Virus record (IMG/VR): IMGVR_UViG_2909288124_000003
Span: 1 to 52,915 of that record
Strand: one strand, 5' to 3'
From: a virus
Taxonomy: Duplodnaviria > Heunggongvirae > Uroviricota > Caudoviricetes
Length of the DNA stretch: 52,915 bases
Shown here: positions 1 through 52,915 of the stretch, piece by piece
How the letters are laid out: each line of letters begins with the position of its first letter
Position numbering within the stretch: the stretch's first letter is position 1
Made by a program: the position numbers and the translations under genes
The notes under the pieces: generated by a model
Databases searched by the model: none
Told to the model about the DNA's origin: nothing
The model's input: only the letters and a program-made list of their open reading frames with translations

Positions 1-111
1 ATGATTTACATCGGTCTACCGCAATGGTCGCATCCTAAATGGGTGCGGTTGGGGATCACCAGCCTTGAAGAGTATGCCCGCCAATTTAACTGCGTGGAGC
101 GGGAAGAATAA
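1..111 (+). pseudogene. yecE: Host yecE (DUF72 family) 5' fragment, interrupted by prophage insertion
   Basis: Reads MIYIGLPQWSHPKWVRLGITSLEEYARQFNCVE then diverges into 3 codons and a stop. The same protein resumes in frame at 45251 after the att core. Confidence 0.7.
86..99. repeat. attL core: 14-bp direct repeat TTAACTGCGTGGAG, identical copy at 45243..45256
   Basis: Exact 14-mer found at both prophage/host junctions inside the yecE reading frame. Coordinates are approximate to +/-1. Confidence 0.6.
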
Positions 112-223
112 AATTCACTAAAGAACGCCCAAGAGCATGAGTTTTCTTTAGCTTATTCATAACGTTATAAAAAAGTTCATATGTAATTCGGTAAAGTTCA
201 TGCATAAATAAATGCCCCACTGA

Positions 224-272
224 TGCCCCATTACTGAATTTTTTGCCCCACGTATGCCCCATCAGATCACCG
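224..272. promoter_or_regulatory. Putative integrase arm-type binding sites (four TGCCCCA repeats in two pairs about 10 bp apart)
   Basis: aaATGCCCCActgATGCCCCA...ttTGCCCCAcgtATGCCCCA just inside attL. Two further TGCCCCA copies lie inside the int 3' end near attR. Confidence 0.4.
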
Positions 273-591
273 GACAGTCGTCATCCAGTCTGTTACGCGT
301 ATCGGTAACGAAATGGGTGACGACGCCGATCACCTGAAGCTCATCGAGACTTTCCCCCTCTATCGCATCACCGTCATGCGTGATGAACGCCTGTCCGAGA
401 ATCTTCCCGAAGTAGCTACGCCCTTCCATGGTGGTGAGCAGTATGTCGCCCTGCCGCACCATCAGCCCCCTGTCGACAACGGCTAATCCCTCCGACGTCT
501 GAATCACCAGGCTGTTCGAGGTCAGGCCGCAAATGTTGTCGGCGGTTAATGTCGCTGATACATAGTCAGCTGCCGGTGAAGGAAAGCCCAT
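262..591 (-). CDS. UmuD/LexA-type S24 peptidase-fold protein, UmuD'-like (begins at the position equivalent to the UmuD cleavage site)
   Basis: MGFPSPAADYV... aligns with UmuD GFPSPAADYVE and the C-terminal VFGVV(I/T)H motif. Start trimmed to the ATG 1 nt after the upstream ORF stop. The canonical GDSM serine motif is not obvious. Confidence 0.55.
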   Translation of the reverse strand: MGFPSPAADYVSATLTADNICGLTSNSLVIQTSEGLAVVDRGLMVRQGDILLTTMEGRSYFGKILGQAFITHDGDAIEGESLDELQVIGVVTHFVTDTRNRLDDDCPVI

Positions 592-592
592 A

Positions 593-832
593 TCACAGCC
601 CCCCGTTCGGATTGAACTGGAACCAGAGCTTGTCGTCGCCCTCTTCCGTCGATGCGTCACGGAACGTGCGCGCATTCAGTCTGATCCACCGGTTGGCCTC
701 ATCGGGTGACATGTCGTGGTTAAGCGCGGCGAGGTTGCGCACGAATGCGCTGGTCCGGACTATCTTGCGGCCAGACGGCTCGCGGGTGATCGACCTGTTG
801 AAAGCTGAGATTTTATCGTCGTAACGCGGCAT
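593..832 (-). CDS. Small SOS-regulated protein (79 aa), first gene of a LexA-box operon; function unknown
   Basis: ORF MPRYDDKISAF... with RBS AGGGAGGGAG, directly downstream of a LexA box. Its stop lies 1 nt before the UmuD'-like ATG. Confidence 0.45.
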   Translation of the reverse strand: MPRYDDKISAFNRSITREPSGRKIVRTSAFVRNLAALNHDMSPDEANRWIRLNARTFRDASTEEGDDKLWFQFNPNGGL

Positions 833-852
833 GACTCCCTCCCTAAAATCTA

Positions 853-872
853 TACTGTGTATGCATACAGTA
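853..872. promoter_or_regulatory. LexA (SOS) box TACTGTGTATGCATACAGTA overlapping the promoter of the 832..262 operon
   Basis: Perfect CTGT-N8-ACAG palindrome about 20 bp upstream of the ATG at 832, with a TTGATC -35-like hexamer upstream on the minus strand. Confidence 0.7.
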
Positions 873-940
873 TTTTTAATTCGAAGGGAGATCAATACTG
901 GTTATAACTATCAATCACCAGAACAGGGATTATTCGCGCA

Positions 941-2209
941 TCAGCTCGGGCTACTGTCAGCACCACCACCTTGTTGTGCGGCTTTCAGTTTCTGGTTGAA
1001 CACCGAACTTTCTGGCATTTCGAGACGCAGGTCTATCCATCGCCCGGCGGGAATATCCATCGGCTCACCTGCGACGATCATAGCGGTTTCACTGTCAAAG
1101 CGACGTTTAAAAACCGACACGATAATGGTTCCGCCCTGAGTGGATTGCGTCTCCACAAAACACAGGGGGTTGCCATTTGAATCCTGTGGGATTTCAATAG
1201 TCCAGCCGTCAGCGTGTAGCCCGACAGCGCCACGTATTTCATATACGCCAGTAGCAATTTTTTCCGCTGTAACGCCTTCCGCCTCCATATTGGTCGCGGC
1301 ACAGCCAGAAAGTGAAAAATCTTCGAGAAAACCAGCAGGCATGCCTCTGTGATCATTGGTAAGTCGCACAACAGGTGAGGCTTTTTTTATAAACCCGTTT
1401 GCATCAACAGTGGTTGTCAGATTGTCCAGCAACAGACGGGTTGTTGAAACCCCCGCAGTGCCGTATCCGGACATTACACGGATGCCCCTGGCAAAATAAT
1501 GCACGCTCATGAGAAACCACGTATCGTTTGCTCCCACCCATAATGTGGGCGCACTTTGTGGAATTTCATAGAATTCACCCGTCATTGGCAATATGTTCTG
1601 TAGGGTTGCAAGACTGAATCCCCTCATTTTTGCCACGACGTTATCAATCACAGATTCACTGGTCGAATTATATTCGGATACAGGAAATCCTTTTTTCAAA
1701 CCAAGCCCTTCACGTGCGCTGGCCTGGGTAGTACCGCCAGTACCGCCCTGCTTTACAGACAATGCTGTGGTCAGCCCTTCCAGACTGGTGATGTCTTTAT
1801 TTACCCCTTTTTTTGCCATGCTGCCAATGGAGGGGATGCTCATGCTTACACCGTTGATGGTGACCGTGATCATCTGGTTGGCTGTAGTGCTGGCGAACGC
1901 CTCCCATGCCCCAATGTTCTCATCGTACTCGTTAATGAGCTGGGAAATGCTCTGAGCCAGCCCGTCAACCGAGATATTGTCTGATACCAGAATGCCGTAC
2001 TTCTTGCCGCTCAGCGCCGGTGATGCAGCAGGCGTTACCGTCATTGACGTGGCGCTATTCACGGATGAAATCTGAAACAGCTGCACCGGGTTAGACATCA
2101 CGATAATCGTCTGGCCAGCGCGAACCTGGCTGGCGGGTGCCGTCCAGTTCGTGCCCGTGCCGGTGGCGCTGTTTCCGTTAATGGCGATGGTTCCAGTGTT
2201 ATAAAGCAT
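941..2209 (-). CDS. Putative side tail fiber / receptor-binding protein
   Basis: Long ORF distal to J. Probable start MLYNTGTIAINGNSATGTGTNW, rich in G/T/S/N as in fiber proteins. Confidence 0.45.
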   Translation of the reverse strand: MLYNTGTIAINGNSATGTGTNWTAPASQVRAGQTIIVMSNPVQLFQISSVNSATSMTVTPAASPALSGKKYGILVSDNISVDGLAQSISQLINEYDENIGAWEAFASTTANQMITVTINGVSMSIPSIGSMAKKGVNKDITSLEGLTTALSVKQGGTGGTTQASAREGLGLKKGFPVSEYNSTSESVIDNVVAKMRGFSLATLQNILPMTGEFYEIPQSAPTLWVGANDTWFLMSVHYFARGIRVMSGYGTAGVSTTRLLLDNLTTTVDANGFIKKASPVVRLTNDHRGMPAGFLEDFSLSGCAATNMEAEGVTAEKIATGVYEIRGAVGLHADGWTIEIPQDSNGNPLCFVETQSTQGGTIIVSVFKRRFDSETAMIVAGEPMDIPAGRWIDLRLEMPESSVFNQKLKAAQQGGGADSSPS

Positions 2210-2267
2210 ATTTTCTCCAGGCAATAAAAAACCCCGCCGAGGCGAGGTTTGCATTGAAAATCATGAG

Positions 2268-2501
2268 TTATTTACATGTCGTGCTTGTGAATGTGTTCGC
2301 ACTTACCCAGCGCCAGTTAAAGGGATATCCGGCCCGGTATTGCGTCTGGTTGTTTTGCTTTCGAACGGCGTAAATCATAACGGTATTCTCATGGCCACCC
2401 ATATATGCCGTGCCGCTGCAAATCGGTTTCTGTTTCTCAAGTACACCAGCGCAACCAGACAGCATTAAAGCGCCCGCTATGCAGATAATTAGCCTTTTCA
2501 T
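2268..2501 (-). CDS. Small lipoprotein, possibly Cor-like superinfection exclusion protein
   Basis: 77 aa with signal peptide and lipobox (LMLSGC). Size and position downstream of the tail genes match cor of phi80/N15-type phages. Confidence 0.4.
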   Translation of the reverse strand: MKRLIICIAGALMLSGCAGVLEKQKPICSGTAYMGGHENTVMIYAVRKQNNQTQYRAGYPFNWRWVSANTFTSTTCK

Positions 2502-2612
2502 TTTGATAGTATCCAGAGGTATTCAGTAGCTTCGAAGATACCAATACATAATCGATGGATATAATTGATTAGATAGATCAATATTATGTTATTGATCGCT
2601 AAAAACGATCAA

Positions 2613-3287
2613 TCAATCATAGGCCGCTGTATTTATGGCGGTTAATGAAATGCCAGTATTCGTTCCCCCTACAGGTGAACCTGTCCCAGTGGAGGTCCCC
2701 CCTGCGTTTATCCTCGTATTGGCCCCGTCAAACCTGCATGAAGAATAAGCATTTATCGTGTAGATAGTCGGAGGCTGGGTTGAATTATTCACATTGATGG
2801 TCTGACCCAACTGAGCAGGTGCAACGGCCCATGACCCGCTCAGCGTCTGGTCAATATTTATCCCGCCGTTTGCACCAGGCGTGCCAACCGTCTGCAGGTC
2901 TGATAGCACACGGGACTCATTAGTTAACACAAGCTTTCCGCTCGCATCCCATATTGCCAAACCCCATTTCGGTAATATCTGCGGGAATATGGCAAAAACG
3001 TACGCCGTTAAAGTGAAACTTTGGTTGTAGGGATTAACACCAACAACATACACATTACCGCCGTTCCTGTAAGACATAACCGGAGTGGGCTGTGCTGTAT
3101 TGGTGGTTTTGATAAAAACCATCACTGGGTAATCAGCGTTTAAAGCGATATTTTGAGCAACCTGCTGAGAACTGCCATTAGCAGAGGAGTTGAAGGTATA
3201 CTTCCCGTAAAGACAGAAAGGCGTTGATTGTGGCGTTACAAAGGGATTCCCGTTATCCATTAATATCATCGCGCCAAATTCGGCCAT
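2613..3287 (-). CDS. Hypothetical tail-associated protein
   Basis: 224-aa ORF between J and the fiber gene, G/N/T-rich. Confidence 0.35.
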   Translation of the reverse strand: MAEFGAMILMDNGNPFVTPQSTPFCLYGKYTFNSSANGSSQQVAQNIALNADYPVMVFIKTTNTAQPTPVMSYRNGGNVYVVGVNPYNQSFTLTAYVFAIFPQILPKWGLAIWDASGKLVLTNESRVLSDLQTVGTPGANGGINIDQTLSGSWAVAPAQLGQTINVNNSTQPPTIYTINAYSSCRFDGANTRINAGGTSTGTGSPVGGTNTGISLTAINTAAYD

Positions 3288-3589
3288 TATGCTTTCTCCA
3301 TGAAAACGACCACCTCACATTTAGAGGCCGGGTAATTACCCAGGCCCACAGAAGAGGCTGCGGTTACGGTTATTGTGTTCCCTGACGCGACAATGCTCCT
3401 CCCTACGCTGTTACCTCCTTCATCAAGTGAGAGCGCAAAACCGACCTTCATTCCTGAGGGTACAGTGAAAGACCAGCTGCCGGAGTTTTGTCCGGCGGCA
3501 AGTTGTATACGTCCAACAACGGAAACGGGCTTGATTCCGTAGTTGTTGGGGTTTCCCGAAGCATCCCAGGTCTGTATTCCATAAGCCAT
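3287..3589 (-). CDS. Hypothetical protein immediately downstream of J
   Basis: 100-aa ORF packed tightly after the J stop. Confidence 0.35.
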   Translation of the reverse strand: MAYGIQTWDASGNPNNYGIKPVSVVGRIQLAAGQNSGSWSFTVPSGMKVGFALSLDEGGNSVGRSIVASGNTITVTAASSVGLGNYPASKCEVVVFMEKA

Positions 3590-3590
3590 A

Positions 3591-6500
3591 TCAGAACACC
3601 CCCGTTAATCGGCCAACCTGCACTCTCAGAACGTTGTTGCCATCCTTGACGCTGATTGTCTGGTTGGTCTGCTTCATGGCTCCCTCCCCAGCTGTCGAAC
3701 CGTAGTTCTCAAACGTCCCGGACTTATCCAGTTTCCAGCCTACTGAGCCAGCCACATAGTTATTCGACTGGATGAAATTGCCGATTTTTGCATTGCTGAT
3801 GGTGCCGTCCTGAATGAACGTTTCCCGGATGAACGTCTGCCCGTTCTGTATCACGAAAGGCAGCGACACAACGGCACCGGCCTGCGTGGTAACAGCAAAA
3901 CGGTCTGCCAGAAAAATTACCTGTGATTGCATGCCGCCAGGTGTATTTTGTACCCCTATGCCCATACCTGCAGCGTAATACTGGCCGTTAGCGGCAACGC
4001 CAACTTTGATGTTGTACATCGCGTTTAGGTTGCCGTTTACATCTGCCACCGCCTGCGCCGTCTGGTTGATGGCTGCAGTCTGCCCGTTCACTGTCACCGT
4101 CAGAGAGTTAATCTTCGTGGCGGATGCCTGGGTGAAATCAGCCAGTGTCTCCGTCAGGTCGGTCGCGTTCGAAACATTCCCACCCGCAGACGCATCAAGC
4201 GTAACCAATGCCCGGGCAACCGCCTGGCTGGTATCGGCAATGGTGGTGTCTATCCGGTCAATTTTTGCGACATTGCCGTTATTGGTGGCAGTCTGGGAAC
4301 GGCGGGAAGTCACCTGCGCCAGGCTGTTCTGGATCACGGCAATTGATGAGTTTTTGACACCGCCGGTCATGCCGTCCATCGACACAGAAATCTCGTCGAT
4401 CTTCACTTCGGCCTGAGCCAGCCCGTCAGCGTTCTCCAGGATGTCTTTCGCCTGCTGCTCGAGTTCGTCGGCATGGTTTTTAATTTCGTCAGCCATGCCA
4501 GCAATTTTTTCGTTGCTGTCCACCGCGTTCTCGATCAGGTCTTTGAACGTTTCCGACTCTTTCATATCCTCCAGAATGTCATTAGTTATTTCGCTGACAT
4601 CTATCGAGGACGTGCCCATGATCCAGTCGGTCCAGTCCCCGGCGTTACCGATACGGTCAATCAGGCGCGCGCGGTACCACTGGCGAACGCCGGCAGGCAT
4701 GGGGCCATGCTGATAATCTGCAGCCGGGTACGGCACCAGGACCAGCAGTTCAGGATTGGCGTAGTCGGCAGTTGTGGCGCGCTGAATCTCTGTATAGGCC
4801 GTGTCGCCTGAGCCATCCGGAAATTTCCAGGTCAGGTCGATATGCCAGACCACATCTTCGGTCGCCAGGAAGTTGAGCGGAGTACCCGGTTTTCCCGTTT
4901 TACCGGAGAGATAAGTTGTTTCACCGTATCCCCATGGTGACGACGTATCCTGCGCATTCAGCGCCCGTACGCGCACGTCATAGCTGCCCGAATAAATGCC
5001 CTGAACCGAGAAACCCTGCGCGCTGGTAACCGGAACGTTTATCCAGTCCCCGTTGTCCTTACGCCACTGGGCAACATACCGGATTGCGCCCTCTACCTTA
5101 TCCCATGACACGTCCAGGCTTGCTACAGTCAGCCCCTGAGACACATGATCGCTCTCAGTCACCACGATATTCTTCGGAGCAGACAGGACGCTTATCGGCG
5201 TGACGGTGATCGGGGGAGACTCGACCCGAACGCCGTCATCGATGTAACGATATTTGTTTGGATCGTGCTGAACGGCCGTAATAGTGAAACCGCCTGTACT
5301 GTCGTCGTTAGCCGCGATTGAGGTGACCCTGAAGTACTGTATTGCGAGGTTATCACTGTCTATCGCCCAAACAGCGCCCGCCACAGGAACCTGACTGAAT
5401 GCCGTAGCCACCGTCACCGTTTTTTTATCGGCGCTCACCGCGCTGATTGTCCGCGTCTGGGCTTTTCCGTCGGGAAGGTTAACCACCAGCCGGTCTTTCG
5501 CCGCGTAGTCTATTTCTCGATCGAGGGTAATTTGGCGGCCGTTGGCCGCGCTTATACGGCCCCCGTTCTCCTTACCAGAGCGGAAAGGATCGGCGACACC
5601 GATAATTTCAGCGGGCAAAGGGATATAACCGTCCAGCCCCACGCCAAACGATACGGTCCCGTCTTTGGCATTGGAGAGCAATACCCAGCGACCGCGTCGG
5701 TGCGCTTCACTTTGCGAGGTGCAGCCGATTGCGGTCAGGGACGTCTGCCGGACGTCGTAACGTTCTACAAGCGCCGAATCGTAAACCCCCTCAACGGTAT
5801 CGCTGTAATGGTTCTGCGGATCGGACCAGGACACCAGGCAGGAGCTGTAGCGATTCTTGTATGAGCCGCCCGCATAAGTAAACAGCCCATCGATAACGTT
5901 TGAGACGTTATAAACCCAGTCAACATCGTCCTGCGGGACGTCTGCCTGGACATAAATCTGATCGTTGCCCCAGAACGTTATTCCACGAAATACCGCGGCG
6001 AGATCGTTAAGTACCTGCCAGGCGTCCTCCTGGCTCTGAATGAAAACGTTGCAGGTGAAACGCGGTTCGGTGCCACCGGCCCCGTCGGAAACCATTTCGT
6101 CACAGTACTGGGCGATTGAATACAGCGCCCACTTATCCACCATGGACGCATCCACGCGCGTGCCCATGCCGTAAATTTCATCCAGAACCAGATCGTAAAA
6201 GATCCAGGCAGGGTTATTGGACCATGCCATTTTGAACCCGCCGGACCATGAACCAGAATAGGTTCGGGTTTTCGGATCGTAATTATCCGGAACCTTAATC
6301 AGCTTGCCTTTTATCTTACAGGTCACTTTCGGCGCGCTGCCGTTGAATTGGCTGCTGTCCACTTCGACATACAGGAGCGCTGTTAAAGGATAACGAAGCT
6401 TGCTGTCGATGACTTCCGCATACGAAAACACCTTGAAGGCGTTAACCAGTTTCGAATTTGATCCGCTGGCATCAGCCGTAATACGCCTGACCCTGACAGA

Positions 6501-7082
6501 CCAGCCGGACGTGGATTTTGGCAGATCGATACGGTGGTCACGCTGATATTCCGTCGTGGTCTTTCCGTCAAACTTGCCGTTTACAACCGTTTTCCAGGCG
6601 CCGCCGTCCGTTGATAAATCGATCGCATACTCGGTGACCGTGCCCACCATATCGCCATTATCTTTATAGAGATACTGGACCGGAAGGCTGAGCTTGATAC
6701 GGATGGCATCCAGGGAAAGGTTTGTAAACTGGCGCGTCCAGGGCGCGGTGGTGGTGACAGTTGTGCCCACGGCCAGCTCGTTGTCGACCTGGGGCATCCC
6801 GGCAATATAGGTCTGGTCCTGTGTGCCCTTGCGGAACTCCCATTTCACGCCGCTGAAGTTGTATTCCCCGCTGTCGTTTGCCAGCGGCGTATCGTTGAGA
6901 AAAATGTTCTGAGCGGTCAGGTCGCCCTGTATTTCCCCCTCAGAAACGGCAATGAGCATTTTTAATTTTGCGACCGACAGCAGATCGTCAGGCTGCTCAA
7001 CCGGAGTATGTGAACTGCCACCTCCCCCTTTGGCACCCTGCAGGATGGTTTCTTGTTTAAGAAGCTGCATTTTTTCACCCAT
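3591..7082 (-). CDS. Tail tip / host specificity protein J (central tail fiber)
   Basis: 1163 aa with the lambda J N-terminal region; the length matches lambda J (1132 aa). Confidence 0.85.
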   Translation of the reverse strand: MGEKMQLLKQETILQGAKGGGGSSHTPVEQPDDLLSVAKLKMLIAVSEGEIQGDLTAQNIFLNDTPLANDSGEYNFSGVKWEFRKGTQDQTYIAGMPQVDNELAVGTTVTTTAPWTRQFTNLSLDAIRIKLSLPVQYLYKDNGDMVGTVTEYAIDLSTDGGAWKTVVNGKFDGKTTTEYQRDHRIDLPKSTSGWSVRVRRITADASGSNSKLVNAFKVFSYAEVIDSKLRYPLTALLYVEVDSSQFNGSAPKVTCKIKGKLIKVPDNYDPKTRTYSGSWSGGFKMAWSNNPAWIFYDLVLDEIYGMGTRVDASMVDKWALYSIAQYCDEMVSDGAGGTEPRFTCNVFIQSQEDAWQVLNDLAAVFRGITFWGNDQIYVQADVPQDDVDWVYNVSNVIDGLFTYAGGSYKNRYSSCLVSWSDPQNHYSDTVEGVYDSALVERYDVRQTSLTAIGCTSQSEAHRRGRWVLLSNAKDGTVSFGVGLDGYIPLPAEIIGVADPFRSGKENGGRISAANGRQITLDREIDYAAKDRLVVNLPDGKAQTRTISAVSADKKTVTVATAFSQVPVAGAVWAIDSDNLAIQYFRVTSIAANDDSTGGFTITAVQHDPNKYRYIDDGVRVESPPITVTPISVLSAPKNIVVTESDHVSQGLTVASLDVSWDKVEGAIRYVAQWRKDNGDWINVPVTSAQGFSVQGIYSGSYDVRVRALNAQDTSSPWGYGETTYLSGKTGKPGTPLNFLATEDVVWHIDLTWKFPDGSGDTAYTEIQRATTADYANPELLVLVPYPAADYQHGPMPAGVRQWYRARLIDRIGNAGDWTDWIMGTSSIDVSEITNDILEDMKESETFKDLIENAVDSNEKIAGMADEIKNHADELEQQAKDILENADGLAQAEVKIDEISVSMDGMTGGVKNSSIAVIQNSLAQVTSRRSQTATNNGNVAKIDRIDTTIADTSQAVARALVTLDASAGGNVSNATDLTETLADFTQASATKINSLTVTVNGQTAAINQTAQAVADVNGNLNAMYNIKVGVAANGQYYAAGMGIGVQNTPGGMQSQVIFLADRFAVTTQAGAVVSLPFVIQNGQTFIRETFIQDGTISNAKIGNFIQSNNYVAGSVGWKLDKSGTFENYGSTAGEGAMKQTNQTISVKDGNNVLRVQVGRLTGVF

Positions 7083-7112
7083 AAAAAAAGGTGCCGAAGC
7101 ACCTTTAAGTTA
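7083..7112 (-). terminator. Hairpin plus U-tract immediately upstream of the J start (attenuator-like)
   Basis: Minus strand reads AAAGGTGCTTCGGCACCTTTTTTT directly before the J ATG. Confidence 0.35.
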
Positions 7113-7124
7113 GTGGCCGCTGGC

Positions 7125-7742
7125 CTACTGCTGATCGCTCGAGTACATACCGGCGCTGACTATCGCTCCCCCTGCCTCAGTCAGACCGTAGGCCAGGGGG
7201 ACAGGATGCCCCATAGCGACGGTATTGACCGGCGCCCCGAAGGCGTAGTTAGGCGTGTTGTCCGTGCTGGAGGATTTACCCGCGCCGAAGGATGGCTGGG
7301 GCGTGAGCATCTGGACAACGCCCCCCAGCATCATCGACACTCCGACCCCTGTCAGAATTGACGTGGCGCTGATAGCTGTTGCACTCATCGCCGCGCCCCA
7401 GGCTGCCATGCTCGCACCAGCGGTAAAGAATGCAGCGACCAGCGCAACAGCCCCGACAACTATCTGCAGGACGCCCGAACTTTTGGCCCCCTCATAAACG
7501 GGCACGATCCGGTACACGCTTCCACCGCGGGTCATATCAAACTCTTCCAGCCCGATATTGTTGCCACCGTTAAAAAAGGCGAAACGGATCCCCTTCATAT
7601 GAGCTTCAGACATATATTTTTTGAATCCGGGAACCTGTGAACACATGGCCCTGAGCATCTCGCGCAGGTCGGCAACATCAAACTGAACGCGTTTACCGAA
7701 TTTTTTTGCCATTTTACCTTCGAGAATAAGCGTCTTAACCAT
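7125..7742 (-). CDS. Tail assembly protein I
   Basis: Lambda I-like size and position. Start trimmed to MVKTLILEG overlapping the K stop. Confidence 0.7.
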   Translation of the reverse strand: MVKTLILEGKMAKKFGKRVQFDVADLREMLRAMCSQVPGFKKYMSEAHMKGIRFAFFNGGNNIGLEEFDMTRGGSVYRIVPVYEGAKSSGVLQIVVGAVALVAAFFTAGASMAAWGAAMSATAISATSILTGVGVSMMLGGVVQMLTPQPSFGAGKSSSTDNTPNYAFGAPVNTVAMGHPVPLAYGLTEAGGAIVSAGMYSSDQQ

Positions 7743-8454
7743 GCATTCTGTCCTTATGCCTGACCACCCGGACCGTTCTGTCGCGATAATATTTTCCATA
7801 AGGCGTTCGCGAAGAAAGGTGCCCGAAAAGATGATGGAGAATGATGTTATCACCCACATATACCGCGGCGTGATTAGTCACCGATGCCTGCACACTCATC
7901 ATGATGATATCTCCGGGCTGCATTGCACCGGCGGCAATCTCAACGAATCCCTCACGCTCCCAGTTGTCGTCGTAGAGACGCTCCTTGCCGCTCTCCCACC
8001 ATTCGTAAGGTACTGAATAATTGCCGAGAACAATGCCGTATTCGCGCAGATAAAATTCACGGATAAGCGACCAGCAGTCGGCGTAACCCAGCACCCACTG
8101 CCGCCCGGCATAATCCCGGTCTTCACGCGGGGAAATCGTACAAAAATCCCCGTCCGGCCAGGACATGATCCCCCACTCAATCCCCGACCAGTCGCACTGG
8201 ATCCGGTCCAGCTCTGAGGGCACCAGCCGAACCACATCCGGATGGGAATGAATGAGCATGATGATCTCACCGCGCGCGCGGGCAGCGAGCTGGTCTTCCG
8301 GGGAGAGCGTGAATGTCTCCTCGGGTTTATCGGCAATGTTGCGGCAGGGAATAAAGATTTGTTGCTGGCCTGACTGAACAATCAGGCCGCAGGCTTCTTT
8401 GGGGTATTCAGCAGCGACGTGCTGACGGATAGCATCCAGCAATTTTTCACGCAT
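7735..8454 (-). CDS. Tail assembly protein K (NlpC/P60 and MPN-like)
   Basis: Lambda K-like sequence with an HSHP motif. Start trimmed to MREKLLDAIRQH just after the L start. Confidence 0.7.
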   Translation of the reverse strand: MREKLLDAIRQHVAAEYPKEACGLIVQSGQQQIFIPCRNIADKPEETFTLSPEDQLAARARGEIIMLIHSHPDVVRLVPSELDRIQCDWSGIEWGIMSWPDGDFCTISPREDRDYAGRQWVLGYADCWSLIREFYLREYGIVLGNYSVPYEWWESGKERLYDDNWEREGFVEIAAGAMQPGDIIMMSVQASVTNHAAVYVGDNIILHHLFGHLSSRTPYGKYYRDRTVRVVRHKDRMHG

Positions 8455-8456
8455 TT

Positions 8457-9194
8457 TTATTTCCCCTGCAGGTTTGCAGCCGGAAAACCGCCGAACGGCA
8501 GCGGCGCATCCGGGCCGTGACGATCCTGACAATCCTGCCGGCGGCCGCCACAAACATCTTTCGACGGGTCATCGGTCGGTGTACCGTCTTTGGTAAAGTA
8601 TTTCGTGCCGTTGTAATCGCATCCGGTCCCGCTTCGGTACCAGCCCCGCATACACCAGGTGCAGACAGGCGTAATCTGCCGTGTCGGCAGCTGCAGGCTC
8701 TGAATATCGAAAGGAGAACACAGCTCGAAATCAACCTGTACCCGCGTCTCTGCGGTTTTAGCATTGACGTAAAAGAGCTGTAAGCGCTCATCGGCCGGGC
8801 TGGCACCCGGATTACCGTTTTTCCAGTTGGCGGCATCGAGATACTTCGAAAGCGTGGTATGGATTTTGACCTTAGCCCTGACCATATCGTCATATTCAAG
8901 ACACAGCGCGGTGACATAGTTTCCGACGTTCCCGACGGACAGCGTGGGCGTTGGCTGGGAACCTGTACTCGATAACTCCATCCCCTTAAGTTCGTAGGGA
9001 TGGGGATCGTACTGGTTTCCCTGCCAGATAATGGCGGGCAGATTTTCTGCGGCGAAGGCTGCCCACCCCTCTTCCTGAATATTGTGCGCATGAAAACGCA
9101 GCACCTGATCCATACCGAATTCAGTGCCGTCGATCTCAATCAGCTGAATAACGCTGCCGGGCTCAAGCTGTTGTATGTCTGCCGTAAAACTCAT
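8457..9194 (-). CDS. Minor tail protein L
   Basis: MSFTADIQQLEPGSVIQLIEIDG... with the C-terminal cysteine cluster typical of lambda L. Confidence 0.8.
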   Translation of the reverse strand: MSFTADIQQLEPGSVIQLIEIDGTEFGMDQVLRFHAHNIQEEGWAAFAAENLPAIIWQGNQYDPHPYELKGMELSSTGSQPTPTLSVGNVGNYVTALCLEYDDMVRAKVKIHTTLSKYLDAANWKNGNPGASPADERLQLFYVNAKTAETRVQVDFELCSPFDIQSLQLPTRQITPVCTWCMRGWYRSGTGCDYNGTKYFTKDGTPTDDPSKDVCGGRRQDCQDRHGPDAPLPFGGFPAANLQGK

Positions 9195-9250
9195 ACTCCC
9201 CCCATAAAAAAAAGCCGCCCGGAGGCAGCTTTCAGTGTTTTTCGAGAAAA

Positions 9251-9589
9251 TCAGGGCGCGAACGCCTGTTCAAAAGTGAAGGCCACAGTGGCTTTTTTCC
9301 CGGTAGGGAAAGAAACGCTGAACGAATCGGCCTTCATTCTGAACAGCTTTTTTTCACCCCATGGAGTGGTCCACCAGAACGATTTAGTAACGTGAGACAT
9401 CAGGAAAGCGCGCAGCGCAGCCGCCTCCTGTCTGGTGCCCGTCCAGTCCAGGTTCCACGTTTCCTGTTTGTCGTTGATCCCCATCCCCGCTATCTGTTTG
9501 TAGCCATCCCCGAACTGGGCCTGCAGCGTTCGGGCTGTTTCAGTGCCCTGCGCTGTTTTTCGCGTGCGCCAGGTAAACGTGTCCGTCAC
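9251..9589 (-). CDS. Minor tail protein M
   Basis: 112 aa, lambda M-like, overlapping the H stop. Confidence 0.75.
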
Positions 9590-12500
9590 TGTGTCCTCCT
9601 CGAATAAAGCACGCCGCCCGCGGACATTTCTTTTTTCAGTCGCTCGGTGATTGTCTGCTGAACAATCGCCTGCAGCTGTTTCGCCGTCCCCGTGGCGTTC
9701 GCCTGATTTATGCTTCCGTCACTCCCCTGCTGGCTGATGCTGACTGGGGCATAAACACTGATCCCGCCCATGCCAGCACCGGCTGCGTTCCCGCCGCCGA
9801 CCAGACCACCCGAGGCATACCCGCGCATCAGGCGATAGAGATTAGCCACGCCGATGCGGCTGGTTGATTCTTTGGTGAAGACGAATTCCCCGCGGTGAAC
9901 GATACCGGCTGGCTCGTACTTGCCGCCGTGCCCGGTAAAACCGCCCACGTCAAAACCCTGTGGCCGGTATGACGGGACCGCGAATGACTGACCGGCAGAG
10001 GAGGTTTTCGCCCCGCCGCTAACCCAGCCCATTGCACTCTGGATGGTGTAAGCCACCAGCAGCTGGTTGATAACGGACACAATCATTTTAAGGATCGAGC
10101 TGGTGAATTCCCTGAAGCTCGCCTTCCCGGTTGTCGTCAGGCTGGTAAGCTGGCCCGCCAACCCGCTGAACGTAGCCTGAGAAATCTGCTGAACGGAGCT
10201 GAAAACGTTTGTCGCTGAATCCTGATATTCGGCCCAACCCTGTTTCGCACCGGCCAGCCAGTTTGCACGCAGGGCATCTTCAGCTTCGAACGTCGCCCTT
10301 TGCTCTTCCAGAACCTTTTGCTGCGCCTGAGGGTTGTACGAATAGCTTTCGCTGAGACGCTGCAGCGTAGTTTGTCGCCCGGCTTCCCGGGTGGATACCC
10401 CCTCAGACTGAGCCTGCAGGCCCGCCCTGGCGGCTTTTTGCTGCTGCTCAAACTTCACGGCCTGATCGGCCAGCTGGTTGAGCTTTTGCTGGCTGGCAAC
10501 CTTATCGCCCAGATCGGCCAGCTGCCGCTTGTACTCGAGCGTTTCTTCCTTGTGCGCCAGCAGGGATTTTTCCTTCACCGTAAGCTGACGACGCCCCGCG
10601 GCCTCCTGCAGAACGGTGAACTGATTTTCAGTCTGCCAGAGATCCTGACGCTGTTTGCTTATGACGTCGTTTACGCTGGTATGCTGCTCGAGCGTTTTAA
10701 GCTGGGCCTGAAGGGTGAGGAGTTCAGCCTGAGCTTTTTCCTCTGCCTTATCACCAGCAGGAGTGGTGTATCCTTTCGACTTGGGGACTTTTGGATCCTT
10801 ATAGAGTTCCTCTATCCCCTTTCTGGCCTGAGCAATCTCTGCCTTACTGAGCGGCTTAACACGCTGTCCCTCTGGAAGAAATTGCGTTTTTTTGACCAAT
10901 TCAGCATTTGTTGTGATGGCTTTATTGAGTTCCCTTTCAGCATCTGCCCTTTTCTGTGCTTTGCTCGCTCCTGCGTCCAGGTACTTGTTCAGAATCCCCT
11001 GTGCTTTCACTCCTTCAGTATTCAGCTGCTGCGATTTGACCTGTGCCTGGTTGTAACCCTCCTGTGAACGAATCACAAAAGTAAGTTCACTTTCCTTCTG
11101 ACGTAATGCAGCCAGCTCTTTTTCTGCTGCACCCCCATCACCAGTATTGCCCATTCCAAAAACACCCGGCCGGGTGTTATCCGTCAGGGTTTTTATCCGT
11201 GCCCTGACAGACTCCAGCTGATCGCTGGCCGTTTGCTGGCGACCAATACCAAGGGCGGCATCCCAGTAAGCGCCCCATGTATCCGTTACGCCACGAACAA
11301 AGCGATCTATCAGACCCAGGTTATCAAGTACCTGCTGGCTTCGCTGTTGCTCAGCAGCACTATAAGCCTGCGCGGCCTTCTCTCCTGCCGCCTCTTTATC
11401 ACCCCTGCGCTCAAGCTCGGAAATATATTGGAACTGAGCTGCCGAGAGGTAATGTAGCTGACGGTTAAGCTCTTCTGACGCCTGTGATGGCGAATCATAT
11501 AATTTCTTAAAGTTCGCGAGGGTTTTATCCACCGACTGCCCGACCGCGTCCTCCATTGCTGCAGCCGTCGTGGTGATGTATTCCAGCTGGTTTCCCCGGA
11601 ACTGCCCGCTACCAACAACCTTCGCAAGAGTGGCAGCTGCATTTCCGGTGGTAACACCTGCCGTTTCTGAAATTTTGCGAGCTAAATCGCTCAGCTGTCC
11701 GGTTGTCTTACCGGCATAATTCCCCGTCAGAATAAGCTGTTTATTAAATTCAGATGCTTCACTGCTGCCTTTGTACCAGGCAACGGCCAGTAGTGCCAGC
11801 CCCCCGACTAGCCCACCCATAGCAAGACGTACTGGAGTCAGAGCCCTCAGAAAACCTCTGCTGTGTTCTGTATTCTCCGCCAGTGCATTGGCATTTTCAG
11901 AAAGTGATTCCTCGGATTCATCTGCGGATGATTTAATCCCCAGTAACTCCTCTTTGATAATCTGGAAAAGATTACCGACTCCACCGAATGAATCGCTGAT
12001 TTGCCCGCCCTGCTGCATTAGGACCATCCACAGCGGCATTCCACCTGCTATCGAGGTTGCAATATCCGTAAACTGAGCGGGTAACATACGGATCGCCTGG
12101 CGATACTGCCCGGCACTGAGCGTTCCTCTTCTCCATGCATTTTCCTGTTCCTGAAGTCTTGCAATAAGTGGTGCAGCTTCTTCACTTACACCCAGTTGCG
12201 CGGCCTTCAGATTCAGTAATTCGGTTCTGGATAATTTTTGTTCTTCAACCTGGGATTTGAGCTGTTGGAGAAACCGGGATCGAGCCTGACTGGCTTTTTC
12301 TTCGGCCTGTTGTAGTTCTTTTTGCCGGGCCGTGGTCTGGGATATCAGCGCAAGATAATCCTGCTGCGTGATATTCCCCTGCGCACGGGCCTTCCGGAAT
12401 TGCTCCTGAACCGACGACAGAGAGTCCGTTTCTCCGGTCAGCGACCTCACGCCATCAATCTGTCGATAGAACGACGCCGCCAGCGCATCCTGTTGCTGCG

Positions 12501-12846
12501 CAAGCGCTGATGCCCGGGATGCGTTCTCCCTGAGTTGCTCACTTAATCCAGCCACTCGCTGGTAGGTTTGTTCAACGGACTCGCCGACTTTTTGCATGTC
12601 AGCGCTAAGACCAGCTGCAGCCGTTGACTGCTGAGCCAACATATCCGACATGGCCGCACCGCTGCCTGCAGCTGCATTAGCAAGCGCCGAGGCCTGCAAT
12701 TCTGCGGCCTGTTGCATACGTGTACGGACTTTTTCGGATTCGTCCCCCATTCCGGTTAGCTGCCCCTTTATACGGGCAACCTGCTCGCTAAAAGTGGCAC
12801 TGTCGACATCAAGGTTGATGACCAGGTCGCTAATCTGCTGGGCCAT
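9586..12846 (-). CDS. Tail tape measure protein (lambda H analog)
   Basis: 1086-aa Ala/Gln-rich coiled-coil protein between GT and M. Confidence 0.85.
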
Positions 12847-13138
12847 ATCGGATACCTCCTGTTATCCCCTCAGCGGCGGTCATCAGCGTATCATCATCCG
12901 GCTCGTCATCGCTGATGACGCTTTCCGAAGGAGAAAGCAGGCTGAAATGTGCGGGGGTAAGTTCCGGATCGCGGAAGAAAAGAGTAGAGATGGAATAAAG
13001 CAGCCCGGAGAAATGCGCATCGAGCTGTGCGTCCTGAAAATAATGCTCCCGGTAGAACAGGTGCCAGTCGCCCAGTTCACTGGAAGTCATCCCAGCCAGC
13101 ATGGCGCGCCAGTCGGGTCGACCGAACTCGCGCGCCAA
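12830..13138 (-). CDS. T extension of the tail assembly chaperone (made as a G-T fusion by -1 frameshift)
   Basis: ORF in the -1 frame relative to G and open across the G stop, in the conserved G/GT position upstream of the tape measure gene. Confidence 0.6.
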
Positions 13139-13152
13139 ATTCAGGACAAACT

Positions 13153-13593
13153 TCAGCTCGCTGGCAAGGGCTTTTCCGCGGTAACGGATTCTTCGTTAGC
13201 AGAGGATTCAGTTACACCCTCCACGTCCTGATGATCACCTTTCTCATCTTCAACGGGGAATAACATGCCTGATAGTAGTTTGACCTGCATTTCGGCTTTG
13301 CCGATAGCCTCCGGCGGCCAGCCGCTCAGGACCTGCTGATACAACTTTTCCACATCCGTGCCGGCCGGATCGTTATGCCACAAAGACATCGCGATCAAGC
13401 GCGCACCGCAGCGAATATTTGAACCTATCAGCCGGGTCGTGACTTCCTGATCGCTTATGCCATCGCTGTCAGCGCTGACGGCCTTCTCCTCATTTGCCAT
13501 AAACGTGAGGAACTCAATACGCTGAAGGGCCGACAGCTCGAAGATGGTCAGGGACTCTTTTTGCCAGGTGAAATTATCTTTTTTCAGAAACAT
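13153..13593 (-). CDS. Tail assembly chaperone G
   Basis: 146 aa between V and the tape measure gene, ending ...AEKPLPAS. Confidence 0.7.
   Translation of the reverse strand: MFLKKDNFTWQKESLTIFELSALQRIEFLTFMANEEKAVSADSDGISDQEVTTRLIGSNIRCGARLIAMSLWHNDPAGTDVEKLYQQVLSGWPPEAIGKAEMQVKLLSGMLFPVEDEKGDHQDVEGVTESSANEESVTAEKPLPAS
13171..13177 (-). other. Putative -1 programmed frameshift slippery site GGAAAAG (lambda GGGAAAG analog)
   Basis: Heptamer 7 codons before the G stop. The -1 frame is open from here into the T ORF. Confidence 0.45.
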
Positions 13594-13603
13594 GAGCCTT
13601 TCC

Positions 13604-14347
13604 TTATGCTGCTGTTACGGTGACTTTGCAGACCGCAACGAAATTACCGTCGCTGGTCATAACAATAATGTCAGCGGTGCCTGCCGCCACGCCGGTGACC
13701 GTGATCGCATTGCCGCTAACGGTGACCGTTGCTTTTGCCCCGTCAGAGGTTGCCACGCGGAACGAGGTATCTGAGGCGCTGGCAGGGTTAACCGTCACAT
13801 TGAGCGTTGTTGTTGCGCCGACGGCCACGCTTACCGTGGCTTTATCGAGCGTAACGCCGGTCACGGGGATATTCGGGGTCCCGCTTTCTTCTGCCAGTTC
13901 CGGCTTGCCGGTATTGGTGATTTTCGCTGTACGGGTAATGACCTCTTTTGCCGGAATGGCTTTACCCAGGCTGCTGCACCAGCCGCGGAAAACGTCGACG
14001 GTACCGTTCGGGTATTTGATTTTGTAATAGCGTACTGAGCCATCAATAAACCATGCGACCAGGTCTTTTTGCCCTTCTTCACCCGGCTTCCAGGCGAGGG
14101 TGAACGAGGTATCGCCAGCAGATTTTGCCCCCTGGGCCGTCGCGTTCCAGTCGGCATCTTCGTCGTCGAGGTAAGTGTCGTCATACGATTCGGCGGTCAT
14201 CTCGCCCGGCGTCAGCTCTTTAATTTTCGCCAGACGGTTCCAGTCGATATCCGAGAGTGGGTTAGCGAAAGCGTTGCCCGTTCCGGTGTAAAGCCAGAGT
14301 GTGGTACCGGCGCCTTTTACGGGTGCCAGCGGGTTTGGAGTAGGCAT
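13604..14347 (-). CDS. Major tail protein V with C-terminal Ig-like (Big_2) domain
   Basis: Lambda V-like N-terminus and a C-terminal Ig-like repeat ([23 protein letters not shown]). Confidence 0.8.
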
Positions 14348-14356
14348 AAGTACCTC

Positions 14357-14758
14357 TTAAATTGAATAGGTGATTAAGTACGTGAAATCGACAGAACCCC
14401 AGGTGGCCATTTCATCATCCCGCTGATAGTCATAACCCTGCGGGGTGAACGTCTCGACCAGTTCGGTCAGACCCGGTATGAAGGCCATTGCCGGATACAC
14501 TTTCTCTTCCATCCAGGAATCAAGCGCGCTGTCGGGGCTGGAGGCTTTAAGAAATACCTCGATGTGAACAACCGCCTGCCACGAATCTTCGTCAAGCGAA
14601 TCGCCGGTGTACTCCGCGTCTGAAAGGTAAACAGCCACGGCAGGGAGATCCTGCTCTTCAAGAAAAACAGGGCGCCCGTCAAACCAGGTGACCGTGTCGG
14701 TGATCTCGGCTTTCAGTTTTGCCAGAATGGCTGCACGAATTGCGCTGTGTCTGTTCAT
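14357..14758 (-). CDS. Tail terminator protein U
   Basis: Strong match to lambda U motifs (FDGRP, AVAVYL, AEYTG, HIEVFL, GYDY(Q/R)RDD). Confidence 0.8.
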   Translation of the reverse strand: MNRHSAIRAAILAKLKAEITDTVTWFDGRPVFLEEQDLPAVAVYLSDAEYTGDSLDEDSWQAVVHIEVFLKASSPDSALDSWMEEKVYPAMAFIPGLTELVETFTPQGYDYQRDDEMATWGSVDFTYLITYSI

Positions 14759-15333
14759 CGCTTCAGGTGAATCCTCAGTTGGTTTTTCAGGGCTGCGGAA
14801 AGTTCTTTAGGCATATCGCTTTCAATAAGGCGCTTTGAAATAGCGGTGAATGCCACGGTGAGCGGTGTCTCAAGAGGAACTTTGACCACATCAATCGGAT
14901 AACGGGCCTGACCTACGCGCCGCATGACTTGCCAGCGCCCGTTCGCAAGCTGTTGAATAAAAGCGTTACGAAAGGTATAGGGTCCGATTTTGAGGACGCT
15001 ACCCGCTCCGTTTCTGGCCCCTTTTTTACGCGAGAGCCGGACGCGCGCCGTGCCGAGCTTAATCGCGGGAAGATTACCGCGGTTGATTTTTATCGACGCG
15101 ACCGGGCGATCGTGGCGGGCCTTGCGCAGACGGGAACGCTGCCGGACCAGACGAACCGGAAGCCCCTTTTTCCGGTTATCATCAACTGTTGCTTCTTTCG
15201 CTACAGCTTTGCTCCCCTGGCTTATCGTTCTGCTGGCCACCCGGTTAAGTGCTTTTGCGGTTGCCTCAGGAACGATTAACCGGCTGAGGCTGTTCAGGTT
15301 CTGAATAGCCCTTTCCAGTCCTTTCACAGACAT
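14755..15333 (-). CDS. Tail completion protein Z
   Basis: 192 aa, same length and position as lambda Z, basic composition. Confidence 0.65.
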   Translation of the reverse strand: MSVKGLERAIQNLNSLSRLIVPEATAKALNRVASRTISQGSKAVAKEATVDDNRKKGLPVRLVRQRSRLRKARHDRPVASIKINRGNLPAIKLGTARVRLSRKKGARNGAGSVLKIGPYTFRNAFIQQLANGRWQVMRRVGQARYPIDVVKVPLETPLTVAFTAISKRLIESDMPKELSAALKNQLRIHLKR

Positions 15334-15342
15334 AGCGCCTCC

Positions 15343-15618
15343 TCATTCGAGATGGATGCGGGGTTTTCCGTTGAACATGTCATAGCGGGTAACGATCAGG
15401 TTCTTACCGTCGTAGTCGACGCTGTCGTTTCGGCGTGGCTGGTAAAGCTCAGAGAAAACCACCAGCGAAGTACCTGTTCCCGACAATGGCCCCATTTCCT
15501 CGAGTTGCTCGGCGGGAACAACGTCATAGCTGCTGCCATTGATGATCGCTGTCTTTCCCATCTTTTTTATAGTGGCCGCGTCCATGCGCGCCGCCATCCG
15601 GTCAAAGGAGTTAGGCAT
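15343..15618 (-). CDS. Head-tail connector protein (FII-like)
   Basis: Start trimmed to MPNSFDRMAARMDAATIKKMGK; resembles the lambda FII N-terminus. Confidence 0.5.
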   Translation of the reverse strand: MPNSFDRMAARMDAATIKKMGKTAIINGSSYDVVPAEQLEEMGPLSGTGTSLVVFSELYQPRRNDSVDYDGKNLIVTRYDMFNGKPRIHLE

Positions 15619-15937
15619 TGATCTTAACTTCAACAACGGTGGTGTTTGCCCCTGCATCTTCCCAGGCGATGCCCGCGGCAACGGCGTCCGTTTCTTCGAT
15701 CGTGATTTTGCCGTCCTTCAGATACACCTGCGCCCCGGCAGTAACCGCATCTGCGGATACTTTTGGCAGGAGGAAAACACCCTCAGTAAAACCGTCCCCG
15801 GTATCGCCAGCCGGGATATCGGTAATTGCCACCGCGATAAGTTTTCCAACAACAACCGGGTCGCCGCTGTGAACATCGGTTGCACCACTGTTTACCAGAG
15901 GGATCGTTTTCCCGTCCTGCGCATAGTTCTTAGCCAT
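15611..15937 (-). CDS. Head decoration/cement protein (DUF2190-like)
   Basis: 108-aa Gly/Ala/Val-rich protein immediately after the capsid gene. Confidence 0.55.
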   Translation of the reverse strand: MAKNYAQDGKTIPLVNSGATDVHSGDPVVVGKLIAVAITDIPAGDTGDGFTEGVFLLPKVSADAVTAGAQVYLKDGKITIEETDAVAAGIAWEDAGANTTVVEVKINA

Positions 15938-15978
15938 AACTTCTCCATTCAGCCCCTTTCGAGGCTGGTTTCAGGTAT

Positions 15979-15997
15979 AAAAAAAGCCCTTACGGGC
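15979..15997 (-). terminator. Rho-independent terminator/attenuator after the major capsid gene
   Basis: Minus strand GCCCGTAAGGGC hairpin followed by TTTTTTT. Confidence 0.45.
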
Positions 15998-16019
15998 GTC
16001 TGTTTGTCAGGACTGTTTT

Positions 16020-17966
16020 TTACTGACCAGAGGATTTGGTCATGCCGCGATAGTCCAGCGGCGCCACGCCAGCATCAATACGCACTTTCGTGGCGATACC
16101 ATCAGTGGTGAAGCCTTCCTGCTGATCGATGTATGGCGTGTCGACGCCGTTGAGATAAGCGACCTCAATGGTGTCGGTGCCCTTCGCGGCAGCCAGATAC
16201 CAGGCTTTCGCATCAGCTTCATCCAGACGTGGTTCGGCAATGACTTCTGCAAAGTTCTGGATAGGGTTAACGATCCCGGCATTGATGTCTGCACCTTTAA
16301 CACTGGCCGACTTGATGGTCTGATTTGCCAGAGTTTCCAGGGCGACGGGCACCAGCATGTAGGCCGGACGGATATTCAGGGTTCGCTCCCCCTCCTTCTG
16401 CAGACGCATCAGCTTGCGCGATTCGTCCAGGCTGGCCACAGAAATTGCACCCGAGCTCAGGTTCTTGTGATCGGCATGGAACAGCGCCTTTCCGTCTGAG
16501 AGTTTCGGGTTTTTGGTCAGAATGGCGTAAACCAGATCGCCAATCGTTGCTTTCGCCGCGCGCCCCATCTTCATCGGTACGTCGGTAAGCTGGTTCAGAT
16601 CGTCGTTGATGATCGCCTGGCGAGTTACTGAGAAGATTTCACCATACGTGGCAAGCGCGATGGTTTCGCCTTTGTCACTGGTAGTGATGTACTTGTACTC
16701 AGCCCCTTCGCGAACCTGTCGCAGAGAAGGGAACCCACCCATACCGACACGATGCGCCGTTTTGAAGTCCGACAGCTGGCCTTTTTTGGTCCACTGCTCG
16801 AAGGTTTCCTGCGCCTCGTCCCAGCCCTGAATCAGCGCTTTGTTCGCAACATCAAGCAGAATGTTGCCAAAGTCAGAGGTGCTGTGGGTCAGCGCCAGGC
16901 CAACCATCTGCATCGGGTTGTAGCTGGCCACGCCGATACCTTTTTCTGTCAGGGCCATACGCGCATACTCGCGCAGCGTCATACCGTTATAAACGTTATC
17001 CCGCTCCTGACCTTCGAACCCGGCACGCGCCATCAGTGCCTGGCGAATACCATCCGCGACGAAGTTACCGTTGCCCGCATGAATATGCGGCTGAGTGGTT
17101 TTATTGGACGGCGTGGCCGTTTTACCGAGTTCTGCCAGCAGCAAATCTTTCGCCTTATCGACGGAGCAATCAGGGTCGGCCACACACTGATTCTGCAGTT
17201 CCATGTGCTTATTACCGAACATGGCAAAGAGATCGCCGATAGCGTTAACACGGGTTTTCTGCTCAGCCAACACCTGCGCGCGGATCGCATTTTCATCCGG
17301 TGCCGGGTCTGTTTTTGCCTGCGGTGCCTGAGGCTGGGTAATAACCGGGTCACGCTGGGTAGTGTTGCGCGGCGGGGTGATCATGTTGCGAATGCTTTTT
17401 GGCATTTTTTCAAATTCCTCAATACGTTTTGAATGAATACAGGCCATAGCCTGAAGGGATGGTGTCACCTGGTCGGCAAAACCCAGTTCAAGGCACTCGC
17501 TGCCGTTCATCCAGGTTTCGTCCTCCAGCATTGCCGCAATTTCTTCGGTGGATTTTCCGGTTTTCTGTGCATAAGCCGGGATAAGAACGGATTCAACCTT
17601 GTCGAGAAGATCCGCATAGTCGCGCATATCGCTCGCGTCACCACCAGCAAACCCCCAGGGCTTATGGATCATCATCATCGTGTTTTCAGGCATGATGACC
17701 GGATTGCCTACCATCGCAATCACCGAGGCCATGGAGGCCGCCAGACCGTCGATATGTACGGTAATCGCCGCGCCGTGGTGCTTCAGCGCGTTATAAATAG
17801 CAATTCCGTCGAAGACATCACCACCGGGCGAGTTGATATAAAGGTTGATGTGGGTGACGTCCCCAAGTGCCCGGAGATCATTGACGAACTGTTTCGCCGT
17901 TACGCCCCAGTACCCGATTTCGTCATAAATAAAAATGTCGGCCTCACTGTTATTGCTGGCCTGCAT
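16020..17966 (-). CDS. Prohead protease (ClpP-like) fused to major capsid protein
   Basis: N-terminal ClpP-like region (INSPGGDVFDGIAIYNAL, MASVIAM) and C-terminal HK97-fold capsid region. Start trimmed to MQASNNSE just after the portal stop. Confidence 0.75.
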   Translation of the reverse strand: MQASNNSEADIFIYDEIGYWGVTAKQFVNDLRALGDVTHINLYINSPGGDVFDGIAIYNALKHHGAAITVHIDGLAASMASVIAMVGNPVIMPENTMMMIHKPWGFAGGDASDMRDYADLLDKVESVLIPAYAQKTGKSTEEIAAMLEDETWMNGSECLELGFADQVTPSLQAMACIHSKRIEEFEKMPKSIRNMITPPRNTTQRDPVITQPQAPQAKTDPAPDENAIRAQVLAEQKTRVNAIGDLFAMFGNKHMELQNQCVADPDCSVDKAKDLLLAELGKTATPSNKTTQPHIHAGNGNFVADGIRQALMARAGFEGQERDNVYNGMTLREYARMALTEKGIGVASYNPMQMVGLALTHSTSDFGNILLDVANKALIQGWDEAQETFEQWTKKGQLSDFKTAHRVGMGGFPSLRQVREGAEYKYITTSDKGETIALATYGEIFSVTRQAIINDDLNQLTDVPMKMGRAAKATIGDLVYAILTKNPKLSDGKALFHADHKNLSSGAISVASLDESRKLMRLQKEGERTLNIRPAYMLVPVALETLANQTIKSASVKGADINAGIVNPIQNFAEVIAEPRLDEADAKAWYLAAAKGTDTIEVAYLNGVDTPYIDQQEGFTTDGIATKVRIDAGVAPLDYRGMTKSSGQ

Positions 17967-17979
17967 GCGGAACCACGAA

Positions 17980-19479
17980 TTACTTTTTGCGCTGGCTTTC
18001 GGACGGTGGCGCGCCCGGTTCTTTGGCTTCGGCACTGGTGCCTCCTTTATCATTGGCGGGGTCGGTGTCAAACACCAGGCCCTGTTCACGGTTCTCGTCA
18101 ACCTCAGCTTTACGGCGTGACTTAACATCATCCGGGTTGCGACCGCTGGCACGTATCCAGTCGGATTCAGTAGCAGCACCGCCGCGGATCTGCGTTTTCC
18201 AGGCATTCGCTTCTTTAACGGGATCAATCCACGGCATAACGGGCCCCGAATAAACCGCGTTATAAAGCGAGTCCATATCAATGCCTCTCGGCAGCTTGAT
18301 TTCTCCGGCAGCAATAGCCATCTTGAGCCAGGCTCGGTACATGGGCCGGGTCACTGAACCGATGAACCAGTCCTGAAGAATCAGATAGCCGTCGGTTGAC
18401 TCGACAAGCTCCTGCCGCTGGGCACTGTACGTTCCGTTGTAGTTTCTGGATGTGCTGGAAAAGCTGAGGCGACTGCCGGCGGACACGGCACGCAGCTGTC
18501 CGTTACGAAACGATTCGAGGTTAGGGTTCGGGCGATCGGATTTAATCATCCCGATTTCTTCCCCGGCCTGCAGTTCGTCATAGAGCATACCGGGCTGAAT
18601 CATCAGCTCGCGGTCATCGCTGCTTGAATCAGAATCGAAGCTCTGTCCGTCGCCTTTTTTGATATACATGCCGAGTGCCGCAGCAATTCTGGCAGCAGTA
18701 AGCTCCGAGTCCTCGTATTCTTTCAGCGCGCTCAGACGCATCAGAACACCAGACAAAAGAGACGTTCCGCGGGTCTGGTGCAGGCGTCGGGTGAATTTGA
18801 GATGCAGCATGTTCTCTGCATCTATCTCTTTGGTATCAAACTGACGCCCGGATACTGGCAGGCTTTTATAGACCTGATATTTTTTCGGGCGTCCCCAGTT
18901 ATCGACAAAAACGCCCTGATTGAGCTGGGTGGCAGCATCGCTGTTCATCGGCACAAAGTCCGGCTCCAGCGCTTCCAGCCAGAACGGCACGCCAGCAACC
19001 GGCTGAAGACCATTTCCGGTACCGCGAACCAGCTGAGCAAATACCTCACCGTCCCGGAGCCACGTTCGCAGCATCAGCCGCTCCAGCATTGGGCGGGTAA
19101 ACTGGGTTGTGACATCTGGCCTTACGGACCATTCGCCCCACTTTCGGCGGATATCAGTGGCCAGCTTTTTAGCGATCTTCCCGTTACTCAGCATCGGATG
19201 CGGTTCAACTATGATGCCCTTCGCACCCACCACCCTTTCTTCCAGCTTGTCGAAAACGCCGATCACCAGATCGTGGTTGTTATCCAGCCAGCGCGCCTGC
19301 TGCCTCAGCGAAACCGCCCCCATCTGGCTGAGCTGATCGGCTGAACGATTTTCCTTCTGGGCTTTGTGGGTACGCGTTTGCTTTACCGCCTCATACGCTT
19401 TAATAACTGCGCGGGCACGCAGGCGTGAGGCTTTCCAGCCTGGTGAAAACAGGCCAATCGCATCATCTAAAAAACTCAT
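17980..19479 (-). CDS. Portal protein (lambda B-like)
   Basis: 499 aa located between W and the protease-capsid gene. Confidence 0.8.
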   Translation of the reverse strand: MSFLDDAIGLFSPGWKASRLRARAVIKAYEAVKQTRTHKAQKENRSADQLSQMGAVSLRQQARWLDNNHDLVIGVFDKLEERVVGAKGIIVEPHPMLSNGKIAKKLATDIRRKWGEWSVRPDVTTQFTRPMLERLMLRTWLRDGEVFAQLVRGTGNGLQPVAGVPFWLEALEPDFVPMNSDAATQLNQGVFVDNWGRPKKYQVYKSLPVSGRQFDTKEIDAENMLHLKFTRRLHQTRGTSLLSGVLMRLSALKEYEDSELTAARIAAALGMYIKKGDGQSFDSDSSSDDRELMIQPGMLYDELQAGEEIGMIKSDRPNPNLESFRNGQLRAVSAGSRLSFSSTSRNYNGTYSAQRQELVESTDGYLILQDWFIGSVTRPMYRAWLKMAIAAGEIKLPRGIDMDSLYNAVYSGPVMPWIDPVKEANAWKTQIRGGAATESDWIRASGRNPDDVKSRRKAEVDENREQGLVFDTDPANDKGGTSAEAKEPGAPPSESQRKK

Positions 19480-19667
19480 CCAAACCTCGCCAGCCTGTAG
19501 CCGGGTCGCCCACGGCGTTTGTTATTGAGCGTTGCCAGTCGTCGCTCCCATTCCTGACGGCCTTTTCTGATTTCCGACAGGTTTTCGAGCGTCATCTGTT
19601 GCCCGTTGAAAGTGATTGATTTCCCCTCCAGAACAGACAGCTCGGCTGCAGCATAGCGGTCGATCAT
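19476..19667 (-). CDS. Head-tail joining protein W-like
   Basis: Small ORF between terminase and portal. Start trimmed to MIDRYAAAEL so it does not overlap the terminase. Confidence 0.5.
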   Translation of the reverse strand: MIDRYAAAELSVLEGKSITFNGQQMTLENLSEIRKGRQEWERRLATLNNKRRGRPGYRLARFG

Positions 19668-19687
19668 GTTTTGAATATCTGCTGGAT

Positions 19688-21790
19688 TCACACCCAACCT
19701 CCTGACGAAGACCACGGATTAGCCTGCTCGGTTACGGGCTTCTCACGTTTTGGTTTTGGTTTAGATTTCGGCGCAGGCGGCGGGGATGGCATTTCGCCAG
19801 CTTCCGTCTGCGTGTCCTCGATCCACGTTTCCCGCCGTGCCCACTCAGGAGCTGACGGCCATTTGATTTTTTCGTAACCACTAAGGATGGCGAGCGCGTC
19901 GGCATAAACGAGCAGGTCAAATGCTTCGTTTGCGCCCCGGCCGGGCTTACTCCATTTCCCTTCATTCGAGCGTTCCTCATACGTCAGTTCGTCATAGAAC
20001 CAGCTGCCCAGCCAGGCGGGGAAATGCACATAGCCAGGGCCGGGTGAATCACGCCACAGCGCATTATTCACCCGGTCTTTAAGGGCATCGGTCTGGAGAA
20101 GATAAAGAGGCACATCACCAGTCGCCTGTGCGCGGCGCGTTGATCTGCCCGTGTTGTCGGGAAACGTTCGCTGGATAAGTTTGCTGCGCCTGACGCTGTC
20201 CCCTTTGAAGAGATAGATACGCTTACCCAGCCCCTCACGGCGACATCTGCGCCAGAACTTGTAGGCATTATCCGTCACGCCATCTTCGCCCCCTGAGTCC
20301 ACGGCCATCGACATCAGCCGCATGCCCTTTGATGGGTCAGCTGCGAGCGGCCACGTTTTATCAAAGACGTCAGTGAGTAAAAGATCCCAGTCCTCCGGAT
20401 AGCTCGCCGGATCCACCTGAATGCTTTCACCGTTGCCGTCGCAGCGCAGCGAATGCCGGATGTTGTAACGGTCAACTATCCAGCGCTCACCCATACTTCC
20501 ATAACCCGTAATCTGCACAACAAAGCGCCGGTTGCGCCCGGCCTGCACGTCCACGGTCGCAGTGAGAAACTGCACGCCGTTCGGTACCGAACGTTTTGGG
20601 ACGTCTTCGGCACGCTGCTCGAGCAATTCACTTTTACGCTGCTCCATGCTGGCTCGCGGCAAATAGGGCCTGCCGAAATCGGTGTTGATCACCGTCTTCA
20701 GGGTTTCTTCGCTGCGCGTGGATTCATATTCCTGCTCGGCGGTCAGAAACTTATAAATAAGCTGCGCCCAGGTCTGGTAAGCAGCTGCCGGACCTTCCAT
20801 CCAGAAGGAGGCAATACGGGAACGACGGCCATCACCGCTAACCAGGCCTTTCCTGTCGATGGTTTGCCCGTCCCGGAGCCAGACACATTTCATGTTAAGC
20901 GCACGCTTCATGTCCGGTGTGATCCTGCCTTTACAGGCAGGGCACTGAAGAAACGCCGCTTCGCTGGCAAGCACAGGATCGCTGCTGTCGCGGTATCCGG
21001 TCATATTGTCCATTTCCGGCTGGAAATATTCGCCGCAATGCGGGCATGGCCAGTAAAGACGACGGCGGTCACCACGGTTATAGAGCGATAAAATTCCGGT
21101 GGTCGGAGGGGCTTCATGGGGCGTGGAGCGCCGCCATTTTGTGTCTCTGATATCCCTCCCGGGCGAGCTCTCAACCAGCGTCATCCCGGAGGACATGAAT
21201 GTCGTGGTTCGTTTCGATGCCAGTGAAAAAGCATCCCCCTCCCCGTCGATATCTTCCGGAAAGCGGTCATAATCCGTCAGCGCCACACTTTTATAGTCCG
21301 AGGACGACATGATATTGACGGATGGCCAGCCCAGCTTCAGATAGTTACCGGCGCGGAATGTACGGTCGTAGACGTTGTTATCGTTACGTCTTGGGCTTAG
21401 CCGGGTTTTAACTTCAGGGCTACAGCGAAAAGTACGGTCCAGGCGTTTTTTGGAATGCTCGCGCGCTTTTTCCTCAGATACCTGAATTACAAGCATATCT
21501 GCCGGATCGCAGACAATGTTATAAACGATCCAGCCGTCAATCAGCCCGATGGTTTTACCCGTTCGCGCTGGGCCCACAAACACAACCGCATCGTATTCAC
21601 GCGATGCCAGACAGTTCATCGGCTCAATCACATAGGGTGCCAGATCCGGATCCCACGGAACTGAGTTTCCCGCCCCCATTGGCACGCGCATATAAGTACT
21701 GACCGCATCGGCCACCGGCATACGACGCGGGGCTCGTAAAATACCGGAAACATCGCGGCGGATGTCCCTGGCGGATGCCCGCTTTGCCAT
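19688..21790 (-). CDS. Terminase large subunit (lambda gpA-like)
   Basis: 700 aa with a Walker A-like GPARTGKT motif and C-terminal nuclease region. Confidence 0.85.
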   Translation of the reverse strand: MAKRASARDIRRDVSGILRAPRRMPVADAVSTYMRVPMGAGNSVPWDPDLAPYVIEPMNCLASREYDAVVFVGPARTGKTIGLIDGWIVYNIVCDPADMLVIQVSEEKAREHSKKRLDRTFRCSPEVKTRLSPRRNDNNVYDRTFRAGNYLKLGWPSVNIMSSSDYKSVALTDYDRFPEDIDGEGDAFSLASKRTTTFMSSGMTLVESSPGRDIRDTKWRRSTPHEAPPTTGILSLYNRGDRRRLYWPCPHCGEYFQPEMDNMTGYRDSSDPVLASEAAFLQCPACKGRITPDMKRALNMKCVWLRDGQTIDRKGLVSGDGRRSRIASFWMEGPAAAYQTWAQLIYKFLTAEQEYESTRSEETLKTVINTDFGRPYLPRASMEQRKSELLEQRAEDVPKRSVPNGVQFLTATVDVQAGRNRRFVVQITGYGSMGERWIVDRYNIRHSLRCDGNGESIQVDPASYPEDWDLLLTDVFDKTWPLAADPSKGMRLMSMAVDSGGEDGVTDNAYKFWRRCRREGLGKRIYLFKGDSVRRSKLIQRTFPDNTGRSTRRAQATGDVPLYLLQTDALKDRVNNALWRDSPGPGYVHFPAWLGSWFYDELTYEERSNEGKWSKPGRGANEAFDLLVYADALAILSGYEKIKWPSAPEWARRETWIEDTQTEAGEMPSPPPAPKSKPKPKREKPVTEQANPWSSSGGWV

Positions 21791-22290
21791 CAGTCCTCCT
21801 CAGGCTGCTCCTCCTCTTTTCCAGCGTCCTGCACCTTCTCCGCCATCTGGTCGCGCAGATCATCGATAACACTTTGCACACGAACTACCGCAGCAGGCGT
21901 TAAAGCACAGTCGCGCTCGAGCACATCCGGGAGGGTTTCAAGTACCATGACGACGGCTTTCGCCATCAATGAGAATTCTCGCGCCACTTCATCTGCGGGT
22001 ATTAACTGCCCCGTATCCTGTTCGAACTTCAGCCTCTCGTTCTCTGCTTTCCAGTGGGACAGCCTGTCAGAAGGGGGCATATCGTCGATGTTGGCCGAAA
22101 CGGTAGGGATCATCAGTTCGGTCAGAATGTCGGTCACCAGATAGAGCTTTAACTTGCTATTGCTGCCTGGAGCAGGTTCAACATTTTTCAGTCTCGCGGC
22201 AACCGTCTGACGGTGTACGCCGGTTATCCCTGCCAGCTGGTTGATATTGAGTTTTAAAGTGGCAATTTCCTGGTCCATGATGGTGAACAC
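21790..22290 (-). CDS. Terminase small subunit (Nu1-like)
   Basis: 166 aa with N-terminal HTH (LAGITGVHRQTV) and acidic C-terminus, immediately upstream of the large subunit. Confidence 0.7.
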   Translation of the reverse strand: MFTIMDQEIATLKLNINQLAGITGVHRQTVAARLKNVEPAPGSNSKLKLYLVTDILTELMIPTVSANIDDMPPSDRLSHWKAENERLKFEQDTGQLIPADEVAREFSLMAKAVVMVLETLPDVLERDCALTPAAVVRVQSVIDDLRDQMAEKVQDAGKEEEQPEED

Positions 22291-22387
22291 TTTTTGAACG
22301 ATTCGACATGTTGCGAAAATGGCCTCTAATTAAATCAAAGACCTGCGCACATGATGATGATGACCCTGGATCCGAAAAACTAGCCGT

Positions 22388-22412
22388 TTCCCGCGAGCGC
22401 GCCGCCCCGTGG
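22388..22412 (-). other. cos-like site (cosN candidate)
   Basis: Minus strand GGGGCGGCGCGCTCGCGGG resembles the lambda cohesive end GGGCGGCGACCTCGCGGG, about 100 bp upstream of the small terminase gene. Confidence 0.45.
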
Positions 22413-22558
22413 TAGGCAACCCCGCCGGGAGGACCCATAAGAAAACACAGGTCCGACCGCCGTTTTGAATTCTCTTCTAAACGACTCTAGTTTGATTTGA
22501 GTATGCAATACGCGTAAAAAAGCCCCGCATAGGCGAGGCTGGAATCAGACAGGGGGGA

Positions 22559-23461
22559 TTAAGACTGGATATTCCAAATCATTGCGTTACCGTTATGATT
22601 TTCAATGATTTTTGCCAGTGGTGCTCCACCAAAAGAATGCATGTAGCTGTGATGTATAGTCAAAACCAAATCTTGAAGTACTTGATCACTTTCAAGTTCG
22701 GTAACATTCAACCCAATTTTCTGCGCCTTATCAAAATGAATATGACGCGAGTGGGTATAGGTTGTGTGATGGTTGTTTAACTCTGAACAAACATGTGTTG
22801 CTTTTGATTCTGCCTCAGGATCATTATCAAACATGCCTGTCATAAGCCAATGCTTAACAATCTCATTTGCCCATTTGATTGCTTTCTCACACTCGCCGAT
22901 GATCGTCGGGTTTAGCTTTTGAAGAATGAACTGCCACATCTGAACAGCTGCGGGATTTTGAAAAATTTCCGTCTGCGCACGATTCCATTCTTCAATGATG
23001 GCATGGGTGGAGAAACCGTTGAACTGAGGATCAATTGGGCCAATGTTGGACTGTTTACCCATGATGATTTCATTGGCACAACATGCAAGCATAGTTCCGC
23101 AGGACATTGAAATCATAGGAACAATTGCTCTGATGTTAGTTCCAAACTTCGACCTTAAGTAATGCCCGATTGATTCCAAAGCGGCAATATCACCACCTGG
23201 AGTATGAAGTATCAAATCCAACCCTTTTGATACATCTAAACCATTGATGGCTGTCATCAACCCGTTCTTATCATCATCAGTCATCTGAGTAAGATGGCGT
23301 ACTTCTGCACCACCATGCTGTAACCACCCTGAGTAATATGTGATTACATTTCTTCCAGTATGATTCGAAAGTTGAGATAAGTATTTACGGCGAACCTCAT
23401 CCATAGGACTTTTATGGGCGAGAGCCGTTATCTCGCCCAGTACGTCGCTCCAATTAGGCAT
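22559..23461 (-). CDS. Clp-fold serine protease-like protein (SDH/SppA-like), moron
   Basis: 300 aa with LILHTPGGDIAALESIG and MISMSCGTMLACCA motifs. AT-rich and set between Rz and cos (the lambda bor position). Confidence 0.45.
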   Translation of the reverse strand: MPNWSDVLGEITALAHKSPMDEVRRKYLSQLSNHTGRNVITYYSGWLQHGGAEVRHLTQMTDDDKNGLMTAINGLDVSKGLDLILHTPGGDIAALESIGHYLRSKFGTNIRAIVPMISMSCGTMLACCANEIIMGKQSNIGPIDPQFNGFSTHAIIEEWNRAQTEIFQNPAAVQMWQFILQKLNPTIIGECEKAIKWANEIVKHWLMTGMFDNDPEAESKATHVCSELNNHHTTYTHSRHIHFDKAQKIGLNVTELESDQVLQDLVLTIHHSYMHSFGGAPLAKIIENHNGNAMIWNIQS

Positions 23462-23464
23462 AAA

Positions 23465-23665
23465 TCAGTACGTGTAAAGTTGATGACTTGTAGTTTGGTT
23501 TTGCTTCGATTGTGTAGCGGTACCTTGTGAGTACCAAACACCTGTGTTTCCACTCGTACTAGTTTGCTGTGCCATTACACGAGAAGCGAAGTTGTTAACA
23601 GTTTCACCAGTCAACATTTCTGCCGGTTTGATATTGTAAACATCGTAGAACTCAGCTGGGGTCAT
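23465..23665 (-). CDS. Small hypothetical protein co-transcribed with the protease-like gene
   Basis: 66-aa ORF with RBS AGGAG, ending 3 nt before the downstream ATG. Q/T/S-rich C-terminus. Confidence 0.4.
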   Translation of the reverse strand: MTPAEFYDVYNIKPAEMLTGETVNNFASRVMAQQTSTSGNTGVWYSQGTATQSKQNQTTSHQLYTY

Positions 23666-23754
23666 AATGATAGCTCCTTTTATAGCGCTACATATAGTGC
23701 CTGTGCCAAGGGGGACATACTATATGTGCCATTGTTGTCATATTTAAATGTGCA

Positions 23755-23776
23755 AAAAGCCTCAAAAGAGGCTTGA
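23755..23776 (-). terminator. Rho-independent terminator after the Rz/Rz1 lysis cassette (bidirectional hairpin)
   Basis: AGCCTC-TTTT-GAGGCT hairpin followed by TTTTT on the minus strand. Confidence 0.45.
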
Positions 23777-24035
23777 AAAAGATGCAAAAATACTATCTAT
23801 GACGTGACTATAGCTACTTACCCACAGTTTATACAAGCCAAAAATGCTAAATTCAGATAATCCTATTCGCTGAAAAACTACACAAAAGCTACGTTCATCT
23901 TGTCATTAGATAACGTCAGTAACTTTCACTGGATCTAAGCCATTGGTGAAAAAGCTAATTGCATGATGAAGCACTGTAATGTAGCAGTTGAGGTTGTTAA
24001 ATGAGAATCACCCTAACAATGTCAACGGACATTAT

Positions 24036-24572
24036 TCATTTTCGTAACTTCTCAATCTCTCGTATACCCGCCAGGTTATTGTTGCCCTTCTCAATAACAG
24101 CCAGCAAAGGTTCAATCCAGAGGACGGCCTGGCAATACGTCATTGAGCTGGCGGCAGCGGTACTATCATCGGTTGCGTTAGTGTTCCCGGTATCGGGGTG
24201 CATTGCGCTGGCACGTAAACGGTACGCGTATTTGAGCAGCCCACCAGCGACATCAGCAGGAACAGGCAGATCACAGGTCTTTTCACGTCGGAGAATCTCC
24301 CGGTATTCGATGACAGTTTTCTCAGTACCGGCATCGATCAGCGAGTTAAGGCGGTTGGCGTTCTCTGCTATCTGGTTAAACCGATTGAAGTTGAAAGCCT
24401 GTGTAGTTATCACCGTCGCCTGCAGCGCGTTATCATTACGTAATACCCGATTCTCACTCTGTTCTGTTTCAAGAGCTGAGCGGCTACGAACCAGTAATAC
24501 GCTAAGCACTGCAATAATGATTACGACAGCCACCAGCAGAACCGCAACAATCGTAATTTTTCTGGGTTTCAT
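24036..24572 (-). CDS. i-spanin Rz
   Basis: N-terminal transmembrane helix then coiled coil; contains an embedded out-of-frame lipoprotein ORF. Confidence 0.7.
   Translation of the reverse strand: MKPRKITIVAVLLVAVVIIIAVLSVLLVRSRSALETEQSENRVLRNDNALQATVITTQAFNFNRFNQIAENANRLNSLIDAGTEKTVIEYREILRREKTCDLPVPADVAGGLLKYAYRLRASAMHPDTGNTNATDDSTAAASSMTYCQAVLWIEPLLAVIEKGNNNLAGIREIEKLRK
24140..24334 (-). CDS. o-spanin Rz1 (embedded in Rz in an alternate frame)
   Basis: 64-aa ORF with lipobox LVGCS and a proline-rich mature part, wholly inside the Rz gene. Confidence 0.55.
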   Translation of the reverse strand: MPVLRKLSSNTGRFSDVKRPVICLFLLMSLVGCSNTRTVYVPAQCTPIPGTLTQPMIVPLPPAQ

Positions 24573-25144
24573 CAGAATACCCCCGGAACTGATACCGGAA
24601 TGCCAGGGTTAAGCGGCCCGAGTCCATCCCCCAGAACCTGAGGTTTCTCTGCCCACAGGCAAACTTCACGCTCAATCTCACGCCTCGTGATTAAACCCTT
24701 CCACTGTTTGTCACCAGCATAGATCCAGCGCCGCAGTTGTTCGCATGCGCCTTTCGAATCACCCTGGTTGATTTTTCGTAACAGTGTGGAGGTTTTGAAG
24801 TTTCCCGCGCCTACGTTATACGCAAATGAGTACAGCGCCCCTCTCATCGTTTCGGGGATCGGAGCATTGATATATGGGTTAATCTGTCGGGCGACAATAT
24901 TCAGGTCTTTATCCAGCAGCGCCTGGCACTCTGCTTTGGTGTAGGTCTTGCCGAGGATAATATCTTTACCAGTATGGCCCCAGCATACAGTCCACACTCC
25001 AACAACATCCCGATAAGGCTGATAGCGTACACCTTCAAGGCCATCATTACCCGTTGGGCCAGTAATCAACGCCGCAGCGATAGCAATAGCGCCAGCGGGT
25101 ATCGCTGCAATAACGCTATTCTTCAGCTTTGGTGGCATAGCCAT
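24572..25144 (-). CDS. SAR endolysin (phage 21 R-like lysozyme, GH24)
   Basis: Gly/Ala-rich N-terminal signal-anchor-release helix followed by a lysozyme region ([11 protein letters not shown]) resembling phage 21 R. Confidence 0.8.
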
Positions 25145-25394
25145 TGCGCCGATCCTCCCGTTCTTTCCAGCGGAAATACCAGTTCACTGCACAGGTAATA
25201 ACAGTGCATGCGATACCGACAATAATTGCCCAGTCGCTCAGGCTTAACCCTGCAATTCTGTCGGCCAACATCCAGGACACCTCTTTTGCTGTTTTTGCTG
25301 TTTCGGCATATGCCTTCGCTGATACACCGCAGCCGGTCAGCGTGGTGCCTGTTCCATATGAAAGTCTGCTGTAAATGGTGCTCATTCTGGTCAT
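25116..25394 (-). CDS. Holin (pinholin S21-like)
   Basis: Small membrane protein with a C-terminus like S21 (YF(R/K)x(K/R)EDRR), overlapping the endolysin start. Confidence 0.6.
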
Positions 25395-25601
25395 AGCCTC
25401 ACCTCCGATTTTTCGGATGGCGCTGTGTGTGTGTTTGAAAAGGGTCAGGCTTCACGGGCTGGATTTATCAACAAAGCACGTAGCGGATGATTCCCGTGAG
25501 CCTGAAATTGATGAATATGTCTGAAATAACTAGACCATTAGTAAAACAACTCGATAAATGTGGTTAAATGAGACTACGTTCTCACAACTTAATTAGTACC
25601 A

Positions 25602-25772
25602 ATGATTATCAAGCCCTGCCCCTACTGCGGAAAGTTAATTAACCCAGAATCACTTGTGTGTAGCCACTGCCGGATAGTGAATCCTTTTGTGAAGGCCAGC
25701 AGAAGAGAAAAAGCGAAGAATGTATTAGTAATCGCTCTCGTTGCTGCTTTTTTAATTTGGATGATTCTCTGA
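25602..25772 (+). CDS. Small zinc-ribbon membrane protein (56 aa), not in the ORF track
   Basis: MIIKPCPYCGKLINPESLVCSHCRIV... followed by one hydrophobic helix; below the ORF-track size cut-off. Confidence 0.3.
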   Translation: MIIKPCPYCGKLINPESLVCSHCRIVNPFVKASRREKAKNVLVIALVAAFLIWMIL

Positions 25773-26210
25773 GTTGCCAGTTTTCAATGAAGATAATGCG
25801 GGCAAAAAAAGCCTGCTCGGACGAACAGGCATGAAAAATAACAATACCGTCAAGGAGGTGGCGCCGGGTGCCTCCCGGTGGAACAGCCCCAGCCGACTAG
25901 TTCCGCGCAAACAAACCTGGACAAAAAAGTTTGACTGGACGCCCCGCCGCATAGGGGGATTCACCACGAACCAAAAGATAAAATCATCCGGTGACCGGGG
26001 CAATATCTAACCGGAACTTTTCAGAATCACTTATTGTTTCCTGGAGAGTACATGAGCGTTGGTGAATTCACGTGATGCTTTTGGATGAGCGCTGAACCCA
26101 AAGGTCAGTATTTTCACACAGCAATTTTGCAAAAAGCAGCGCCCATTCAAAACCAGGTCGCTTTCCAGTCACTCCGGGGACCCCATCATCGCAGACCGAA
26201 AAGCTTAAAC

Positions 26211-26285
<75 letters not shown>

Positions 26286-26288
26286 ATA

Positions 26289-26364
<76 letters not shown>

Positions 26365-26366
26365 AG

Positions 26367-26440
26367 TGGTCCGCCACCGGAGCCTCGAACCCCGTACCAC
26401 AACACCTGGGTTGCCGCTCTTCCCGATGAGCTAGTGGCGG
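26367..26440 (-). tRNA. tRNA-like sequence with non-canonical anticodon arm (possible pseudo-tRNA or unusual tRNA)
   Basis: Canonical acceptor, D and T arms and CCA, but the anticodon stem pairs only with a 6-nt loop (CCAGGU) in my manual fold; 74 nt. Confidence 0.4.
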
Positions 26441-26442
26441 TC

Positions 26443-26519
26443 TGGTGGCCCTTGCTGGACTTGAACCAGCGACCGGGCGATTATGAGTCGCACGCTCTAA
26501 CCAACTGAGCTAAAGGGCC
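26443..26519 (-). tRNA. tRNA with CAU anticodon, tRNA-Ile2 (lysidine) type
   Basis: Anticodon loop CUCAUAA; sequence resembles E. coli ileX-type tRNA rather than initiator or elongator Met. Confidence 0.65.
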
Positions 26520-26644
26520 GGGAGCAAGAAGATACATAGGTAAAACTACCCTTGCAATAATATGGTTTTATGATGAAAAACAATCAGGGAAATGGTTAAA
26601 TATCAAGCGGCAGTGCTTTCAATCTAACCAGAGCAAGGGAAGAT

Positions 26645-27595
26645 ATGATTTTTATTAAAAACGGCAATAGCTTTGATCGCATTAATGACTGGACAGAAAT
26701 TCAAGCTCGGGAAAGCTATCATTCCAGGCTGGAACTGACCGATCAACAATTATCCGATGTTTTTGGTTATTATGATGACCTCCCGGAAGAAATCCCGTGT
26801 GGCAAGTCGAGCTGTCGAACAGGCCATAAAAAAGGGTTTCTTGTTCTTACTGAGGATGGTCTGGAGACGAACCTGGGTCACGTTTGCGGTACAAAAGTCT
26901 TCGGTATAGCATTTGAAAACCTAGCCACTGACCTCGAGAAAAAGGCAAATTTCCACAGATATCTAACAGCCCTCAAGGAAGCCAAGAAAAATATTTTTCT
27001 CCATTACCAAGCAAAAGCCAAAATCGAAGCCAGTGAACCATCATTAGAATGGGTCGCACATAAAATTTTAGATTTAAGAGATTCTAAAGTAGTTGGCCGA
27101 GCCGGGAGTCAAGCTTTGAAACGTATGGCTGCTTTAGGAGATGGAAAAGTTTTACTTCCCAGAAGGAAAACCAAGGAAGAAATGCAGTTGTCGAATGTTA
27201 TGTCTCAAAAACCTTCCGATAACGAAGATGAAAATGCTGAGGATAATGTAAAACCACAATTCATCGACGAAGTAATTGGCATTGTTCGTAATCCTGAATG
27301 CCTCCTCAACGATTATAACATAGCGCTAATCTTCGAAAGAGATATTCGCCTTGTGCTGGAAGAACTCAATAATTGCAATCCTGACGATATTCCTGAGAAG
27401 AAGGTCATGTCATTAGGATTAAAAGTTTCCAGGCTGAATGAAAGATTTCAATTCCTTCAGGATCGTTTTGAGAAAGCATGTATATATCTCACAAAGGAAA
27501 ACTTTAAACCTTTAAATCATCAACTACATTTGAAAAAATCAATTAGCAATAAAGATAAGGCCCTTTTCAGTTCTTTCGTTAACTCGCTGCCATAA
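26645..27595 (+). CDS. Hypothetical 316-aa protein, AT-rich cargo gene antisense to the late operon
   Basis: Clean ORF with RBS AGGGAAG, low GC relative to the phage backbone, no recognisable motifs, ends at a bidirectional terminator shared with the late leader. Confidence 0.5.
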   Translation: MIFIKNGNSFDRINDWTEIQARESYHSRLELTDQQLSDVFGYYDDLPEEIPCGKSSCRTGHKKGFLVLTEDGLETNLGHVCGTKVFGIAFENLATDLEKKANFHRYLTALKEAKKNIFLHYQAKAKIEASEPSLEWVAHKILDLRDSKVVGRAGSQALKRMAALGDGKVLLPRRKTKEEMQLSNVMSQKPSDNEDENAEDNVKPQFIDEVIGIVRNPECLLNDYNIALIFERDIRLVLEELNNCNPDDIPEKKVMSLGLKVSRLNERFQFLQDRFEKACIYLTKENFKPLNHQLHLKKSISNKDKALFSSFVNSLP

Positions 27596-27616
27596 AAAAG
27601 CCCCGCAAGGGGCTTA
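27596..27616. terminator. Bidirectional rho-independent terminator (late-leader tR' and terminator of the plus-strand cargo gene)
   Basis: AGCCCC-GCAA-GGGGCT hairpin flanked by an A-run on one side and a T-run on the other. Confidence 0.6.
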
Positions 27617-27703
27617 TTGTTGAAATCTTTCAGGCGTTACTCCGCATGATTAGAAGCATACACGACAACTTCGGACAAAATCAAGCCTTATGTCGTAATA
27701 ATG

Positions 27704-28540
27704 CTAAATTTCGTCACCTTCTTCGCCTAAACTGGTTGCAGATTGAAATTCTCTTGCGGCGTTTCCCTCCTCCTGCTGACAAATGCTTACCAGCGCCTCA
27801 AGAAACGGTTTCCAGTTGCGAGTCCATGTTCTGACGTGCAGATCCGGAACGCGCTTCAGTATCACTTTATAGGCTGCGGTAGACGGCACCGCAGAAAATC
27901 CATTTCCGCTGCAGCGCTCGCAGGTTTTAAACACCGGCGCGCCGCGCTCGCTTGTGGCCTTGCGGTCTAGAACCTCGCCTTTACCGCCGCAACGACAACG
28001 GGCGCTGATCGTTCCCTTGCCTTCGCAAGCATCACAGACCGCCGGTACAACCTCTGTTACCTCCATCCACTGCTCCCAGTCAGACGGTCGAACAGCACGA
28101 GAGCGGCAGGCCCAGTATGGAGCTTTACCCCATGGGTACGAAACCTTGCGGGTAATCTGTTCGCGGGTTGTTCGTCCGGTACCACTGCAGCTGTGACACG
28201 TCACGCTTGTAGCCGCCGAACGTGAATAATCAGCAAAGGCAAATTGTGCCAACATCTGCATGCACCATCCGAACTGCCCACCAGCTGCTTTGCGAACATT
28301 CTTCGGTGCGACATCCATCGCATATCGCGCCAGCGCCTGAACTGCGAGCTGTTCATCCGTTTTGCTGATTCCCGCTTTACCGAAGAACGCCGCCAGTCCG
28401 AAGCGCGCACGGCTGCTGGTGGTGCCAATTGCCGCCATTACATCTGTTCCTGTAAGGCGGTCCGGAGAGGTTCCTTTCACGTCGTCGCTGATGTGCATAC
28501 CCTGAGGGCTAAAGTGTTTTAGTGAAGCTTCAAGTTTCAT
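27704..28540 (-). CDS. Antitermination protein Q (lambda Q family, 278 aa with extra Cys-rich insert)
   Basis: Matches lambda Q blocks: FSP..., L(S/T)GTDVMAA, FAYADY(C/S)RSAAT, C..C.GTGR, P(A/S)(S/T)AAY. Confidence 0.75.
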   Translation of the reverse strand: MKLEASLKHFSPQGMHISDDVKGTSPDRLTGTDVMAAIGTTSSRARFGLAAFFGKAGISKTDEQLAVQALARYAMDVAPKNVRKAAGGQFGWCMQMLAQFAFADYSRSAATSVTCHSCSGTGRTTREQITRKVSYPWGKAPYWACRSRAVRPSDWEQWMEVTEVVPAVCDACEGKGTISARCRCGGKGEVLDRKATSERGAPVFKTCERCSGNGFSAVPSTAAYKVILKRVPDLHVRTWTRNWKPFLEALVSICQQEEGNAAREFQSATSLGEEGDEI

Positions 28541-28543
28541 ATC

Positions 28544-28894
28544 TCAAACCCTCGTTACGTTGCTGGCTTCCCACTCGAGATCAAACTCGCTTTGCGGCTT
28601 ACCGACCAGGTAGTTAAATGGTTTTTTCTCGCCTTCCAGGAACTGGTGAGAGCGAGAGTCGAAATTAGCTCCGATGTCACCGATCCACCCTTCGCCCTCT
28701 CGTTGCTTCAACAAGCGAATCATTGAGGCAGGAAGATTGATTGCGGCCTGTTCGTCTTTGTCGAGGCTCTCATAACCCATACGGTCCGCTTTTGTTTCTG
28801 CGATACTGGTACCGCGAGATTTACCCAGACCAAAGGCACCTGCAATTGCTGCCAGCGCGGCAACAATCAGGCCGATAATCATTTCAAGTCCCAT
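28544..28894 (-). CDS. Membrane-anchored protein at the end of the second lysis cassette (possible spanin or lysis accessory protein)
   Basis: Start trimmed to MGLEMIIGLIVAALAAIAGAFGL (one N-terminal TM helix) with a soluble C-terminal region. Confidence 0.35.
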   Translation of the reverse strand: MGLEMIIGLIVAALAAIAGAFGLGKSRGTSIAETKADRMGYESLDKDEQAAINLPASMIRLLKQREGEGWIGDIGANFDSRSHQFLEGEKKPFNYLVGKPQSEFDLEWEASNVTRV

Positions 28895-28901
28895 AGTGAC
28901 C

Positions 28902-29516
28902 TCACACCAGTGCGGCTTTAGCTTTGGCGTAACGTTCACGGCGGTCTTTAATGCCGTTCTGCCCGCCGTTAATAATCTGCGTGACGCGTTCCACATCCCC
29001 CGAATAGAGGAGACAACCGCGTAACGTGAAGTACCATGCCGCCGAACGGGCCGCGTGTCGCTCTTGCGTCAATAGTTCCGGAGTGCTCACAAGGTCAAGC
29101 TTCAGCGCCGTACCGCATTTGGTGTAGTTCTCACGACCAGTGATTTGCAGCAGGCCACGACCGCGATATTTCCAGCCATCACCCTGACTGTTATTCCCCA
29201 TGCGGTCACCATAAACCAGATTGGCTATTTGTGGCTGGTGAGCGACCTGTTTACCATCGACACGCCCCAACATTTCGCACTGATACGTCGTCAGGCGCTT
29301 ACCGAAGGTTTTCTTCAGCCCTTCAACCGAGTAGTTAAAGTTCTCTACCAGCGAGGTAAAGCCATTGGATTCATGCCCAACTTGTGCAATGAACATGGCC
29401 TGATCGTTAGCTGCTGTGATTCCAAACTCTTTCATTGCAGCATCAATGTGCGGAAACCAGCGCGCAGCTAACCCGGCGCTAATGCCAGCCGCCTTTTGAA
29501 ATTGTGATTGGTTCAT
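28902..29516 (-). CDS. Endolysin, GH19 chitinase-like lysozyme
   Basis: 204 aa with lysozyme-like blocks (FIAQVGHESNGF, GRGLLQITG, AAWYF), following two small membrane proteins. Confidence 0.65.
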   Translation of the reverse strand: MNQSQFQKAAGISAGLAARWFPHIDAAMKEFGITAANDQAMFIAQVGHESNGFTSLVENFNYSVEGLKKTFGKRLTTYQCEMLGRVDGKQVAHQPQIANLVYGDRMGNNSQGDGWKYRGRGLLQITGRENYTKCGTALKLDLVSTPELLTQERHAARSAAWYFTLRGCLLYSGDVERVTQIINGGQNGIKDRRERYAKAKAALV

Positions 29517-29797
29517 TAGTGCCTCAGATGATCAACCAGGCGCGCAACGTTGCCTCTGACGGCCACTAGCACGGAAAGGAAAATAATGTTGGCCCCAATA
29601 GTGGCCCATGACGAATGAGGATAAATCCCGCACAGGTAGGCCAGAGGCACAGCGCTGTACGTGACAGTAATTAGCCAGGCTAAACGCGAAACCCACGGAC
29701 GATGGCGTGAATCACCACGACGATAAAACATCAGGGTAATCACCACCCCGACGCATAGAAGAGCGTTGATTGTTGCCGATGGGTCATTTAGTACCAC
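29516..29797 (-). CDS. Holin-like membrane protein (3 predicted TM helices)
   Basis: 93 aa with three hydrophobic segments, immediately upstream of the endolysin. Confidence 0.5.
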   Translation of the reverse strand: MVLNDPSATINALLCVGVVITLMFYRRGDSRHRPWVSRLAWLITVTYSAVPLAYLCGIYPHSSWATIGANIIFLSVLVAVRGNVARLVDHLRH

Positions 29798-30170
29798 CAG
29801 AACCTCCCCGGCGCGTTATCAGCGCCACCAAAGAGCCGACATCCTGGTTGTTCAGGAACGTCAGGATTTTGACAGCTAAAGCCGAAACGATTACGGCACC
29901 GATGGCATCCAGAGGCTTATCACTGTAACCAGTCCAGTCAGCCAGCTTTGAACCAACCAGCCCTGAGCAGATGATCCCGGCGATGTAGGACACGACAAAA
30001 TACGCCAGCCGGCGCGCTGCACTCAGGTCCGCGGCGGTTGCAATGTAAAATACAGCCACGGCAAATGCGCCAAACACCACGCCGTAATCGGTTCCGGAAA
30101 CAAATCCATAGACACTGGCTCCCGTCAGGACACCACCAGCCAGCCCAGTACCGGAAATCGGATCGGACAT
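29784..30170 (-). CDS. Holin-like membrane protein
   Basis: 128 aa, Gly/Ala-rich with multiple hydrophobic helices; first gene of this lysis cassette. Confidence 0.45.
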   Translation of the reverse strand: MSDPISGTGLAGGVLTGASVYGFVSGTDYGVVFGAFAVAVFYIATAADLSAARRLAYFVVSYIAGIICSGLVGSKLADWTGYSDKPLDAIGAVIVSALAVKILTFLNNQDVGSLVALITRRGGSGGTK

Positions 30171-30324
30171 TTAGCCCCCTCTTTATTGCTGTGAGTCCTC
30201 TCAGAATGAGGGGAATAAAAAAGGTCACCAGCGGCGACCTAGAGGTGAGTACTATTTTTTACATTAGGGTGATAAGAGGTCATATTTAATTTAAGCCTCA
30301 TAGAGGCTAGGTGTAAAGAACAAG

Positions 30325-31074
30325 TTATTTCCATTTAAATGAATCAATAACTTTCTGAATTATATCACGCACAACCTCTAATGTTTCACGTGTAACATCA
30401 ACCTTGCCGTAACTACCATTACCCATTGTGCAACCGAAACTAGAACCAGACAAATGACTAATAACAAGTACACCACCCTCAGATTTTATTCCACCATCAT
30501 CAATGGGTTGTAACTCAATCAATTTACCTCGTTTCTTTCCTAATACTCTATCTTCAATATGGTGTGATGAGTCTCTGACATGAATTAAATCTGGAAAAGC
30601 CTCACCCATCATCATTTTAATTTTAGATATTCTACTTTGGACTTCTGGTTCCTCAGGAAGAATATTAATTATTTTTTCGATTGTATCCAATGAATATAAA
30701 AATGATTTCGCATATATAAAAGGCAAGCTATGTTGCAAATAACTTGGTAGTTTCCCTTCATTTAATTTTTTTTGATTAAGGATTGATTCTACTTTTTTAC
30801 TTAACTTATCATGATTTTCAAAAACACTTAAGTCAAACTCATGTTCTATAGATTTTTGAATTTGAATCCTTTCCTCTCTGTCTTCCAACCATTCTCTTCT
30901 AGATTCAAAAGCGCCTTGTACATTCGCTATTTCTCTATCAAAAAATAAAAGTGACACAAATGCTTCATTAAAACAAGACTCTAACTGACTGATAATACGC
31001 TCAACATTTCGAGACCATTGGCTATCATCACTGTCGATCCAACTCCCAGGTTTAACTAACTCCATAATTTCCAT
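30325..31074 (-). CDS. Hypothetical 249-aa protein, AT-rich moron directly downstream of the Q-like gene and its terminator
   Basis: Clean ORF, low GC, no recognisable motifs, flanked by terminator-like hairpins. Confidence 0.5.
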   Translation of the reverse strand: MEIMELVKPGSWIDSDDSQWSRNVERIISQLESCFNEAFVSLLFFDREIANVQGAFESRREWLEDREERIQIQKSIEHEFDLSVFENHDKLSKKVESILNQKKLNEGKLPSYLQHSLPFIYAKSFLYSLDTIEKIINILPEEPEVQSRISKIKMMMGEAFPDLIHVRDSSHHIEDRVLGKKRGKLIELQPIDDGGIKSEGGVLVISHLSGSSFGCTMGNGSYGKVDVTRETLEVVRDIIQKVIDSFKWK

Positions 31075-31138
31075 TTCGCCTCCTGATTATCATCATTTAA
31101 CTCAATTTCTCATCTAATATGATAACCAAAAAGGACAC

Positions 31139-31161
31139 AAAAAACCCGCTCAATGGCGGGT
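31139..31161 (-). terminator. Rho-independent terminator downstream of the Q-like gene (tR'-like)
   Basis: Minus strand CCCGCCATTGAGCGGG followed by TTTTTTG. Confidence 0.5.
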
Positions 31162-31211
31162 TCTTGATGTTTGTTGCTCAGTTCGCTTTAACGTCCCGAG
31201 CCTACCACAAT

Positions 31212-31790
31212 TTAAGCACTTTCTTGCTCACTCTGCAACTTAAATCTGTCGCTATTTGTGCCGAATGCGTCACAAACTGGAGCGTACAGGATCGATTCTG
31301 CAAGACTTAGCCAAGTGTCAATGCGTCGACGACAGGTGATCAGCGGCCAGTCAGGATGTTTAGCCTGCAGTTCATTGGCCATCTGCAGCTTGCTCTTGCG
31401 TAGGCGATGGCGGTCGACAATCACGCTATAGAGCGATCGGTAGTCATCATTCATCAGTACAGAAGCAATGACACCATCCACTAACAACCCTTCTTCGTCT
31501 GAACAGAACGCCAGGCCGCTTTTATTTTTGCTGTTGAGGATTTCACGAAGGTACGCTTCAAGTTCAGGTTTGGTGATGCCTGATTTCTTCATACGGCGAA
31601 GCGCATCATTGATAGCTGTCTTGGTGATTTTCCCGGATGCCAGAAGCTGGTTAAACATGTTCCCACCACTACCACCGCCGATATAAGACCAGCGGCCCCA
31701 CATGCGCAACTTACCCTGTATCCAGATGCTTTCCAGAGTACGAAGACGAACCATTTCACCAGATTTACCAACTTCAGAAGGATTAATCAT
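31212..31790 (-). CDS. Putative second antitermination protein (Q-like, different family from the one at 27704..28540)
   Basis: 192-aa basic protein in the canonical Q position (after the nin-like genes, before a terminator and a lysis cassette). The family assignment is from my recollection of 82-type Q motifs, not a search. Confidence 0.4.
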   Translation of the reverse strand: MINPSEVGKSGEMVRLRTLESIWIQGKLRMWGRWSYIGGGSGGNMFNQLLASGKITKTAINDALRRMKKSGITKPELEAYLREILNSKNKSGLAFCSDEEGLLVDGVIASVLMNDDYRSLYSVIVDRHRLRKSKLQMANELQAKHPDWPLITCRRRIDTWLSLAESILYAPVCDAFGTNSDRFKLQSEQESA

Positions 31791-31804
31791 TTAGCGTTCT
31801 CCAC

Positions 31805-32794
31805 TTACGCCAGTACGCCGATTGCCAGCGCACGATCTATAACCCGAAACACCAGGACCAGTTGGTCACCGTATTTCGCTTCAAATGCCACAGGATCAGC
31901 ATGCAACTCGTCGTGATGCTCTCTGCACAGAGGAATCACAAACAGGTCGTGTGCCTTTGTACCCATTCCACCCTGCCCGTGGCCAATCAGGTGATGGGGG
32001 TCGTCAGCTTGCTTGTTACAGCAGACGCACGGCTGGGCCTTAACCCATCTCGTGTATTTCTCATTCACCCAGCGGCGACGCTTGGGTTTAAGCATGAAGG
32101 ATTCCGGCGTCTCTGGGTCAACCTTCATTGCCACTATCTTTTTCGCTTTCTCCTGTACCAGTTGTTTGGCGGGTAATGCCGGAACAATATCGCTTTCACG
32201 TGTTACCGACTGGTGGGACTCTTTCTTCAGACGAAGAGCTTTATGTGCTACGGCTTCAGGTATCTCATCAGCCAGGTCGCTCCTGACCATCCACCAGCAA
32301 AACTCCGGCAGTGTAAGAATGTGGTCCTCACTGAAACCTAATTGGCCGTTTACAACCTTCAGTAGCCAGGATACCAGGTTTTCACGGGCTATACCCGCCA
32401 GACCTTCAGTGAACTGATCACGAATTTTTAAGTCACAGCCCCAGCACGTGCGGATTGAGCCAGGTGCATGCCGGGTTATGGTGTAGTTGCGATCGTGCCA
32501 CTCGCTGTGTGGGTACTGACATTCCAGTTTTCTTTCGAGCCAAGCATCCAGTGAATTGAGTCCACCTGCACGATGTATGACCTTCTGATTTTCGAAGACA
32601 TCACGCATTAACGGATCATTCTGAAGCTCCTGAGTTGTCTCAGGCAGCAGACCAGACGGTAACTCAGCCATTGACTCTGCCTGTGGCTCGATAAGAACAC
32701 GCCCACGTCTGAACAGATGCATCAGTTCACTGCCTGGGCGAAATAACACTACCCCGGTCATCGGTGCCACTTCAGGTGTCAGTAATGCCCTCAC
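31805..32794 (-). CDS. DUF968-like protein with C-terminal HNH/zinc-finger-like motif
   Basis: 329 aa with C-terminal CVCC...HH...H cluster; nin-region position typical of Rac/Qin-like prophages. Confidence 0.45.
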   Translation of the reverse strand: MRALLTPEVAPMTGVVLFRPGSELMHLFRRGRVLIEPQAESMAELPSGLLPETTQELQNDPLMRDVFENQKVIHRAGGLNSLDAWLERKLECQYPHSEWHDRNYTITRHAPGSIRTCWGCDLKIRDQFTEGLAGIARENLVSWLLKVVNGQLGFSEDHILTLPEFCWWMVRSDLADEIPEAVAHKALRLKKESHQSVTRESDIVPALPAKQLVQEKAKKIVAMKVDPETPESFMLKPKRRRWVNEKYTRWVKAQPCVCCNKQADDPHHLIGHGQGGMGTKAHDLFVIPLCREHHDELHADPVAFEAKYGDQLVLVFRVIDRALAIGVLA

Positions 32795-33513
32795 GCTACC
32801 TGCCCCTTAGCAATATGCTCTGCCCACAGACCACCAATCCAACGAACACCCTTGGCGGTGAAGCGGGACTGATTGAACGCGTAATTTGTCTGGTTTGTCG
32901 TGCCCGTCTTCACCTCGAAGCGCCCTGCTTCGATATGCTTGCTCTTTGGCGTAAGAACACGGTTAAGCCGGTACATGATGCCGTTCTCAATCAGGAACAT
33001 CGCAAACTCTGGCTCTTTGGCGTTAAGCAGCTTGGCCACCTGTCGGAAAGTCATTGAACCAGTAGCCGTCACATACCGATCAACGAACTCGGCCTTCGGT
33101 GCCGCTACTGCCAGTTCTTCACTCAGGCGCTGTTTCTGTTCTGCCAGATCAGCAGCAAGGCGCAAAGCTTCAGGAAGTGACCGTGGAACAATCATTCCAC
33201 CGCTGCTCTCCAGTTCCTGCCAACGGTCAACAAGTCGGGCCGTGAACTCTGGTGACAACTGGGCAACGATCACATAGCTATCACGCTTATTCACTTCGTA
33301 GTGATGATAGGTCTGTCCGTTCTGGGGATGGGTGTACTGCAATGCAGCATACCCTTCAATCACACCGGAATTCATGAGGCGCTCTATCGTTACGCAGACA
33401 TTGCTGTGCCGGGAATCGACCAGTTTTGCAATCTCACGGCTGGACATGGTTATCTGCTGCCCAACAGCTGCTGTATGGTGTGCCTGGCACATTACGGTGA
33501 TGTTCATCTGATT
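32791..33513 (-). CDS. Antirepressor (Rha N-terminal domain plus KilA-C-like C-terminal domain)
   Basis: ITMSSREIAKLVDSRHSNVCVTIERLM is typical of the Rha family. The start is uncertain because there are several in-frame Met codons. Confidence 0.6.
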   Translation of the reverse strand, partial: NQMNITVMCQAHHTAAVGQQITMSSREIAKLVDSRHSNVCVTIERLMNSGVIEGYAALQYTHPQNGQTYHHYEVNKRDSYVIVAQLSPEFTARLVDRWQELESSGGMIVPRSLPEALRLAADLAEQKQRLSEELAVAAPKAEFVDRYVTATGSMTFRQVAKLLNAKEPEFAMFLIENGIMYRLNRVLTPKSKHIEAGRFEVKTGTTNQTNYAFNQSRFTAKGVRWIGGLWAEHIAKGQVA

Positions 33514-33532
33514 CATGCTCTGTCTCCACTTA

Positions 33533-33922
33533 TCAGGCGGCTGCACCCGCCACAGTTTCAAAACGGCTGATCGTTATTTCTACCCTTCCAGGCTTTACTG
33601 CCGGCCCCCACTCGATAGCCATCCGCTTAACCTGACTATCGTCTTCCCAGACTCTGGCATTCGTCAGTGCGTCGAACAGCGCTTTGTTGTAGTTGTCCAG
33701 ATCCCGCCGTCTGTTATCTGGCGGGAAAAGAACTATGTTTACCTCAACGTTGACGTTAACTGGTTTAGGTATACCGCCGTACTGCTGCACAACAGAGGCG
33801 TAAACATTCTTCTTGAACTTCCTCCCCATCTCACTTATCAGATGCTTACCCTTTAACGCGCCGCGGTCAGGGGACCGGTAATAGGTGTTAACAGTTGGCG
33901 GGAATGGCAACGTTAGTTTCAT
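33533..33922 (-). CDS. rusA: Holliday junction resolvase RusA
   Basis: MKLTLPFPPTVNTYYR... is the characteristic RusA N-terminus; ATGA overlap with the upstream stop. Confidence 0.8.
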   Translation of the reverse strand: MKLTLPFPPTVNTYYRSPDRGALKGKHLISEMGRKFKKNVYASVVQQYGGIPKPVNVNVEVNIVLFPPDNRRRDLDNYNKALFDALTNARVWEDDSQVKRMAIEWGPAVKPGRVEITISRFETVAGAAA

Positions 33923-34239
33923 TGCTGAACACCTCTCGCTTCCAGCCATGACAAGGCGCGTTCTCTTGAATCGCTATCACCGTTAATGAGTGACTTGATG
34001 ATCGATATCGCGTCTACCTCATCGTTTGCTGAAATAACGGTAATCCCTCTGGAAACTCCAGGCGCAACTGAGATATATCCCTTCTTCGCTATGGCCTTCA
34101 CATGCTCCGCTGCAGCGTTCGGTGATGAGCAACCAATCAGCCCAGCCAGTTCACATATCGTTGGAGGGAATCCGAACCGGCGCTGATAGTTCACGATCGA
34201 ACCAAGTACTTCACTTTGTCTCACGGTAAGTTTGTTCAC
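33919..34239 (-). CDS. LexA DNA-binding-domain-only protein (no S24 peptidase domain)
   Basis: LTVRQSEVLGSIVNYQRRFGFPPTICELAGLIGCSSPNAAAEHVKAIAKKGYISVAPGVSRGI aligns with the LexA N-terminal winged helix. The protein ends after about 106 aa. Confidence 0.6.
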   Translation of the reverse strand: MNKLTVRQSEVLGSIVNYQRRFGFPPTICELAGLIGCSSPNAAAEHVKAIAKKGYISVAPGVSRGITVISANDEVDAISIIKSLINGDSDSRERALSWLEARGVQQ

Positions 34240-34240
34240 T

Positions 34241-34459
34241 TCAGCGCTCCTTAATCCGCTTGTTCAGAATCCCGACTTCGAGATACAAATGAGATGGCGT
34301 AAAGCCAAGTTGCTTAACCATCCCCATGGCACCGTTAAAAATTGGCCTGGCTATTTCGTCACAATTCATACCAGGATTAGCCTTGCGTTTAGCGGTTATT
34401 TCCTCGTTGCATCTTCTGGCGATGTTACGAAGCGCGTTACGTGCTTCAACGTCCTGCAT
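34241..34459 (-). CDS. Hypothetical small basic protein
   Basis: ORF in the nin-like region; start uncertain. Confidence 0.3.
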   Translation of the reverse strand: MQDVEARNALRNIARRCNEEITAKRKANPGMNCDEIARPIFNGAMGMVKQLGFTPSHLYLEVGILNKRIKER

Positions 34460-34637
34460 AAGCCACCTCCAGCAGCGGAGCAGGTTTACCAACGTAACCA
34501 GGTGACATGATTACATCAGGATTTTCTGCCTGATTTCCCCAGTGATGCCAGCCGGGAGCCGAACAGCGGCTGAACAACTCAATGCGTGATACATCGCCGT
34601 ATAATTGCTCCAGACGGTAACGCGCTTCTGCTGGCTT

Positions 34638-35114
34638 CTAGCTGTGTTCGCTGAGTGGGCTGTAGATAACCTGTTTTACGCTCGCATTCTGACGCTCAAG
34701 ACCTTTCCCTCTGGTAGCGATTAACAGATCCTCGGTATTGGCGCGGGTATAGTTACCACCGTTCATTCGGGTCTGAGCGTTCAACAGGTCGAGGAAGTCG
34801 TAAAAGTCCTCTACACCACCAGCCTGAAGCGCTTTATTGATATGCTGTTCTGCCAGTGAGTTAAGCTTCACCCAGGTGAATCCCTTCATGGTCCGAACCT
34901 TAAAACCCCATGCCTCAGCCAGTTCGATAGCTTCGCGGGTGTGTGTACCGGTGAACCACATGGCCAGAACGGAATTTTCCGCAGCCAGCTCCCAGACAGG
35001 CAGGCGTTTTATGTCGATGAGTTTCATCGTGCCGTAATGGTTTTCCGCTGCACCATTGCTGATGGTGTTTCCGTATTCCCACGGCGGATCAGCGTAAATC
35101 AGTGAATAGCCCAT
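34638..35114 (-). CDS. DNA N6-adenine methyltransferase (DPPW motif, MT-A70/Dam-like), orphan
   Basis: MGYSLIYADPPWEY catalytic motif. Its ATG overlaps the stop of the upstream ORF, and no adjacent restriction gene is seen. Confidence 0.7.
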   Translation of the reverse strand: MGYSLIYADPPWEYGNTISNGAAENHYGTMKLIDIKRLPVWELAAENSVLAMWFTGTHTREAIELAEAWGFKVRTMKGFTWVKLNSLAEQHINKALQAGGVEDFYDFLDLLNAQTRMNGGNYTRANTEDLLIATRGKGLERQNASVKQVIYSPLSEHS

Positions 35115-35557
35115 TAACGACCTCCCGAAAATCGACCAGCCAGATAGCACCCGTCTTCAGAAATAACCGCTGGTTTAGCCAGGCCAAGACAGCGCTGACG
35201 TTCTGCCAGAATTGCTGCTCGCTCTGATTCAATAGCTGACACGCTGAACGCTTGCATGTATATCGTCGCGGCACGGTGAAAGAGGCCTTTCGACTCCACA
35301 CATTTCGCCGTTTCCATCAGGGCGCTGACTTCAGGGGTTGGTTCAAAAACCTCGAAGTGGCAATCTGCTGGCGGTTCTGCGTAATAGCGATAACACTTTC
35401 CCGCGTGTTTACGTGTTGCACGCTTTGTATCAACTAGTCGGCATACGGCACGCTGAACCGACTGAATATCGTATTCTGTCAGTGCTGCAGCTATCTGCTT
35501 GTTGGTTAGCCCAGGGTTCTGAGCTACAAACATCTGGATAGTTTTCAGTAAGCTCAT
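35114..35557 (-). CDS. Hypothetical protein with N-terminal HTH, replication-module position
   Basis: 147 aa between the O-like gene and the methylase, translationally coupled to the methylase. Confidence 0.4.
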   Translation of the reverse strand: MSLLKTIQMFVAQNPGLTNKQIAAALTEYDIQSVQRAVCRLVDTKRATRKHAGKCYRYYAEPPADCHFEVFEPTPEVSALMETAKCVESKGLFHRAATIYMQAFSVSAIESERAAILAERQRCLGLAKPAVISEDGCYLAGRFSGGR

Positions 35558-35559
35558 CG

Positions 35560-36468
35560 TTACCCCCTGAAGCCCGCAGGAATCGTTGTATCAACAGGAC
35601 CAAAATCCATCACATCGCGCCTTTTAGCGCCCCAGTCAGCGCGCTTGGGTCGTCCCTTCTGGTCCCAGCGGGTGGCGCTTTGCAGATAGCTCTCGAATTT
35701 CCTCGGTCCGAACAGCGTTTCAGGTCGCATGTACTGGTACTGCTCGTCGTTCTCGTGCCAGTGCTCATGTTTGAGGTCGATAACAAGTTGCAGGTCAGCA
35801 ACGCTGTAACCATCACGCAGTCGGGCACGGATGTTCTCCAGGGATGTTTTTGACTTCTGATACCGGGATCCGCTGATTTGGTTCAAATGGGACAACACCA
35901 AAATCGCCTGATCAGTAATCACAACTTCAGGGTCTGGTTGCCCTGCAACCGGACAAGAGTCTTTACCTGTAATCTCTGTAGTACTCTCTGTTGTATTCTC
36001 TGTAGGATCATCAGTGCATTTTGACCTAATGACAGCGGTTCGTTTTGACCTGATGGAGTGTGTCACTTTGACCTCTTCCATCGTGTCATTTTGACCTGAT
36101 GGAACAGCGCATTTTGACCTCTTCGATTCGGTCACTTTGACTTCATCTAAAAGCTCGCTTTCATAGTTGATCGTGTAGAAGTTGGTCATGTCGCGTTGAG
36201 ACTTGTTCAACTGCTCAATTTTGAGCACGCCGAGTGTCTTCAGGCGGGTGAAGGTACGCTTCAGGGTCGACTCAGACCAGAACGGGAACTGCTCCAGCCA
36301 CTGTTCTGTCGTGTTGTAAATCCAGCGTACACCATCACTTTCCATGCCTGATTTGGTCTCTTGCAGCCAGTAATTAATCTGCTGCAAAGCAATCGCCTCA
36401 TTCAGGCCAATGCTGTATGCAAGTTCAGGATTTATTACTATTGGCCGCGATGTCATTAACAGGCTCAT
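35560..36468 (-). CDS. Replication initiator (lambda O-like replisome organizer) containing origin iterons
   Basis: N-terminal organizer-like region and C-terminal conserved phage region; the repeated peptide linker is encoded by the DNA iterons. Confidence 0.7.
   Translation of the reverse strand: MSLLMTSRPIVINPELAYSIGLNEAIALQQINYWLQETKSGMESDGVRWIYNTTEQWLEQFPFWSESTLKRTFTRLKTLGVLKIEQLNKSQRDMTNFYTINYESELLDEVKVTESKRSKCAVPSGQNDTMEEVKVTHSIRSKRTAVIRSKCTDDPTENTTESTTEITGKDSCPVAGQPDPEVVITDQAILVLSHLNQISGSRYQKSKTSLENIRARLRDGYSVADLQLVIDLKHEHWHENDEQYQYMRPETLFGPRKFESYLQSATRWDQKGRPKRADWGAKRRDVMDFGPVDTTIPAGFRG
36017..36143. repeat. Origin iterons: six copies of (C/T)NTTTGACCT spaced 22-25 bp inside the O-like gene
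   Basis: gcattttgacct, cgttttgacct, tcactttgacct, tcattttgacct, gcattttgacct, tcactttgactt at regular spacing. Confidence 0.7.
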
Positions 36469-36637
36469 TCTGACCCTCTATTTCCCTGAATTTACGCTGG
36501 AACTGTTCGAGTGGACTGAAGCACTCATGCTCATATCCGTCGCGCAGGTATATAACCCGTTGAGTTTCTGGTTCCCACCGGATAACCCTGACAGGGACGC
36601 CGTAACTGTCTTTAAACCATCTGTTGAGTGCTCGCAT
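36425..36637 (-). CDS. Hypothetical small protein
   Basis: 70-aa ORF with protein-like composition between the YdaT-like and O-like genes; overlaps the O-like start by about 40 nt, so it is uncertain. Confidence 0.3.
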   Translation of the reverse strand: MRALNRWFKDSYGVPVRVIRWEPETQRVIYLRDGYEHECFSPLEQFQRKFREIEGQNEPVNDIAANSNKS

Positions 36638-36812
36638 TCGACCTTCTCCGCCTGGCCGTTGAAATCACCTACAACCCAATCAGCAAACTGGTAGCAGACA
36701 GGCTCAAAGCATCCGGATACCATTACCCCATACACGAACTGCACCGGACCTTTTCCACCCGGCATAGGTCGAGCAATAAGTTGCGACCTGCGGTACTGTG
36801 TTGTTACACTGT

Positions 36813-37376
36813 TCATGCGTTAGTTTCTCCACTGATACGACACGCCAAGGCGCCCGGAGCTGCACACTCGCGGGCGTCACCTTTTCTGCCTGTTGAAACG
36901 AATACGTCAATCGCCTGATCTGAAACACCAACCCCATAAAGCGCCATAAATCCCAGGAACCCGTGAATCTGGTGGCGGAGCTTCTTACTGAATAATTCTG
37001 AAAGCGTTTTGCGCTCTGATGAATCAATTACCCCATCAGCCGCTGCTGCCATCTTGGCATTAGCCAGCTCACCAGATGCTGCTGCCGCTTTCATCTCAAT
37101 GCTGTACAGCTCAACGTTATCCAGGCTCTCAGCAGTTGGAACATCCACCAGCCATTTCCCTTTGCGGTTCGCCTGGTACTCGGCCAAGTAACAAGAACCA
37201 GACAGGTCCTCCATCCGTTCCAGTTCTGCCAAGGTAAAGAACCGACTGCCACACTTCTGGTACAGGTGGTTGTGGAACTGGTCGATAGTCATCCCTAAAT
37301 CGGAAGCCATACCTAAGCGACCATGCTTGTGTGCCTTACACATCAGACGGATTGCTGTATTTATGCTGTCTACCAT
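36813..37376 (-). CDS. YdaT-like protein (cII-position regulator)
   Basis: Start trimmed to MVDSINTAIRLM with RBS AGAGGGA; sits downstream of the Cro-like gene as in Rac-type prophages. Confidence 0.5.
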   Translation of the reverse strand: MVDSINTAIRLMCKAHKHGRLGMASDLGMTIDQFHNHLYQKCGSRFFTLAELERMEDLSGSCYLAEYQANRKGKWLVDVPTAESLDNVELYSIEMKAAAASGELANAKMAAAADGVIDSSERKTLSELFSKKLRHQIHGFLGFMALYGVGVSDQAIDVFVSTGRKGDARECAAPGALACRISGETNA

Positions 37377-37407
37377 GTTGATTTCCCTCTGGTAGTTAAT
37401 AATCAAC

Positions 37408-37665
37408 TTAAAGTTGACTATTGTTGTTAGCGGAAGGTATGCCGTCATTTTTGTTCGGATAAATATCAGGTCGTAATTGATGGGGAGTTACTACCCATCC
37501 GCCCCATTGGCAGAGTTGAATAACTCTTTCAGAAGGTACTCGGTTCTTTGCAATCCAGTTCGCAACAGATTGAACTGATTGGAATTCAAACCGCCTTGAT
37601 ACCTCTGAAATCGACCCGATCGCCTTCACAGCTTTAGCTGTTACATTCTTGTGTTGAGATGACAT
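37408..37665 (-). CDS. Cro-like HTH regulator (YdaS family)
   Basis: 85 aa, start trimmed to MSSQHKNVTAKAV with RBS AGGAGA; divergent from the repressor gene. Confidence 0.65.
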   Translation of the reverse strand: MSSQHKNVTAKAVKAIGSISEVSRRFEFQSVQSVANWIAKNRVPSERVIQLCQWGGWVVTPHQLRPDIYPNKNDGIPSANNNSQL

Positions 37666-37770
37666 GTGTTCTCCTATGACTAAGCCTGCATCAATACTAC
37701 TCATAGTAGCAATTATTAGCAACTTAAAATAGAAATGACAACTATGCCTTGTGCGCTTAATCTTCTACTT
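37666..37770. promoter_or_regulatory. Immunity region (OR-like) between the Cro-like and cI-like genes, with palindrome CTACTCATAGTAG at 37697..37709
   Basis: Divergent intergenic region; the CTACT...AGTAG half-sites recur in the promoter at 38560..38589. Confidence 0.5.
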
Positions 37771-38454
37771 ATGGTGGAAAATGCTAAATACAAAGACTTT
37801 GCCGAAAGGCTAAACAGGTCTCTCCAAGAGCAATCTATTGGAGTTAAAGAATTGTCAGAGTTCAGTGGTGTCTCGTATGAGATGGCGCGGCGCTACACTC
37901 TTGGTACTGCAAAGCCGAGAGATGAGAAGATGATTCGAATTGCAGAAAGACTTGCCGTCTCACCGGCTTATCTTGATTATGGTGTGCCTGTTAATGGTGG
38001 CGACGCGCCAGCCAAAGGCACGGTCAGAATAGAGCAATTGGATGTTCATGCTTCAGCCGGTTCCGGATATATAAACCAACCATTCCCTACAATAGTGAGC
38101 TCAATAGAGATTCCAGAAGAGAGGATCTTCGAGTTGTTTGGTCGTAGAAGCCTTGATGGCATCGTCATGATAAATGTTGATGGCGATAGCATGATGCCCA
38201 CGCTTTGCCCAAAGGACCTGCTTTTCATAGACAGCAAGGTTGAACAATTCAGCGGCGACGGCGTTTATGTGTTCAATTTTGAAGACAGTACGTTCGTTAA
38301 ACGTTTGCAGAAGGTAAAAGGGCGCCGACTGGCAGTTCTTTCAGACAATGAACATTACCCGCCCTTCTTCATAGAGGAGCATGAAATGAATGAACTATAC
38401 ATATTCGGCAAGCTAATCAGATGCTTACCTCTAAAAATGATAGAGTTTGGCTAA
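37735..38454 (+). CDS. cI-like repressor (HTH plus S24 LexA-type autopeptidase domain)
   Basis: N-terminal HTH and C-terminal S24 domain with the GDSM serine and VKRL lysine motifs. The start may be at 37771 instead. Confidence 0.8.
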   Translation: MTTMPCALNLLLMVENAKYKDFAERLNRSLQEQSIGVKELSEFSGVSYEMARRYTLGTAKPRDEKMIRIAERLAVSPAYLDYGVPVNGGDAPAKGTVRIEQLDVHASAGSGYINQPFPTIVSSIEIPEERIFELFGRRSLDGIVMINVDGDSMMPTLCPKDLLFIDSKVEQFSGDGVYVFNFEDSTFVKRLQKVKGRRLAVLSDNEHYPPFFIEEHEMNELYIFGKLIRCLPLKMIEFG

Positions 38455-38473
38455 TAATTAATTCATCAAGAAA

Positions 38474-38494
38474 CCGGCGAAAGCCGGTTTTTTT
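38474..38494 (+). terminator. Rho-independent terminator after the repressor gene
   Basis: CCGGC-GAAA-GCCGG hairpin followed by TTTTTTT. Confidence 0.6.
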
Positions 38495-38559
38495 ACGCCT
38501 CAAATTCCTCACCTCATAACACTACACTACTAAAAATTTCATTTTTCTACTTTTTGTTG

Positions 38560-38589
38560 TTGCAATTATCTACTTAAAGTAGCTATAGT
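38560..38589 (+). promoter_or_regulatory. PL-like sigma70 promoter (TTGCAA, 18-bp spacer, TATAGT) with embedded operator palindrome CTACTTAAAGTAG
   Basis: Hexamers and palindrome read directly from the sequence. The palindrome at 38570..38582 shares half-sites with the one at 37697..37709. Confidence 0.5.
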
Positions 38590-38698
38590 CATTGCATCGA
38601 AAGCGAACAGGCAGGACGCCCACGAAGTAGCCGCCGGTGGCATATGAATAACCGGATGATTCGCTGACAGAAAACTTAGGTTGGGGGTAGAGGTTTAC

Positions 38699-39064
38699 AT
38701 GAATCATTTATTCACATGCTCATTTTGCGGAGCAACCGAACTGGGAGCGATAAAGATCGTCGCAAAAGGTGGTAAGGACGAACCTGCCATCTGTTCGGAA
38801 TGCGTAGTCACATGTGTAGAAAAAATGATCCTGACTAAAAAATCAGAGGCTGAAAAACCAACCTCTGATAACGAAATAATATCAGTCGATAAAAAACTAT
38901 TTAAAGAGCTTCTTCAGCTTGTCCTCAACCATCCTGATTTCGGAAGTAAGCTGGCTGCTGTTGACATTGATAGTAGCTCCACATCGACAAGTGAAACTTT
39001 TGTTCGACTTGAGCCAAGCGATTTTCTTCTTCGTCTTAGTGCCGCACTTAGGGCATGCGGGTAA
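38699..39064 (+). CDS. ClpX zinc-binding-domain-like protein (zinc ribbon) in the lambda N position
   Basis: LFTCSFCG...AICSECVVTC resembles the ClpX N-terminal zinc ribbon (CSFCG...ICDECV..C). ATG at 38699 with RBS GGGGTAGAGG. Confidence 0.5.
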   Translation: MNHLFTCSFCGATELGAIKIVAKGGKDEPAICSECVVTCVEKMILTKKSEAEKPTSDNEIISVDKKLFKELLQLVLNHPDFGSKLAAVDIDSSSTSTSETFVRLEPSDFLLRLSAALRACG

Positions 39065-39446
39065 CGTAATTTCCTGGTTATCAAAAGCGCCCATAAACAT
39101 CCCTCTTGGTTGTGTGAGAACACCAAGATACCACCACGCCTGATGTGGTTAAAAGCAGGCCAAAGCAATAACAAGTACTTCCCTGTTCTGGCGGCCCGGT
39201 GTTTTCCCGTGTATTTCCGGTAACCGCCAGCCTTTTTCAGGGCACAACGATGAGAACATTGACGAGCAAGGCATAAGTGCTGGTTCGATTCCAGACAGTC
39301 CCATTTAGTTGGGAGGGTTGGGCAGGGAAAAGGTTCGTTCGATTCGAACACCGGCAATGTTCTCTTCGTTGTGGTGAATTGCAGTCCATCGAGACAACCA
39401 GAAGACAAGCGCCTGGCGCCACAACTTGAATGCTGCGTGAAGTGTT

Positions 39447-39492
39447 GGCGGTACCAGTTACATCCCATCAATTAGCTGGTACCGCCCTTTTT
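39447..39492 (+). terminator. Strong rho-independent terminator inside the structured non-coding region
   Basis: GGCGGTACCAG...CTGGTACCGCC (11-bp stem) followed by CTTTTT. Confidence 0.55.
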
Positions 39493-39678
39493 ACACAACA
39501 GAAAAGGGCATCACCGGGCGACGGGCTCATAACCCAATCCACCCGGGCAAAAAGAAAGCGGTCTCTCAAGCCGCCGACCAATGCAGGTGCCCTTCTCTGT
39601 TGTGTATGGAGAAAGTTCGGCGGTGGCAGCCGCCTTAACTTCGTGTATGGACTAAAACCTTGTGCAGAGGAAAGTTAA

Positions 39679-40596
39679 ATGAAATTACCTAAGTTCCGTA
39701 ACGCAATCGTGTACCGCGCCACACTACCTAGCATTGAAGCTATCGAGGGGCATCTGCTTGAACTCCCCTACTCCGAGATTGGTGAAACTGAGTTTTCACG
39801 CGCCTCTTTTGTGCCAAACCCGATCACTGGCGAATTGGTCACCCCAATATCAGGTGGGTATGCCATCGTGATCCGCCATGATCAGAAAATCATTCCCCAG
39901 CATGTTGTTTTGAAGGAAGCCGCAGCACGGATCCAAAGAATCGAAGATATGTCCGGGAGTAAAATCAAACGTATCGAACGATTAGCAATTATCGACAGCG
40001 TCCGCGTTGACCTGTGTAAACGGGCATTTGTTAAATCAACGCTGATCCTTGCGTTGTACAGCACCAACGAAAAGCTATTAGTGGTCAATACGACCAATAA
40101 AAATATTGCCGGTATGGCTGTGGCTATGCTGGTGAAAGTTGTCGGTTCCGTTAAAACAGAAACAATCAACATTAGCGATATTAAGAACGGTTTAACTACG
40201 CGGTTGAAAAACTATATCAATGGCGTGGCCAATGCTTTTGAAGGGTTTACCGTCGGCAATTATATCCAGCTGTCCCGCCTTGCCGATCAAAATGAAGTTA
40301 TTCGCTACTCAGCTGAACACGACTCAATTCAAAGCGAGCTAGTTGATAGCCTTAATAGCGGCTTTACCGCTGATAAAATGGAGCTAGCAGGATGCGGTGT
40401 ATCGTTCATCCTCACCGAAAATTTCCATTTTTCGCGCATCAATACCCAAGCCCAAACATTCAACGATGAAGATGATAAAGCATTTCAATGGCGCCATCAG
40501 GCCGGGACGGATCTACTCCAATTCAGCAAAGTAGTAAACCTGATGTGTGATCTTCTTTCGTACAAAGAAGAACAGCCACAAAAACCCGCAGCCTAA
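39679..40596 (+). CDS. RdgC-like recombination-associated protein
   Basis: N-terminal F(K/R)N..VYR motif and overall pattern resemble E. coli RdgC; sits in the recombination module. Confidence 0.55.
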   Translation: MKLPKFRNAIVYRATLPSIEAIEGHLLELPYSEIGETEFSRASFVPNPITGELVTPISGGYAIVIRHDQKIIPQHVVLKEAAARIQRIEDMSGSKIKRIERLAIIDSVRVDLCKRAFVKSTLILALYSTNEKLLVVNTTNKNIAGMAVAMLVKVVGSVKTETINISDIKNGLTTRLKNYINGVANAFEGFTVGNYIQLSRLADQNEVIRYSAEHDSIQSELVDSLNSGFTADKMELAGCGVSFILTENFHFSRINTQAQTFNDEDDKAFQWRHQAGTDLLQFSKVVNLMCDLLSYKEEQPQKPAA

Positions 40597-40703
40597 TACC
40601 CCAGACCGTAATTAACCCATGTCATGGGTTGGGTTGCTGCACGCTAAATTTAGCAATTCATTAATTTAATAGCGCGGTGCAGCGCGCCAATATGGAGAAA
40701 ACC

Positions 40704-41243
40704 ATGAGCTACATTCAGACATTATCCGGCAAACATTTTAATTACCTCGATATCCAACAGGACGATATCGTGATCGAGGATATTGCTACCGCGTTGTCTC
40801 ATATCTGCCGTTTTGCAGGGCATCTTCCTGAGTTTTATAGCGTCGGCCAGCATAGCGTTTTAACCAGCCACCTCGTTCCGCAGGAGTTTGCATTAGAAGC
40901 ACTGCTTCATGATGCTGCTGAAGCCTACCTGCAGGACATCCCATCCCCGCTTAAGCACCTGCTTCCGGATTACCAGGTGATCGAAGCTCGCGTGGATGCA
41001 GCCATTCGGCAGAAGTTCGGCCTACCGACGGAACAACACCCAACTGTGAAATATGCCGATCTGGTGATGCTCGCCAGCGAACGCCGCGATTTTGAGGTTG
41101 ACGAAGGTTCCGTGTGGCCATGCCTCGAGGGAGTTGTCCCAACGGATTTATTCATTATCAATCCAGTTCGTCCTGGCCAGTCATACGGCATGTTCATCAA
41201 TCGCTTTAACGAATTGATGGAGCAGCGCCAATGCGCCGCATGA
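40704..41243 (+). CDS. HD-domain phosphohydrolase (YfbR-like)
   Basis: H...HD...D pattern (ALSHICRF, LLHDAAEAY). The start could be at 40692 or 40704. Confidence 0.6.
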   Translation: MSYIQTLSGKHFNYLDIQQDDIVIEDIATALSHICRFAGHLPEFYSVGQHSVLTSHLVPQEFALEALLHDAAEAYLQDIPSPLKHLLPDYQVIEARVDAAIRQKFGLPTEQHPTVKYADLVMLASERRDFEVDEGSVWPCLEGVVPTDLFIINPVRPGQSYGMFINRFNELMEQRQCAA

Positions 41244-41407
41244 AGGTAAAAGAACTCGTAGCGGAGGCGTTTGCCTCCGTTGCTGAATTGCCACCAAAGC
41301 ATGCACCGCTTATGCGCGAAGTCGCCACCAGACTGGACGCTACGTTCGCAGCATTAAAAGAGTCTCTGGTGCAACTGGAACAGGAACGTAAAGGTAAAAC
41401 GCCATGA
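41231..41407 (+). CDS. Small hypothetical protein (58 aa), not in the ORF track
   Basis: ORF MRRMKVKELVAEAF... whose start overlaps the upstream stop and whose stop overlaps the next ATG. Confidence 0.3.
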   Translation: MRRMKVKELVAEAFASVAELPPKHAPLMREVATRLDATFAALKESLVQLEQERKGKTP

Positions 41408-41658
41408 CCGTATTTGAATATCTCCAGGCTCACCCCAACGCCACCAGCGCTGAAATAGCTAAGGGTTTAAACAAAAAGACAGCTTCGATCGCTGGTGCAT
41501 TATCGCAACTCTATGGCACCGGCCGGATCGTGAAGTCTGGTGTTCGCAAGGGCATTCCAACATACCGTGTTAACGATATGCCGTTTGGGTGTAGTAACAG
41601 CTTAACCATGATGTTTAACCAGCTATTAAACACAGCCAGAAAGGGAACTGCACAATGA
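41404..41658 (+). CDS. Small winged-helix-like protein
   Basis: 84-aa ORF in the early-left operon. Confidence 0.4.
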   Translation: MTVFEYLQAHPNATSAEIAKGLNKKTASIAGALSQLYGTGRIVKSGVRKGIPTYRVNDMPFGCSNSLTMMFNQLLNTARKGTAQ

Positions 41659-41999
41659 GTAAATCTCTGAACGCACGTTGCATCCGTCGCTGGACCGTCG
41701 AATTTAAAGGCCGCTGCGACTCGAAACATAGCCCGTATTGGCGCAAGCGCGACCTGCGCGGTTACATCCGTGAAGCGGCACTAACTACAGCTTATTGCAT
41801 GGTTGAGCGTATGGCTGAGGACAATGCCAGGGTTGCTTTTTTCGGGTACCTGTACGGTTTGTCGCCTGAATTCTCAGCCTGGTACGATGAACGCCGTGAG
41901 TCATATCTGAAAGAAGCCCGGCGCACACTCAATAAGAACGCCACCAATGATGAGGTTGACGAGGAAATACAGAACGAGCTGGAGGCCTGGAATGACTAA
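41655..41999 (+). CDS. Hypothetical protein
   Basis: 114-aa ORF, translationally coupled to its neighbours. Confidence 0.4.
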   Translation: MSKSLNARCIRRWTVEFKGRCDSKHSPYWRKRDLRGYIREAALTTAYCMVERMAEDNARVAFFGYLYGLSPEFSAWYDERRESYLKEARRTLNKNATNDEVDEEIQNELEAWND

Positions 42000-42324
42000 C
42001 TCACTCAACAAACAGGATTTAGACGACGCACTGTACTTTGACCTTTTTGAAGGTGATTTCGGTACGCCATGCGATACCGAACTATCGAACAAAATTGTTA
42101 CCTCTCGCGGTGAATATAAATGTCACATTTGCGCTGGCGAAATTTTAAAGGGTGAAATCCATCGTAGTACGACGTGGAAATTCGACGGCGAACTCATGTC
42201 CTATCGGTGTTGCAACGAGTGCTGTGTGGCAATGGTTAAAAGCGTCAATTGTGAATATGAAGAAGAAGACCCGATAGAAGCGCGTTACGCGCTGGGCCAT
42301 CTACGCAGAGGATGGGCAGCATGA
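41992..42324 (+). CDS. Hypothetical Cys-rich (zinc-finger-like) protein
   Basis: CHICAG...CCNECC motif; start trimmed to MTNSLNKQ. Confidence 0.4.
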   Translation: MTNSLNKQDLDDALYFDLFEGDFGTPCDTELSNKIVTSRGEYKCHICAGEILKGEIHRSTTWKFDGELMSYRCCNECCVAMVKSVNCEYEEEDPIEARYALGHLRRGWAA

Positions 42325-43004
42325 CCACTAACAACCACCCGGCGCACGGTCCTGTATCACTCGAGCGCCTGCACCAGATACGCGAAATACTCAGCAAAGC
42401 AGCAGCACAAAGCGACGGCGGTAATCTCGGCTACGCAATGGCTGATGCTGTGAAGGTGATTGAAGGGGCAATTGCGGCGTTTGGTGCTGAGCCTGCACCA
42501 GTAGATATTGAAATGCTGGCCACTGCACTGAGAAACGCTCCGTTAGCGCCGTCAGATAGCCAGGGCAAGCCGAGAGCGCCGGTAGCGCCGGAGAATTGCG
42601 TAACAGCAGAACACCGTCGCGTTATTGAAATGCTGCTCAATGTTTGCGGGGCCGCATTCGAACTCGCAGATGATAGCTGTCAGCAAGATGTTGATGGCGA
42701 AGAGTGCCACGTTGTTCCAGACGACGCATTTCAGAAGCTAAGTGATGCGCTGGACGAAATCGAAAACACTCTCCCGACAGAAGATGTCGACAGGCCAGAC
42801 GTATTTCTTGCCTGGTCGGCAATGCCAAGGGCAGCGCTGAAATCTATTCTCCAGGCTGGCAACTCTCCGGTAACTCCGGATGGTTCAACTTGTAAATACT
42901 GCGGTGGCACAGGTTATTTCCGCTGGCAGCAATCAGAAAATATGTGTCCTTGCCCATATGTGGGATGTGACCAGCCAACAGCACCTAATCAAGAGAATGT
43001 ATAA
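42312..43004 (+). CDS. Hypothetical protein with C-terminal Cys cluster
   Basis: 230-aa acidic ORF ending in CKYCGGTGYF...CPCPYVGC. Confidence 0.4.
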   Translation: MGSMTTNNHPAHGPVSLERLHQIREILSKAAAQSDGGNLGYAMADAVKVIEGAIAAFGAEPAPVDIEMLATALRNAPLAPSDSQGKPRAPVAPENCVTAEHRRVIEMLLNVCGAAFELADDSCQQDVDGEECHVVPDDAFQKLSDALDEIENTLPTEDVDRPDVFLAWSAMPRAALKSILQAGNSPVTPDGSTCKYCGGTGYFRWQQSENMCPCPYVGCDQPTAPNQENV

Positions 43005-43575
43005 CGTGAACAATTTAATGATCGATCTTGAAACTATGGGCAAAAAGCCGAATGCCCCTATCGTCTCCATTGGTGCCGTGTTATTCGATCCGCAAAGTGG
43101 TGAACTGGGTCAGGAGTTTTACACCGCTGTTAATCTTGAAAGCGCTATGGAGCAGGGAGCGGTGCCGGACGGTGACACTATTCTGTGGTGGTTAAGACAA
43201 AGCTCAGAAGCACGATCAGCAATCTGTGTTGATGATGCGATGCCGATATCATCTGCCCTATCTGAACTGAGCCATTTCATTAATCGGCATTCTGATAACC
43301 CTAAATATTTAAAAGTTTGGGGCAATGGAGCTACTTTCGACAACGTTATATTGCGCGGCGCATATGAGCGTGCCGGCCAGGTTTGCCCGTGGCAATTTTG
43401 GAATGATCACGACGTCAGAACCATCGTCACATTAGGCAGAGTTGTAGGTTTCGATCCTAAGCGTGATATGCCATTTGATGGGGTTGCACATAACGCACTG
43501 GCTGATGCCCGCCACCAGGCGAAATATGTTTCAGCGATTTGGCAGAAACTAATCCCAACCACCAGCAACAACTAA
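42997..43575 (+). CDS. 3'-5' exonuclease-like protein (DnaQ-like fold)
   Basis: MIDLETMG...SIGAV...H(N/D)..FD motifs; start trimmed to MYNVNN. Confidence 0.5.
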   Translation: MYNVNNLMIDLETMGKKPNAPIVSIGAVLFDPQSGELGQEFYTAVNLESAMEQGAVPDGDTILWWLRQSSEARSAICVDDAMPISSALSELSHFINRHSDNPKYLKVWGNGATFDNVILRGAYERAGQVCPWQFWNDHDVRTIVTLGRVVGFDPKRDMPFDGVAHNALADARHQAKYVSAIWQKLIPTTSNN

Positions 43576-43615
43576 AATTTTCCCCGGGTGCAGCCGGGAT
43601 AATGGAGAAATAACT

Positions 43616-43852
43616 ATGAGCAATATTTTCCAGTTAGCTCCCAACGATTGGGTTTGTGAAAGTGTTCTGATCGCGGTGACCGGGCTCAAGCCCGGTACCA
43701 TCCTCCGGGCCAGAAAAGAATGCTGGATGATTGGGAGGGAGTATATCCACGTATCGCCTGACGGAAATCCTAAACCTTCCAGTGAGTGCATGTATAACAG
43801 AAAGGCTGTAGATGCCTGGGTCGCTTCAATGAAAAGCAAGCAGCCAGGGTGA
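43616..43852 (+). CDS. xis: Excisionase (Xis)
   Basis: 78-aa ORF immediately upstream of the integrase. Confidence 0.6.
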   Translation: MSNIFQLAPNDWVCESVLIAVTGLKPGTILRARKECWMIGREYIHVSPDGNPKPSSECMYNRKAVDAWVASMKSKQPG

Positions 43853-43910
43853 TTTGATGCCATGAAAAAGGTAAGCTCGTATCGCTCTTGGGCGTCTGGA
43901 GGTAACACCA

Positions 43911-45224
43911 ATGGATAAAGTCACATATCCAACAGGCGTCGAAAACCACGGTGGCACATTACGCATCTGGTTTAATTTTAAAGGTAAGCGTGTCAGGGAA
44001 AGTCTCGGTGTCCCTGACACCGCTAAGAACAGAAAGATAGCCGGGGAACTGCGGACATCAGTATGTTTTGCCATCCGCACAGGAACCTTTGATTATGCAA
44101 CCCAGTTTCCTGACTCCCCTAACCTCAAGGCTTTTGGTGTAAGTAAAAAAGACATTACAGTGAAAGAACTTGAAGAAAAATGGCTGGATCTGAAACGGAT
44201 GGAAATCTGCGCGAACGCATTCAATCGCTATGAATCTGTCGCAAGGAATATGGTGCCGAGGATCGGAGGTAATCGCCTGGTGTCAGCAGTAACCAAAGAG
44301 GAATTGCTGTATCTCAGGAAAGATTTGCTAACTGGTTATCAGAGTCCGACGAAAAATAAAGCCCCGGCAAAAGGGCGAAGCGTTGTTACTGTGAACTATT
44401 ACATGACGACAATGGCCGGAATGTTTCAGTTTGCTGCGGATCACGGTTACTTAGAGGTGAACCCATTCGAGGGAATTAAACCTCTGAAAAAAGCCAGGGC
44501 AGAACCAGATCCTCTGTCTCGTGATGAATTTATTCGCCTGATAGATGCATGCCGGCATCAGCAGACGAAAAACCTGTGGTCATTAGCAGTGTACACAGGA
44601 ATGCGTCACGGGGAACTGGTCTCCCTGGCCTGGGAAGATATCGACCTGAAGGCGGGAACAATTACCGTCAGGCGTAATTATACGAAACTTGGTGAGTTCA
44701 CTCTACCGAAAACCGAGGCAAGCACAGATCGAGTGGTGCATCTTATCCAGCCCGCAATCAGCATCCTGAAAAATCAGGCTGAAATGACAAGGCTGGGCAG
44801 GCAATATCACATTGAAGTGCAGTTACGTGAGTACGGTCGTTCGGTGACCCATGAGTGTACATTCGTCTTTAACCCGCATGTGGTCAGACGCAGTAAGCAG
44901 GTCGGATTTATCTACCGGGTCGATTCAGTAGGCGACTCATGGGAAGCGGCACTAAAGCGCGCGGGGATCAGACACAGAAAGGCGTACCAGTCACGACATA
45001 CCTATGCGTGCTGGTCATTATCTGCTGGTGCAAACCCGAGTTTTATTGCCAGTCAGATGGGGCATGCGAGCGCGCAGATGGTGTTCAATGTTTACGGTGC
45101 ATGGATGGCTGACAGCAGCGCAGAGCAGATCGCAATGCTGAATCAGAAGCTGGCAGATTTTGCCCCATTGATGCCCCATAGCCACGAGAGCAGTACTGGA
45201 GGATTATTAAAATCAGTAAGTTAA
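43911..45224 (+). CDS. int: Tyrosine integrase
   Basis: 437 aa with C-terminal catalytic R...HxxR...Y region; ends 18 bp before the attR core; arm-type repeats lie in its 3' end. Confidence 0.85.
   Translation: MDKVTYPTGVENHGGTLRIWFNFKGKRVRESLGVPDTAKNRKIAGELRTSVCFAIRTGTFDYATQFPDSPNLKAFGVSKKDITVKELEEKWLDLKRMEICANAFNRYESVARNMVPRIGGNRLVSAVTKEELLYLRKDLLTGYQSPTKNKAPAKGRSVVTVNYYMTTMAGMFQFAADHGYLEVNPFEGIKPLKKARAEPDPLSRDEFIRLIDACRHQQTKNLWSLAVYTGMRHGELVSLAWEDIDLKAGTITVRRNYTKLGEFTLPKTEASTDRVVHLIQPAISILKNQAEMTRLGRQYHIEVQLREYGRSVTHECTFVFNPHVVRRSKQVGFIYRVDSVGDSWEAALKRAGIRHRKAYQSRHTYACWSLSAGANPSFIASQMGHASAQMVFNVYGAWMADSSAEQIAMLNQKLADFAPLMPHSHESSTGGLLKSVS
45161..45178. promoter_or_regulatory. Integrase arm-type sites (two TGCCCCA copies) within the int 3' end
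   Basis: ttTGCCCCAttgaTGCCCCAta, same heptamer as the four copies near attL. Confidence 0.4.
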
Positions 45225-45242
45225 CCCCTAACGCCCGTCATG

Positions 45243-45256
45243 TTAACTGCGTGGAG
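45243..45256. repeat. attR core: 14-bp direct repeat TTAACTGCGTGGAG
   Basis: Identical to 86..99. Host yecE sequence resumes in frame immediately after. Confidence 0.6.
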
Positions 45257-45652
45257 GGCAACACCACGCTTTACGCCCTGCCGAAACCCGAGGTTGTCCT
45301 GCGCTGGCGTGAGCAGACCACAGATGACTTCCGCTTCTGTTTTAAGTTTCCGGCGACCATTTCGCATCAGGCAGCATTACGGCATTGCGATGATTTAGTG
45401 ACTGAATTTTTGACCCGCATGTCACCGTTGGCTCCGCGCATTGGGCAATACTGGCTGCAACTGCCTGCCACATTCGGCCCACGGGAGCTGCCTGCGCTTT
45501 GGAATTTTCTCGATTCTCTCCCTGGCGAATTTAATTATGGTGTGGAAGTCCGCCATCCACAGTTTTTCGCCAAAGGGGAAGAGGAACAAACGCTTAATCG
45601 CGGTTTACATCAGCGCGGCGTTAATCGGGTGATTTTTATTAGACACGTTTAA
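45251..45652 (+). pseudogene. yecE: Host yecE (DUF72) internal fragment, truncated again at about 45640 by element 2
   Basis: GNTTLYALPKPEVVLRWREQTTDDFRFCFKFPATISHQ... continues the protein from 1..99 and then diverges (NRVIFIRHV stop) where the AT-rich second element begins. Confidence 0.7.
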
Positions 45653-45702
45653 ATACACCACCTAAAGCGATACAATCTAGGGCATCAGTTTTGAGGTGAA
45701 CA

Positions 45703-47226
45703 ATGAAACGTGCCATTTCTTACATCAGGTTTTCATCTGAGAAGCAATCCCGAGGTGATTCACTACGCAGACAGTCTAAGATGGTTAATGACTGGCTTAA
45801 GGCTCATCCTGAGTACTACCTTGACCAAGATTTATCCTTCCGTGATTTGGGGGTGAGTGGGTTCACTGGTAAGCACTTGAAAGGTGGCTTAGGTGACTTC
45901 TTAACCGCTATCGAGAAAGGGCTTGTTAAAGCTGGTGATACACTACTAATCGAGAGTTTAGACCGTCTGTCACGTCAAGATGTAGACCAAGCAAGCGAGC
46001 TACTCAGAAACATTCTTCGCTCTGGTGTAGATGTAGTCACCCTGTCCGATGGTGAACATTACACAAAAGAGAGTTTAAAAGACCCGTTAGCTCTGATTAA
46101 AAGCATTTTGATAATGCAACGAGCGCATGAGGAATCATTACGTAAGGCTGAGCGTATCCAAGCTGCATGGGATGCAAAGAAAGAAGCTGCTAAAGCTGGT
46201 ATCAAGATTTCTAGGCGTTGTCCTGCATGGCTTAAGCTTAATGATGACCGTAAAAGCTTCTCTGTGATACCTGAGAAAGTGGAGACTGTGAAGAGGTGCT
46301 TTCAGCTACGGTTAGAGGGTAAGTCTATCTGGGAGATTGTCAGAACTCTTAATGCTGAAGGTCACCGGTCGATGAACCAATACAAGCCGGGTAAGTTTGG
46401 TCAAACCTCAGTGCAAGACCTTTTGAAGAATCGCTCTGTAATTGGATACTTTACCCCGAAAGGCTGTGAAGAGATATCTGGTTATTATCCTGCAATTATA
46501 GATGAAACAACATTCTACAAAGTTCAACAACTATCACATTCTCGTTATGGAAAGAGGTCTGTTTCAGATAAACCATTGAGTGTGAATCTCTTTAAAGGTG
46601 TTATCCGTTGTTCTGAATGTGGTCATGCTCTGATTATCACAGGCTTTAGCGATACAAGAAACGGGATTTATCGTTGTCCTCTTCGTAATGAAAACCGTTG
46701 CAATGCCAAAGGGCTGTCACGTAAGCAAACCGATGGTACATTACTTGCCCTGCTATCTCGTCTTGACCGATTTGATAGCGATATGACGAATGTCATTGAT
46801 GCATTGAAGCTACACCGTGAACACATCTCAAACAATATTGAAAAGCTGGTACAGCTATCACTTGAAATTGAAGATTTGTCAGCTATTACCATCAAACTAA
46901 AGCAGTTAAAAGGTGAGCTATCACAGGTTGATGCGGATATCGAGAAGGAGACACAACGCCTTAAATCTATTGATGTGGGGTGTTTGTCTGATTGTGACTT
47001 GACTACAAAGGCGGGAAGGATTGAAGCACAACTGATAATCAAAAGTGCTGTTAAAGAGGTCGTTTTAAATACTGCTAAACGTCGCTGTAAAGTAACTTTT
47101 CACAATAGTAAGTCAATCACCCTACCAATAACAGAAAACCCCTCAGAGGACGTTACAGAGGCTATACAGTCGCTTTCTGAAGTCACTGAGAGGGGGTTGA
47201 TAGATGTTGATGAGGTTATCATATAG
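45703..47226 (+). CDS. Large serine recombinase (serine integrase) of a second integrated element
   Basis: N-terminal resolvase-type catalytic region (ISYIRFSSEKQ), recombinase and zinc-ribbon region (CSECGH...CPLRNENRC), coiled-coil C-terminus; sits at the junction with yecE. Confidence 0.8.
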   Translation: MKRAISYIRFSSEKQSRGDSLRRQSKMVNDWLKAHPEYYLDQDLSFRDLGVSGFTGKHLKGGLGDFLTAIEKGLVKAGDTLLIESLDRLSRQDVDQASELLRNILRSGVDVVTLSDGEHYTKESLKDPLALIKSILIMQRAHEESLRKAERIQAAWDAKKEAAKAGIKISRRCPAWLKLNDDRKSFSVIPEKVETVKRCFQLRLEGKSIWEIVRTLNAEGHRSMNQYKPGKFGQTSVQDLLKNRSVIGYFTPKGCEEISGYYPAIIDETTFYKVQQLSHSRYGKRSVSDKPLSVNLFKGVIRCSECGHALIITGFSDTRNGIYRCPLRNENRCNAKGLSRKQTDGTLLALLSRLDRFDSDMTNVIDALKLHREHISNNIEKLVQLSLEIEDLSAITIKLKQLKGELSQVDADIEKETQRLKSIDVGCLSDCDLTTKAGRIEAQLIIKSAVKEVVLNTAKRRCKVTFHNSKSITLPITENPSEDVTEAIQSLSEVTERGLIDVDEVII

Positions 47227-47240
47227 TTGAGATTCTATCG

Positions 47241-48014
47241 TCAGTAGCGCTTGTGAGGATTCACAGACAGCCTCTTCAAAACATTACCTGTACCAGCATT
47301 ATTAAGCACCTTTGCAGCTTGCTCATTAGCGGCATCTGAGAAGGTGCTTTTTCCATTCTCAACTTTGACACTTCTACCACAATTGATACGGGCTTGAAGT
47401 TGCTCATTAGAAAGTTCACTCGTAGAGCGATTATATAGCTCCTGACACAGCAACATACCATTACCTAAACTTGTTGTAGTGTTCCCTGTATTCTTTTTAC
47501 TGGTAGCACCACCATCATTTGTGGTAGCCGTTTTGCCAGTAGCAGCCGAAATATCCGTTTGACCTACGATTGAACGAAACTCTACACCTTGGAAGGTCAT
47601 CTGAATACGAAGACCATTAGCAATGGTATGCTCTTTACTCGCTTTAAACTGAGTAATGATACTATCAGTGATAGATATTCCATCTTTACAAACAATAGTG
47701 ATGATTTGCTTCTGGTCTCGCCATTGTTCAACCGTAGAAATAAAGGTCTCTACAAGTTGCCCCTGTCTGGTTAATAGAACTGAACCCGTCGAATCAACCA
47801 CTACAACACCGCTAATAGAGATGGTCTTAGGTGCTCTCTGAACATTATCAGTGATAGTTTGCCCCGATTGCATAGCCTGAGTTGTCACCATCATCGGTGA
47901 GTCATAGTCCATCTGTTCAGTAGCTGTTAAGGCAAGAAAAGATTCTACATTATCTCTAAGGTGAAAATAGATACCATCTTTACCTGAATATCTAATTTGC
48001 TTTGTGTCAAACAT
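47241..48014 (-). CDS. Hypothetical protein (possible tail component) of element 2
   Basis: 257-aa ORF downstream of the tape-measure gene in an AT-rich region. Confidence 0.4.
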
Positions 48015-48033
48015 TGTTGTTATTCCTATTCTG

Positions 48034-48098
48034 TTAAGCGTGAGCTACGTGAAATCTAATTTTTGATGTTGGTATCTGTTCAGAAGATTTCACGTAGC
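48034..48098. repeat. Conserved intergenic palindromic element, copy A
   Basis: TTAAGCGTGAGCTACGTGAAATC and GATTTCACGTAGC (13-bp perfect inverted repeat) flank a 29-bp spacer, about 20 bp upstream of the RBS of the 48014..47241 gene. Confidence 0.6.
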
Positions 48099-48187
48099 AT
48101 TCGACTATTCATAGTTGAATCGTCATACTAGATAAAGATTAATAGATTGCCATGTGTGGCAATAAATATTAGTAGTTCTAACATTGT

Positions 48188-50269
48188 TTATTCCTCTGGG
48201 TAAGCTGAGCTAATCAAGGTATCTTCCTGCATACGATTAATATGCGATGTGGTTCTTTCATCAATAACCTTTCCATCAAGTACCGTCTGAGTTGTGATAT
48301 TGATTGTCTGAGGCTGAATATTTACTGACGGCTTGATAACCTTTAAATCTTGTGTGAATGTTTCCACTCGACCTTTCAGATTATTTAATGCTTCATGTGA
48401 AATCTGTGGAACATCTTTTGATTTGCCATGAACCATAGCCCATAAAACAGCGGCTAAAGAGTTCATGTCACCAGTCAATGCTTGGTCTGTGGGTTCCACC
48501 TTTGACCTTACAACTTTGTCAATTGGATTATCTGACTTACTCATCTGACGTTCATAGAACGGTTTAACAATGGAGTTAATCACATCAGTTGCCATACCGA
48601 CAATCATTACTTTGGTAATTGCATCAGCTACAGATAATTTTCCTTTACCACCTTCAACACTACCAGTACCAGAACGTGAATTGATTCTTCCCGCTGCTGT
48701 ATTTGCGACATTTCCAAGCGTGGAAATAGCCCTAATTAAGTTCCAGATACCACCTACAGCACCAATACCAGACCTTACAGCGACAATACCAGCAAGTCCC
48801 TTTAATGCACTTAACAGGCCATTTGCGATACCATCAGCTACAGCTTTTTGAGTGTCATTTAATTCTCTGTAAGCAAGGGTCACTCTGTCAAAGAATCCCT
48901 GCACTCGGTAGCTAATCGTGGTTAAATCATCAATACCGTTTGACATGCTTTTCATCAGGTCGCCAAAATGTTCACCAAGACTTTTAGATTGACCACCTAG
49001 TGAATTAAGTAAATTAGTCAGTGACCTTGTAAAATCTACCAGACCTTCCTGTGAACCATCGAACATTAAGGCCAGATTATTATTCCATGAATTACTTAAG
49101 CGGCCTAACTGCGTCTGAGTAGAGTTAATAATCTTTTCCCATCCACCAGCTTTATCAATCATCCTTCCCATTTCAGCGGATACTTTAGGAAGAACATCTT
49201 TAGAAAGAACCTTACCGTCTTTCATGGCCTTGTCTAATTCTTCCGTAGTCATCCCAAGACTTCTGGCAAATAACTGGAAAGCACCTGCCATTCTGTCCCC
49301 TAACTGACCGCGTAATTCTTCAGCCTGAATCTTTCCTTTAGATGCCATCTGCTCGAAAGCTTTTAAAATCCCGTTAATTTCATCGGTGCTTAGCCCCATT
49401 AATCTGGATGTACCAATCACATTACTAAATAGGGATTCTTTCTGGCCTGCATCCATATCACCAGCACCAGCGGAAAACTTAGCAAAACTGCTTAATGTTT
49501 CAATCTGGTCTACACCACTACTATCAGCAAGATTCTTAACAAATTCTGTAGCTCGTTTAGCACCTTCATCACCTAAAACGAATTGTGCCGCTCGTTGTGA
49601 TGCTTCTTTTTTCAGACCAACTTCCATAACCTTCCTATAAGCTTCTAAGGCTGTCTGAAAACTATAAATGGCTGTACCTGCTTTGATTGCACTTGTAGCT
49701 AATACATCTAAACCATTTGAAGCATTTTCACTGTGATTGTTTTTGCTGGTGGTCTTGTTAAACTTAGAAAGTGTTTCACGTAGATTTTGATTTAACTTTG
49801 CTAACTCACGATTAAAAGCTTCGTTCCCAAGTGTCTTGGATTTACTAGCTAGCCCATAAAACTGGCTCTTAATGTATTTCTCGACAATTGGGTTAAGACC
49901 TTTCAGCTTGGTCATATTAGCTGAATAAGCTGCTGTGATTGCTCTGTTGCCGCTAATTCGTGGCTGTCTTGATTGTTTTGGAGGATTAACAGTGTCATTA
50001 AATCTGGTGGCAAACTGAAATGCTTTTGTGCTTTTTGCTCTCTGTTCAATCTTGTCAAAGGTCTTATTAAACTTCCTTTCAAGTTGCCCTAAAGAGCTTG
50101 TCAGATTGCTGTCAAGTTGCTTGGTATCGACCTTAAACGCCCTATTCAAATTACGTTCAATTCTTTGTGCTGACTGCAAAGCTGCCTTTTCAACTCTTTG
50201 CAGACCTTTAATAACGTTCTCGCTGAAGCCTAGTTCAACGATAAACGAATCAACTGTGAATTTGCTCAT
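48188..50269 (-). CDS. Tail tape measure protein of element 2
   Basis: 693-aa helical protein with the conserved tape-measure block (KGKIQAEELRGQLGDRMAGAFQLFARSLGMTTEELDKAMKDGKV). Confidence 0.7.
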   Translation of the reverse strand: MSKFTVDSFIVELGFSENVIKGLQRVEKAALQSAQRIERNLNRAFKVDTKQLDSNLTSSLGQLERKFNKTFDKIEQRAKSTKAFQFATRFNDTVNPPKQSRQPRISGNRAITAAYSANMTKLKGLNPIVEKYIKSQFYGLASKSKTLGNEAFNRELAKLNQNLRETLSKFNKTTSKNNHSENASNGLDVLATSAIKAGTAIYSFQTALEAYRKVMEVGLKKEASQRAAQFVLGDEGAKRATEFVKNLADSSGVDQIETLSSFAKFSAGAGDMDAGQKESLFSNVIGTSRLMGLSTDEINGILKAFEQMASKGKIQAEELRGQLGDRMAGAFQLFARSLGMTTEELDKAMKDGKVLSKDVLPKVSAEMGRMIDKAGGWEKIINSTQTQLGRLSNSWNNNLALMFDGSQEGLVDFTRSLTNLLNSLGGQSKSLGEHFGDLMKSMSNGIDDLTTISYRVQGFFDRVTLAYRELNDTQKAVADGIANGLLSALKGLAGIVAVRSGIGAVGGIWNLIRAISTLGNVANTAAGRINSRSGTGSVEGGKGKLSVADAITKVMIVGMATDVINSIVKPFYERQMSKSDNPIDKVVRSKVEPTDQALTGDMNSLAAVLWAMVHGKSKDVPQISHEALNNLKGRVETFTQDLKVIKPSVNIQPQTINITTQTVLDGKVIDERTTSHINRMQEDTLISSAYPEE

Positions 50270-50287
50270 TGTTCATATTTCACCTCT

Positions 50288-50352
50288 TTAAGCGTGAGCT
50301 ACGTAAAAAATAATTTTTGGTGGGTATATCTGTTCAGAAGATTTCACGTAGC
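50288..50352. repeat. Conserved intergenic palindromic element, copy B
   Basis: Same element as 48034..48098 (shared TTAAGCGTGAGCTACGT and TCTGTTCAGAAGATTTCACGTAGC), about 20 bp upstream of the tape-measure RBS. Confidence 0.6.
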
Positions 50353-50436
50353 ACACATACAAAAAAGGGAGAAACTACCGAATAATATCGATAATCTCTC
50401 CCCGTGTTATAGATTCGATTAGAAGCTAATCTCAAA

Positions 50437-50652
50437 TTAATGCCTGACAAGATAATGTAGTTCCGTTTCACCTATGATTTGAGCATCAGAAGGAATACGG
50501 TCGATACACCATTTTGGAATCTTGCGTGTTTTTGGTTTGCGTGAGGTGATAATTTGATGTTTGGTTTTAATTCTTAAGGCTGGCTTAGTTTGTAACTTTA
50601 AGTTTTCACAAACAGACTTAATAGTTTCATAGCGTTCTGTTAAATCAATCAT
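50437..50652 (-). CDS. Hypothetical small basic protein
   Basis: 71-aa ORF in element 2. Confidence 0.35.
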   Translation of the reverse strand: MIDLTERYETIKSVCENLKLQTKPALRIKTKHQIITSRKPKTRKIPKWCIDRIPSDAQIIGETELHYLVRH

Positions 50653-50674
50653 TCATCACCTCACATATGCATAA

Positions 50675-51379
50675 TTAAACAGCCTTGCTAAATTCTCGTG
50701 GAACACTCAGAAAATCATTGAAGCTGATAATCTGTGCCAACTCTTGACGGTACTCCTTAGCCAGCGCTTGATGGTCACTAATCAGCTTAGCCAGTCTTGA
50801 TTTCAGCAAATTAATCTCATTTTCTCTTGCTTTCATCAGTTTCTCTTTGGCAATTTCTTCAAGCTCAGCTTGTGATTTATCAGCAACAATTAGAGACAGT
50901 CGATGTGGTGCTCTGACAGCTCTTTCTGTACGAACAACTCTTTGACCTTCTGGTAAATCTGCAATCACTTTACCAATCTCTACAGGGTCATACCCCCAAC
51001 CGTCACGGTCTAGTCGAGAGAAATAAGCATAAGAATTGGTTTGAAGCTCCATCAAAATAGCCATTTCGTCAATTTCGTCTTCAAGCTTGGACTGAATTTT
51101 CTCGTAAACACTTCTCATTGCTTCTTGAGAGTCTCGAAGGTCTTTGAAATATTTGCGTTGCAGCTTCAGTTTCAAATCAAGCTCACATTCCTCATTCATC
51201 GAAAAATCAATTTCAACTCTTGGAATCTCGATTGGTTCTGGTGGAATATATGGACCTTTATTTACTTCGTGCGATTCCCGCCAAGCTCTATCAAAAGATT
51301 CACGCAAAGTTAATTCGTGAATATCAAGTGCACTTGGTCTGTTCTCAACAATCATTTCGTGTTCATTACGAATGGACAT
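50675..51379 (-). CDS. Hypothetical protein (coiled-coil C-terminus)
   Basis: 234-aa ORF in element 2. Confidence 0.4.
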   Translation of the reverse strand: MSIRNEHEMIVENRPSALDIHELTLRESFDRAWRESHEVNKGPYIPPEPIEIPRVEIDFSMNEECELDLKLKLQRKYFKDLRDSQEAMRSVYEKIQSKLEDEIDEMAILMELQTNSYAYFSRLDRDGWGYDPVEIGKVIADLPEGQRVVRTERAVRAPHRLSLIVADKSQAELEEIAKEKLMKARENEINLLKSRLAKLISDHQALAKEYRQELAQIISFNDFLSVPREFSKAV

Positions 51380-51934
51380 TAATATTTTCCTCTTCTAAGA
51401 TAATTTATGTTTCAGTTTTTAAAAAGCACACCTGACAGCCTATCTAAACTTAGAAGAGACTTAAAAGGCGGTTTGCCAAGTATGCTTTTTAAAAGCTGAA
51501 AAAAGCCCTAAACATAATCTGTGAAGGGCTTTGGAGGTTTGCTTTATAACGTTAACGAAGTTTCAGGAAAAACTTTCTTTAAGAGTTCTGCTTAAAAGCT
51601 CTTAAAGAAAGCCCTAACTCATGATTAGGGCAAAGCTGTAAGGATTCAATAACGAATGAACAAAGACTTTTTGAGATAGCCTCTCAGACTAAACTGAAAG
51701 GCCATGACGAAAAGCATTGCACCTTTCCAACTCAGAATATAGTTATCATCGATGTAGAACGATTAATAGTTTAATTCAAGGAGAATTGCTCTCCTCATAT
51801 ATACAATTATGTCATGCTCAAGGTTATTTGTCAACAGCTTTTAACAGATTGGTAACATCAATTTTTATTTACCGTGTTGCCCACCCAGCAACCAACAAAT
51901 AAACCCAAAGCTGTCCAAGCAATTATTAAGCCCA

Positions 51935-52258
51935 TTAATGCACCACCTTCGAATCCGTAACCAAAACATTGTCAGCGTACAAAATTACTATAGCCGCCTT
52001 GAGATATTTTTCAGGGCTAATGCTGTATTTGTTCGTTTGCTCGATAACCAATCTTTTCATGTTTGAGTCGCTAACGGGAAACATAAAACGTGGTTCACCA
52101 GTTTCAATTTCCTGAATAAAATCTTCAATTGCTTCTGAGTTTTCAGCCATCAGCTTTAACAGCCTGTCAAAGTCAATGCTAATACCTGCATCAGTGAAGC
52201 TTTGCACCATCATAGCAGTGTCGGTATCAATAAAAATTTGTAATGGGTAACTGTTCAT
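51935..52258 (-). CDS. Hypothetical acidic protein
   Basis: 107-aa ORF in element 2. Confidence 0.35.
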   Translation of the reverse strand: MNSYPLQIFIDTDTAMMVQSFTDAGISIDFDRLLKLMAENSEAIEDFIQEIETGEPRFMFPVSDSNMKRLVIEQTNKYSISPEKYLKAAIVILYADNVLVTDSKVVH

Positions 52259-52415
52259 TTCTTAAAATCTCCTTTTTCACCAGACCTCCTCAATCGCTCT
52301 GTAACGAGCTAAACAGTCTTTTTCAGGGGTAGCCTGTACAGTGGTATTACCCACCCTAAAATAAGATAGTTTTTTGCGTTAGAATGCGATTGAGAGCGTC
52401 TGAGAAGCTGTTTTT

Positions 52416-52703
52416 CTAATTTCTCTTAAAGTCTCGGACTTGCATAAGATTTTTTGGTCTGGTATCGGCTCTGTTACCATTTCGATGGATAATTTGCTTG
52501 TTGGATTGATAGCCATGATAAAGAAACCAGACAACATATTTCACGTAGAAAGTGTATCGGCCTATATTAAATGTTTTGTTGCCGTAGTCGTCGGTATTTA
52601 TCGTGACTGACTCTCCATCAGACCAGCACAGGGAATCACTGGATTCATCATAGATAAGGTGTTCTGTAAAATATCGCCTAACATCTTCATGCCAAGGTTT
52701 CAT
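52416..52703 (-). CDS. HNH endonuclease-like protein
   Basis: IIHRNGNRADTRPKNL resembles the HNH H-N-N motif; ATGA overlap with the upstream ORF. Confidence 0.45.
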   Translation of the reverse strand: MKPWHEDVRRYFTEHLIYDESSDSLCWSDGESVTINTDDYGNKTFNIGRYTFYVKYVVWFLYHGYQSNKQIIHRNGNRADTRPKNLMQVRDFKRN

Positions 52704-52915
52704 AAAACCTCCTCACCCCAATAACCTAATTCAATCTTGTGACGCTCAAACCATTCTGGCTTGACTGCTGCTTTCAGTGTTTCATTTGGGCCAATGGCTT
52801 TAATGAAAATATCTTTTGAGTTATGGATGTCACCGAATCCGTTTCCTTCAATCAGGAGGTCGGAGATGTAGCGAATCATTTTATCTGTGTGGTATTCAAA
52901 GGTAACGCATAGCAT
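52700..52915 (-). CDS. Hypothetical protein (possibly 5'-truncated by the window edge)
   Basis: ORF begins with ATG exactly at the window end and is translationally coupled to the HNH-like gene. Confidence 0.3.
   Translation of the reverse strand: MLCVTFEYHTDKMIRYISDLLIEGNGFGDIHNSKDIFIKAIGPNETLKAAVKPEWFERHKIELGYWGEEVL

Follow-up and report, generated by a model that had tools for sequence, protein, structure and literature searches.

Introduction

The phiC31, Bxb1, TP901-1 and A118 integrases are phage-type large serine recombinases. Felix O1-like phages are classical agents of phage typing, biocontrol and therapy, and the PLE islands of Vibrio cholerae are about 18 kb in length. PLE is described, in the parts of the reports drawn on here, as a satellite of the virulent myovirus ICP1 (PMC6002521, PMC7145576). 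Putative satellites of E. coli were described by Barth, Dunham and Seed in 2023 and proposed to be parasites of Justusliebigvirus Inny and Muut and of Mt1B1_P17 (PMC10448857). The E. coli gene yecE is a documented prophage attB (PMC8112680, PMC3603311), and was reported by Nakamura et al. (2021) as the attB of Stx1a, Stx2a, Stx2d and non-Stx prophages (PMC8112680).

The window analyzed here is a stretch of 52,915 nucleotides of viral DNA (IMG/VR record IMGVR_UViG_2909288124_000003) in which yecE is interrupted twice. A sequence-only reading of this DNA had proposed tandem occupancy of yecE by elements with unrelated integration chemistries. Indeed, one element uses a tyrosine and the other a serine recombinase, each with a separate att site and junction anatomy. 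We conclude that the window very probably contains two unrelated mobile elements that were inserted independently at two recombination sites 380 bp apart in the dispensable gene yecE.

Both junctions lie in a single yecE gene

The 5′ fragment of yecE (DUF72), identified by translation, comprises codons 1-33 (1..99, + strand). The reading frame departs from yecE after codon 33 (FNCVE, followed by REE and a stop codon), as had been read from the sequence, and the yecE frame is picked up again at 45242 (VNCVEGNTT...) and ends at 45636, after which NRVI is followed by FIRHV and a stop codon. The 14-bp direct repeat noticed at the two ends of the prophage, TTAACTGCGTGGAG, was found in exactly two copies in the window, the attL core at 86..99 (+) and the attR core at 45243..45256 (+); with one mismatch allowed, the chance expectation was still 0.04. 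The 11-bp att annotated for phage P27 falls within this core.

When joined, positions 1-99 and 45257-45636 gave 479 nt, of which 474 were identical to the 5′ part of the uninterrupted yecE of strain C2, where the two segments are contiguous, confirming that they are parts of one gene. The middle fragment trapped between the elements (45243..45636, +; 394 bp) is genuine yecE sequence. The second break, first placed about 390 bp further into the gene, was located 380 bp past the first core at 45636/45637, and genomes in which yecE is intact match perfectly up to exactly this position. Beyond it the GC content dropped from 51% to 39.6%, bearing out the description of the downstream element as AT-rich. 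All coordinates of the sequence-only reading were right to within a few bases.

The upstream element is a lambdoid prophage with a P27-type integration module

Element 1 (100..45242, about 45.1 kb) is a non-Stx lambdoid prophage that looks complete and has an integration module of the P27 type, as judged from its similarity to KL53 and from Pfam and PHROGs matches. Positions 679-26235 were 99.5% identical to the yecE prophage of KL53, in which J, tape measure, capsid, portal and terminase are annotated. The early, regulatory and lysis genes were recognized by Pfam and PHROGs, and domain matches identified a CI/LexA-like repressor (HTH_3 and Peptidase_S24; 37735..38454, +). No Stx family, and neither stxA nor stxB, was found among the scanned ORFs of element 1, and its identification as an Stx phage was rejected on this basis. 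The interval from the second Q gene to its holin contains just two ORFs of 80 aa or more, one of 316 aa (26645-27595; phrog_7003, no Pfam match) and one of 83 aa that fell outside the scan.

The P27-family tyrosine integrase of 437 aa (43911..45224, +) contains Arm-DNA-bind_2 (PF12167) and Phage_integrase (PF00589) domains and has 90% amino acid identity over 436 residues with the integrase of P27 (AJ298298, an Stx2e phage), which is of the same length. The excisionase gene lies just upstream in both phages; that of element 1 (43616..43852, +) is an ORF encoding 78 aa in a region 99.8% identical to KL53, where it is annotated as an excisionase family protein. Arm-type repeats had been expected on both sides, and WTGCCCCAY was found four times on the P′ arm (212..262, +) and twice on the P arm, inside the 3′ end of int (45160..45179, +), on the inner flanks of the cores and in a single orientation. 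P27 has a related repeat, ATGTCCCAATGATGTCCCAT, at the same place as the 45160-45179 pair. Thus, an arm-binding tyrosine recombinase, a duplicated core in yecE, xis beside int and sites on both arms, the features of a P27-type module, were all present. Element 1 differs from P27 in carrying no stx, in having two antiterminator-plus-lysis modules and in its late region, which is like that of the KL53 prophage, so that only the int region is common to the two. The P27-family integrase, with its excisionase and arm sites, recombined a phage attP with the known yecE attB, and the insertion duplicated the 14-bp core.

The downstream element encodes a large serine recombinase with its own att site

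Element 2 (45637..52915) runs off the window. Judged by its sister copies, the whole island is about 11-12 kb long, and its first 7.3 kb lie in the window. As originally read, it starts with a large serine recombinase: the first gene (45703..47226, +) encodes 507 aa with Resolvase (PF00239), Recombinase (PF07508) and Zn_ribbon_recom (PF13408) domains and matches the phrog_95 integrase family. Its N-terminal YIRFSSEKQ motif presumably holds the expected serine. The protein was 100% identical in amino acid sequence to the copy in strain C2.

Sister copies provided the attL and attR from which the attP was reconstructed. The serine-recombinase attB is GGGTGATT-TT-AGACAGCC, and the TT alone is common to attB, attL and attR; comparison of attL and attR in C2, WP9 and 2013C-4830 places the putative crossover dinucleotide of this attL at 45635..45636 (+). 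The P′ half-site, TATTAGACACGTTTAAATACACC (45637..45659, +), is the inverted partner of the far-junction sequence beginning GGTGTATTTAGACCTTG in sister elements, and the two half-sites match at 17 of 23 positions in WP9. The recombinase would cut attB at the TT and join it to an imperfectly palindromic attP of about 50 bp through a 2-bp TT overlap, and hence no long repeat is present at the junctions. These integration steps, like those of element 1, are deduced from sequence comparison.

The three domains in one protein, the dyad attP, the 2-bp crossover and the lack of a long repeat together define a large serine recombinase. Like the yecE-island recombinase, the phiC31-, Bxb1-, TP901-1- and A118-type integrases have Resolvase, Recombinase and zinc-ribbon domains and use an attP of about 50 bp with an imperfect dyad around a 2-bp non-palindromic crossover; unlike theirs, the cargo here is an 11-12 kb island and not a complete phage. 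No candidate recombination directionality factor was identified for the yecE island. With a defined attB and attP, the recombinase is a candidate tool for site-specific integration.

Gene content and conservation of the island

The remaining genes annotated for element 2 in the window are on the minus strand. They encode a Dit-like baseplate/tail protein of 257 aa (47241..48014; PF21821), a tape measure protein of 693 aa (48188..50269; PF20155, phrog_4036), a conserved ORF of 71 aa (50437..50652), which corresponds to a gene of 66-71 aa at the same position in all sister copies, a conserved protein of 234 aa (50675..51379), a conserved protein of 107 aa (51935..52258; intact in 5/5 copies, dN/dS 0.14-0.39) and an HNH_3 endonuclease of 95 aa recognized by Pfam and PHROGs (52416..52703). 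The 234-aa protein is predicted to be all-alpha (dN/dS 0.13-0.45); it had no family match in Pfam, PHROGs or PADLOC, its homologues were limited to E. coli, Shigella and Citrobacter, and a low-confidence AlphaFold2 model (pLDDT 55) from a 14-sequence alignment showed long helices. The tape measure and Dit-like genes were the only virion genes, and no capsid, terminase-small-subunit or capsid-size-redirecting gene was recognized in the island. Most of its genes had no recognizable function in family searches. PADLOC found no known defense system among the island proteins, only a homing endonuclease, an orphan methylase and weak HTH-domain matches, and Rfam gave no match to either a complete sister island or the phage non-coding element considered below.

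Six yecE copies of the island, each ending at the 3′ fragment of yecE, measured 11.2-11.9 kb. A related copy at tonB/yciI, with a serine recombinase only 35% identical, measured 11.2 kb, and all ten sampled copies, the tonB/yciI type included, were about 11-12 kb with a common gene order. Five core genes were intact in 5/5 copies, with dS from 0.1 to >2 and dN/dS of 0.1-0.45. The island is thus conserved, AT-rich and under purifying selection. The copies are also mosaic: although the recombinases of the window and C2 are identical, their tape measures share only 51% amino acid identity. In sister copies the distal third, which lies beyond the window end here, contains a replication initiator, a Dam methylase, a small recombinase and a phage-like non-coding stretch. 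The HTH_36/replication-initiator-like protein was present in C2-type sister islands; no replication initiator was recognizable in WP9-type copies.

Of 5,426 complete E. coli genomes, up to 481 contain the tape-measure region of the island, and further members of the family are found in Shigella, E. albertii and Citrobacter. A scan of GTDB species representatives with the Dit-like protein, a single-protein query that reaches only close relatives, found E. albertii and one Citrobacter. Among contigs with an identical Dit-like protein, the best public match was 96.8% over 45233-52440; the closest relative of the window island was L023. An insertion of two ORFs (259 and 340 aa), which is probably an IS element, disrupts the tape measure gene of Citrobacter sp. 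ANG330. The IMG/VR contigs with the island were 20-55 kb and included flanking DNA, and therefore give no evidence of packaged 11-kb units.

Relationship of the island to Felix O1-like phages

Homologues of the Dit-like protein were found in 299 of 50,697 phage records, all of them Felix O1-type genomes of 82-92 kb, with 66-73% amino acid identity to the Ounavirinae proteins; no other phage group matched. With phage Sf17 the island has only the tape measure and the adjoining gene in common. Between the two tape measures, identity was 83% in the N-terminal 40 aa, 50-75% in a central block and about 15-25% in the remainder, with 8/13 matches in the last 13 aa. The GC contents of the island and Sf17 were 39.6% and 39.0%. 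Sister islands, including L023, carry an 80-87% copy of a phage non-coding stretch, the phage version of which is 94-100% conserved in 253 records (Escherichia, Salmonella, Shigella, Citrobacter and Felixounavirus names). This ultraconserved element could function as a signal for packaging, replication or transcription. The Ounavirinae-only Dit-like homologues and the non-coding element of sister islands thus supply the genetic link to a helper that marks satellites, and the size of 11.2-11.9 kb, with a tape measure and a Dit-like gene as sole virion genes, is that of a small integrative element. A tblastn search of the 50,697 phages with the sister-island replication initiator found no Ounavirinae nuclease fused to the Rep DNA-binding domain of that initiator, and therefore no Odn-like arms-race signature of the kind used by Barth et al. 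Literature searches linking yecE to serine recombinases, or satellites to Ounavirinae, Felix O1 or Felixounavirus, turned up no relevant work and no description of the island, which is weak evidence since most subscription journals were outside their scope.

Taken together, we judge it an even call that the island is a satellite-like parasite or defense element of virulent Felix O1-like phages (Ounavirinae). Until infection by a Felix O1-like phage, the island would stay silent in the chromosome; it would then excise and replicate from its own initiator. Its tape measure and Dit-like baseplate protein would combine with the remaining virion parts of the helper, and the outcome would be spoiled helper tails, transduction of the island, or both. 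More tentatively, the island may represent an undescribed family of compact Ounavirinae satellites with interchangeable large serine recombinases, in which the tape measure and the baseplate-hub protein of the island replace those in the helper tail, and which carry a copy of the ultraconserved, helper-specific non-coding signal. If true, a common chromosomal element parasitizing or blocking Felix O1-like phages would affect host-range predictions, and the island would provide, in E. coli, a tractable parallel to the PLE-ICP1 system of Vibrio.

Two other explanations of element 2 were weighed. The first is a mobile anti-phage defense island, spread by other means than transduction, whose tape measure and Dit-like protein are decoys that keep the Ounavirinae docking segments and poison tail assembly in a dominant-negative manner. 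Such decoys would be consistent with a tape measure conserved only in short segments, with a Dit-like protein 68-73% identical and with the absence of recognized packaging or capsid genes, and interference with tail assembly is a documented defense strategy in the part of the source drawn on here (PMC11364771). However, PADLOC matched no system, and a pure decoy would need neither a replication initiator nor a copy of the non-coding element ultraconserved in the phages, both of which fit exploitation of a helper better, so that we consider a purely defensive island unlikely. The second explanation, that element 2 is the decayed remnant of a temperate prophage once integrated in yecE by the serine recombinase, with the tape measure and Dit-like genes as functionless leftovers, is improbable. 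Two virion genes beside an integrase are found at many cryptic prophage ends, and the split tape measure of ANG330 indicates that decay does occur. Decay is difficult to reconcile, however, with ten copies of similar length and gene order, even where a 35%-identical recombinase has placed the island elsewhere, or with five core genes that remain intact despite dS values above 2 and have dN/dS of 0.1-0.45; no closer relative was present in the 50,697 phages, and all homologues were in virulent phages.

Independence of the two insertions

That the recombinase is separate from the prophage was confirmed by genomes in which the island alone occupies yecE (C2, WP9-S17-ESBL-11, 2013C-4830 and two drafts); KL53, Nissle 1917 and many other genomes have only a P27-type prophage in this gene. 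The two points at which the sequence-only reading could have failed, the yecE pieces not forming one gene and the recombinase belonging to the prophage, were both checked, and neither went against it. The integrases use different sites in the same gene, and neither insertion destroys the attB of the other. Among 5,426 complete E. coli genomes, yecE was occupied by the prophage type in about 423 and by the island in 197. Both were present in at least 13 genomes, where 15.4 were expected (hypergeometric P(X<=13)=0.32). Co-occupancy is near chance expectation, and therefore the tandem arrangement is real but ordinary; it shows no sign of coupling, and is recurrent and not unusual. The arrangement would follow from the presence of two attB sites in one gene, and has no demonstrated function.

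Functional coupling, in which the island is mobilized by or dependent on the prophage, or one insertion favors the other, for example by read-through from int into the recombinase gene, would be suggested by the common + strand orientation of int, the yecE fragment and the recombinase gene, between which a simple consensus scan found no terminator-like site. Against this, the recombinase gene is preceded by a promoter-like site of its own (45648-45676), about 184 of the 197 islands have no adjacent P27-type prophage, the observed co-occurrences do not exceed those expected, the island structural genes have no lambdoid homologues, and the adjoining prophages vary between genomes, with different lambdoid prophages beside the island in JNEC-KY173 and drafts. 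Coupling is therefore highly improbable. A single composite element, in which the lambdoid prophage includes the serine recombinase and so has two integrases, is suggested by adjacency in the window only and is refuted, leaving a negligible probability, by the 394 bp of yecE in between, the occurrence of each element without the other at the same junctions and the switch in GC content.

For two independent insertions, the double interruption matters mainly for annotation, as yecE contains two separate recombination sites. Screens of yecE occupancy by PCR or BLAST, as in Stx-phage typing, can be confounded by the serine-recombinase island, and excision of the lambdoid prophage will not restore yecE where the island is also present.

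Comparison with known satellites

The Barth-type satellites, at 10-14 kb, are similar in size to the yecE island and have its gene order and Pfam families: an integrase followed on the opposite strand by Dit_like, tape measure, a small ORF, further genes, an HTH_36 initiator-like protein and a small serine recombinase, the last two known for the yecE island from sister copies (PMC10448857). Of a whole tail gene set, the tape measure and a baseplate component are all that either carries. Integration of the Barth-type elements is by a tyrosine integrase into tRNA or lysR sites, whereas the yecE island uses a large serine recombinase inside yecE. The Barth-type elements encode a major capsid protein (Phage_cap_E, also in the Barth-type element of C2) and a decoration protein; in the yecE island no capsid family was found, and the equivalent position is occupied by the predicted all-alpha 234-aa protein. 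There is no DNA similarity between the yecE island and the Barth reference elements, only the small recombinases match (31-35% amino acid identity), and the tail genes of the yecE island, unlike theirs, point to Ounavirinae. Strain C2 contains one element of each type at different loci; in the part of Table S6 drawn on here, only the Barth-type locus is listed for C2 (PMC10448857).

With PLE, as far as the parts of the PLE reports drawn on here describe it, the yecE island shares its nature as a chromosomal island, a large serine recombinase, its own replication initiator (in C2-type sisters) and association with a virulent phage. No sequence relationship between the two was detected, and induction, excision and transduction are proven for PLE and are predictions for the yecE island. 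The yecE island resembles PLE and the Barth-type satellites, and looks like an undescribed satellite of virulent Felix O1-like phages.

Disruption of yecE at two sites

The window begins with codons 1-33 of the DUF72 gene yecE; after ..FNCVE the frame enters foreign sequence and then reaches a stop codon. It is picked up again at 45242 (VNCVEGNTT...) and extends to 45636. When 1-99 and 45257-45636 were joined, 474 of the resulting 479 nt were identical to the uninterrupted 5′ part of yecE in E. coli strain C2, and the two pieces are thus parts of one gene. The 14-mer TTAACTGCGTGGAG at 86-99 recurs once, at 45243-45256, and no further copy was found in the window with one mismatch allowed (shuffled-sequence expectation 0.04). 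The motif WTGCCCCAY is present in four copies at 212-262 and two at 45160-45179, all co-oriented and on the inner side of both core copies. The sequence-only reading, in which a lambdoid prophage broke yecE at about codon 33 between 14-bp direct repeats with arm-type repeats on both sides, was borne out in each of these respects, including the assignment of both yecE segments to one gene.

This first element (100-45242) is an ordinary prophage of a known kind at a known site. The tyrosine recombinase gene at 43911-45224 has a 437-aa product that includes an arm-binding domain; compared with the phage P27 integrase, identity is 90% for the protein and 85% for the DNA. A 78-aa excisionase gene lies ahead of this int. 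The annotated 11-bp att of P27 (TTAACTGCGTG) is contained in the 14-bp core, and related repeats (ATGTCCCA) lie in P27 at the position matching the arm-type repeats. Over the late region (679-26235) it shares 99.5% identity with a yecE prophage in E. coli KL53, in which genes for host-specificity protein J, the tape measure, a capsid-protease fusion, the portal and the terminase are annotated. The early region encodes a CI/LexA-type repressor, a CII-like protein, a replication protein, an antirepressor, RusA and RdgC, along with a pair of antiterminators and a pair of lysis cassettes; a Shiga toxin gene was not found in the element. Bobay et al. listed yecE among prophage-disrupted genes (PMC3603311), and according to Nakamura et al. 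(PMC8112680) Stx1a, Stx2a, Stx2d and non-Stx phages integrate at a 21-bp att within the gene. P27-type int is joined to yecE as in the window in 423 of 5,426 complete E. coli genomes, Nissle 1917 among them.

Several further features of the prophage were observed. Two antiterminator-plus-lysis modules stand in series at 24036-31790: a DUF1133/Q-like gene (31212-31790) with holin_8, Glyco_hydro_19 endolysin and spanin (28544-30170), and an Antiterm Q gene (27704-28540) with P21/HP1-type holin, lysozyme and Rz (24036-25394). Their pairing suggests that the late-control region is recombinant or composite. A 316-aa ORF (26645-27595, plus strand), assigned to phrog_7003 (unknown function) and without a Pfam hit, lies on the opposite strand between that second Q gene and the associated lysis cassette; because stx sits at this place in Stx phages, the ORF is a candidate moron. 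Directly beside attL, at 262-895 on the minus strand and beyond the tail fibre gene of that prophage end, a UmuD-like gene (phrog_3469) overlaps a further ORF (phrog_3893); both look like cargo genes. A gene for an SDH-type ClpP-like serine protease (22559-23461, minus strand), flanked by lysis genes and terminase, is also present in KL53. In that strain the tail-fibre end of the yecE prophage adjoins yciI and tonB, not yecD (KL53 locus L003, 4745-5488), implying that the chromosome was rearranged on a large scale, probably by an inversion between prophages. Immediately to the left of the attR core, the phage DNA (45203-45260) resembles yecE left of attB, with GCCCGyCAwk before the core, and a 257-aa DUF72 ORF annotated by PGAP in KL53 (locus L002, 4304-5077) starts within the 3′ end of int. 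Together these indicate that an N-terminally altered YecE may be expressed where the gene is otherwise intact.

A serine recombinase defines the second element

Perfect matches to intact-yecE genomes stop at 45636, and GC falls at this junction from about 51% to 39.6%. The 507-aa product of 45703-47226 is a large serine recombinase, as indicated by its Resolvase, Recombinase and zinc-ribbon domains. The second truncation of yecE, proposed to lie about 390 bp further in and to be caused by an AT-rich element led by such a recombinase, was therefore located.

A recombinase 100% identical in amino acid sequence sits in the otherwise uninterrupted yecE of C2, so that both island junctions can be read there: attB is GGGTGATT-TT-AGACAGCC, attL is GGGTGATT-TT-TATTAGACACGTTTAAATACACC and attR is GGTGTATTTAGACCTTGATGAT-TT-AGACAGCC. 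In the more divergent island copy of strain WP9-S17-ESBL-11, TT is the sole sequence common to all sites, and the two phage-type half-sites pair as inverted repeats, with 17 matches in 23 positions. The att anatomy read from these junctions is as expected for a serine integrase: attP has dyad symmetry, the crossover is a non-palindromic 2 bp, and long duplications are lacking. Comparison of the att sites places the crossover TT at 45635-45636 and the P′ half-site at 45637-45659; attR is expected beyond 52915, past a further ~4 kb of island, in the form ..GGTGTATTTAGACCTTG(A/C)T(G/A)AT(T/C)-TT-AGACAGCCGCCCGG, and the final 348 nt of yecE and then yecN should follow it.

A sigma-70-like promoter match (TTTAAA-17-TACAAT, 45648-45676), a consensus match only, closely follows the P′ half-site and shortly precedes the start codon of the recombinase. 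Consensus matching found no terminator-like site between the prophage int and the recombinase gene, so read-through from one into the other is conceivable.

The two elements occupy yecE independently

The island was found alone in yecE in C2, WP9-S17-ESBL-11, 2013C-4830 and two draft genomes, and the P27-type prophage alone in KL53 and many others. These occurrences of each without the other contradict the alternative that the recombinase belongs to the prophage. The island's serine recombinase is present at yecE in 197 of 5,426 complete E. coli genomes, and both features lie on one continuous stretch in at least 13 complete genomes, compared with 15.4 predicted by independence (hypergeometric P(X≤13) = 0.32), the counts being approximate, blind to shared ancestry and dependent on coverage thresholds. 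In JNEC-KY173 and two drafts the tandem arrangement recurs with other lambdoid prophages.

Genome comparison thus resolves two att sites, two recombinase classes and independent occupancy. The single occurrences and the near-independent co-occurrence support the earlier interpretation of tandem occupancy by unrelated integration chemistries, which is recurrent and looks as if two attB sites separated by 380 bp were filled together by chance. Sharing of yecE by two integrases is an expected situation, and the P27-type prophage is not new; what makes the locus valuable is its second element.

Architecture and selection of the island

Six copies of the island in yecE are 11.2-11.9 kb long and share a gene order: the recombinase, then on the opposite strand a Dit-like gene (257 aa) and a tape measure gene (about 690 aa), followed by a small ORF of ~70 aa, a protein of ~234 aa, a 107-aa protein and a variable distal part. 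Only a minority of the island's proteins could be given a function, and the predicted structure of the 234-aa protein was too poor for use. In the distal part there are either endonucleases (HNH or AP2-HNH) or an HTH_36 protein resembling a replication initiator, with a Dam methylase and a small serine recombinase; this content was read from sister copies, as the distal third of the window's own copy falls beyond 52915. The best public relative of that copy is 96.8% identical.

The tape-measure region is matched in 481 of 5,426 genomes, at no more than four places per genome, and relatives of the island are found in Shigella, E. albertii and Citrobacter. O55:H7 strain TB182A carries the same cargo in an 11.2-kb element between tonB and yciI; its Dit-like and tape measure proteins are 88% identical to those of the window, but its recombinase is only 35% identical and has its own att site. 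The tonB/yciI interval is also that involved in the KL53 rearrangement.

None of the five core genes is disrupted in any of the five island copies compared, synonymous divergence ranges from 0.1 to >2 with dN/dS of 0.1-0.45, and the copies are mosaic. By these measures the island belongs to a living, recombining mobile family and is not a decaying prophage end. The only clearly inactivated core gene among sampled islands is the tape measure gene of Citrobacter sp. ANG330 (locus L012, 5868-9908), which is split by an inserted ORF pair (259 and 340 aa), probably an IS element.

Homology to Felix O1-like phages

Matches of island DNA to phage genomes are confined to the tape measure and Dit-like genes (~74%), and all are to Ounavirinae. 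Homologues of the Dit-like protein occur in 299 of 50,697 phage records, all of them Felix O1-type genomes of 82-92 kb, with 66-73% identity in phages of E. coli, Salmonella, Shigella and Citrobacter; none was found in a temperate phage among these records. Against the whole genome of the Ounavirinae phage Sf17, only the adjacent tape measure and Dit-like genes match. The first 40 residues of the tape measure are 83% identical, a central block is 50-75% identical and the last residues are kept, whereas the remainder has diverged to ~15-25%. GC content is 39.6% in the island and 39.0% in Sf17.

In addition, Dam/Rep-type sister islands, including the closest relative of the window's island (L023), contain a 63-81 bp non-coding stretch 80-87% identical to Sf17 sequence. 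The Sf17 counterpart (10735-10830, about 85-96 bp) is non-coding, lies just upstream of gp022 and occurs once in that genome. Conservation of this counterpart is 94-100% across 253 Felix O1-type phage records, among them Felix O1, phiSUSP1 and Moogle, assigned by names and hosts matching the Ounavirinae set (Escherichia, Salmonella, Shigella and Citrobacter phages). In islands, the copy is placed in the intergenic region that separates the divergent Dam and small-recombinase genes (sister loci L001, 30376-30454; L007, ~18570-18650; L015, ~25070-25150; L023, ~2440-2520), and 113 E. coli genomes have it. The phage stretch holds an inverted repeat AGATATC-N6-GATATCT and a palindrome CTTAAAAG-C-CTTTTAAG. 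It had no Rfam match; a promoter or operator, an origin and a packaging signal are candidate functions.

Proposed function and comparison with known systems

Across the copies and phage genomes compared, the island's architecture is conserved under purifying selection and its phage homology is limited to Ounavirinae. The island has about an even chance of being a satellite or a parasite of satellite-like kind. In that case, excision by the serine recombinase and a putative directionality factor would be triggered when a Felix O1-like phage infects; the excised island would replicate and express its own tape measure and Dit-like proteins, which may enter or disturb helper tail assembly through conserved docking segments, and would then be packaged. 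That it is instead a decoy defence island that does not transduce is unlikely, at perhaps one chance in five by our estimate. A functionless remnant is a little less probable still, given the intact core genes, low dN/dS and mosaic copies, which are unlike a decaying prophage end.

The closest systems to a satellite of this kind are the 224 putative E. coli satellites of Barth, Dunham and Seed, which carry a tape measure and a baseplate component without the remaining tail genes and for which the Justusliebigvirus phages Inny and Muut, plus Mt1B1_P17, were proposed as helpers (PMC10448857). Strain C2 has one Barth-type satellite, at tRNA-Thr. Barth-type elements and the yecE island are alike in gene order and in Pfam families at matching positions (Dit_like beside the integrase, HTH_36 and small Resolvase), but the former have a tyrosine integrase and a Phage_cap_E capsid gene, and no BLAST-level similarity connects the two apart from the small recombinases. 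The Vibrio PLE resembles the island in its large serine recombinase and has a virulent helper. When tested for membership, the island fell outside both the Barth-type family and PLE, and a literature search of incomplete coverage found no paper describing it. The yecE island may work like the Barth-type family and the Vibrio PLE; judged from its sequence, the second element represents a novel version of the satellite-like islands linked to virulent phages.

Follow-up and report, generated by a model that had tools for sequence, protein, structure and literature searches.

The two-gene DefenseFinder system FS_HP_SDH_sah combines a hypothetical protein of small size with one carrying the SDH_sah domain (now SDH_protease, PF01972); it is carried on an enterobacterial mobile element and is probably the described counterpart of the gene pair studied here. 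We know of no mechanism for this system. A copy cloned from a PICI is reported to be anti-phage (Fillol-Salom et al., Cell 2022, 185:3248). Here, we describe a pair of this type in an E. coli lambdoid prophage, within a window of 52,915 nucleotides (the whole stretch of DNA that was analyzed). Comparative evidence suggests that it is a mobile two-gene accessory cassette, most likely a defense or toxin-antitoxin (TA)-like module with neither a virion nor a lysis function, a reading to which we assign a probability of roughly 55%.

Both open reading frames (ORFs) named in the initial annotation were recovered at their coordinates on the minus strand. The upstream gene of the pair is a small ORF of 66 aa (23465 to 23665); after a gap of 3 nt between its stop codon and the next ATG (23462 to 23464), it is followed by an ORF of 300 aa (22559 to 23461) coding for a predicted SDH-type ClpP-fold serine protease, with Ser120 as candidate nucleophile. 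The cassette occupies the slot between the spanin gene and cos. Upstream of it are located genes for a holin, a lysozyme, and a spanin-like protein with an embedded lipobox ORF, while cos (GGGCGGCGCGCT, 22396 to 22407) lies beyond the protease gene, with DUF1441/TerL terminase genes coming next. With the lysis genes upstream and cos beyond, the earlier placement of the pair in the position of a bor-type moron between Rz/Rz1 and cos was confirmed. Only some related prophages have the cassette, and others hold different cargo at the same Rz-cos slot. The pair had also been called AT rich, and the GC content of the cassette is indeed 41.5%, compared to 51 to 56% in its flanks (55.7% on the terminase side and 50.8% on the lysis side).

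The layout is that of the lambda bor and lom morons in Hendrix's definition, i.e., an independent AT-rich unit, its genes bounded by a promoter-like element and a terminator, that is variably present in the slot between lysis genes and cos. In contrast to bor and lom, the cargo is a protease pair rather than an outer membrane lipoprotein, the cassette lies on the late-operon strand, and its leader holds a hairpin with a U-run and a conserved inverted repeat. Promoter-like and terminator-like elements, deviant GC content, and presence or absence among related phages were all found, and judged by these marks the cassette is a classical moron of ∼1.35 kb (window positions ∼22505 to 23860).

Along its coding strand, the cassette is ordered as promoter-like element, hairpin plus U-run, inverted repeat, ribosome binding site (RBS), the two genes, and a terminator-like hairpin. 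The putative cassette promoter P1 (23807 to 23836, minus strand) is sigma-70-like, with TTGTAT at −35 and TATAGT at −10 separated by an 18-nt spacer. The pattern TTGnnA-17/18-TATAGT/TATATT is kept at the place of P1 in 21 diverged upstream regions, including those from other insertion sites, in line with the separate promoter that had been proposed for the pair. A generic promoter scan did not list P1 under its criteria. A second candidate, TTTAAA-18-TATAGT, which overlaps the inverted repeat, was rejected as the main promoter: other cassettes keep the −35 and −10 elements of P1 but not those of this candidate.

Between P1 and the genes, a terminator-like hairpin (AAGCCTC-TTTT-GAGGCTT) with a U-run is located at 23757 to 23774 on the minus strand, ∼260 nt past the stop codon of the spanin gene. 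It had been taken for the terminator that closes the lysis cassette, but the hairpin is conserved along with the accessory cassette at other insertion sites. Because it travels with the cassette, it is part of the cassette leader and not the end of the lysis operon. Across 21 sequences, two-sided changes occurred in 6 of its 7 pairs, with 86% of cells paired, and the leader, in its minimum-free-energy fold (z = −2.6), forms this hairpin. Its T-run fell under the threshold of the terminator scan.

Immediately upstream of the RBS, as originally described, lies an inverted repeat with arms GCACATATAGT and ACTATATGTAG and a 20-nt spacer (23688 to 23729, minus strand); the shorter arms first described, ACATATAGT and ACTATATGT, are found at 23690 to 23698 and 23719 to 23727, respectively. 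The RBS of the small ORF reads AAGGAGC (23673 to 23679, minus strand), and the alignment shows conservation of a purine-rich block before the ATG. In the same set of 21 sequences, 88% of the repeat cells were paired, compared to 29 to 53% with the partner slid, and covariation was seen in 3 pairs. A degenerate form of the repeat, A.AT.T.GT-N12-32-AC.A.AT.T, precedes the small ORF at 28 of 66 distinct loci, among them those of Methylomonas, a Shewanella phage, and Dehalobacter; over 1.8 Mb searched on both strands, the sole other match was an overlapping one in one of the loci (L050), where it reuses the second arm. The repeat may serve as an operator or as an RNA stem, both roles being equally possible. 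At the far end, the terminator scan found an intrinsic-terminator-like hairpin (22511 to 22540, minus strand; also given as 22521 to 22540) of 8 pairs, 6 of them G-C, followed by a T-run; copies carried in another phage backbone are homologous from ∼22504 on, just past this hairpin. An Rfam search of positions 22300 to 24200 gave sub-threshold chance matches only.

The larger protein matches Pfam PF01972 (SDH_protease) with 81.2 bits over residues 22 to 255 (E = 8.4e-23), above the gathering cutoff of 31.3. The ClpP/SppA-like motifs claimed for it were located at residue 83 (LILHTPGGDIAALESIG) and residue 116 (MISMSCGT), and an AF2 model with a pLDDT of 92.8 gave a confident ClpP/SppA-like predicted fold, with modest structural similarity to the ClpP, SppA, and NfeD/1510-N proteases (TM about 0.4 on the query). 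Ser120, in M-S-C-G-T, aligns with the serines of ClpP AASMG and NfeD AASAGT and is invariant in 29 diverse homologues as well as in 31 paired homologues. Asp144, His237, His240, His270, and His271 are also invariant within the subfamily and are candidates for its catalytic partners. For PF01972, the family description gives a Ser-Asp-His triad in that order. Family membership, predicted fold, and the aligned serine identify the large protein as a serine protease of the SDH/ClpP-fold type with Ser120 as the candidate nucleophile. The protein differs from ClpP, SppA (S49), and NfeD/1510-N in an extra helical C-terminal half (residues ∼150 to 300) and in having neither an associated AAA+ partner nor a membrane anchor. 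At the position of His122 in ClpP it has no His but the conserved Asp144, and the Lys of SppA and NfeD is missing at their Lys position. With 95.9 bits, it also stays below the cutoff of 250 for NCBIfam NF047768 (Clp_like_SDH); by this score it is related to that equivalog yet no member of it, despite the name given by PGAP. Neither cassette protein shows a visible signal peptide or membrane segment on reading of the sequence.

More than 8,000 homologues of the protease were found. Its dN/dS is 0.01 to 0.02, and the E. coli and Dehalobacter proteins are 55% identical. The N-terminus MPNW is conserved across phyla, and in the two RefSeq records with the same allele that were examined, the PGAP start of the protease lies 19 codons late. 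The small ORF is unannotated by PGAP in these same records. Given the number of homologues and the strong purifying selection on each of the two genes, both ORFs are evidently more than chance.

As head-maturation proteases share the ClpP fold, and as the cassette lies near a morphogenesis module, we considered whether the enzyme might be a head-maturation protease or scaffold belonging to that module. Weak profile matches in this direction exist (PHROG 53 at 6e-5; NF045542 at 2.8e-4), but they cover only ∼65 residues around the active site, and the 20.9 bits reached for NF045542 compare with a cutoff of 120 bits. Moreover, the phage has its own ClpP-like fusion of prohead protease and major capsid protein at 16020 to 18035, which scores 997 bits against NF045540 and shares only 27% identity over 55 residues with the cassette protease. 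Both cos and a terminator-like hairpin lie between the cassette and the head genes, the protease gene is missing from related phages, and the pair is also known from nonphage contexts. As far as sequence evidence allows, this explanation is refuted, and we regard its probability as negligible; the earlier suggestion that the protein is not a virion component stands.

Homologues of the cassette were detected in 80 of 5,426 complete E. coli genomes and in 7 of 50,697 deposited phage genomes, all seven of which we take to be of kinds expected to be temperate. The same allele was found in two different terminase backbones, and most relatives of the resident phage lack the cassette. A search for joined flanks revealed no E. 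coli genome in which the Rz and cos flanks are adjacent, i.e., no empty site; in its place, different cargo follows the lysis cassettes of relatives. Elsewhere, homologous pairs occupy the Q-holin interval (Enterobacter, E. coli Nissle 1917, and others), adjoin the integrase at the outer prophage edge in Pseudomonas, and are located at the edge of a mobile element in Methylomonas. Lambdoid prophages exchange the same accessory cassettes at their Rz-cos and Q-holin slots. When neighbors outside phages were inspected, as had been advised, chromosomal islets were found in which homologous pairs lie near Fic and YafQ-type genes or near an MmeI-like restriction-modification fusion, and in Porphyromonas phages HicAB neighbors the pair. 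PICI contexts were sought among the E. coli homologues, and all seven contexts inspected were lambdoid prophages. From these placements, the pair is evidently mobile, and prophages as well as other mobile elements receive it at different accessory sites.

This distribution also bears on whether the pair benefits the resident phage itself, as a counter-defense or host takeover factor whose protease, produced in the lytic cycle of that phage, would break down immune or regulatory proteins of the host. The cassette does lie within the late transcription unit at both lambdoid sites (Rz-cos here, Q-holin elsewhere), Q-modified polymerase in lambdoid late transcription would read through its hairpins, and the deposited phage genomes with a homologue are of the kinds just mentioned. 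Still, we hold such a role to be quite unlikely: a conserved promoter-like element and a terminator belonging to the cassette itself suggest that it is expressed in the lysogen, most phage relatives lack it, and the pair is also known from nonphage islets that hold TA or restriction genes and from a prophage edge beside an integrase. Another possibility is lysogenic conversion unrelated to phages, with the protease and a small substrate altering host physiology, e.g., by peptide processing or stress proteolysis. The moron position, as for lambda bor, is in favor of it, as is the extreme conservation of the protease between E. coli and Dehalobacter, which suggests a conserved target. We nevertheless rate lysogenic conversion of this kind as distinctly improbable, since the pair is patchily distributed and follows mobile elements rather than lineage or niche, defense and TA genes are neighbors of the pair, and neither protein has features visible for export or membrane insertion. 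The mobile-element context and the TA and restriction neighbors are compatible with a defense or toxin-like role.

The small protein had been described as Q/T/S rich and as a possible partner of the protease. Its N-terminal part is helical, a strand motif (V-x-Y-S) is conserved, and the tail is variable and rich in Ser, Thr, and Gln; the protein matches PHROG 25714 at 3.9e-44. With a strict positional criterion, an upstream small ORF was present at 51 of 58 distinct loci of homologous proteases, compared to 63 of 270 controls (23%; Fisher 2e-20); a looser criterion raised the background to 51%. The dN/dS of the small ORF is 0.05 to 0.13, with dS above 1, indicative of purifying selection. Its protein motifs are common to pairs from E. 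coli through Gordonia and Dehalobacter, i.e., to Proteobacteria, Firmicutes, Actinobacteria, and phages of Bacteroidota, and a profile built from enterobacterial small proteins reached the distant partners only marginally. No relative of the small protein was found in Pfam, NCBIfam, PADLOC, or the PDB. In an AF2 model of a fusion of both proteins, computed with a paired alignment, VWYS (residues 43 to 46) formed the sole strand of the small protein (pLDDT about 62), which overall reached only ∼60 pLDDT, a moderate to low confidence that makes the model weak evidence. Taken together, the co-occurrence and selection data indicate that the protease has a genuine and rapidly evolving partner in the small ORF, as had been proposed.

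With a small upstream gene nearly abutting a larger enzyme gene 3 nt on, a conserved inverted repeat just ahead of the RBS, an arrangement known from type II TA operons under autoregulation, and a small protein that is structured in its N-terminal part but disordered in its tail, the cassette resembles a type II TA operon. It might therefore serve addiction or stabilization only, as a proteolytic TA that keeps the prophage or element in place and has no anti-phage role. TA genes neighbor the pair in several genomes, and at one locus (L015) the protease is truncated while the small ORF is intact. However, neither cassette protein shows homology to known families of toxins or antitoxins, and searches of Pfam and the PDB detected no DNA-binding domain or antitoxin family in the small protein. 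Furthermore, three more distant loci have a protease without a recognizable small ORF, which argues, albeit weakly, against an obligatory antitoxin. On balance, a role restricted to addiction appears unlikely to us. Many TA modules also protect against phage, and since such modules double as defense, addiction is only partly exclusive of our main explanation.

The main explanation, a defense or TA-like accessory module, can be compared with FS_HP_SDH_sah by description only: two of the features that define that system, a PF01972-domain protein and a co-oriented small ORF 3 nt upstream, were found here, whereas that system is on a PICI and the present cassette is on a lambdoid prophage, in the Rz-cos slot. 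We read the cassette as a probable prophage-borne member of this known, mechanistically uncharacterized defense pair. Neither protein matched PADLOC-DB v2, even at E ≤ 1, and that database contains no corresponding model. In the open-access literature, we found no text on PF01972/SDH_sah proteases in phage defense, and the text of the DefenseFinder preprint does not name FS_HP_SDH_sah. The Tai (tail assembly inhibition) system, which came up in the literature, is unrelated; its paper contains no protease terms.

How a module of this kind could act may be outlined as follows. In the lysogen, the cassette promoter would drive weak expression that the leader hairpin dampens further, and the inverted repeat would confer autoregulation, as operator or mRNA stem. 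Through its V-x-Y-S strand, the small protein would bind the protease and act as pseudosubstrate, inhibitor, or bait. When a phage enters or the labile partner is lost, the protease would be freed or redirected and would cleave phage or host proteins, and phage production would be blocked. In its most specific form, which we put forward as a possibility with the odds clearly against it, the cassette would be a phylum-spanning, self-regulating proteolytic switch: an ATP-independent ClpP-fold protease, restrained by a co-evolving pseudosubstrate of ∼60 aa docked by V-x-Y-S, with a leader that sets the level (a promoter, an attenuating hairpin, and a repeat read by a cassette-encoded factor), would be released upon phage infection and cause abortive infection. 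A protease held inactive until infection is also the principle of Lit and of CHAT/Lon-type anti-phage effectors. Only the idea is common to them and the cassette, as folds and sensors are unrelated; here, a ClpP fold is combined with a partner of ∼60 aa and no recognizable sensor domain.

Several features identified here may serve as handles toward the mechanism, namely, the true start of the protease, the small partner with its V-x-Y-S motif, the candidate catalytic residues, and the conserved leader. If the proteolytic switch were borne out, it would provide a mechanism for a defense family without one and would represent a new class of protease-based TA or abortive infection system. If our main reading is true, ∼1.5% of complete E. 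coli genomes, including that of the probiotic strain Nissle 1917, would carry a prophage-borne protease defense pair.

The window is an E. coli lambdoid prophage, and its cassette-bearing segment recurs with 100% identity in several complete E. coli chromosomes. Every gene from the holin through the portal lies on the minus strand: the holin (25116-25394), a lysozyme (24572-25144; Pfam Phage_lysozyme) and a 178-aa spanin-like protein with an embedded 64-aa lipobox ORF (24036-24572) are followed by the cassette, the cos sequence GGGCGGCGCGCT (22396-22407) and, beyond cos, a DUF1441 small-terminase-like gene, the large terminase and the portal. As described in the initial annotation, the cassette consists of a 66-aa ORF (23465-23665) and a 300-aa protease ORF (22559-23461) separated by 3 nt, and is AT rich (41.5% GC versus 55.7% and 50.8% in its flanks). 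The protease motifs, inverted repeat and ribosome-binding site (RBS) quoted there were all present.

Several further features were noted in the surrounding prophage. A phage-borne tRNA gene cluster between the Q antiterminator and holin genes (26211-26519, minus strand) includes Gly(UCC), Thr(UGU), a CAT-anticodon tRNA assigned to Met by ARAGORN and to Ile by PGAP, and an aberrant tRNA-like element whose anticodon was called as only 2 nt. An oppositely oriented ORF of 316 aa (26645-27595, plus) separates these tRNAs from the Q gene; it is hypothetical in RefSeq, has no Pfam match and is a candidate for another moron. A second late-regulation and lysis module (∼28900-31800; 14603-17491 in comparison locus L001) with a DUF1133 Q-like protein, two holins and a GH19 endolysin is located directly upstream of the Q gene (27704-28540); two tandem antiterminator-plus-lysis modules suggest a mosaic or recombinant prophage. 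In RefSeq, the portal gene of strain FAM21845 is flagged as an incomplete pseudogene (window 17980-19479 versus L001 3681-5204). A 499-aa ORF in the window overlaps the 3' end of a longer protease/capsid-fusion ORF (16020-18314), with tentative start sites.

The large protein matched Pfam PF01972 (SDH_protease) with 81 bits (cutoff, 31), and its AlphaFold2 model, built from an alignment of 29 diverse homologues, reached a mean pLDDT of 92.8, in agreement with the proposed ClpP-like serine protease. PHROG 11747 (function unassigned) matched at near-full length, while the NCBIfam equivalog whose name PGAP uses scored 96 bits, below its cutoff of 250. The family is large, with >8000 close homologues and 350 clusters at E < 1e-30. 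Mapping of the catalytic residues placed Ser120 of the M-S-C-G-T motif at the position of the catalytic serine in ClpP and in 1510-N, and this residue was invariant among the homologues; Asp144, His237, His240, His270, His271 and Lys284, invariant in the closer subfamily, are candidates for completing the active site. Since the N-terminal MPNW is kept from E. coli to Firmicutes, the 300-aa start is right and the 281-aa start of PGAP too short. In NZ_CP017220.1 and NZ_CP041448.1, PGAP places the start 19 codons downstream of MPNW and leaves the 66-aa ORF unannotated; it does annotate the small ORF in diverged alleles, e.g., Nissle 1917 WP_001704134.1. In an E. coli metagenome contig (L015, 7608-8735), the protease is N-terminally truncated (244-aa product plus a 51-aa fragment) next to an intact 69-aa partner ORF.

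A ClpP-like protein next to morphogenesis genes might be a head-maturation protease. However, a separate ClpP-like prohead protease, fused to the major capsid protein, is encoded by the prophage itself (16020-18035; NF045540, 997 bits). The cassette protease shares 27% identity with this fusion over only 55 residues, and the other backbone in which this cassette was found encodes an S49 peptidase of the lambda gpC type. Matches to head-protease profiles were confined to the active site and its surroundings (∼65 residues) and fell far short of the cutoffs. On this sequence evidence, we rejected this reading, consistent with the earlier view that the protein is not a virion component.

The small protein matched PHROG 25714 and no Pfam, NCBIfam, PADLOC or PDB family; PADLOC-DB v2 likewise gave no match for the protease. 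In comparisons with alleles whose protease is 82-97% identical, dN/dS of the small protein was 0.05 to 0.13, with dS saturated; for the protease, it was 0.01 to 0.02 in the three closer alleles, dS being too saturated in the 82% allele. A co-oriented ORF of 45 to 90 aa whose end lies between -35 and +100 nt relative to the protease start was found in 51 of 58 distinct regions with a homologous protease, compared to 63 of 270 control long ORFs from the same loci (Fisher, 2e-20). On reinspection of the seven misses, several turned out to contain the ORF, either extended or starting with a codon other than ATG, and three distant loci truly lacked it. Judged by these sequence comparisons, the small protein is a genuine partner of the protease.

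Partner sequences diverge fast but retain a common plan: an N-terminal helix motif (hydrophobic-x-x-x-F/Y-x-x-hydrophobic-G/N-I/L), an F-K-K/R-C-S-I/V-L-like block in most clades and a strand-like V-x-Y-S followed by Ser/Thr residues and a variable tail. This plan was found in Enterobacteria, Pseudomonas, Methylomonas, Dehalobacter, uncultured bacteria and Gordonia phage BeeGee. In BeeGee, gene 31 encodes the SDH protease homologue; the unannotated ∼58-aa ORF immediately before it (L100, ∼3830-4000; MANPASHLEQ...HVRYSTSATR) shares V-x-Y-S-x-S with the E. coli partner. An AlphaFold2 model of a protease-linker-partner fusion (paired alignment) predicted partner helices at residues 3 to 10 and 23 to 32, a disordered tail and a single beta strand, exactly V43-W-Y-S46 (pLDDT about 62). 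Because a lone strand needs a pairing partner, the model hints, at low confidence, that it may dock on the protease by beta-augmentation.

Alignment of 21 distinct upstream regions from several insertion sites (proteases 62-97% identical) revealed a conserved leader order on the minus strand: a sigma-70-like promoter (P1, TTGTAT-18-TATAGT, 23807-23836), a hairpin with a U-run (23757-23774), an inverted repeat (23688-23729; 9-nt arms 23690-23698 and 23719-23727), the RBS and ATG. In the hairpin, both sides had changed in 6 of 7 pairs. The initial annotation had taken it as the terminator of the lysis cassette; its conservation with the cassette instead makes it part of the moron leader, and cassettes between Q and holin have a separate terminator ahead of it. 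In the inverted repeat, 88% of cells were paired versus 29 to 53% in slid controls; three pairs covaried, and each arm has six invariant positions. Of 66 distinct loci, 28 have a degenerate form of this repeat ahead of the small ORF, including Methylomonas, Shewanella phage MuM16-1 and a Dehalobacter genome; elsewhere in 1.8 Mb (both strands), only one overlapping match occurred, in comparison locus L050, reusing the second arm. Conservation across such distant hosts argues that the repeat is either read by a cassette-encoded product or is an RNA stem; a putative DNA operator and a putative mRNA hairpin are equally compatible with the data. Between the spanin stop and the promoter, ∼170 nt of very AT-rich noncoding DNA (23860-24035; GC about 36%) contain a promoter-like TTAACA-16-TACAGT; in E. 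coli genomes, this allele was never found without the stretch, which cassettes at other sites do not share. At the distal end, a sequence scan found a terminator-like hairpin closing the cassette (22521-22540, minus), and the sequence homologous to the cassette copy of a lambda-like Nu1/A backbone starts at ∼22504, just past it.

The initial reading, a moron with a ClpP/SDH protease that is no virion component and may serve defense, was largely borne out. The same allele occurs in at least two phage backbones, and related prophages whose spanin gene is homologous have different genes between Rz and cos (three hypothetical ones in the first case, a DUF6236 gene in the second); a search of E. 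coli genomes with the flanks joined found no empty site. Homologous pairs lie between Q and holin in Enterobacter and E. coli prophages, including that of Nissle 1917, which has terminase genes in common with the window. Others adjoin an integrase in a Pseudomonas prophage, mark the edge of a Methylomonas mobile element or occur in a Klebsiella prophage and a prophage-like Dehalobacter region. Neighbors include HicAB (Porphyromonas phages), Fic and YafQ-type genes and an MmeI-like restriction-modification fusion. A homologous pair was present in 80 of 5426 complete E. coli genomes, always chromosomal, and in only 7 of 50,697 deposited phage genomes.

Together, these sequence features fit a mobile accessory module that would be expressed from its own promoter in the lysogen. 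Partner, leader and neighbors point to a possible defense or toxin-antitoxin-like function, and the case for an anti-phage role is circumstantial. What the sequences show is the parts list and its conservation; as an inferred mechanism, the partner might act as a pseudosubstrate, inhibitor or bait of the protease, which infection would release, causing abortive infection. The gene content matches DefenseFinder FS_HP_SDH_sah ("hypothetical protein + SDH_sah"), which reportedly stems from a set of systems encoded by PICIs and examined experimentally by Fillol-Salom et al. (Cell 2022); by this analogy, membership is a lead. Nothing on the SDH_protease family was found in the open-access literature searched. 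We file the cassette as a putative prophage-borne member of a known two-gene defense type whose mechanism is uncharacterized. What this analysis adds is a newly described family of partner proteins, together with candidate catalytic residues and a leader that is conserved.

Follow-up and report, generated by a model that had tools for sequence, protein, structure and literature searches.

What is an AT-rich gene doing on the opposite strand of a lambdoid late operon, between the antiterminator gene Q and the genes for lysis? We addressed this question for one open reading frame (ORF) in a stretch of phage DNA of 52,915 nt (the window, meaning here the whole stretch that was analyzed). The window is part of a lambdoid prophage and is 100% identical to the chromosome of Escherichia coli FAM21845; window-identical DNA was present in five out of 5,426 complete genomes (E. 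coli FAM21845 and four others). An earlier note on this DNA had proposed that the ORF is cargo in the slot that stx occupies in Stx phages, a gene expressed in the lysogen and shut off on induction.

The ORF and its junction with Q

The ORF (26645..27595, + strand; 951 nt) runs from an ATG start to a TAA stop and encodes 316 aa. On its 3' side lies the gene for antiterminator Q (27704..28540, − strand), whose 278-aa product matches PF03589 (E 6e-54) and phrog_127. On its 5' side is a tRNA cluster on the late strand (26211..26519, − strand), in which ARAGORN called Gly-UCC, Thr-UGU, and a CAU tRNA annotated as Ile in RefSeq, along with a doubtful tRNA-like element (26367-26440, − strand); Rfam backs three of the four calls. 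The lysis cassette of holin, lysozyme, and Rz-like genes follows (24036..25394, − strand), as assigned from the ORFs and from the RefSeq annotation of the identical prophage. An STnc100-like sRNA was seen on the − strand between the tRNAs and the holin/lysozyme/Rz genes. With a GC content of 0.391 (GC3 0.360), the ORF is poorer in GC than the window (0.494), Q (0.554), and the lysis genes (0.508), and just 7.6% of 951-bp windows are equally or more AT-rich. Coordinates and composition thus agree with the low-GC 316-aa gene that the earlier note had placed between Q and the tRNAs plus S/R/Rz. The order along the late strand is Q, pR', tR', the ORF (antisense), the tRNAs, and S/R/Rz; with this geometry, Q-modified polymerase would copy the whole ORF antisense before reaching the tRNAs and lysis genes.

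The encoded protein matches the HMM of PHROG 7003 (E 3.5e-118; residues 1-315 on positions 1-308 of the 309-position profile), a family whose annotation reads function unknown. Relatives from Salmonella, Klebsiella, Pseudomonas, Alteromonas, and Piscinibacter also match this PHROG over their full length. Homology searches yielded ∼120 homologue clusters, all labeled hypothetical and none with a Pfam domain. Members fall into a clade of 313-320 aa (E. coli, Kluyvera, Enterobacter, Yersinia, Ewingella, and Xenorhabdus), a clade of 306 aa (Salmonella, Enterobacter, Citrobacter, E. coli, and Pectobacterium), and a clade of 315-318 aa (Pseudomonas aeruginosa), to which a genome scan added members in Alteromonas, other Pseudomonas, Piscinibacter, and Ottowia. 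Assembly contigs that encode the exact window protein number 522; for a 314-aa allele there are at least 999, and for a 306-aa allele of Salmonella 756. A PHROG 7003 member was contained in only five out of 50,697 phage records. Searches of the literature by accession and for Q-adjacent defense hotspots returned no description of the structure, context, or function of PHROG 7003.

Selection on the reading frame was estimated from eight family pairs with unsaturated dS. Values of dN/dS (Nei-Gojobori) were 0.07-0.12, and it follows that the frame encodes a functional protein. Judged by these sequence comparisons, the ORF is a genuine gene under purifying selection.

The ORF and the late leader converge on a GC-rich hairpin common to both units (27598..27615, both strands), located with a terminator scan and RNA folds. 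The hairpin has a 7-bp stem, begins 3 nt past the TAA stop of the ORF, and has folding energies of −15.0 (+ strand) and −12.6 kcal/mol (− strand). A six-T run lies on the − strand (27599-27594), where it overlaps the ORF's stop codon, and the hairpin is therefore foremost the terminator of the late leader (tR'). The + strand tail is AUUGUUG only, a weak U-tract. The hairpin probably also forms the 3' end of the ORF mRNA, and because the + strand U-tract is weak, the ORF transcript may continue into pR' and Q. Of the bidirectional hairpin shared with the late leader that had been described for this locus, the sharing and the late-strand T-run stand; on the side of the ORF, the U-tract is weak. 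In several homologous loci (e.g., L008, L064, and L068), a U-tract on the strand of the family member is clear.

The gap between Q and the ORF (108 nt) contains a pR'-like block. Reading the sequence, we found a plausible pR' at 27655..27684 (− strand), with a −35 of TTGATT (27684-27679), an 18-nt spacer, and a −10 of TATGCT (27660-27655); this candidate scores 8/12, which is under the threshold of the promoter scan. The hairpin lies ∼35 nt beyond the −10, and the predicted late leader is ∼55 nt long, ending at tR'. A pR'-like block is kept in all loci with a PF03589 Q of 271-287 aa.

A consensus scan requiring both a −35 and a −10 returned no + strand promoter for the ORF. By motif, there is a candidate TG-extended −10, TGGTTAAATAT (26593..26603, + strand), ∼41 nt upstream of the ATG, and the motif TGrTTAAATAT upstream of the ATG is kept across the 316-aa clade. 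Similar TG-extended −10-like motifs are found 30-45 nt upstream of the ATG in every clade, such as TGTATAAT in loci L036, L059, and L060, TGATAGAAT upstream of the Klebsiella phage member, and TGGCGATAAAAT in the 306-aa clade. Their recurrence is suggestive of a promoter belonging to the family members themselves. A second, weaker promoter candidate read from the sequence, TGCAATAAT (26553..26561, + strand), is not kept in an 89%-identical homologue.

Genomic contexts and an exchangeable cassette

We compared the surroundings of the gene in 111 member-bearing loci, which correspond to 84 distinct combinations of member and neighbors that are not phylogenetically independent. Of the 84, 56 have a convergent Q of PF03589 type as the immediate 3' neighbor, and six have a DUF1133-type Q-like protein with weak PF06530 similarity there. 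Adding Xenorhabdus, in which a PF06530 Q lies 342 bp from the member, brings the distinct loci whose member converges with one of these three Q types to 63 of the 84. The junction itself is highly regular: 40 of 41 distinct Q-adjacent intergenic sequences consist of the stop codon, an A-run, a GC-rich hairpin, and then a conserved pR'-like block. Several of these hairpins are flanked by T-runs at either side, which makes them true bidirectional terminators. The antisense geometry reported in the earlier note is right for the window, and the same layout recurs in these 40 loci and beside all three Q types. The usual 5' neighbor is the holin gene, the member then filling the whole gap between Q and holin, and sometimes other cargo (tRNAs, stxA, or a non-specific endonuclease) lies between member and holin. 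A Tad2-like anti-Thoeris gene adjoins the member in the Q-lysis gap of Xenorhabdus.

Other members are found elsewhere in the prophage. The prophages of P. aeruginosa and Klebsiella have the member in their immunity region, oriented against its neighbors; in those of P. aeruginosa, a B_lectin (pyocin-L-like) gene follows it closely on the same strand. In L097, a cI-like repressor gene is two genes away from the member, which converges with the genes downstream and reads in the same direction as its upstream neighbors. Further members adjoin a head protease or a replication initiator, and the neighbors of the Alteromonas and Ottowia members were uninformative. Across the loci compared, there was no conserved small partner gene beside the member.

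The exchange of alleles delimits the gene sharply. Nine loci combine a Q that is 91-96% identical to the window Q with a 306-type member only 22-24% identical to the window protein, and in these loci DNA similarity to the window starts exactly at 27592, at the stop codon and hairpin. Hairpin, pR', and Q thus behave as a unit, with the ORF as a module of its own. A Q-specific partner protein was considered and rejected, since alleles do not co-vary with Q. Phage SaltyDalty, which is of the same type, shares the primase-Q-holin layout and lacks the gene. Decayed copies are also seen: those of phi467 and the IMG/VR loci L098-L100 are frameshifted, that of L025 is interrupted by an IS110 insertion, and those of E. 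coli AW1.7 and L027 are truncated. The low GC, the absence from a related phage, the allele swaps, and the decayed copies all support moron status, as does a terminator of its own. The cargo status proposed in the earlier note is supported on these grounds. We conclude that the ORF is an autonomous accessory moron cassette, dispensable for this phage type, with its right edge at the stop codon and hairpin, and that the locus as a whole is a well-delimited prophage moron lying antisense in the late operon.

The strict placement of the gene against pR'-tR' beside three Q types, with the hairpin in common, and its frequent occupation of the whole Q-holin gap could also mean that it is a safety device of the late operon. 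Convergent transcription, with or without the protein, would then block leakage from pR' into the lysis genes or stx, or tune the timing of lysis; in a Nun-like variant, the protein would disturb the late transcription of superinfecting lambdoids. The exchange data make such a device improbable: Members 22-24% identical beside Qs 91-96% identical show no co-variation with Q, the members of Pseudomonas, Klebsiella, and other phages lie away from Q, and related phages manage without the gene. A mere transcriptional roadblock, moreover, needs no strong constraint at the protein level.

Predicted structure of the PHROG 7003 protein

The earlier note had recognized no domain in the protein. This stands as far as domain and defense libraries are concerned, with 0 matches in Pfam, none above noise in NCBIfam, and 0 families in PADLOC-DB 2.0 at E <= 1 (the last for the window protein and for its Klebsiella, Pseudomonas, and phi467 relatives), but the full-length match to PHROG 7003 does assign it to a family. 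Distant PHROG 7003 relatives likewise gave nothing in Pfam, NCBIfam, or PADLOC, and 11 isolated N-terminal domains gave nothing consistent in Pfam at E <= 10. Sequence and profile searches of the PDB, with the full-length protein and with the N-domain, returned only noise; we discarded MAP2K4 (E 0.03) and a helical domain of hyaluronate lyase (E 0.001) as not credible relatives.

An AlphaFold2 model built with a 33-sequence alignment reached a pLDDT of 90.1 and a pTM of 0.74 (a single-sequence AlphaFold run gave a pLDDT of 34 and was not usable). In the model, residues 1-95 form a beta-rich N-terminal domain and residues 88-164 long helices, followed by a beta-hairpin (168-174 / 206-213) that carries a disordered acidic loop (187-205) and by a helical bundle (217-314). 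The full-length model had no meaningful fold match in the PDB or BFVD, and its helical body is, as modeled, an orphan fold. PADLOC and structure prediction, two of the checks that the earlier note had put forward, turned up neither a defense model nor a known fold.

Conservation is concentrated in the N-domain, where the invariant residues are R22, G41, Y43, C52, G53, C57, H61, G64, T69, G72, E74, T75, N76, G78, C81, and G82. Among them, C52, C57, H61, and C81 (C-x4-C-x3-H-x19-C) probably make up a structural zinc site. The protein has a mass of 36 kDa, a pI of 6.5, and a maximum 19-residue hydropathy of 0.82, and its sequence has no transmembrane segment or signal. It is soluble and cytoplasmic by these sequence properties, and the missing transmembrane segment and signal argue against a surface virulence factor.

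An HNH / His-Me finger was among the candidates tried for the N-domain and was rejected: there was no HNH-type match for the 11 N-terminal domains in Pfam at E <= 10 and no PDB profile match. As for the catalytic His expected to close the first strand of the beta-beta-alpha unit in such enzymes, position 69 carries an invariant Thr, and two clades have Asn in place of H79. A related thought is that the gene is a selfish, free-standing element resembling a homing endonuclease, with a beta-beta-alpha unit that contains the zinc. Its AT-richness, sporadic occurrence, and sharply bounded insertion edges would fit such an element, as would a predicted strand-strand-helix at 64-86 with the conserved residues H61, E74, N76, and H/N79; we regard this origin as very improbable.

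The zinc domain could instead belong to a factor of lysogenic conversion, a regulator that alters host physiology or expression and does not block phages. Such a regulator would show the same moron hallmarks and the same lysogen-type placement. The invariant CCHC with the nearby basic residues CGKSSCRTGHKKG (in the 316-aa clade) could bind nucleic acid, and the co-directional B_lectin gene in P. aeruginosa prophages could be its target. We think this unlikely, given that no HTH or other known DNA-binding domain was found, that the basic patch is not kept in the 306-aa clade, and that a role in host fitness offers no obvious reason for the antisense layout with a common terminator.

Proposed role and relation to known prophage cargo

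Our main reading, to which we give a probability of roughly 40%, is that the gene encodes a defense or exclusion protein that the lysogen would make until antisense transcription driven by Q silences the gene. In the lysogen, the ORF would be transcribed from its own TG-extended −10 promoter, with transcription stopping at the common hairpin. On induction, Q-modified RNA polymerase would ignore the hairpin and transcribe all 951 nt antisense, and promoter interference together with sense-antisense RNA pairing would silence the gene before the lysis and virion genes are made. By way of the common tR' hairpin, Q antitermination would turn the late transcript into a full-length antisense silencer. 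The protein would protect the lysogen against other phages (by exclusion or abortive infection) and would need silencing while the prophage itself grows lytically; its conserved zinc domain would probably serve to bind a phage protein or nucleic acid.

Defense or exclusion is the most economical reading of a soluble cytoplasmic protein that would have to be shut off in the lytic cycle of its own prophage. It is favored by the conserved convergent layout with Q, by the precedent of Tai, and by the moron-like positions in the immunity regions of Klebsiella and Pseudomonas and near cI in L097. Several results weaken it: the protein has no similarity to PADLOC models, TaiEcA, or Pfam or PDB families; selection is purifying and not diversifying; no adjacent counter-defense or immunity gene is evident beside the ORF; and the + strand U-tract is weak and the promoter only a motif match.

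The closest known arrangement is that of taiEcA (orf63) of phi80, a tail-assembly-inhibition (Tai) defense gene that lies divergently inside a Q-controlled operon as part of a "noncontiguous operon" and is proposed to be active in the lysogen and inactive once Q drives late transcription (He et al. 2024, PMC11364771). Like taiEcA, the ORF is a single prophage moron gene in opposite orientation inside a Q-controlled late operon. The two differ in position, Tai being located after the lysis genes near the packaging module, whereas the ORF abuts pR'-tR' and has a terminator hairpin in common with the late leader; they also differ in that Tai has an adjacent counter-defense gene, atiEcA, and the ORF has no evident partner. 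Homology to Tai was looked for and rejected (BLASTP E 2.3 and an hhalign probability of 0.8% against phi80 orf63), and Tab of JBD26 is an unrelated 83-residue protein.

A further reading is a counter-defense or early function. The protein would be made from its own constitutive promoter, at DNA entry or in the lysogen, to neutralize an immune system of the host, and Q-driven antisense transcription would turn it off late. In favor, the ORF probably forms an independent transcription unit, its product might imitate nucleic acid through the acidic disordered loop (187-205), the exchange of alleles suits cargo of an arms race, and a Tad2-like gene lies beside the Xenorhabdus member in the Q-lysis gap. 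Yet the protein has no similarity to known anti-defense proteins, genes of that kind are usually part of early operons and share the strand of the operon, and PHROG 7003 is common in prophages and rare in isolated phages. We rate a counter-defense role as rather improbable.

Returning to the defense or exclusion reading, a bolder form of it would be that PHROG 7003 is a new single-gene anti-phage system with an orphan zinc-binding fold, present in thousands of prophages of Salmonella, E. coli, Enterobacter, and Pseudomonas, in which the problem of autoimmunity is solved by the tR'-sharing architecture alone. This wider claim is possible and, in our estimate, somewhat doubtful. In a rarer variant of it, the target would be the termination of late transcription in incoming lambdoids, as with Nun. 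A defense or exclusion gene at this locus would add a widespread and structurally orphan system and would be the second independent case, after Tai, of an immunity gene wired antisense into its own late operon. The conserved module of gene, hairpin, and pR' offers a compact natural arrangement in which expression of one unit would exclude that of the other. Should the gene have no phage-related phenotype, it would be an ordinary uncharacterized moron.

Classical lambdoid morons and exclusion genes include rexAB, sieB, and bor of lambda, gp15 of HK97, and nun of HK022. The ORF resembles these genes and the Q-S cargo stxAB in being an extra transcription unit of atypical composition that is present or absent among relatives, lies at a module junction, and would benefit the lysogen; it has no homology to any of them. 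The genes stx and nanS-p and the tRNAs are on the late strand and are induced by Q. The ORF differs from these in being antisense, and it would be repressed by Q.

The layout bears on the insulation of late genes in lysogens, including stx in related phages, and PHROG 7003 alleles occur in Salmonella, E. coli, and relatives of Stx2f phages. The suggestion that the ORF sits in an stx-equivalent slot did not hold, as the ORF is on the strand opposite to the late strand of stxAB and family members are found next to stx itself. In phi467, an Stx2f phage according to the literature, the order is Q, a split member (+ strand), stxA, stxB, tRNAs, S, R, and Rz; in L099 (IMG/VR), the member lies between Q and a left neighbor resembling stxA with a RIP domain. 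With members sitting between Q and stxA, PHROG 7003 is a neighbor of stx and not its positional equivalent. Both of these stx-linked copies, in phi467 and in L099, are frameshifted.

Accessory genes in the Q-lysis gap

A Xenorhabdus prophage (L036) gave a view of what else the interval between Q and the lysis genes can hold. Downstream of its PF06530 Q, the gap contains both a PHROG 7003 member and a 225-aa protein (1197-1874 of the locus, - strand) with a Tad2-like (anti-Thoeris) domain and DUF7823. The Q-lysis gap is thus a hotspot at which accessory genes of different kinds can settle. A recurrent neighbor was also seen in Pseudomonas aeruginosa prophages (L033, 7001-8843; also L034, L035 and L106-L108), in which a gene for a 256-aa B_lectin-domain protein lies 115 bp downstream of the member on the same strand. 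The protein is similar to lectin-like bacteriocins, pyocin L among them, and the two genes may form an operon.

Tandem modules and further cargo in the window

We noted that Q and lysis modules occur twice, in tandem, within the prophage of the window (28544-31790). The first module runs from a DUF1133 Q-like gene (31212-31790, - strand) through a 249-aa ORF, two holins (29784-30170 and 29516-29797) and a GH19 endolysin (28902-29516) to a 150-aa ORF (28544-28996, - strand). This last ORF matches an Rz-like spanin over residues 34-72 and a primase C-terminus over residues 76-149. It has the look of a scar left where recombination joined two phages, immediately upstream of the second Q (27704-28540).

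Three ORFs in the window besides the 316-aa PHROG 7003 member drew our attention. The 249-aa ORF (30325-31074, - strand) is a second cargo ORF; it is even more AT-rich (GC 0.28-0.37) than the 316-aa one and, unlike it, lies on the late strand, in the gap that separates the holins from the DUF1133 Q-like gene. It matched phrog_5322, a family of unknown function, and searches of Pfam and PADLOC returned no match. A 281-aa gene (22559-23404, - strand) in the interval from the lysis genes to the terminase also has low GC (about 0.40-0.42); labeled an SDH-family Clp-fold serine proteinase in RefSeq and matching phrog_11747 (function unknown), it is a probable additional moron. Antisense to the late operon, as is the 316-aa ORF, a 56-aa ORF (25602-25772, + strand) encodes zinc-ribbon-like CxxC...CxxC motifs and a hydrophobic C-terminal tail; phrog_8032 matches it weakly (E = 6e-5). 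It may be a further small moron or a chance ORF.

Split and interrupted copies

Several PHROG 7003 copies are broken. In the Stx2f phage phi467, the copy (L028, 4001-4875) is split into two ORFs of 132 and 173 aa, and tblastn joined it in three pieces that are 78% identical to the Salmonella allele. Copies in three IMG/VR loci (L098-L100) are split in much the same way; L099 is stx-linked, with a RIP-domain gene as its left neighbor, and in L098 and L100 no adjacent stx gene was seen. In this lineage the cassette is apparently a pseudogene. Elsewhere, an IS110-family transposase interrupts the member in L025 (4506-5702), leaving a 248-aa remnant, and the copies in L027 and E. coli AW1.7 (H36, H37) are truncated N-terminally.

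RNA genes of the late strand

ARAGORN called a fourth tRNA at 26367-26440 (- strand) with an abnormal two-base anticodon; the call had no support from the Rfam tRNA model and no RefSeq annotation, and is probably a decayed tRNA. The adjacent CAU tRNA (26443-26519) is annotated in RefSeq as tRNA-Ile. Flanked by the tRNA cluster on one side and the holin on the other, a match to the STnc100 sRNA (Rfam RF02076) lies on the late strand (25800-25992, - strand); its score of 71.7 bits exceeds the gathering score, which is 47.

Follow-up and report, generated by a model that had tools for sequence, protein, structure and literature searches.

A tandem of two antiterminator/lysis modules as a likely scar of a single crossover between two lambdoid phages

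Phage lysis of Gram-negative bacteria follows the holin/pinholin/SAR-endolysin/spanin model. RNA polymerase loaded with a Q protein constitutes a processive antitermination complex in which Q stays on the polymerase, and the Q proteins of phages lambda and 21 are non-homologous and have different QBEs (PMC9388147); cross-activation between the two would therefore not be expected. As annotated, pR' of phage 21 comprises TTGACA, a QBE (ATTGAGCA and AATGAGCA), a -10 element, the SDPE TAAGCT and a terminator. Examination of the window, i.e. the whole 52,915-nucleotide stretch of Caudoviricetes DNA analysed here, reveals two late-control/lysis units in series on the minus strand of a lambda-like prophage. 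The first runs from a DUF1133 Q-like gene through a terminator, an AT-rich moron and a further terminator to two holins, a GH19 endolysin and a small membrane ORF; the second follows with a lambda-family Q, a terminator, tRNAs and a phage-21-type pinholin/SAR-endolysin/Rz-Rz1 cassette. All genes that the first-pass annotation had listed are present in this order at their minus-strand coordinates, each with a significant family match (Table 1). Terminator scan and folding recovered four hairpins with T-runs (31165-31140, 30240-30222, 27615-27598 and 25830-25811), including one 3' of each Q gene.

Table 1. Features of the tandem region, in window coordinates
Feature	Coordinates	Strand	Remarks
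Q1, DUF1133 protein, 192 aa	31212..31790	-	last early-operon gene; remote Q21-family antiterminator candidate
PR'1, candidate late promoter	31199..31238	-	read from sequence; predicted, consensus level
tR'1, intrinsic terminator	31135..31165	-	~50 nt past Q1 stop codon; terminator scan and folding
Moron, 249-aa ORF	30325..31074	-	phrog_5322 only; between two terminators
Second intrinsic terminator	30222..30240	-	just 5' of cassette 1; -11.8 kcal/mol
Cassette 1 holin-like gene, Phage_holin_8, 128 aa	29784..30170	-	Pfam 2e-32
Cassette 1 second holin-like gene, Phage_holin_3_7, 93 aa, 3 TM	29516..29797	-	Pfam 1e-19
Cassette 1 soluble GH19 endolysin, 204 aa	28902..29516	-	PDB 4OK7 at 1.2e-79
Chimeric ORF	28544..28894	-	116 aa from M35, or 150 aa from upstream ATG at 28996
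Crossover point, 11-nt microhomology AAAAGCGGACC	28783..28793	-	common to both parental genes
Q2, Q-lambda-family antiterminator, 278 aa	27704..28540	-	PF03589 6e-54
PR'2, candidate late promoter	27642..27684	-	sequence; predicted, consensus level
tR'2, intrinsic terminator	27593..27615	-	3' of Q2; 27615-27598 hairpin -12.1 kcal/mol
316-aa gene	26645..27595	+	phrog_7003; opposite strand, travels with Q2
tRNA cluster	26211..26519	-	ARAGORN; three confirmed by Rfam
STnc100-family sRNA	25800..25992	-	Rfam RF02076, 71.7 bits (gathering score 47)
Cassette 2 class II (phage-21/HP1-type) holin	25116..25394	-	PF16080 1.7e-11, PF04971 1.6e-7
Cassette 2 SAR endolysin (lysozyme)	24572..25144	-	PDB 3HDE at 7.8e-90, aligned from residue 3
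Cassette 2 i-spanin Rz, 178 aa	24036..24572	-	ORF; N-terminal TM segment
Cassette 2 o-spanin Rz1, embedded in Rz	24140-24334	-	lipobox LVGC

The small ORF that closes the first unit (28544-28996), earlier described as a membrane protein, does possess a single transmembrane segment, but it is a spanin-primase chimera. Comparison of its translation with the i-spanin of ET5 and the ATPase of AW1.7 and MS 115-1 showed that residues 1-37 of the i-spanin are joined in frame (...AETKAD followed by RMGYES...) to the C-terminal 79 residues of a primase/helicase (AAA ATPase); consistent with this, its N-terminal and C-terminal parts match PHROGs for an Rz-like spanin and a 'DNA primase', respectively. 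This primase/helicase gene, derived from the other phage, lies directly upstream of the second Q. A three-way nucleotide comparison of the window, ET5 and AW1.7, the kind of comparison with relatives that the first-pass annotation had proposed, places the junction to the base within the microhomology, at which the blastn blocks have their edges (28783 and 28793). Lysis-cassette homology of the ET5 and LMessi types stops at 28783, and AW1.7-type homology (99.9%) begins at 28793; further upstream, window positions 34500-31139 match ET5 at 99.3%. The suspected mosaic junction of two lambdoid phages is thereby mapped to 28793-28783. In ET5 the 89-aa i-spanin is intact and overlaps an o-spanin with a lipobox, whereas the window has neither, and judged by its sequence cassette 1 is incomplete, with the i-spanin truncated after residue 37 and the o-spanin gene lost. 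Contrary to the earlier claim, the two units are therefore not both complete: one cassette carries an inactivating lesion not visible by eye, of the sort that the first-pass annotation had named as speaking against its reading.

Q1 matches Pfam DUF1133 (1.7e-92) and PHROG 753 ('Q-like'), and is also recovered by the PF06530 Phage_antitermQ model with 33.6 bits (cut-off 26) and 4e-8. The DUF1133 family profile aligns with Q21 in PDB 6P18 (E 1.1e-6), and hhalign relates the family to phage 21 Q with a probability of 92% (E 5.6e-7). The structure model predicted for DUF1133, by contrast, had too low a confidence to be of use (pLDDT 45). The candidate promoter PR'1 contains a -35 element TTGCAG (31238-31233), the QBE-like AGTGAGCA (31232-31225), a -10 element TTAAAT (31215-31210) that overlaps the stop codon of Q1, and a pause element resembling a -10, TAGGCT (31204-31199). 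This layout matches that of phage 21 pR', although the likeness of the QBE is confined to one 7-of-8 subsite with no clear direct repeat, and PR'1 is almost unchanged in TUM18780, ET5 and a Klebsiella phage. The tR'1 hairpin (31165-31140) has a folding energy of -17.3 kcal/mol (z -4.6), and its T-run marks the end of homology to the window in 77 of 80 viral DUF1133 loci; the promoter/leader/terminator unit is conserved and stops exactly at the terminator. DUF1133 is the only Q found in these 80 loci, none of which has a Q2-like gene within 3 kb downstream, and at least 56 of them contain the holin/GH19 cassette. A protein identical to Q1 is carried by 682 contigs, and single-Q viral contigs are among those with such copies. 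Given the kinship to the Q21 family, the phage-21-like promoter/terminator unit and the status of DUF1133 as the only Q-like gene found in 80 viral contigs, Q1 is very probably a Q21-related antiterminator, in keeping with its first-pass description as Q-like.

The identification of Q2 as a lambda-family Q is likewise upheld: it aligns with Q-lambda in PDB 7UBM (3.2e-39; residues 1-125 and 179-262 covered), with an inserted segment of ~55 aa bearing extra CxxC pairs. Copies with 99.7-99.9% DNA identity occur in MS 115-1, which has no other Q, and in AW1.7, which has no other intact one, the Q2 module there standing in place of a truncated upstream Q. The candidate PR'2 combines a -35 element TTGATT (27684-27679), an 18-nt spacer and a -10 element TATGCT (27660-27655), followed by TCTAATCATGCGG; LMessi has TTGACT-18-TATGCT at the aligned position. 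The terminator tR'2 is kept in AW1.7, LMessi has a comparable hairpin with a T-run, and the 316-aa gene lies next to Q2 in every tandem locus as well as in MS 115-1. The tRNA cluster comprises CAU (Met/Ile2-type), a degenerate tRNA-like element, Thr-UGU and Gly-UCC, and the 3' end of the STnc100 sRNA coincides with the terminator at 25830-25811 (-13.5 kcal/mol). In cassette 2 the holin has a dual start (M1 T R M4), and the endolysin has a Gly/Ala-rich hydrophobic N-terminal SAR segment and keeps the E-D-T positions in the alignment with 3HDE (deposited as 'Lysozyme'), which we take to be phage 21 R. Its holin/lysozyme/Rz region has 92% DNA identity to that of HK225. This cassette falls outside the coordinates 27704-31790 given for the finding in the first-pass annotation. 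In cassette 1 the Phage_holin_8 protein has three to four hydrophobic segments; the GH19 endolysin lacks a hydrophobic segment and keeps the HES and VEN Glu positions in the alignment with 4OK7 (deposited as 'Endolysin'), presumably the SPN1S endolysin.

In light of these observations, we propose, with a probability of roughly 0.7, that the tandem is the scar of one illegitimate, microhomology-mediated crossover between two lambdoid phages, with late control led by Q1. One parent (phage X) would have given the early region, the DUF1133 Q with PR'1 and tR'1, the moron slot and the holin-holin-GH19 lysis cassette up to i-spanin codon 37; the other (phage Y) would have given the last 79 primase/helicase codons, the lambda-family Q with PR'2 and tR'2, the 316-aa gene and the tRNAs, and presumably also the second lysis cassette and virion genes, exchanged since. 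Q1 from the early operon would load on RNA polymerase at PR'1 and allow readthrough of tR'1 and of the 30240-30222 terminator, and the modified polymerase could continue through cassette 1, Q2, tR'2, the tRNAs, the STnc100 terminator, cassette 2 and the virion genes. A simple scan, in which promoter-like sites are as numerous in shuffled sequence, found no minus-strand promoter-like site between 30170 and 28540. As cassette 1 and Q2 lie behind two terminators, with no promoter visible ahead of them, Q1 is likely the master regulator and Q2 a late gene subordinate to it. To the earlier question of which Q drives which genes, the provisional answer is that Q1 stands upstream of everything and Q2 inside the Q1-dependent transcription unit, where it would act at its own PR'2 as a redundant booster, merely adding to transcription of cassette 2 and the virion genes. 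Leaky terminators or an unrecognised cassette 1 promoter could nevertheless permit independent Q2 expression. No virion-derived sequence carrying the junction was found, so that a viable tandem phage is no more than presumed. Both holin/endolysin pairs would be expressed, and the first holin to trigger would depolarise the membrane, which should let the soluble GH19 enzyme escape by way of the large holin and switch on the SAR endolysin. Because the crossover destroyed the cassette 1 spanins, outer-membrane disruption would rely on Rz/Rz1 of cassette 2, the sole spanin source.

A rather unlikely alternative is that Q1 and cassette 1 are silent leftovers, the prophage using Q2, through leak-through or a cryptic promoter, together with cassette 2 while cassette 1 decays. 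The spanins of cassette 1 are already gone, an ISL3 insertion separates Q1 from cassette 1 in one tandem locus, Q2 can serve as the sole intact Q, as in AW1.7, and the likeness of DUF1133, a predicted antiterminator, to Q21 is remote. On the other hand, Q1 is identical to proteins that are other phages' only Q, its promoter/terminator unit is intact and conserved, and the two strong terminators without a recognisable promoter ahead of Q2 make production of Q2 without Q1 hard to see. No cassette 1 ORF is disrupted in the window or in any of 10 further tandem loci (11/11 intact; for Phage_holin_8, 10/10 tandem loci), but the junction is too young for decay to be visible.

The age of the junction bears also on a still less probable alternative, in which selection keeps the tandem as a two-tier Q cascade and dual lysis system. 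The benefit could be, for instance, lysis that is more sharply timed or more robust, or insurance should a host or competitor interfere with one of the systems. A 4.2-kb core (30240-26067), whose left edge is the second terminator (block boundary 30240), is common to ~110 E. coli contigs; it is combined with two or more types of Q1, with several morons and with no fewer than two kinds of second cassette, and has thus passed between backgrounds untrimmed. Recombinant holin8 and GH19 alleles occur within it. However, the tandem is rare, occurring in 2 of 5,426 complete E. coli genomes and none of the 80 viral DUF1133 loci; searches of species representatives and of IMG/VR gave no exact match. 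The same junction recurs in the ~110 contigs with varied flanks and almost no divergence (0-1 substitutions in 2.1 kb across 11 loci), from which we conclude that, by this sequence measure, it is young. Such youth leaves little time for selection and means that intact ORFs say little about cassette 1 function or selection. The pN/pS of 0.17-0.24 reflects imported allele blocks rather than change within the tandem, and the spanin loss and chimeric junk ORF look accidental.

Holin/endolysin-dependent secretion systems exist, and the spanin-less holin-endolysin layout beside a moron recalls them; that cassette 1 is a type 10 secretion-like export device for prophage cargo, such as the adjacent moron, is nonetheless very improbable. 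The position of the crossover fully accounts for the spanin loss, and cassette 1 lies behind two terminators in a late operon, so that expression would be expected in lytic growth only. The 249-aa moron itself (30-35% GC, with a promoter-like site of its own at 31113-31086) had no match in Pfam, NCBIfam or PADLOC, and its slot holds different genes in related loci and unrelated ones even where tandem loci are otherwise identical. That the arrangement arose in assembly, or that two neighbouring prophages were mistaken for one, can practically be dismissed: part of a second, unrelated prophage does occupy the right end of the window, but the junction is fused in frame within a single gene and recurs unchanged in many independent assemblies as well as two closed E. 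coli chromosomes, with continuous gene order and no integrase or attachment site between the two units.

Together the above observations favour a single crossover with Q1-led late control, and both proposed parental architectures have present-day counterparts. ET5 and TUM18780 have a single Q and an intact cassette, as phage X would have had, and MS 115-1 shows the phage Y arrangement of ATPase, Q2, the 316-aa gene, tRNAs and lysis genes; set beside them, the tandem modules represent a clearly resolved yet ordinary case of phage mosaicism.

The minus strand of the window carries two late-control and lysis units in tandem, the first consisting of the DUF1133 gene Q1 and cassette 1 (two holin genes, a GH19 endolysin gene and a chimeric small ORF) and the second of the lambda-family gene Q2 and cassette 2 (a class II holin, a SAR lysozyme and Rz/Rz1). 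The tandem layout described in the first-pass annotation is accurate, as all the genes that it listed were recovered at their positions on this strand with family matches.

Genes, RNA elements and predicted terminators of the tandem late region, in the order of minus-strand transcription for the genes
Feature	Coordinates	Strand	Match or property
DUF968/HNH protein	31805-32794	-	
Q1, DUF1133, 192 aa	31212-31790	-	Pfam DUF1133 1.7e-92; PHROG 753, annotated 'Q-like'
Moron, 249 aa	30325-31074	-	phrog_5322 only
holin8 (Phage_holin_8), cassette 1	29784-30170	-	Pfam
holin3_7 (Phage_holin_3_7), cassette 1	29516-29797	-	Pfam
Soluble GH19 endolysin, cassette 1	28902-29516	-	PDB 4OK7, 1.2e-79
Small ORF, one TM segment (chimera)	28544-28996	-	
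Q2, 278 aa	27704-28540	-	PF03589; Q-lambda 7UBM, 3.2e-39
316-aa gene	26645-27595	+	phrog_7003
Three tRNAs and a probably degenerate fourth		-	between the 316-aa gene and the sRNA
STnc100-family sRNA	25800-25992	-	Rfam RF02076, 71.7 bits (gathering score 47)
Class II holin, dual start	25116-25394	-	
SAR lysozyme	24572-25144	-	PDB 3HDE, 7.8e-90
Rz with embedded Rz1	24036-24572	-	terminase genes next
Terminator (hairpin and T-run)	31165-31140	-	-17.3 kcal/mol
Terminator (hairpin and T-run)	30240-30222	-	-11.8 kcal/mol
Terminator (hairpin and T-run)	27615-27598	-	-12.1 kcal/mol
Terminator (hairpin and T-run)	25830-25811	-	-13.5 kcal/mol

Comparison of this region with annotated E. coli prophages, by which its constituent blocks were defined, reveals that it is a composite of two parental segments. 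From 34500 to 31139 the window is 99.3% identical to the prophage of strain ET5, which has the order DUF968, DUF1133, moron, holin, holin, GH19, i-spanin/o-spanin, HNH and terminase, with a single Q-like gene and a single lysis cassette. Homology to lysis cassettes of the ET5 type and of the type found in phage LMessi stops at window position 28783. From the other side, identity to the prophage of strain AW1.7 (99.9%) starts at 28793 and that to the prophage of strain MS 115-1 (99.7%) at 28540; the latter prophage is ordered primase/helicase (AAA ATPase), Q, an opposite-strand 316-aa gene, tRNAs, lysis genes and terminase. Examination of the translations places the change at the same point. 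The ET5 i-spanin, of 89 aa, reads MGLEMIIGL...AETKAD-QKRTEE... and is overlapped by an o-spanin with a lipobox, and the C-terminal end of the AW1.7 ATPase reads ...AQRKAD-RMGYESLDKDEQ...; the window ORF reads ...AETKAD-RMGYESLDKDEQ... and continues to the ATPase stop codon, 3 nt before the Q2 start. Only AAAAGCGGACC (28793-28783) is common to both parental DNAs, and it is here that the window changes parent. The aligned sequences thus indicate that the junction is a microhomology-mediated illegitimate crossover, with Q1 and cassette 1 on one side and the primase/helicase end, Q2, 316-aa gene and tRNAs on the other. The mosaic junction between two lambdoid phages that had been suspected is therefore real, and related prophages fix its breakpoint at 28793-28783. 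As other explanations of the layout, an assembly artefact and two adjacent prophages misread as one tandem were considered and rejected.

The position of the crossover leaves the first lysis cassette without a spanin. Its i-spanin retains the TM segment and 14 more residues, up to residue 37 of 89, where it is joined in frame to the primase/helicase tail, while the o-spanin reading frame is gone and no lipobox ORF is present in the other frames of 28544-28996. A functional spanin consists of either a lipoprotein o-spanin paired with an i-spanin that has a periplasmic domain, or a u-spanin, and cassette 1 has neither. Its holin and endolysin genes are intact (PF16931, PF05449 and GH19/4OK7) and full length relative to ET5, LMessi and the TUM18780 locus. 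Accordingly, the first-pass annotation's description of the two units as complete does not hold for the first, in which the i-spanin is cut and the o-spanin lost. Searches of the two morons and the chimera against Pfam, NCBIfam and PADLOC gave no match.

The distribution of the junction points to a single and recent event. A 301-nt query spanning it was fully covered in 2 of 5,426 complete E. coli genomes, and an exact 30-mer across it was absent from one-genome-per-species bacterial contigs and from IMG/VR. The exact 116-aa chimera was found in 120 blocks of a large assembly collection, and its 90% cluster comprises about 110 contigs, all named members of which are E. coli. All ten loci that were read have the same order, namely a gene in the Q1 position, moron, holin, holin, GH19, chimera, Q2, 316-aa gene, class II holin, lysozyme and a spanin-region ORF. 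The first Q is a DUF1133 protein in four of them and a 276-aa PF03589 protein in the other six; the morons differ, and the second cassette occurs in at least two versions. Among 11 sequences, the 2.1 kb made up of the chimera, Q2 and the 316-aa gene has 0-1 differing positions, and the variation in holin8 and GH19 takes the form of imported allele blocks. With variation derived from such blocks and the junction-proximal 2.1 kb almost invariant, pN/pS on the tandem core was uninformative. The joint therefore arose once, recently, and its flanks were later exchanged by homologous recombination. The intact ORFs at the junction provide no evidence of selection. One of the tandem loci (L011, 6009-7956) has an ISL3-family transposase and a gene with a P22_AR_C domain between the first Q and cassette 1, an insertion which may disturb Q1-dependent transcription there.

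A further joint is seen in the AW1.7 prophage (NZ_CP073624.1, 5156-7090 of the retrieved locus L004), where a Q lacking its C-terminus is followed by an AAA ATPase lacking its N-terminus and then by the same Q2. Here the same arm, with the ATPase 3' end and Q2, was captured downstream of another lambdoid Q region by an independent crossover, which kept about 222 ATPase codons, cut the upstream Q and left one intact Q and one lysis cassette. At least two separate captures of this phage arm have thus occurred, each with its own crossover point.

Three unrelated families of Q are known, Q21 (PF06530), Q-lambda (PF03589) and Q82 (PF06323) (PMC9388147), and HHpred led Pinto et al. (2021, PMC8136144) to list DUF1133 among the Q antiterminators. 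Q1 matches the PF06530 'Phage_antitermQ' model with 33.6 bits (cut-off 26), over profile positions 18-91 of 118 only. The single Q1 sequence recovers Q21 (6P18) with E 0.0076, and a 17-member DUF1133 profile recovers the same PDB entry with E 1.1e-6, the next PDB match being at 0.065. An hhalign comparison of DUF1133 with phage 21 Q gave a probability of 92.3% (E 5.6e-7); about 83 columns are alignable, at 24% identity, between the 192 aa of Q1 and the 162 aa of phage 21 Q. DUF1133 is a narrow family, with a handful of full-length clusters at 50% identity, and an AlphaFold2 model from a shallow alignment (23 close homologues) was too poor for use (pLDDT 45.5, pTM 0.33). Together, the PF06530 match, the 6P18 profile match and the hhalign result suggest a remote relationship of Q1 to the Q21 family and make its earlier reading as an antiterminator plausible. 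The two Qs are plausible antiterminators of different families, Q21-related for Q1 and Q-lambda-like for Q2.

The DNA around the end of Q1 is organized in a manner reminiscent of the late promoter of phage 21. A candidate promoter (PR'1) has its -35 element TTGCAG at 31238-31233 and its -10 element TTAAAT at 31215-31210, the latter overlapping the Q1 stop codon. Its spacer contains a QBE-like AGTGAGCA (31232-31225) that matches 7/8 of the subsite, with no clear adjacent second QBE repeat beside it in the PR'1 sequence. A pause-like TAGGCT (31204-31199) lies at the position of the phage 21 TAAGCT, and a second ACTGAGCA (31182-31175) is found in the leader, followed by the terminator. The curated phage 21 record has a pR' with -35 TTGACA, a QBE formed by ATTGAGCA+AATGAGCA in the spacer, a -10 element, a start site, the pause TAAGCT and a terminator within 50 nt. 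The two units therefore share an order that runs from the -35 through a TGAGCA-containing spacer element, the -10 and a pause-like TAnnCT hexamer to a terminator within about 60 nt, but phage 21 has two adjacent 8-bp QBE subsites in direct repeat where the Q1 unit has one clear QBE-like subsite. The likeness in layout is clear and the second subsite is not, so that we regard this comparison as supportive rather than conclusive.

Conservation of the locus extends these observations. The last codons of Q1, the leader of about 45 nt and the terminator are near-invariant in ET5, TUM18780 (88% overall) and a Klebsiella phage (78%), and the terminator hairpin keeps its stem while its loop differs. 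In 77 of 80 viral DUF1133 loci, retrieved from IMG/VR with a 7-sequence alignment and including only relatives 82-100% identical, homology to the window ends exactly at the end of the terminator T-run, which suggests that gene, promoter, leader and terminator act as one module. None of the 80 has a lambda-type Q within 3 kb downstream of DUF1133, and at least 56 have the holin8/holin3_7/GH19 cassette. DUF1133 thus appears to be normally the sole late regulator of this cassette. Its genomic position also fits the Q21-family pattern, being the last early gene and followed by a promoter-terminator unit and lysis genes. The assignment of DUF1133 as an antiterminator was so far based on homology prediction alone; the present data add comparative support for these proteins as Q21-like late antiterminators with a phage-21-like promoter/terminator unit.

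Q2 matches PF03589 with 180.6 bits (cut-off 26.7) and aligns with Q-lambda (7UBM) over residues 1-125 and 179-262. Its N-terminus aligns from residue 1 and its zinc-ribbon CxxC pairs align with those of Q-lambda, in which the N-terminal segment forms the RNA-exit nozzle and the zinc ribbon the 'arm' (PMC9388147). It differs from Q-lambda in an insertion of about 55 aa (residues 126-178) in the arm region, which brings two extra CxxC pairs; with it Q2 has four CxxC-type motifs, like the DnaJ zinc-finger domain (PF00684, below cut-off). Q2 is near-identical to the sole Q of MS 115-1 and to the sole intact Q of AW1.7. Downstream of it is a promoter-like site, TTGATT-18 nt-TATGCT (27684-27655), which in the isolated phage LMessi aligns with TTGACT-18-TATGCT followed by a terminator. 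Alignment of the region downstream of Q2 to lambda PR' gave no convincing counterpart of the -10 or pause element, and the site (PR'2) is therefore given as a candidate promoter only. LMessi combines a related lambda-type Q with a downstream holin8/holin3_7/endolysin/spanin cassette, so that Q types and lysis cassette types appear to assort freely.

The Q2 unit resembles the late cassette of lambda in its succession of Q, a promoter-like site with an intrinsic terminator, and then lysis and virion genes. It departs from lambda in several respects: the leader predicted for it, at about 50 nt, is far shorter than the 6S RNA leader of about 190 nt; the spacing of its candidate -10 and pause elements is unlike that of lambda; its terminator is separated from the holin by tRNAs, an sRNA and a gene on the opposite strand; and, instead of closing the early operon, Q2 follows a first Q and a lysis cassette.

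Several elements in and around this interval merit mention. The 316-aa gene runs against the late operon, its 3' end abuts the Q2 terminator, and it always accompanies Q2, both in MS 115-1 and in all the tandem loci; the terminator may serve both strands. In the tRNA cluster, ARAGORN predicts a tRNA-like element with an abnormal 2-base anticodon (26367-26440, minus strand) between tRNA-CAU and tRNA-Thr, which Rfam does not detect and RefSeq annotations of identical loci omit, and which is probably a degenerate tRNA. The STnc100 sRNA follows the tRNA cluster and precedes the class II holin, with the terminator at 25830-25811 as its 3' end, a position that puts it inside the late operon and upstream of the lysis genes. 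A 56-aa ORF (25602-25772, plus strand) between it and the holin encodes a zinc-ribbon at the N-terminus and a hydrophobic tail at the C-terminus; gene calls for it are also present in three other retrieved loci (L007, L008 and L015). Beyond cassette 2, a 300-aa ClpP-like SDH-type serine protease (22559-23461, minus strand; PF01972, 8e-23) separates the lysis genes from the small terminase (DUF1441); the retrieved locus L013 carries it too, and PADLOC gave no match for it. At the right end, 47200-52915 belongs to a different prophage, with tape measure, baseplate, HNH and recombinase genes; prophages in 47 complete E. coli genomes match it at about 90% identity. Two adjacent prophages are thus covered by the window, which may lack host genes altogether.

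Cassette 2 has the gene features of a pinholin/SAR-endolysin system: its holin is class II by PF04971/PF16080 with the dual start M1-T-R-M4, its endolysin has an N-terminal SAR segment and conserved Glu-Asp-Thr triad positions in the alignment with 3HDE (presumably phage 21 R), and its Rz has a TM segment and an embedded Rz1 with the lipobox LVGC. It is a close relative of the phage 21 lysis region in its endolysin, its dual-start class II holin and its Rz1 within Rz. The SAR endolysin extends about 24 residues beyond the end of R in 3HDE (24572-24650, minus strand), and its versions in sister loci range from 179 to 190 aa, the varied lengths suggesting that the 3' end of the gene is a recombination hot spot. 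Cassette 1 has the holin8-holin3_7-GH19 order and overlapping starts of the SPN1S/epsilon15-type cassettes of ET5, TUM18780, LMessi and Klebsiella phage 1 LV-2017, its endolysin matching 4OK7, which we take to be the SPN1S endolysin; unlike them, it lacks the overlapping spanin pair that accompanies the GH19 gene. Unlike phage 21, Q1 naturally pairs with this GH19 cassette and not with a pinholin cassette, and the Q21-like Q and the 21-like lysis genes of the window come from different parental segments.

As defined by Juhala and Hendrix, a moron is an additional gene that brings a promoter and a terminator of its own, has an atypical composition and varies in presence among similar phages. 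The 249-aa gene, flanked by terminators on both sides, has a promoter-like site at 31113-31086, a terminator at 30240-30222 and a GC content of 30-35% against about 52%. The gene in its slot varies among ET5, VREC0761 and further loci, sister prophages having unrelated ones of 178, 198 or 216 aa there. The 249-aa gene could be an accessory or defence gene expressed in the lysogen.

Given that Q-loaded RNA polymerase forms a processive antitermination complex that remains on the polymerase (PMC9388147), the layout allows a working scheme to be proposed. A scan of the minus strand between 30170 and 28540 found no promoter-like site, and together with the two strong terminators this implies that cassette 1 and Q2 should need Q1-modified polymerase from PR'1. 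Such polymerase would continue through the Q2 terminator, the tRNAs, the sRNA terminator, cassette 2 and the virion genes. Q2 would now be a late gene, whose sole added effect would be to boost cassette 2 and the morphogenesis genes with transcripts from its own promoter; cross-activation is not expected, as the two Q families are non-homologous and use different DNA sites. Both holin/endolysin pairs would accumulate, and whichever holin fired first would depolarize the membrane, releasing the GH19 enzyme and activating the SAR lysozyme, with outer-membrane disruption depending on the Rz/Rz1 of cassette 2. That the in-frame fusion incidentally keeps ribosomes running up to the Q2 start is speculation.

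Alternatively, the tandem could be a selected two-step cascade: a Q21-like Q would activate a Q-lambda-like Q to which it is not homologous, and the pair would be coupled to two lysis systems that differ in mechanism (a large-hole holin with soluble GH19, and a pinholin with SAR lysozyme and spanins), sharpening or safeguarding lysis timing. If this were true, advantage and not recency would explain the spread to about 110 E. coli assemblies across several phage backgrounds. We consider it improbable, and favor a recent, untrimmed scar of the crossover.

In the literature, tandem or second lysis cassettes are represented by a passing mention of 'two blocks' of lytic-cassette genes in Stx prophages (Pinto et al. 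2021, PMC8136144), beyond which our search found nothing relevant; that study analyses no junction, proposes no mechanism and takes its prophage boundaries from PHASTER predictions. All the components of the window are of known lambdoid kinds, and the untrimmed tandem, in which a Q21-like Q precedes a lambda-like one, appears to be an uncommon variant. It leaves the understanding of late control and lysis unchanged and offers no new mechanism. Its value is as a clean, base-resolved example of illegitimate recombination, in which one microhomology crossover produced a spanin-primase chimera. It is also a natural test bed, in which a single operon combines two successive, non-homologous Qs with two kinds of holin/endolysin, and raises the questions of whether the Q systems are insulated from each other and which holin sets the lysis clock.

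In the mosaic model of Hendrix and Juhala, illegitimate recombination is followed by selection. The window likewise has a novel joint at a short microhomology inside two unrelated genes, flanking modules swapped by homologous recombination, and an AT-rich promoter-gene-terminator moron in the slot after the late terminator. Unlike the usual tidy joints at gene boundaries, this one is untrimmed, with a second Q and most of a lysis cassette redundant and an in-frame chimeric ORF across the crossover, and we propose that it is a snapshot of an early stage in mosaic formation.

Follow-up and report, generated by a model that had tools for sequence, protein, structure and literature searches.

A low-GC cargo gene between the Q-like antiterminator and the holin of an Escherichia coli prophage belongs to a widespread protein family with a predicted HEPN-type active site

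The junction between the late-gene antiterminator Q and the holin is the slot where stx sits in Stx phages of the 933W type. In the lambdoid prophage described here, the same slot is occupied by a gene for a 249-aa protein, ORF249, whose sole named family, phrog_5322, is of unknown function. The locus raises the question of what kind of gene ORF249 is, how firmly it is tied to this position and what its product may do.

The window, i.e., the whole stretch of 52,915 nucleotides that was analysed (IMG/VR record IMGVR_UViG_2909288124_000003), is a 100% match to the chromosome of Escherichia coli FAM21845 (NZ_CP017220.1). This strain is an isolate from raw-milk cheese. ORF249 lies within a lambdoid prophage and is read on the minus strand. 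The order of the prophage genes starts with the integrase and the early and replication genes, followed by RusA, an antirepressor, a DUF968 protein and the Q-like protein (31212–31790); next come ORF249 (30325–31074), two holins, a GH19 endolysin and a truncated spanin-like ORF. Further on are a second Q (PF03589, 27704–28540), unrelated to the first one, a reverse-oriented 316-aa ORF and tRNA genes, and the order ends with a second lysis cassette, the terminase and the virion genes. The Q-like late-gene antiterminator directly upstream of the cargo (31212–31790, minus strand) has 192 aa and matches Pfam DUF1133 (E 1.7e-92), Phage_antitermQ (E 4.2e-08) and phrog_753, “anti-termination protein Q-like” (E 5.5e-68). 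The lysis cassette after the cargo opens with the first holin (29784–30170, minus strand), which was identified as Phage_holin_8 (Pfam E 2.1e-32) and as phrog_198 holin.

ORF249 (WP_081178110.1) was taken from the ORF list at 30325–31074 on the minus strand and assigned to phrog_5322 with an E-value of 1.5e-73. It has an ATG start, and a Shine–Dalgarno sequence, AGGAGG, is situated at 31084–31079, 4 nt upstream of it. ORF249 is a genuine gene, as evidenced by the dN/dS of 0.16–0.20, obtained with homologues of 65–71% identity and indicative of purifying selection, by the 762 related cluster representatives and by the confidence of the AlphaFold2 model. The sequence contains no apparent hydrophobic segment, signal peptide or transmembrane segment, and the product is predicted to be a cytoplasmic, soluble and mostly helical protein with a HEPN-type active site. 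The exact gene occurs in only 1 of 5,426 complete E. coli genomes; a paralogous type, 40% identical to ORF249, is present in 25 complete E. coli genomes. The GC-content of ORF249 is 32.8% (GC3 22.8%), compared with 48–56% in the flanking genes (48.2% in the Q-like gene and 52.5–55.6% in the holins and the endolysin) and 49.4% in the whole window.

The low-GC cargo block around ORF249 extends over 30241–31133 (minus strand; GC-content 32.9%), and its limits are the ends of homology to sister prophages. On the Q side, DNA similarity to other E. coli prophages with the Q module ends at about 31135, just past the T-run of a terminator, and on the holin side, similarity to prophages sharing the holin module resumes at 30224–30240, at a second hairpin. 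In strain D10, the same slot holds an unrelated 198-aa ORF (hypothetical protein), and in strain MB06232 it holds a 178-aa ORF that weakly matches HemY_N. The cargo-specific flanks of ORF249 in the window are only 84 bp and 65 bp long. ORF249 is a horizontally acquired piece of foreign cargo, or moron, situated between the terminator of Q and the holin: it is inserted between phage modules, deviates in base composition and is followed directly by a terminator of its own.

Both borders of the cargo are marked by intrinsic terminators. The first, found with the terminator scan between Q and the cargo (31134–31165, minus strand), is tR′-like and consists of the stem GAACCCGCC-loop-GGCGGGTTC and a T-run; its hairpin at 31165–31140 has a calculated folding energy of −17.9 kcal/mol. 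This terminator is invariant in all six aligned loci, including that of D10 with its different cargo. The 3′ end of Q, a conserved segment of about 45 bp and the terminator are common to all DUF1133-Q modules regardless of cargo (alignment A3), and the same terminator element stands after a different Q family in locus L030. Judging from this conservation, the tR′-like terminator is part of the Q module. The second terminator (30214–30240, minus strand; terminator scan), with the stem AGGTCGCC-GCT-GGTGACCT and a T-run, separates the cargo from the holin; the hairpin at 30240–30222 has a folding energy of −11.8 kcal/mol and is placed just before the holin start at 30170. A hairpin with a T-run precedes the conserved 5′ UTR of the holin in 6/6 loci compared; the stems differ among these six loci, so the structure, and not the sequence, of the holin-side terminator is conserved. 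Six terminator-like sites were counted in the region versus 1.6 ± 1.4 in shuffles.

A candidate late promoter of the PR′ type, TTGCAG-17 nt (TG at −15/−14)-TTAAAT, overlaps the stop codon of Q (31210–31238, minus strand). It was recognised from the sequence and its conservation: the arrangement TTG..-17-TGnTT[AG]A[AC]T is retained in four diverged DUF1133-Q modules (alignment A3). The consensus promoter scan did not report this candidate, which scores below its threshold. Transcription from it would yield a leader of about 65 nt ending at the terminator. The position of ORF249 is what suggests that the gene would be expressed, and strongly so, upon Q antitermination, and the placement in the late operon suggests expression mainly in lytic growth. 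In the window copy, only 65 bp separate the terminator from the start codon, and they contain no convincing sigma-70 promoter; the best site, ATGAGA-16-GATAAT, scores 9/12 and has its predicted start inside the Shine–Dalgarno sequence. Homologous loci have better promoter-like sites between the first terminator and the ORF, namely ATAACA-17-TATAAT (10/12) in L030 and TTAAAA-18-TATTAT in L014.

The association of the family with this slot extends well beyond the window. Another 27 enterobacterial loci have a family member in the place between Q and the holin, with a protein identity of 32–100%. The slot is occupied in this way in 14 of 15 IMG/VR viral contigs and in 13 of the 14 enterobacterial genome and metagenome loci, the latter being those fetched for close homologues of ORF249; the exceptional locus, L007, has insertion-sequence transposases on its flanks. 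Three unrelated families of Q (DUF1133, PF06323 and PF03589) are combined with the ORF249 family in the slot, and loci with the other two Q types likewise have a terminator before the ORF and another one after it. At least three lysis cassettes are found in the slot loci: holin_8 and holin_3_7 with GH19, holin_3_1 with GH19 or a lysozyme, and another holin with a lysozyme. The original prediction, made from the sequence alone, had described an AT-rich 249-aa gene standing first after a Q-like gene and its terminator, with hairpins on both flanks, as a moron in the stx-type slot, and had asked about synteny behind Q genes in other prophages. The base composition, both hairpins, the breaks of homology at about 31135 and about 30240, the replacement of the cargo in D10 and MB06232 and the 27 loci just mentioned bear this description out.

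An exhaustive HMMER search for relatives of ORF249 gave 762 cluster representatives (clusters at 50% identity) at E ≤ 1e-3 and 535 at E ≤ 1e-10. Nearly all family members are 250–270 aa long; proteins exceeding this norm were checked for informative fusions, and the one case seen, a fusion to part of an integrase, is likely due to read-through. The family ranges from Enterobacteriaceae to Deinococcus and Thermotogae phages, and it is also represented in Psychrobacter, Azospirillum and Marinitoga phages. In 146 diverse members, R167 is conserved in 99%, H172 in 100%, R176 in 99% and D130 in 92%; further conserved positions are E174, D175, A122, F125, G107, P110, G220 and W248. R167, H172, E174, D175 and R176 belong to the motif R-[DN]-S-x-x-H-x-E-[DE]-R, with the consensus VRNSxxHxEDR. 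ORF249 itself has R167-D-S-S-H-H172-I-E-D-R176, the predicted catalytic Rx4H motif (codons at 30547–30576, minus strand); R167 is followed by D in ORF249 and by N in the consensus of the family. D130-x3-K134 (codons at 30673–30687, minus strand), located in the long helix that precedes the motif, is a candidate for the other, acidic element of a HEPN active site. The ten most divergent members, including a protein of a Marinitoga phage, keep both D-x3-K and R-[ND]-S-x-x-H-x-E-x-R, with R167, H172, R176 and D130 invariant and K134 nearly so.

The AlphaFold2 model of ORF249, built with a deep alignment, has a pLDDT of 95.8 and a pTM of 0.90, and its fold is a helical bundle. Long helices are modelled at residues 18–53, 55–79, 85–105 and 111–141, the last of which carries D130-x3-K134, and are followed by a helix at 146–159. 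The motif is borne by a short helix, 163–176, broken at 171–173; a beta-rich insert (179–226) and a C-terminal helix (229–243) complete the modelled chain. HEPN domains are up-down bundles of four helices; Rx4-6H is found at the end of helix 3, often with a local distortion of the helix, a polar residue (N/D/H) comes right after the arginine, inserts occur between helices and an acidic residue, typically in the form Ex3[KR], lies upstream in helix 2 (PMC3710099). [quoted passage not shown] The ORF249 family displays Rx4-6H with the polar residue after the arginine; the candidate acidic residue is D, not E. In the order of its helices along the chain, the model, like the motif, agrees with the published HEPN description.

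Comparisons with profile and structure libraries added weaker hints. ORF249 alone gave no significant match in Pfam (E ≤ 0.1), NCBIfam or PADLOC-DB v2.0.0 (E ≤ 1), and 141 family members compared with Pfam and PADLOC gave only sub-threshold matches, the best PADLOC E-value being 0.0011; in the Pfam scan of these members, the best E-value among the most-matched families was 0.011. The weak matches of the family fall repeatedly on HEPN models: Abi_2 (E 0.006), ending at the motif of member P0185; Ribonuc_2-5A (E 0.12), across the motif of member P0012; RTasHEPN in three members (best E 0.0011); and CARF_HEPN (E 0.005). No Pfam HEPN model, PF18734 included, is among the families listed for the 141 members at E ≤ 0.1, and PF18734 is absent from the scan of P0012 at E ≤ 10. 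One 41%-identical member bears the UniRef name “HEPN AbiU2-like domain-containing”. Searches of PDB sequences with the single protein and with a profile returned chance matches only, Foldseek found nothing in the viral structure library BFVD at E ≤ 0.001, and a search with alignment A5, built from the most divergent members in order to bridge to annotated families, led to unannotated relatives only. In sum, Pfam, NCBIfam, PADLOC, the PDB profile search and BFVD gave no significant match to an established HEPN family. The Pfam matches of Tha-1, a validated HEPN protein, are likewise sub-threshold only, and the missing significant match is therefore not strong counter-evidence.

R-[DN]-x3-H, E-[DE]-R and the upstream D-x3-K are kept over about 760 diverged clusters, which points to an active site. 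Taking this together with the helical bundle and the sub-threshold HEPN matches, we consider it fairly probable that ORF249 is an RNase with the HEPN fold. It would be a divergent, metal-independent enzyme with R167 and H172 of the Rx4H motif as the catalytic pair, supported by D130/K134 and R176. The original prediction had found no recognisable motifs in the protein, which was wrong in view of this invariant HEPN-type motif. Similarity to a known lysis accessory or structural protein, which would have refuted that prediction by its own terms, was not seen in Pfam, PHROGs, the PDB or BFVD.

Relatives outside the slot help to narrow down the function. On the 4.2-kb Psychrobacter plasmid pA53P1, the homologue is the only cargo beside rep, a relaxase gene and mobC, and other small plasmids of Acinetobacter, Proteus and Klebsiella carry homologues as well. 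In a Pseudomonas putida islet, the homologue adjoins an Abi_alpha gene; in a conjugative element with a type IV secretion coupling protein, it is found near HEPN_AbiV; and one homologue is located at the integrase end of an integrative element. No conserved neighbour or partner ORF was found in any context examined, and family members behave like stand-alone accessory units that mobile elements carry. No literature on plasmid pA53P1 was found, and the literature searched contained no experiments on any member of the phrog_5322 family. The protein accessions were not found in the part of the DefensePredictor supplements available as text, and the supplement of the HEPN survey has no AbiU2 alignment.

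The mobile-module pattern and the motif match recently described solo HEPN abortive-infection proteins, and for this reason a single-gene defence or exclusion RNase is the favoured explanation. We give about an even chance to the proposal that ORF249 is a solo HEPN abortive-infection, defence or exclusion RNase carried as a moron. By analogy with such proteins, a low level of ORF249 protein would be present in the lysogen owing to leakage past the tR′-like terminator or to a weak promoter of its own, and an inactive state, probably dimeric or oligomeric, would hold it in check. Activation would come from some component of an infecting phage, and the active form might cut tRNA, mRNA or rRNA, leading to a stop of translation and to an aborted infection. 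The downstream terminator would shield the lysis genes from ORF249 transcription in the lysogen. After induction, Q-modified RNA polymerase would pass both terminators, and ORF249 would be expressed together with the late operon.

The last step is the starting point of the main alternative, an HEPN-type RNase that serves the lytic programme of the phage itself rather than the protection of the lysogen. Such an enzyme, abundant from the Q-antiterminated transcript, would degrade the RNA of the host or of competitors, silence host responses, keep out co-infecting phages or satellites, or aid late development. ORF249 is indeed the first gene of the late operon, right after the tR′-like terminator and with no convincing own promoter in the window copy, and this position is kept over three Q families, several lysis cassettes and 32–100% protein identity, a sign that the context of expression is of importance. 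However, homologues are found where there is no late operon at all, i.e., on the 4.2-kb plasmid and other small plasmids, in the conjugative element and in islets beside Abi genes. Sister prophages exist without the gene, which indicates that lytic growth can do without it. Some homologous loci have a good promoter (ATAACA-17-TATAAT in L030) in the interval from the terminator to the ORF, and the terminator after the ORF fits an independently transcribed unit. We regard the lytic role as unlikely, with a minor share of the probability.

A more specific version of the lytic role supposes that solo HEPN-type RNases are selected as the first Q-dependent late gene and serve the induced phage as a weapon or timer in the late phase. 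Once the cell is bound to lyse, the enzyme may, for example, destroy RNAs belonging to rival phages, to satellites or to host defences. This proposal has a small chance of being correct. If true, it would turn the regulation known from the prophage HEPN defences Tha and HepS on its head, and one would have to ask why the late translation of the phage is not poisoned by its own enzyme.

Another possibility is a stabiliser of the toxin or addiction type, in which a growth-arresting RNase would be held in check by an antidote other than a neighbouring protein (an antisense or small RNA, or self-inhibition), the benefit being the retention of the element. The lack of a partner ORF conserved nearby in any context examined speaks against the stabiliser, and no type III-like repeat array was noticed in the flanks read, which comprise just 84 bp and 65 bp. 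Post-segregational killing is, moreover, impossible from a single gene alone. The stabiliser is given a slim chance. A protein toxin–antitoxin pair was rejected, since the contexts examined share no neighbouring gene and the flanks leave no space for a partner.

It is just as improbable that ORF249 is not an enzyme but a helical-bundle adaptor or regulator of lysis timing or late transcription, with the conserved R/H/R residues binding a ligand or a partner. Conservation over about 760 diverged clusters has the pattern of an active site, the sequence shows no hydrophobic segment, and the family lives on plasmids and islands that lack lysis and Q genes. A lysis accessory was rejected on similar grounds, namely the missing membrane segment and the occurrence of the family without lysis genes. 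Finally, a virulence or host-interaction factor analogous to Shiga toxin, suggested by the genomic slot of stx in Stx phages, is very improbable in view of the lack of an apparent signal peptide or transmembrane segment, the lack of any similarity found to toxin families and the relatives in non-pathogens and environmental organisms (Psychrobacter, Deinococcus, Azospirillum and Marinitoga phages), the host strain itself having come from raw-milk cheese; a Stx-like exported toxin was rejected, given the absence of a signal peptide and the environmental relatives.

If the prediction of a solo HEPN-type RNase holds, the family constitutes an unnamed, widespread single-gene RNase module of about 760 clusters, distributed over prophages, small plasmids and conjugative elements, which the defence-finding tools in current use miss. 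A putative RNase toxin hard-wired behind a late terminator is a regulatory puzzle, and the locus would offer a natural case for studying how a potentially self-toxic RNase is tolerated in the phage's own late operon. The fixed place of the family directly behind the late terminator, in combination with three unrelated Q families, marks out the stretch from Q to the holin as a hotspot that can be defined in lambdoid prophages for cargo other than stx. The hypothesis is cheap to test, ORF249 being small and soluble, with a confidently predicted structure and a pair of evident candidate catalytic residues.

The slot itself is already known as the classic stx position; the family is unnamed. Compared with the slot cargo of lambdoid phages (stx and morons sensu Hendrix and Juhala), ORF249 has the same position, after Q, a candidate late promoter and a terminator and before the holin, and it shares with such cargo the low GC-content, the terminator of its own and the replacement by other genes in sister phages. 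It differs in its product, which is predicted to be cytoplasmic and RNase-like and not a secreted toxin or a membrane protein, and in having no clear promoter of its own in the window copy.

By the tests run, ORF249 falls outside HepS, Tha, AbiU2 (Pfam) and the PADLOC systems; a similar mode of action is presumed. AbiU2 of Lactococcus (PF18734) is a HEPN family with a conserved Rx4-6H (PMC3710099), and an AbiU2-type integron cassette, Vibrio mimicus HNPBCG_15845, protects against T4 and T7 (bioRxiv 10.64898/2026.03.17.712381). The UniRef name links this family with that of ORF249, but the HMM scans give the name no visible basis. Vpc_cass2, a HEPN protein from an integron cassette (PDB 3jrt), is only 12–13% identical to ORF249, and generic bundles score equally; it has 166 residues compared with 249 in ORF249 and lacks the beta-rich insert. 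Tha, a tail-activated HEPN protein from prophages of Staphylococcus aureus, is encoded in the cI operon, which keeps it switched on in the lysogen until induction switches it off, and it is countered by the antisense gene ith (PMC11087260). ORF249, in contrast, belongs to the late operon and has no ith-like partner, and hhalign of the family profile (A2) against Tha-1 of phage 80alpha showed no relationship (probability 0.15%, E 0.4). The late-operon position is the opposite of Tha's regulatory logic and has been counted against a defence role.

A close parallel is HepS of the Salmonella prophage Gifsy-1, a solo HEPN abortive-infection protein that cleaves tRNA anticodons when the tail-tip protein J triggers it (PMC13043305). 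HepS and ORF249 are both single-gene and prophage-borne, have no conserved partner and possess a canonical Rx4H, and both were recognised by structure prediction and motif, not by Pfam. HepS can serve as the model for how ORF249 might act, with an inactive oligomer, a phage protein as the trigger and the cleavage of tRNA. The ORF249 family is best described as an unnamed new family within a known kind, the HEPN-type solo effectors carried as prophage morons.

The late region of the prophage contains a second Q antiterminator, Q2 (27704-28540, minus strand; PF03589, E = 6e-54), which is unrelated to the first Q-like antiterminator, Q1, and lies directly 3′ of the first lysis cassette. In this cassette, the spanin-like ORF (28544-28996, minus strand) is a truncated chimera whose N-terminus resembles Rz and whose C-terminus belongs to a "primase" phrog. 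The prophage thus carries two tandem Q/lysis modules, with Q2 located within the Q1-dependent transcript. The same tandem arrangement was found in the sister prophage of E. coli MB06232, and the layout therefore belongs to a lineage that has been propagated, not to an isolated event.

The slot after Q2 is also occupied by cargo, a 316-aa ORF (26645-27595) on the plus strand, opposite to Q2. It is AT-rich (39% GC) and belongs to phrog_7003, a group of unknown function; Pfam and PADLOC scans of this ORF returned no match. MB06232 carries an identical 316-aa ORF (WP_016240226.1). The Q-to-holin slot holding ORF249, the low-GC cargo gene predicted to encode a HEPN-type RNase, contains other cargo of unknown function in the sister prophages, on the minus strand in both: in E. 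coli D10 it encodes a 198-aa hypothetical protein (WP_000220228.1, locus positions 2027-2623), and in MB06232 a protein of 178 aa that matches HemY_N weakly (WP_134393419.1, locus positions 3560-4096). PADLOC gave no match for either protein. This slot could be mined systematically for cargo.

The holin 5′ UTR (30173-30213, minus strand) is nearly invariant across six loci. Within it, a CCCCTC motif (30213-30208) shows complementarity to GAGGGGG (30181-30175), the Shine-Dalgarno sequence of the holin; the segment also contains a small CCTC/GAGG hairpin, and it may exert translational control of the holin.

One copy of the ORF249 homologue with 41% identity is located outside a prophage late region, in Citrobacter freundii (CP056910.1, locus positions 6001-6795). 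It adjoins an autotransporter gene, and the IS3-family (rve) transposase genes on both sides suggest mobilisation as a composite transposon.

In the annotated record of the FAM21845 prophage, the genes for the portal (record positions 7781-9304) and tail assembly protein T (2640-2903) are labelled as incomplete pseudogenes, and an internal stop interrupts the gene for the MT-A70 methyltransferase (24247-24915). It is therefore possible that the prophage is defective, a point relevant to whether Q ever drives expression in FAM21845.

A tRNA cluster (26211-26519, minus strand) lies between Q2 and the second holin and comprises Gly(TCC), Thr(TGT) and Met/Ile2(CAT), together with an aberrant tRNA-like element (26367-26440) with a 2-nt "anticodon", called by ARAGORN only. 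The presence of prophage tRNAs for Thr and Ile deserves attention, since tRNA-Thr and tRNA-Ile are both cut by the prophage HEPN nuclease HepS (PMC13043305).
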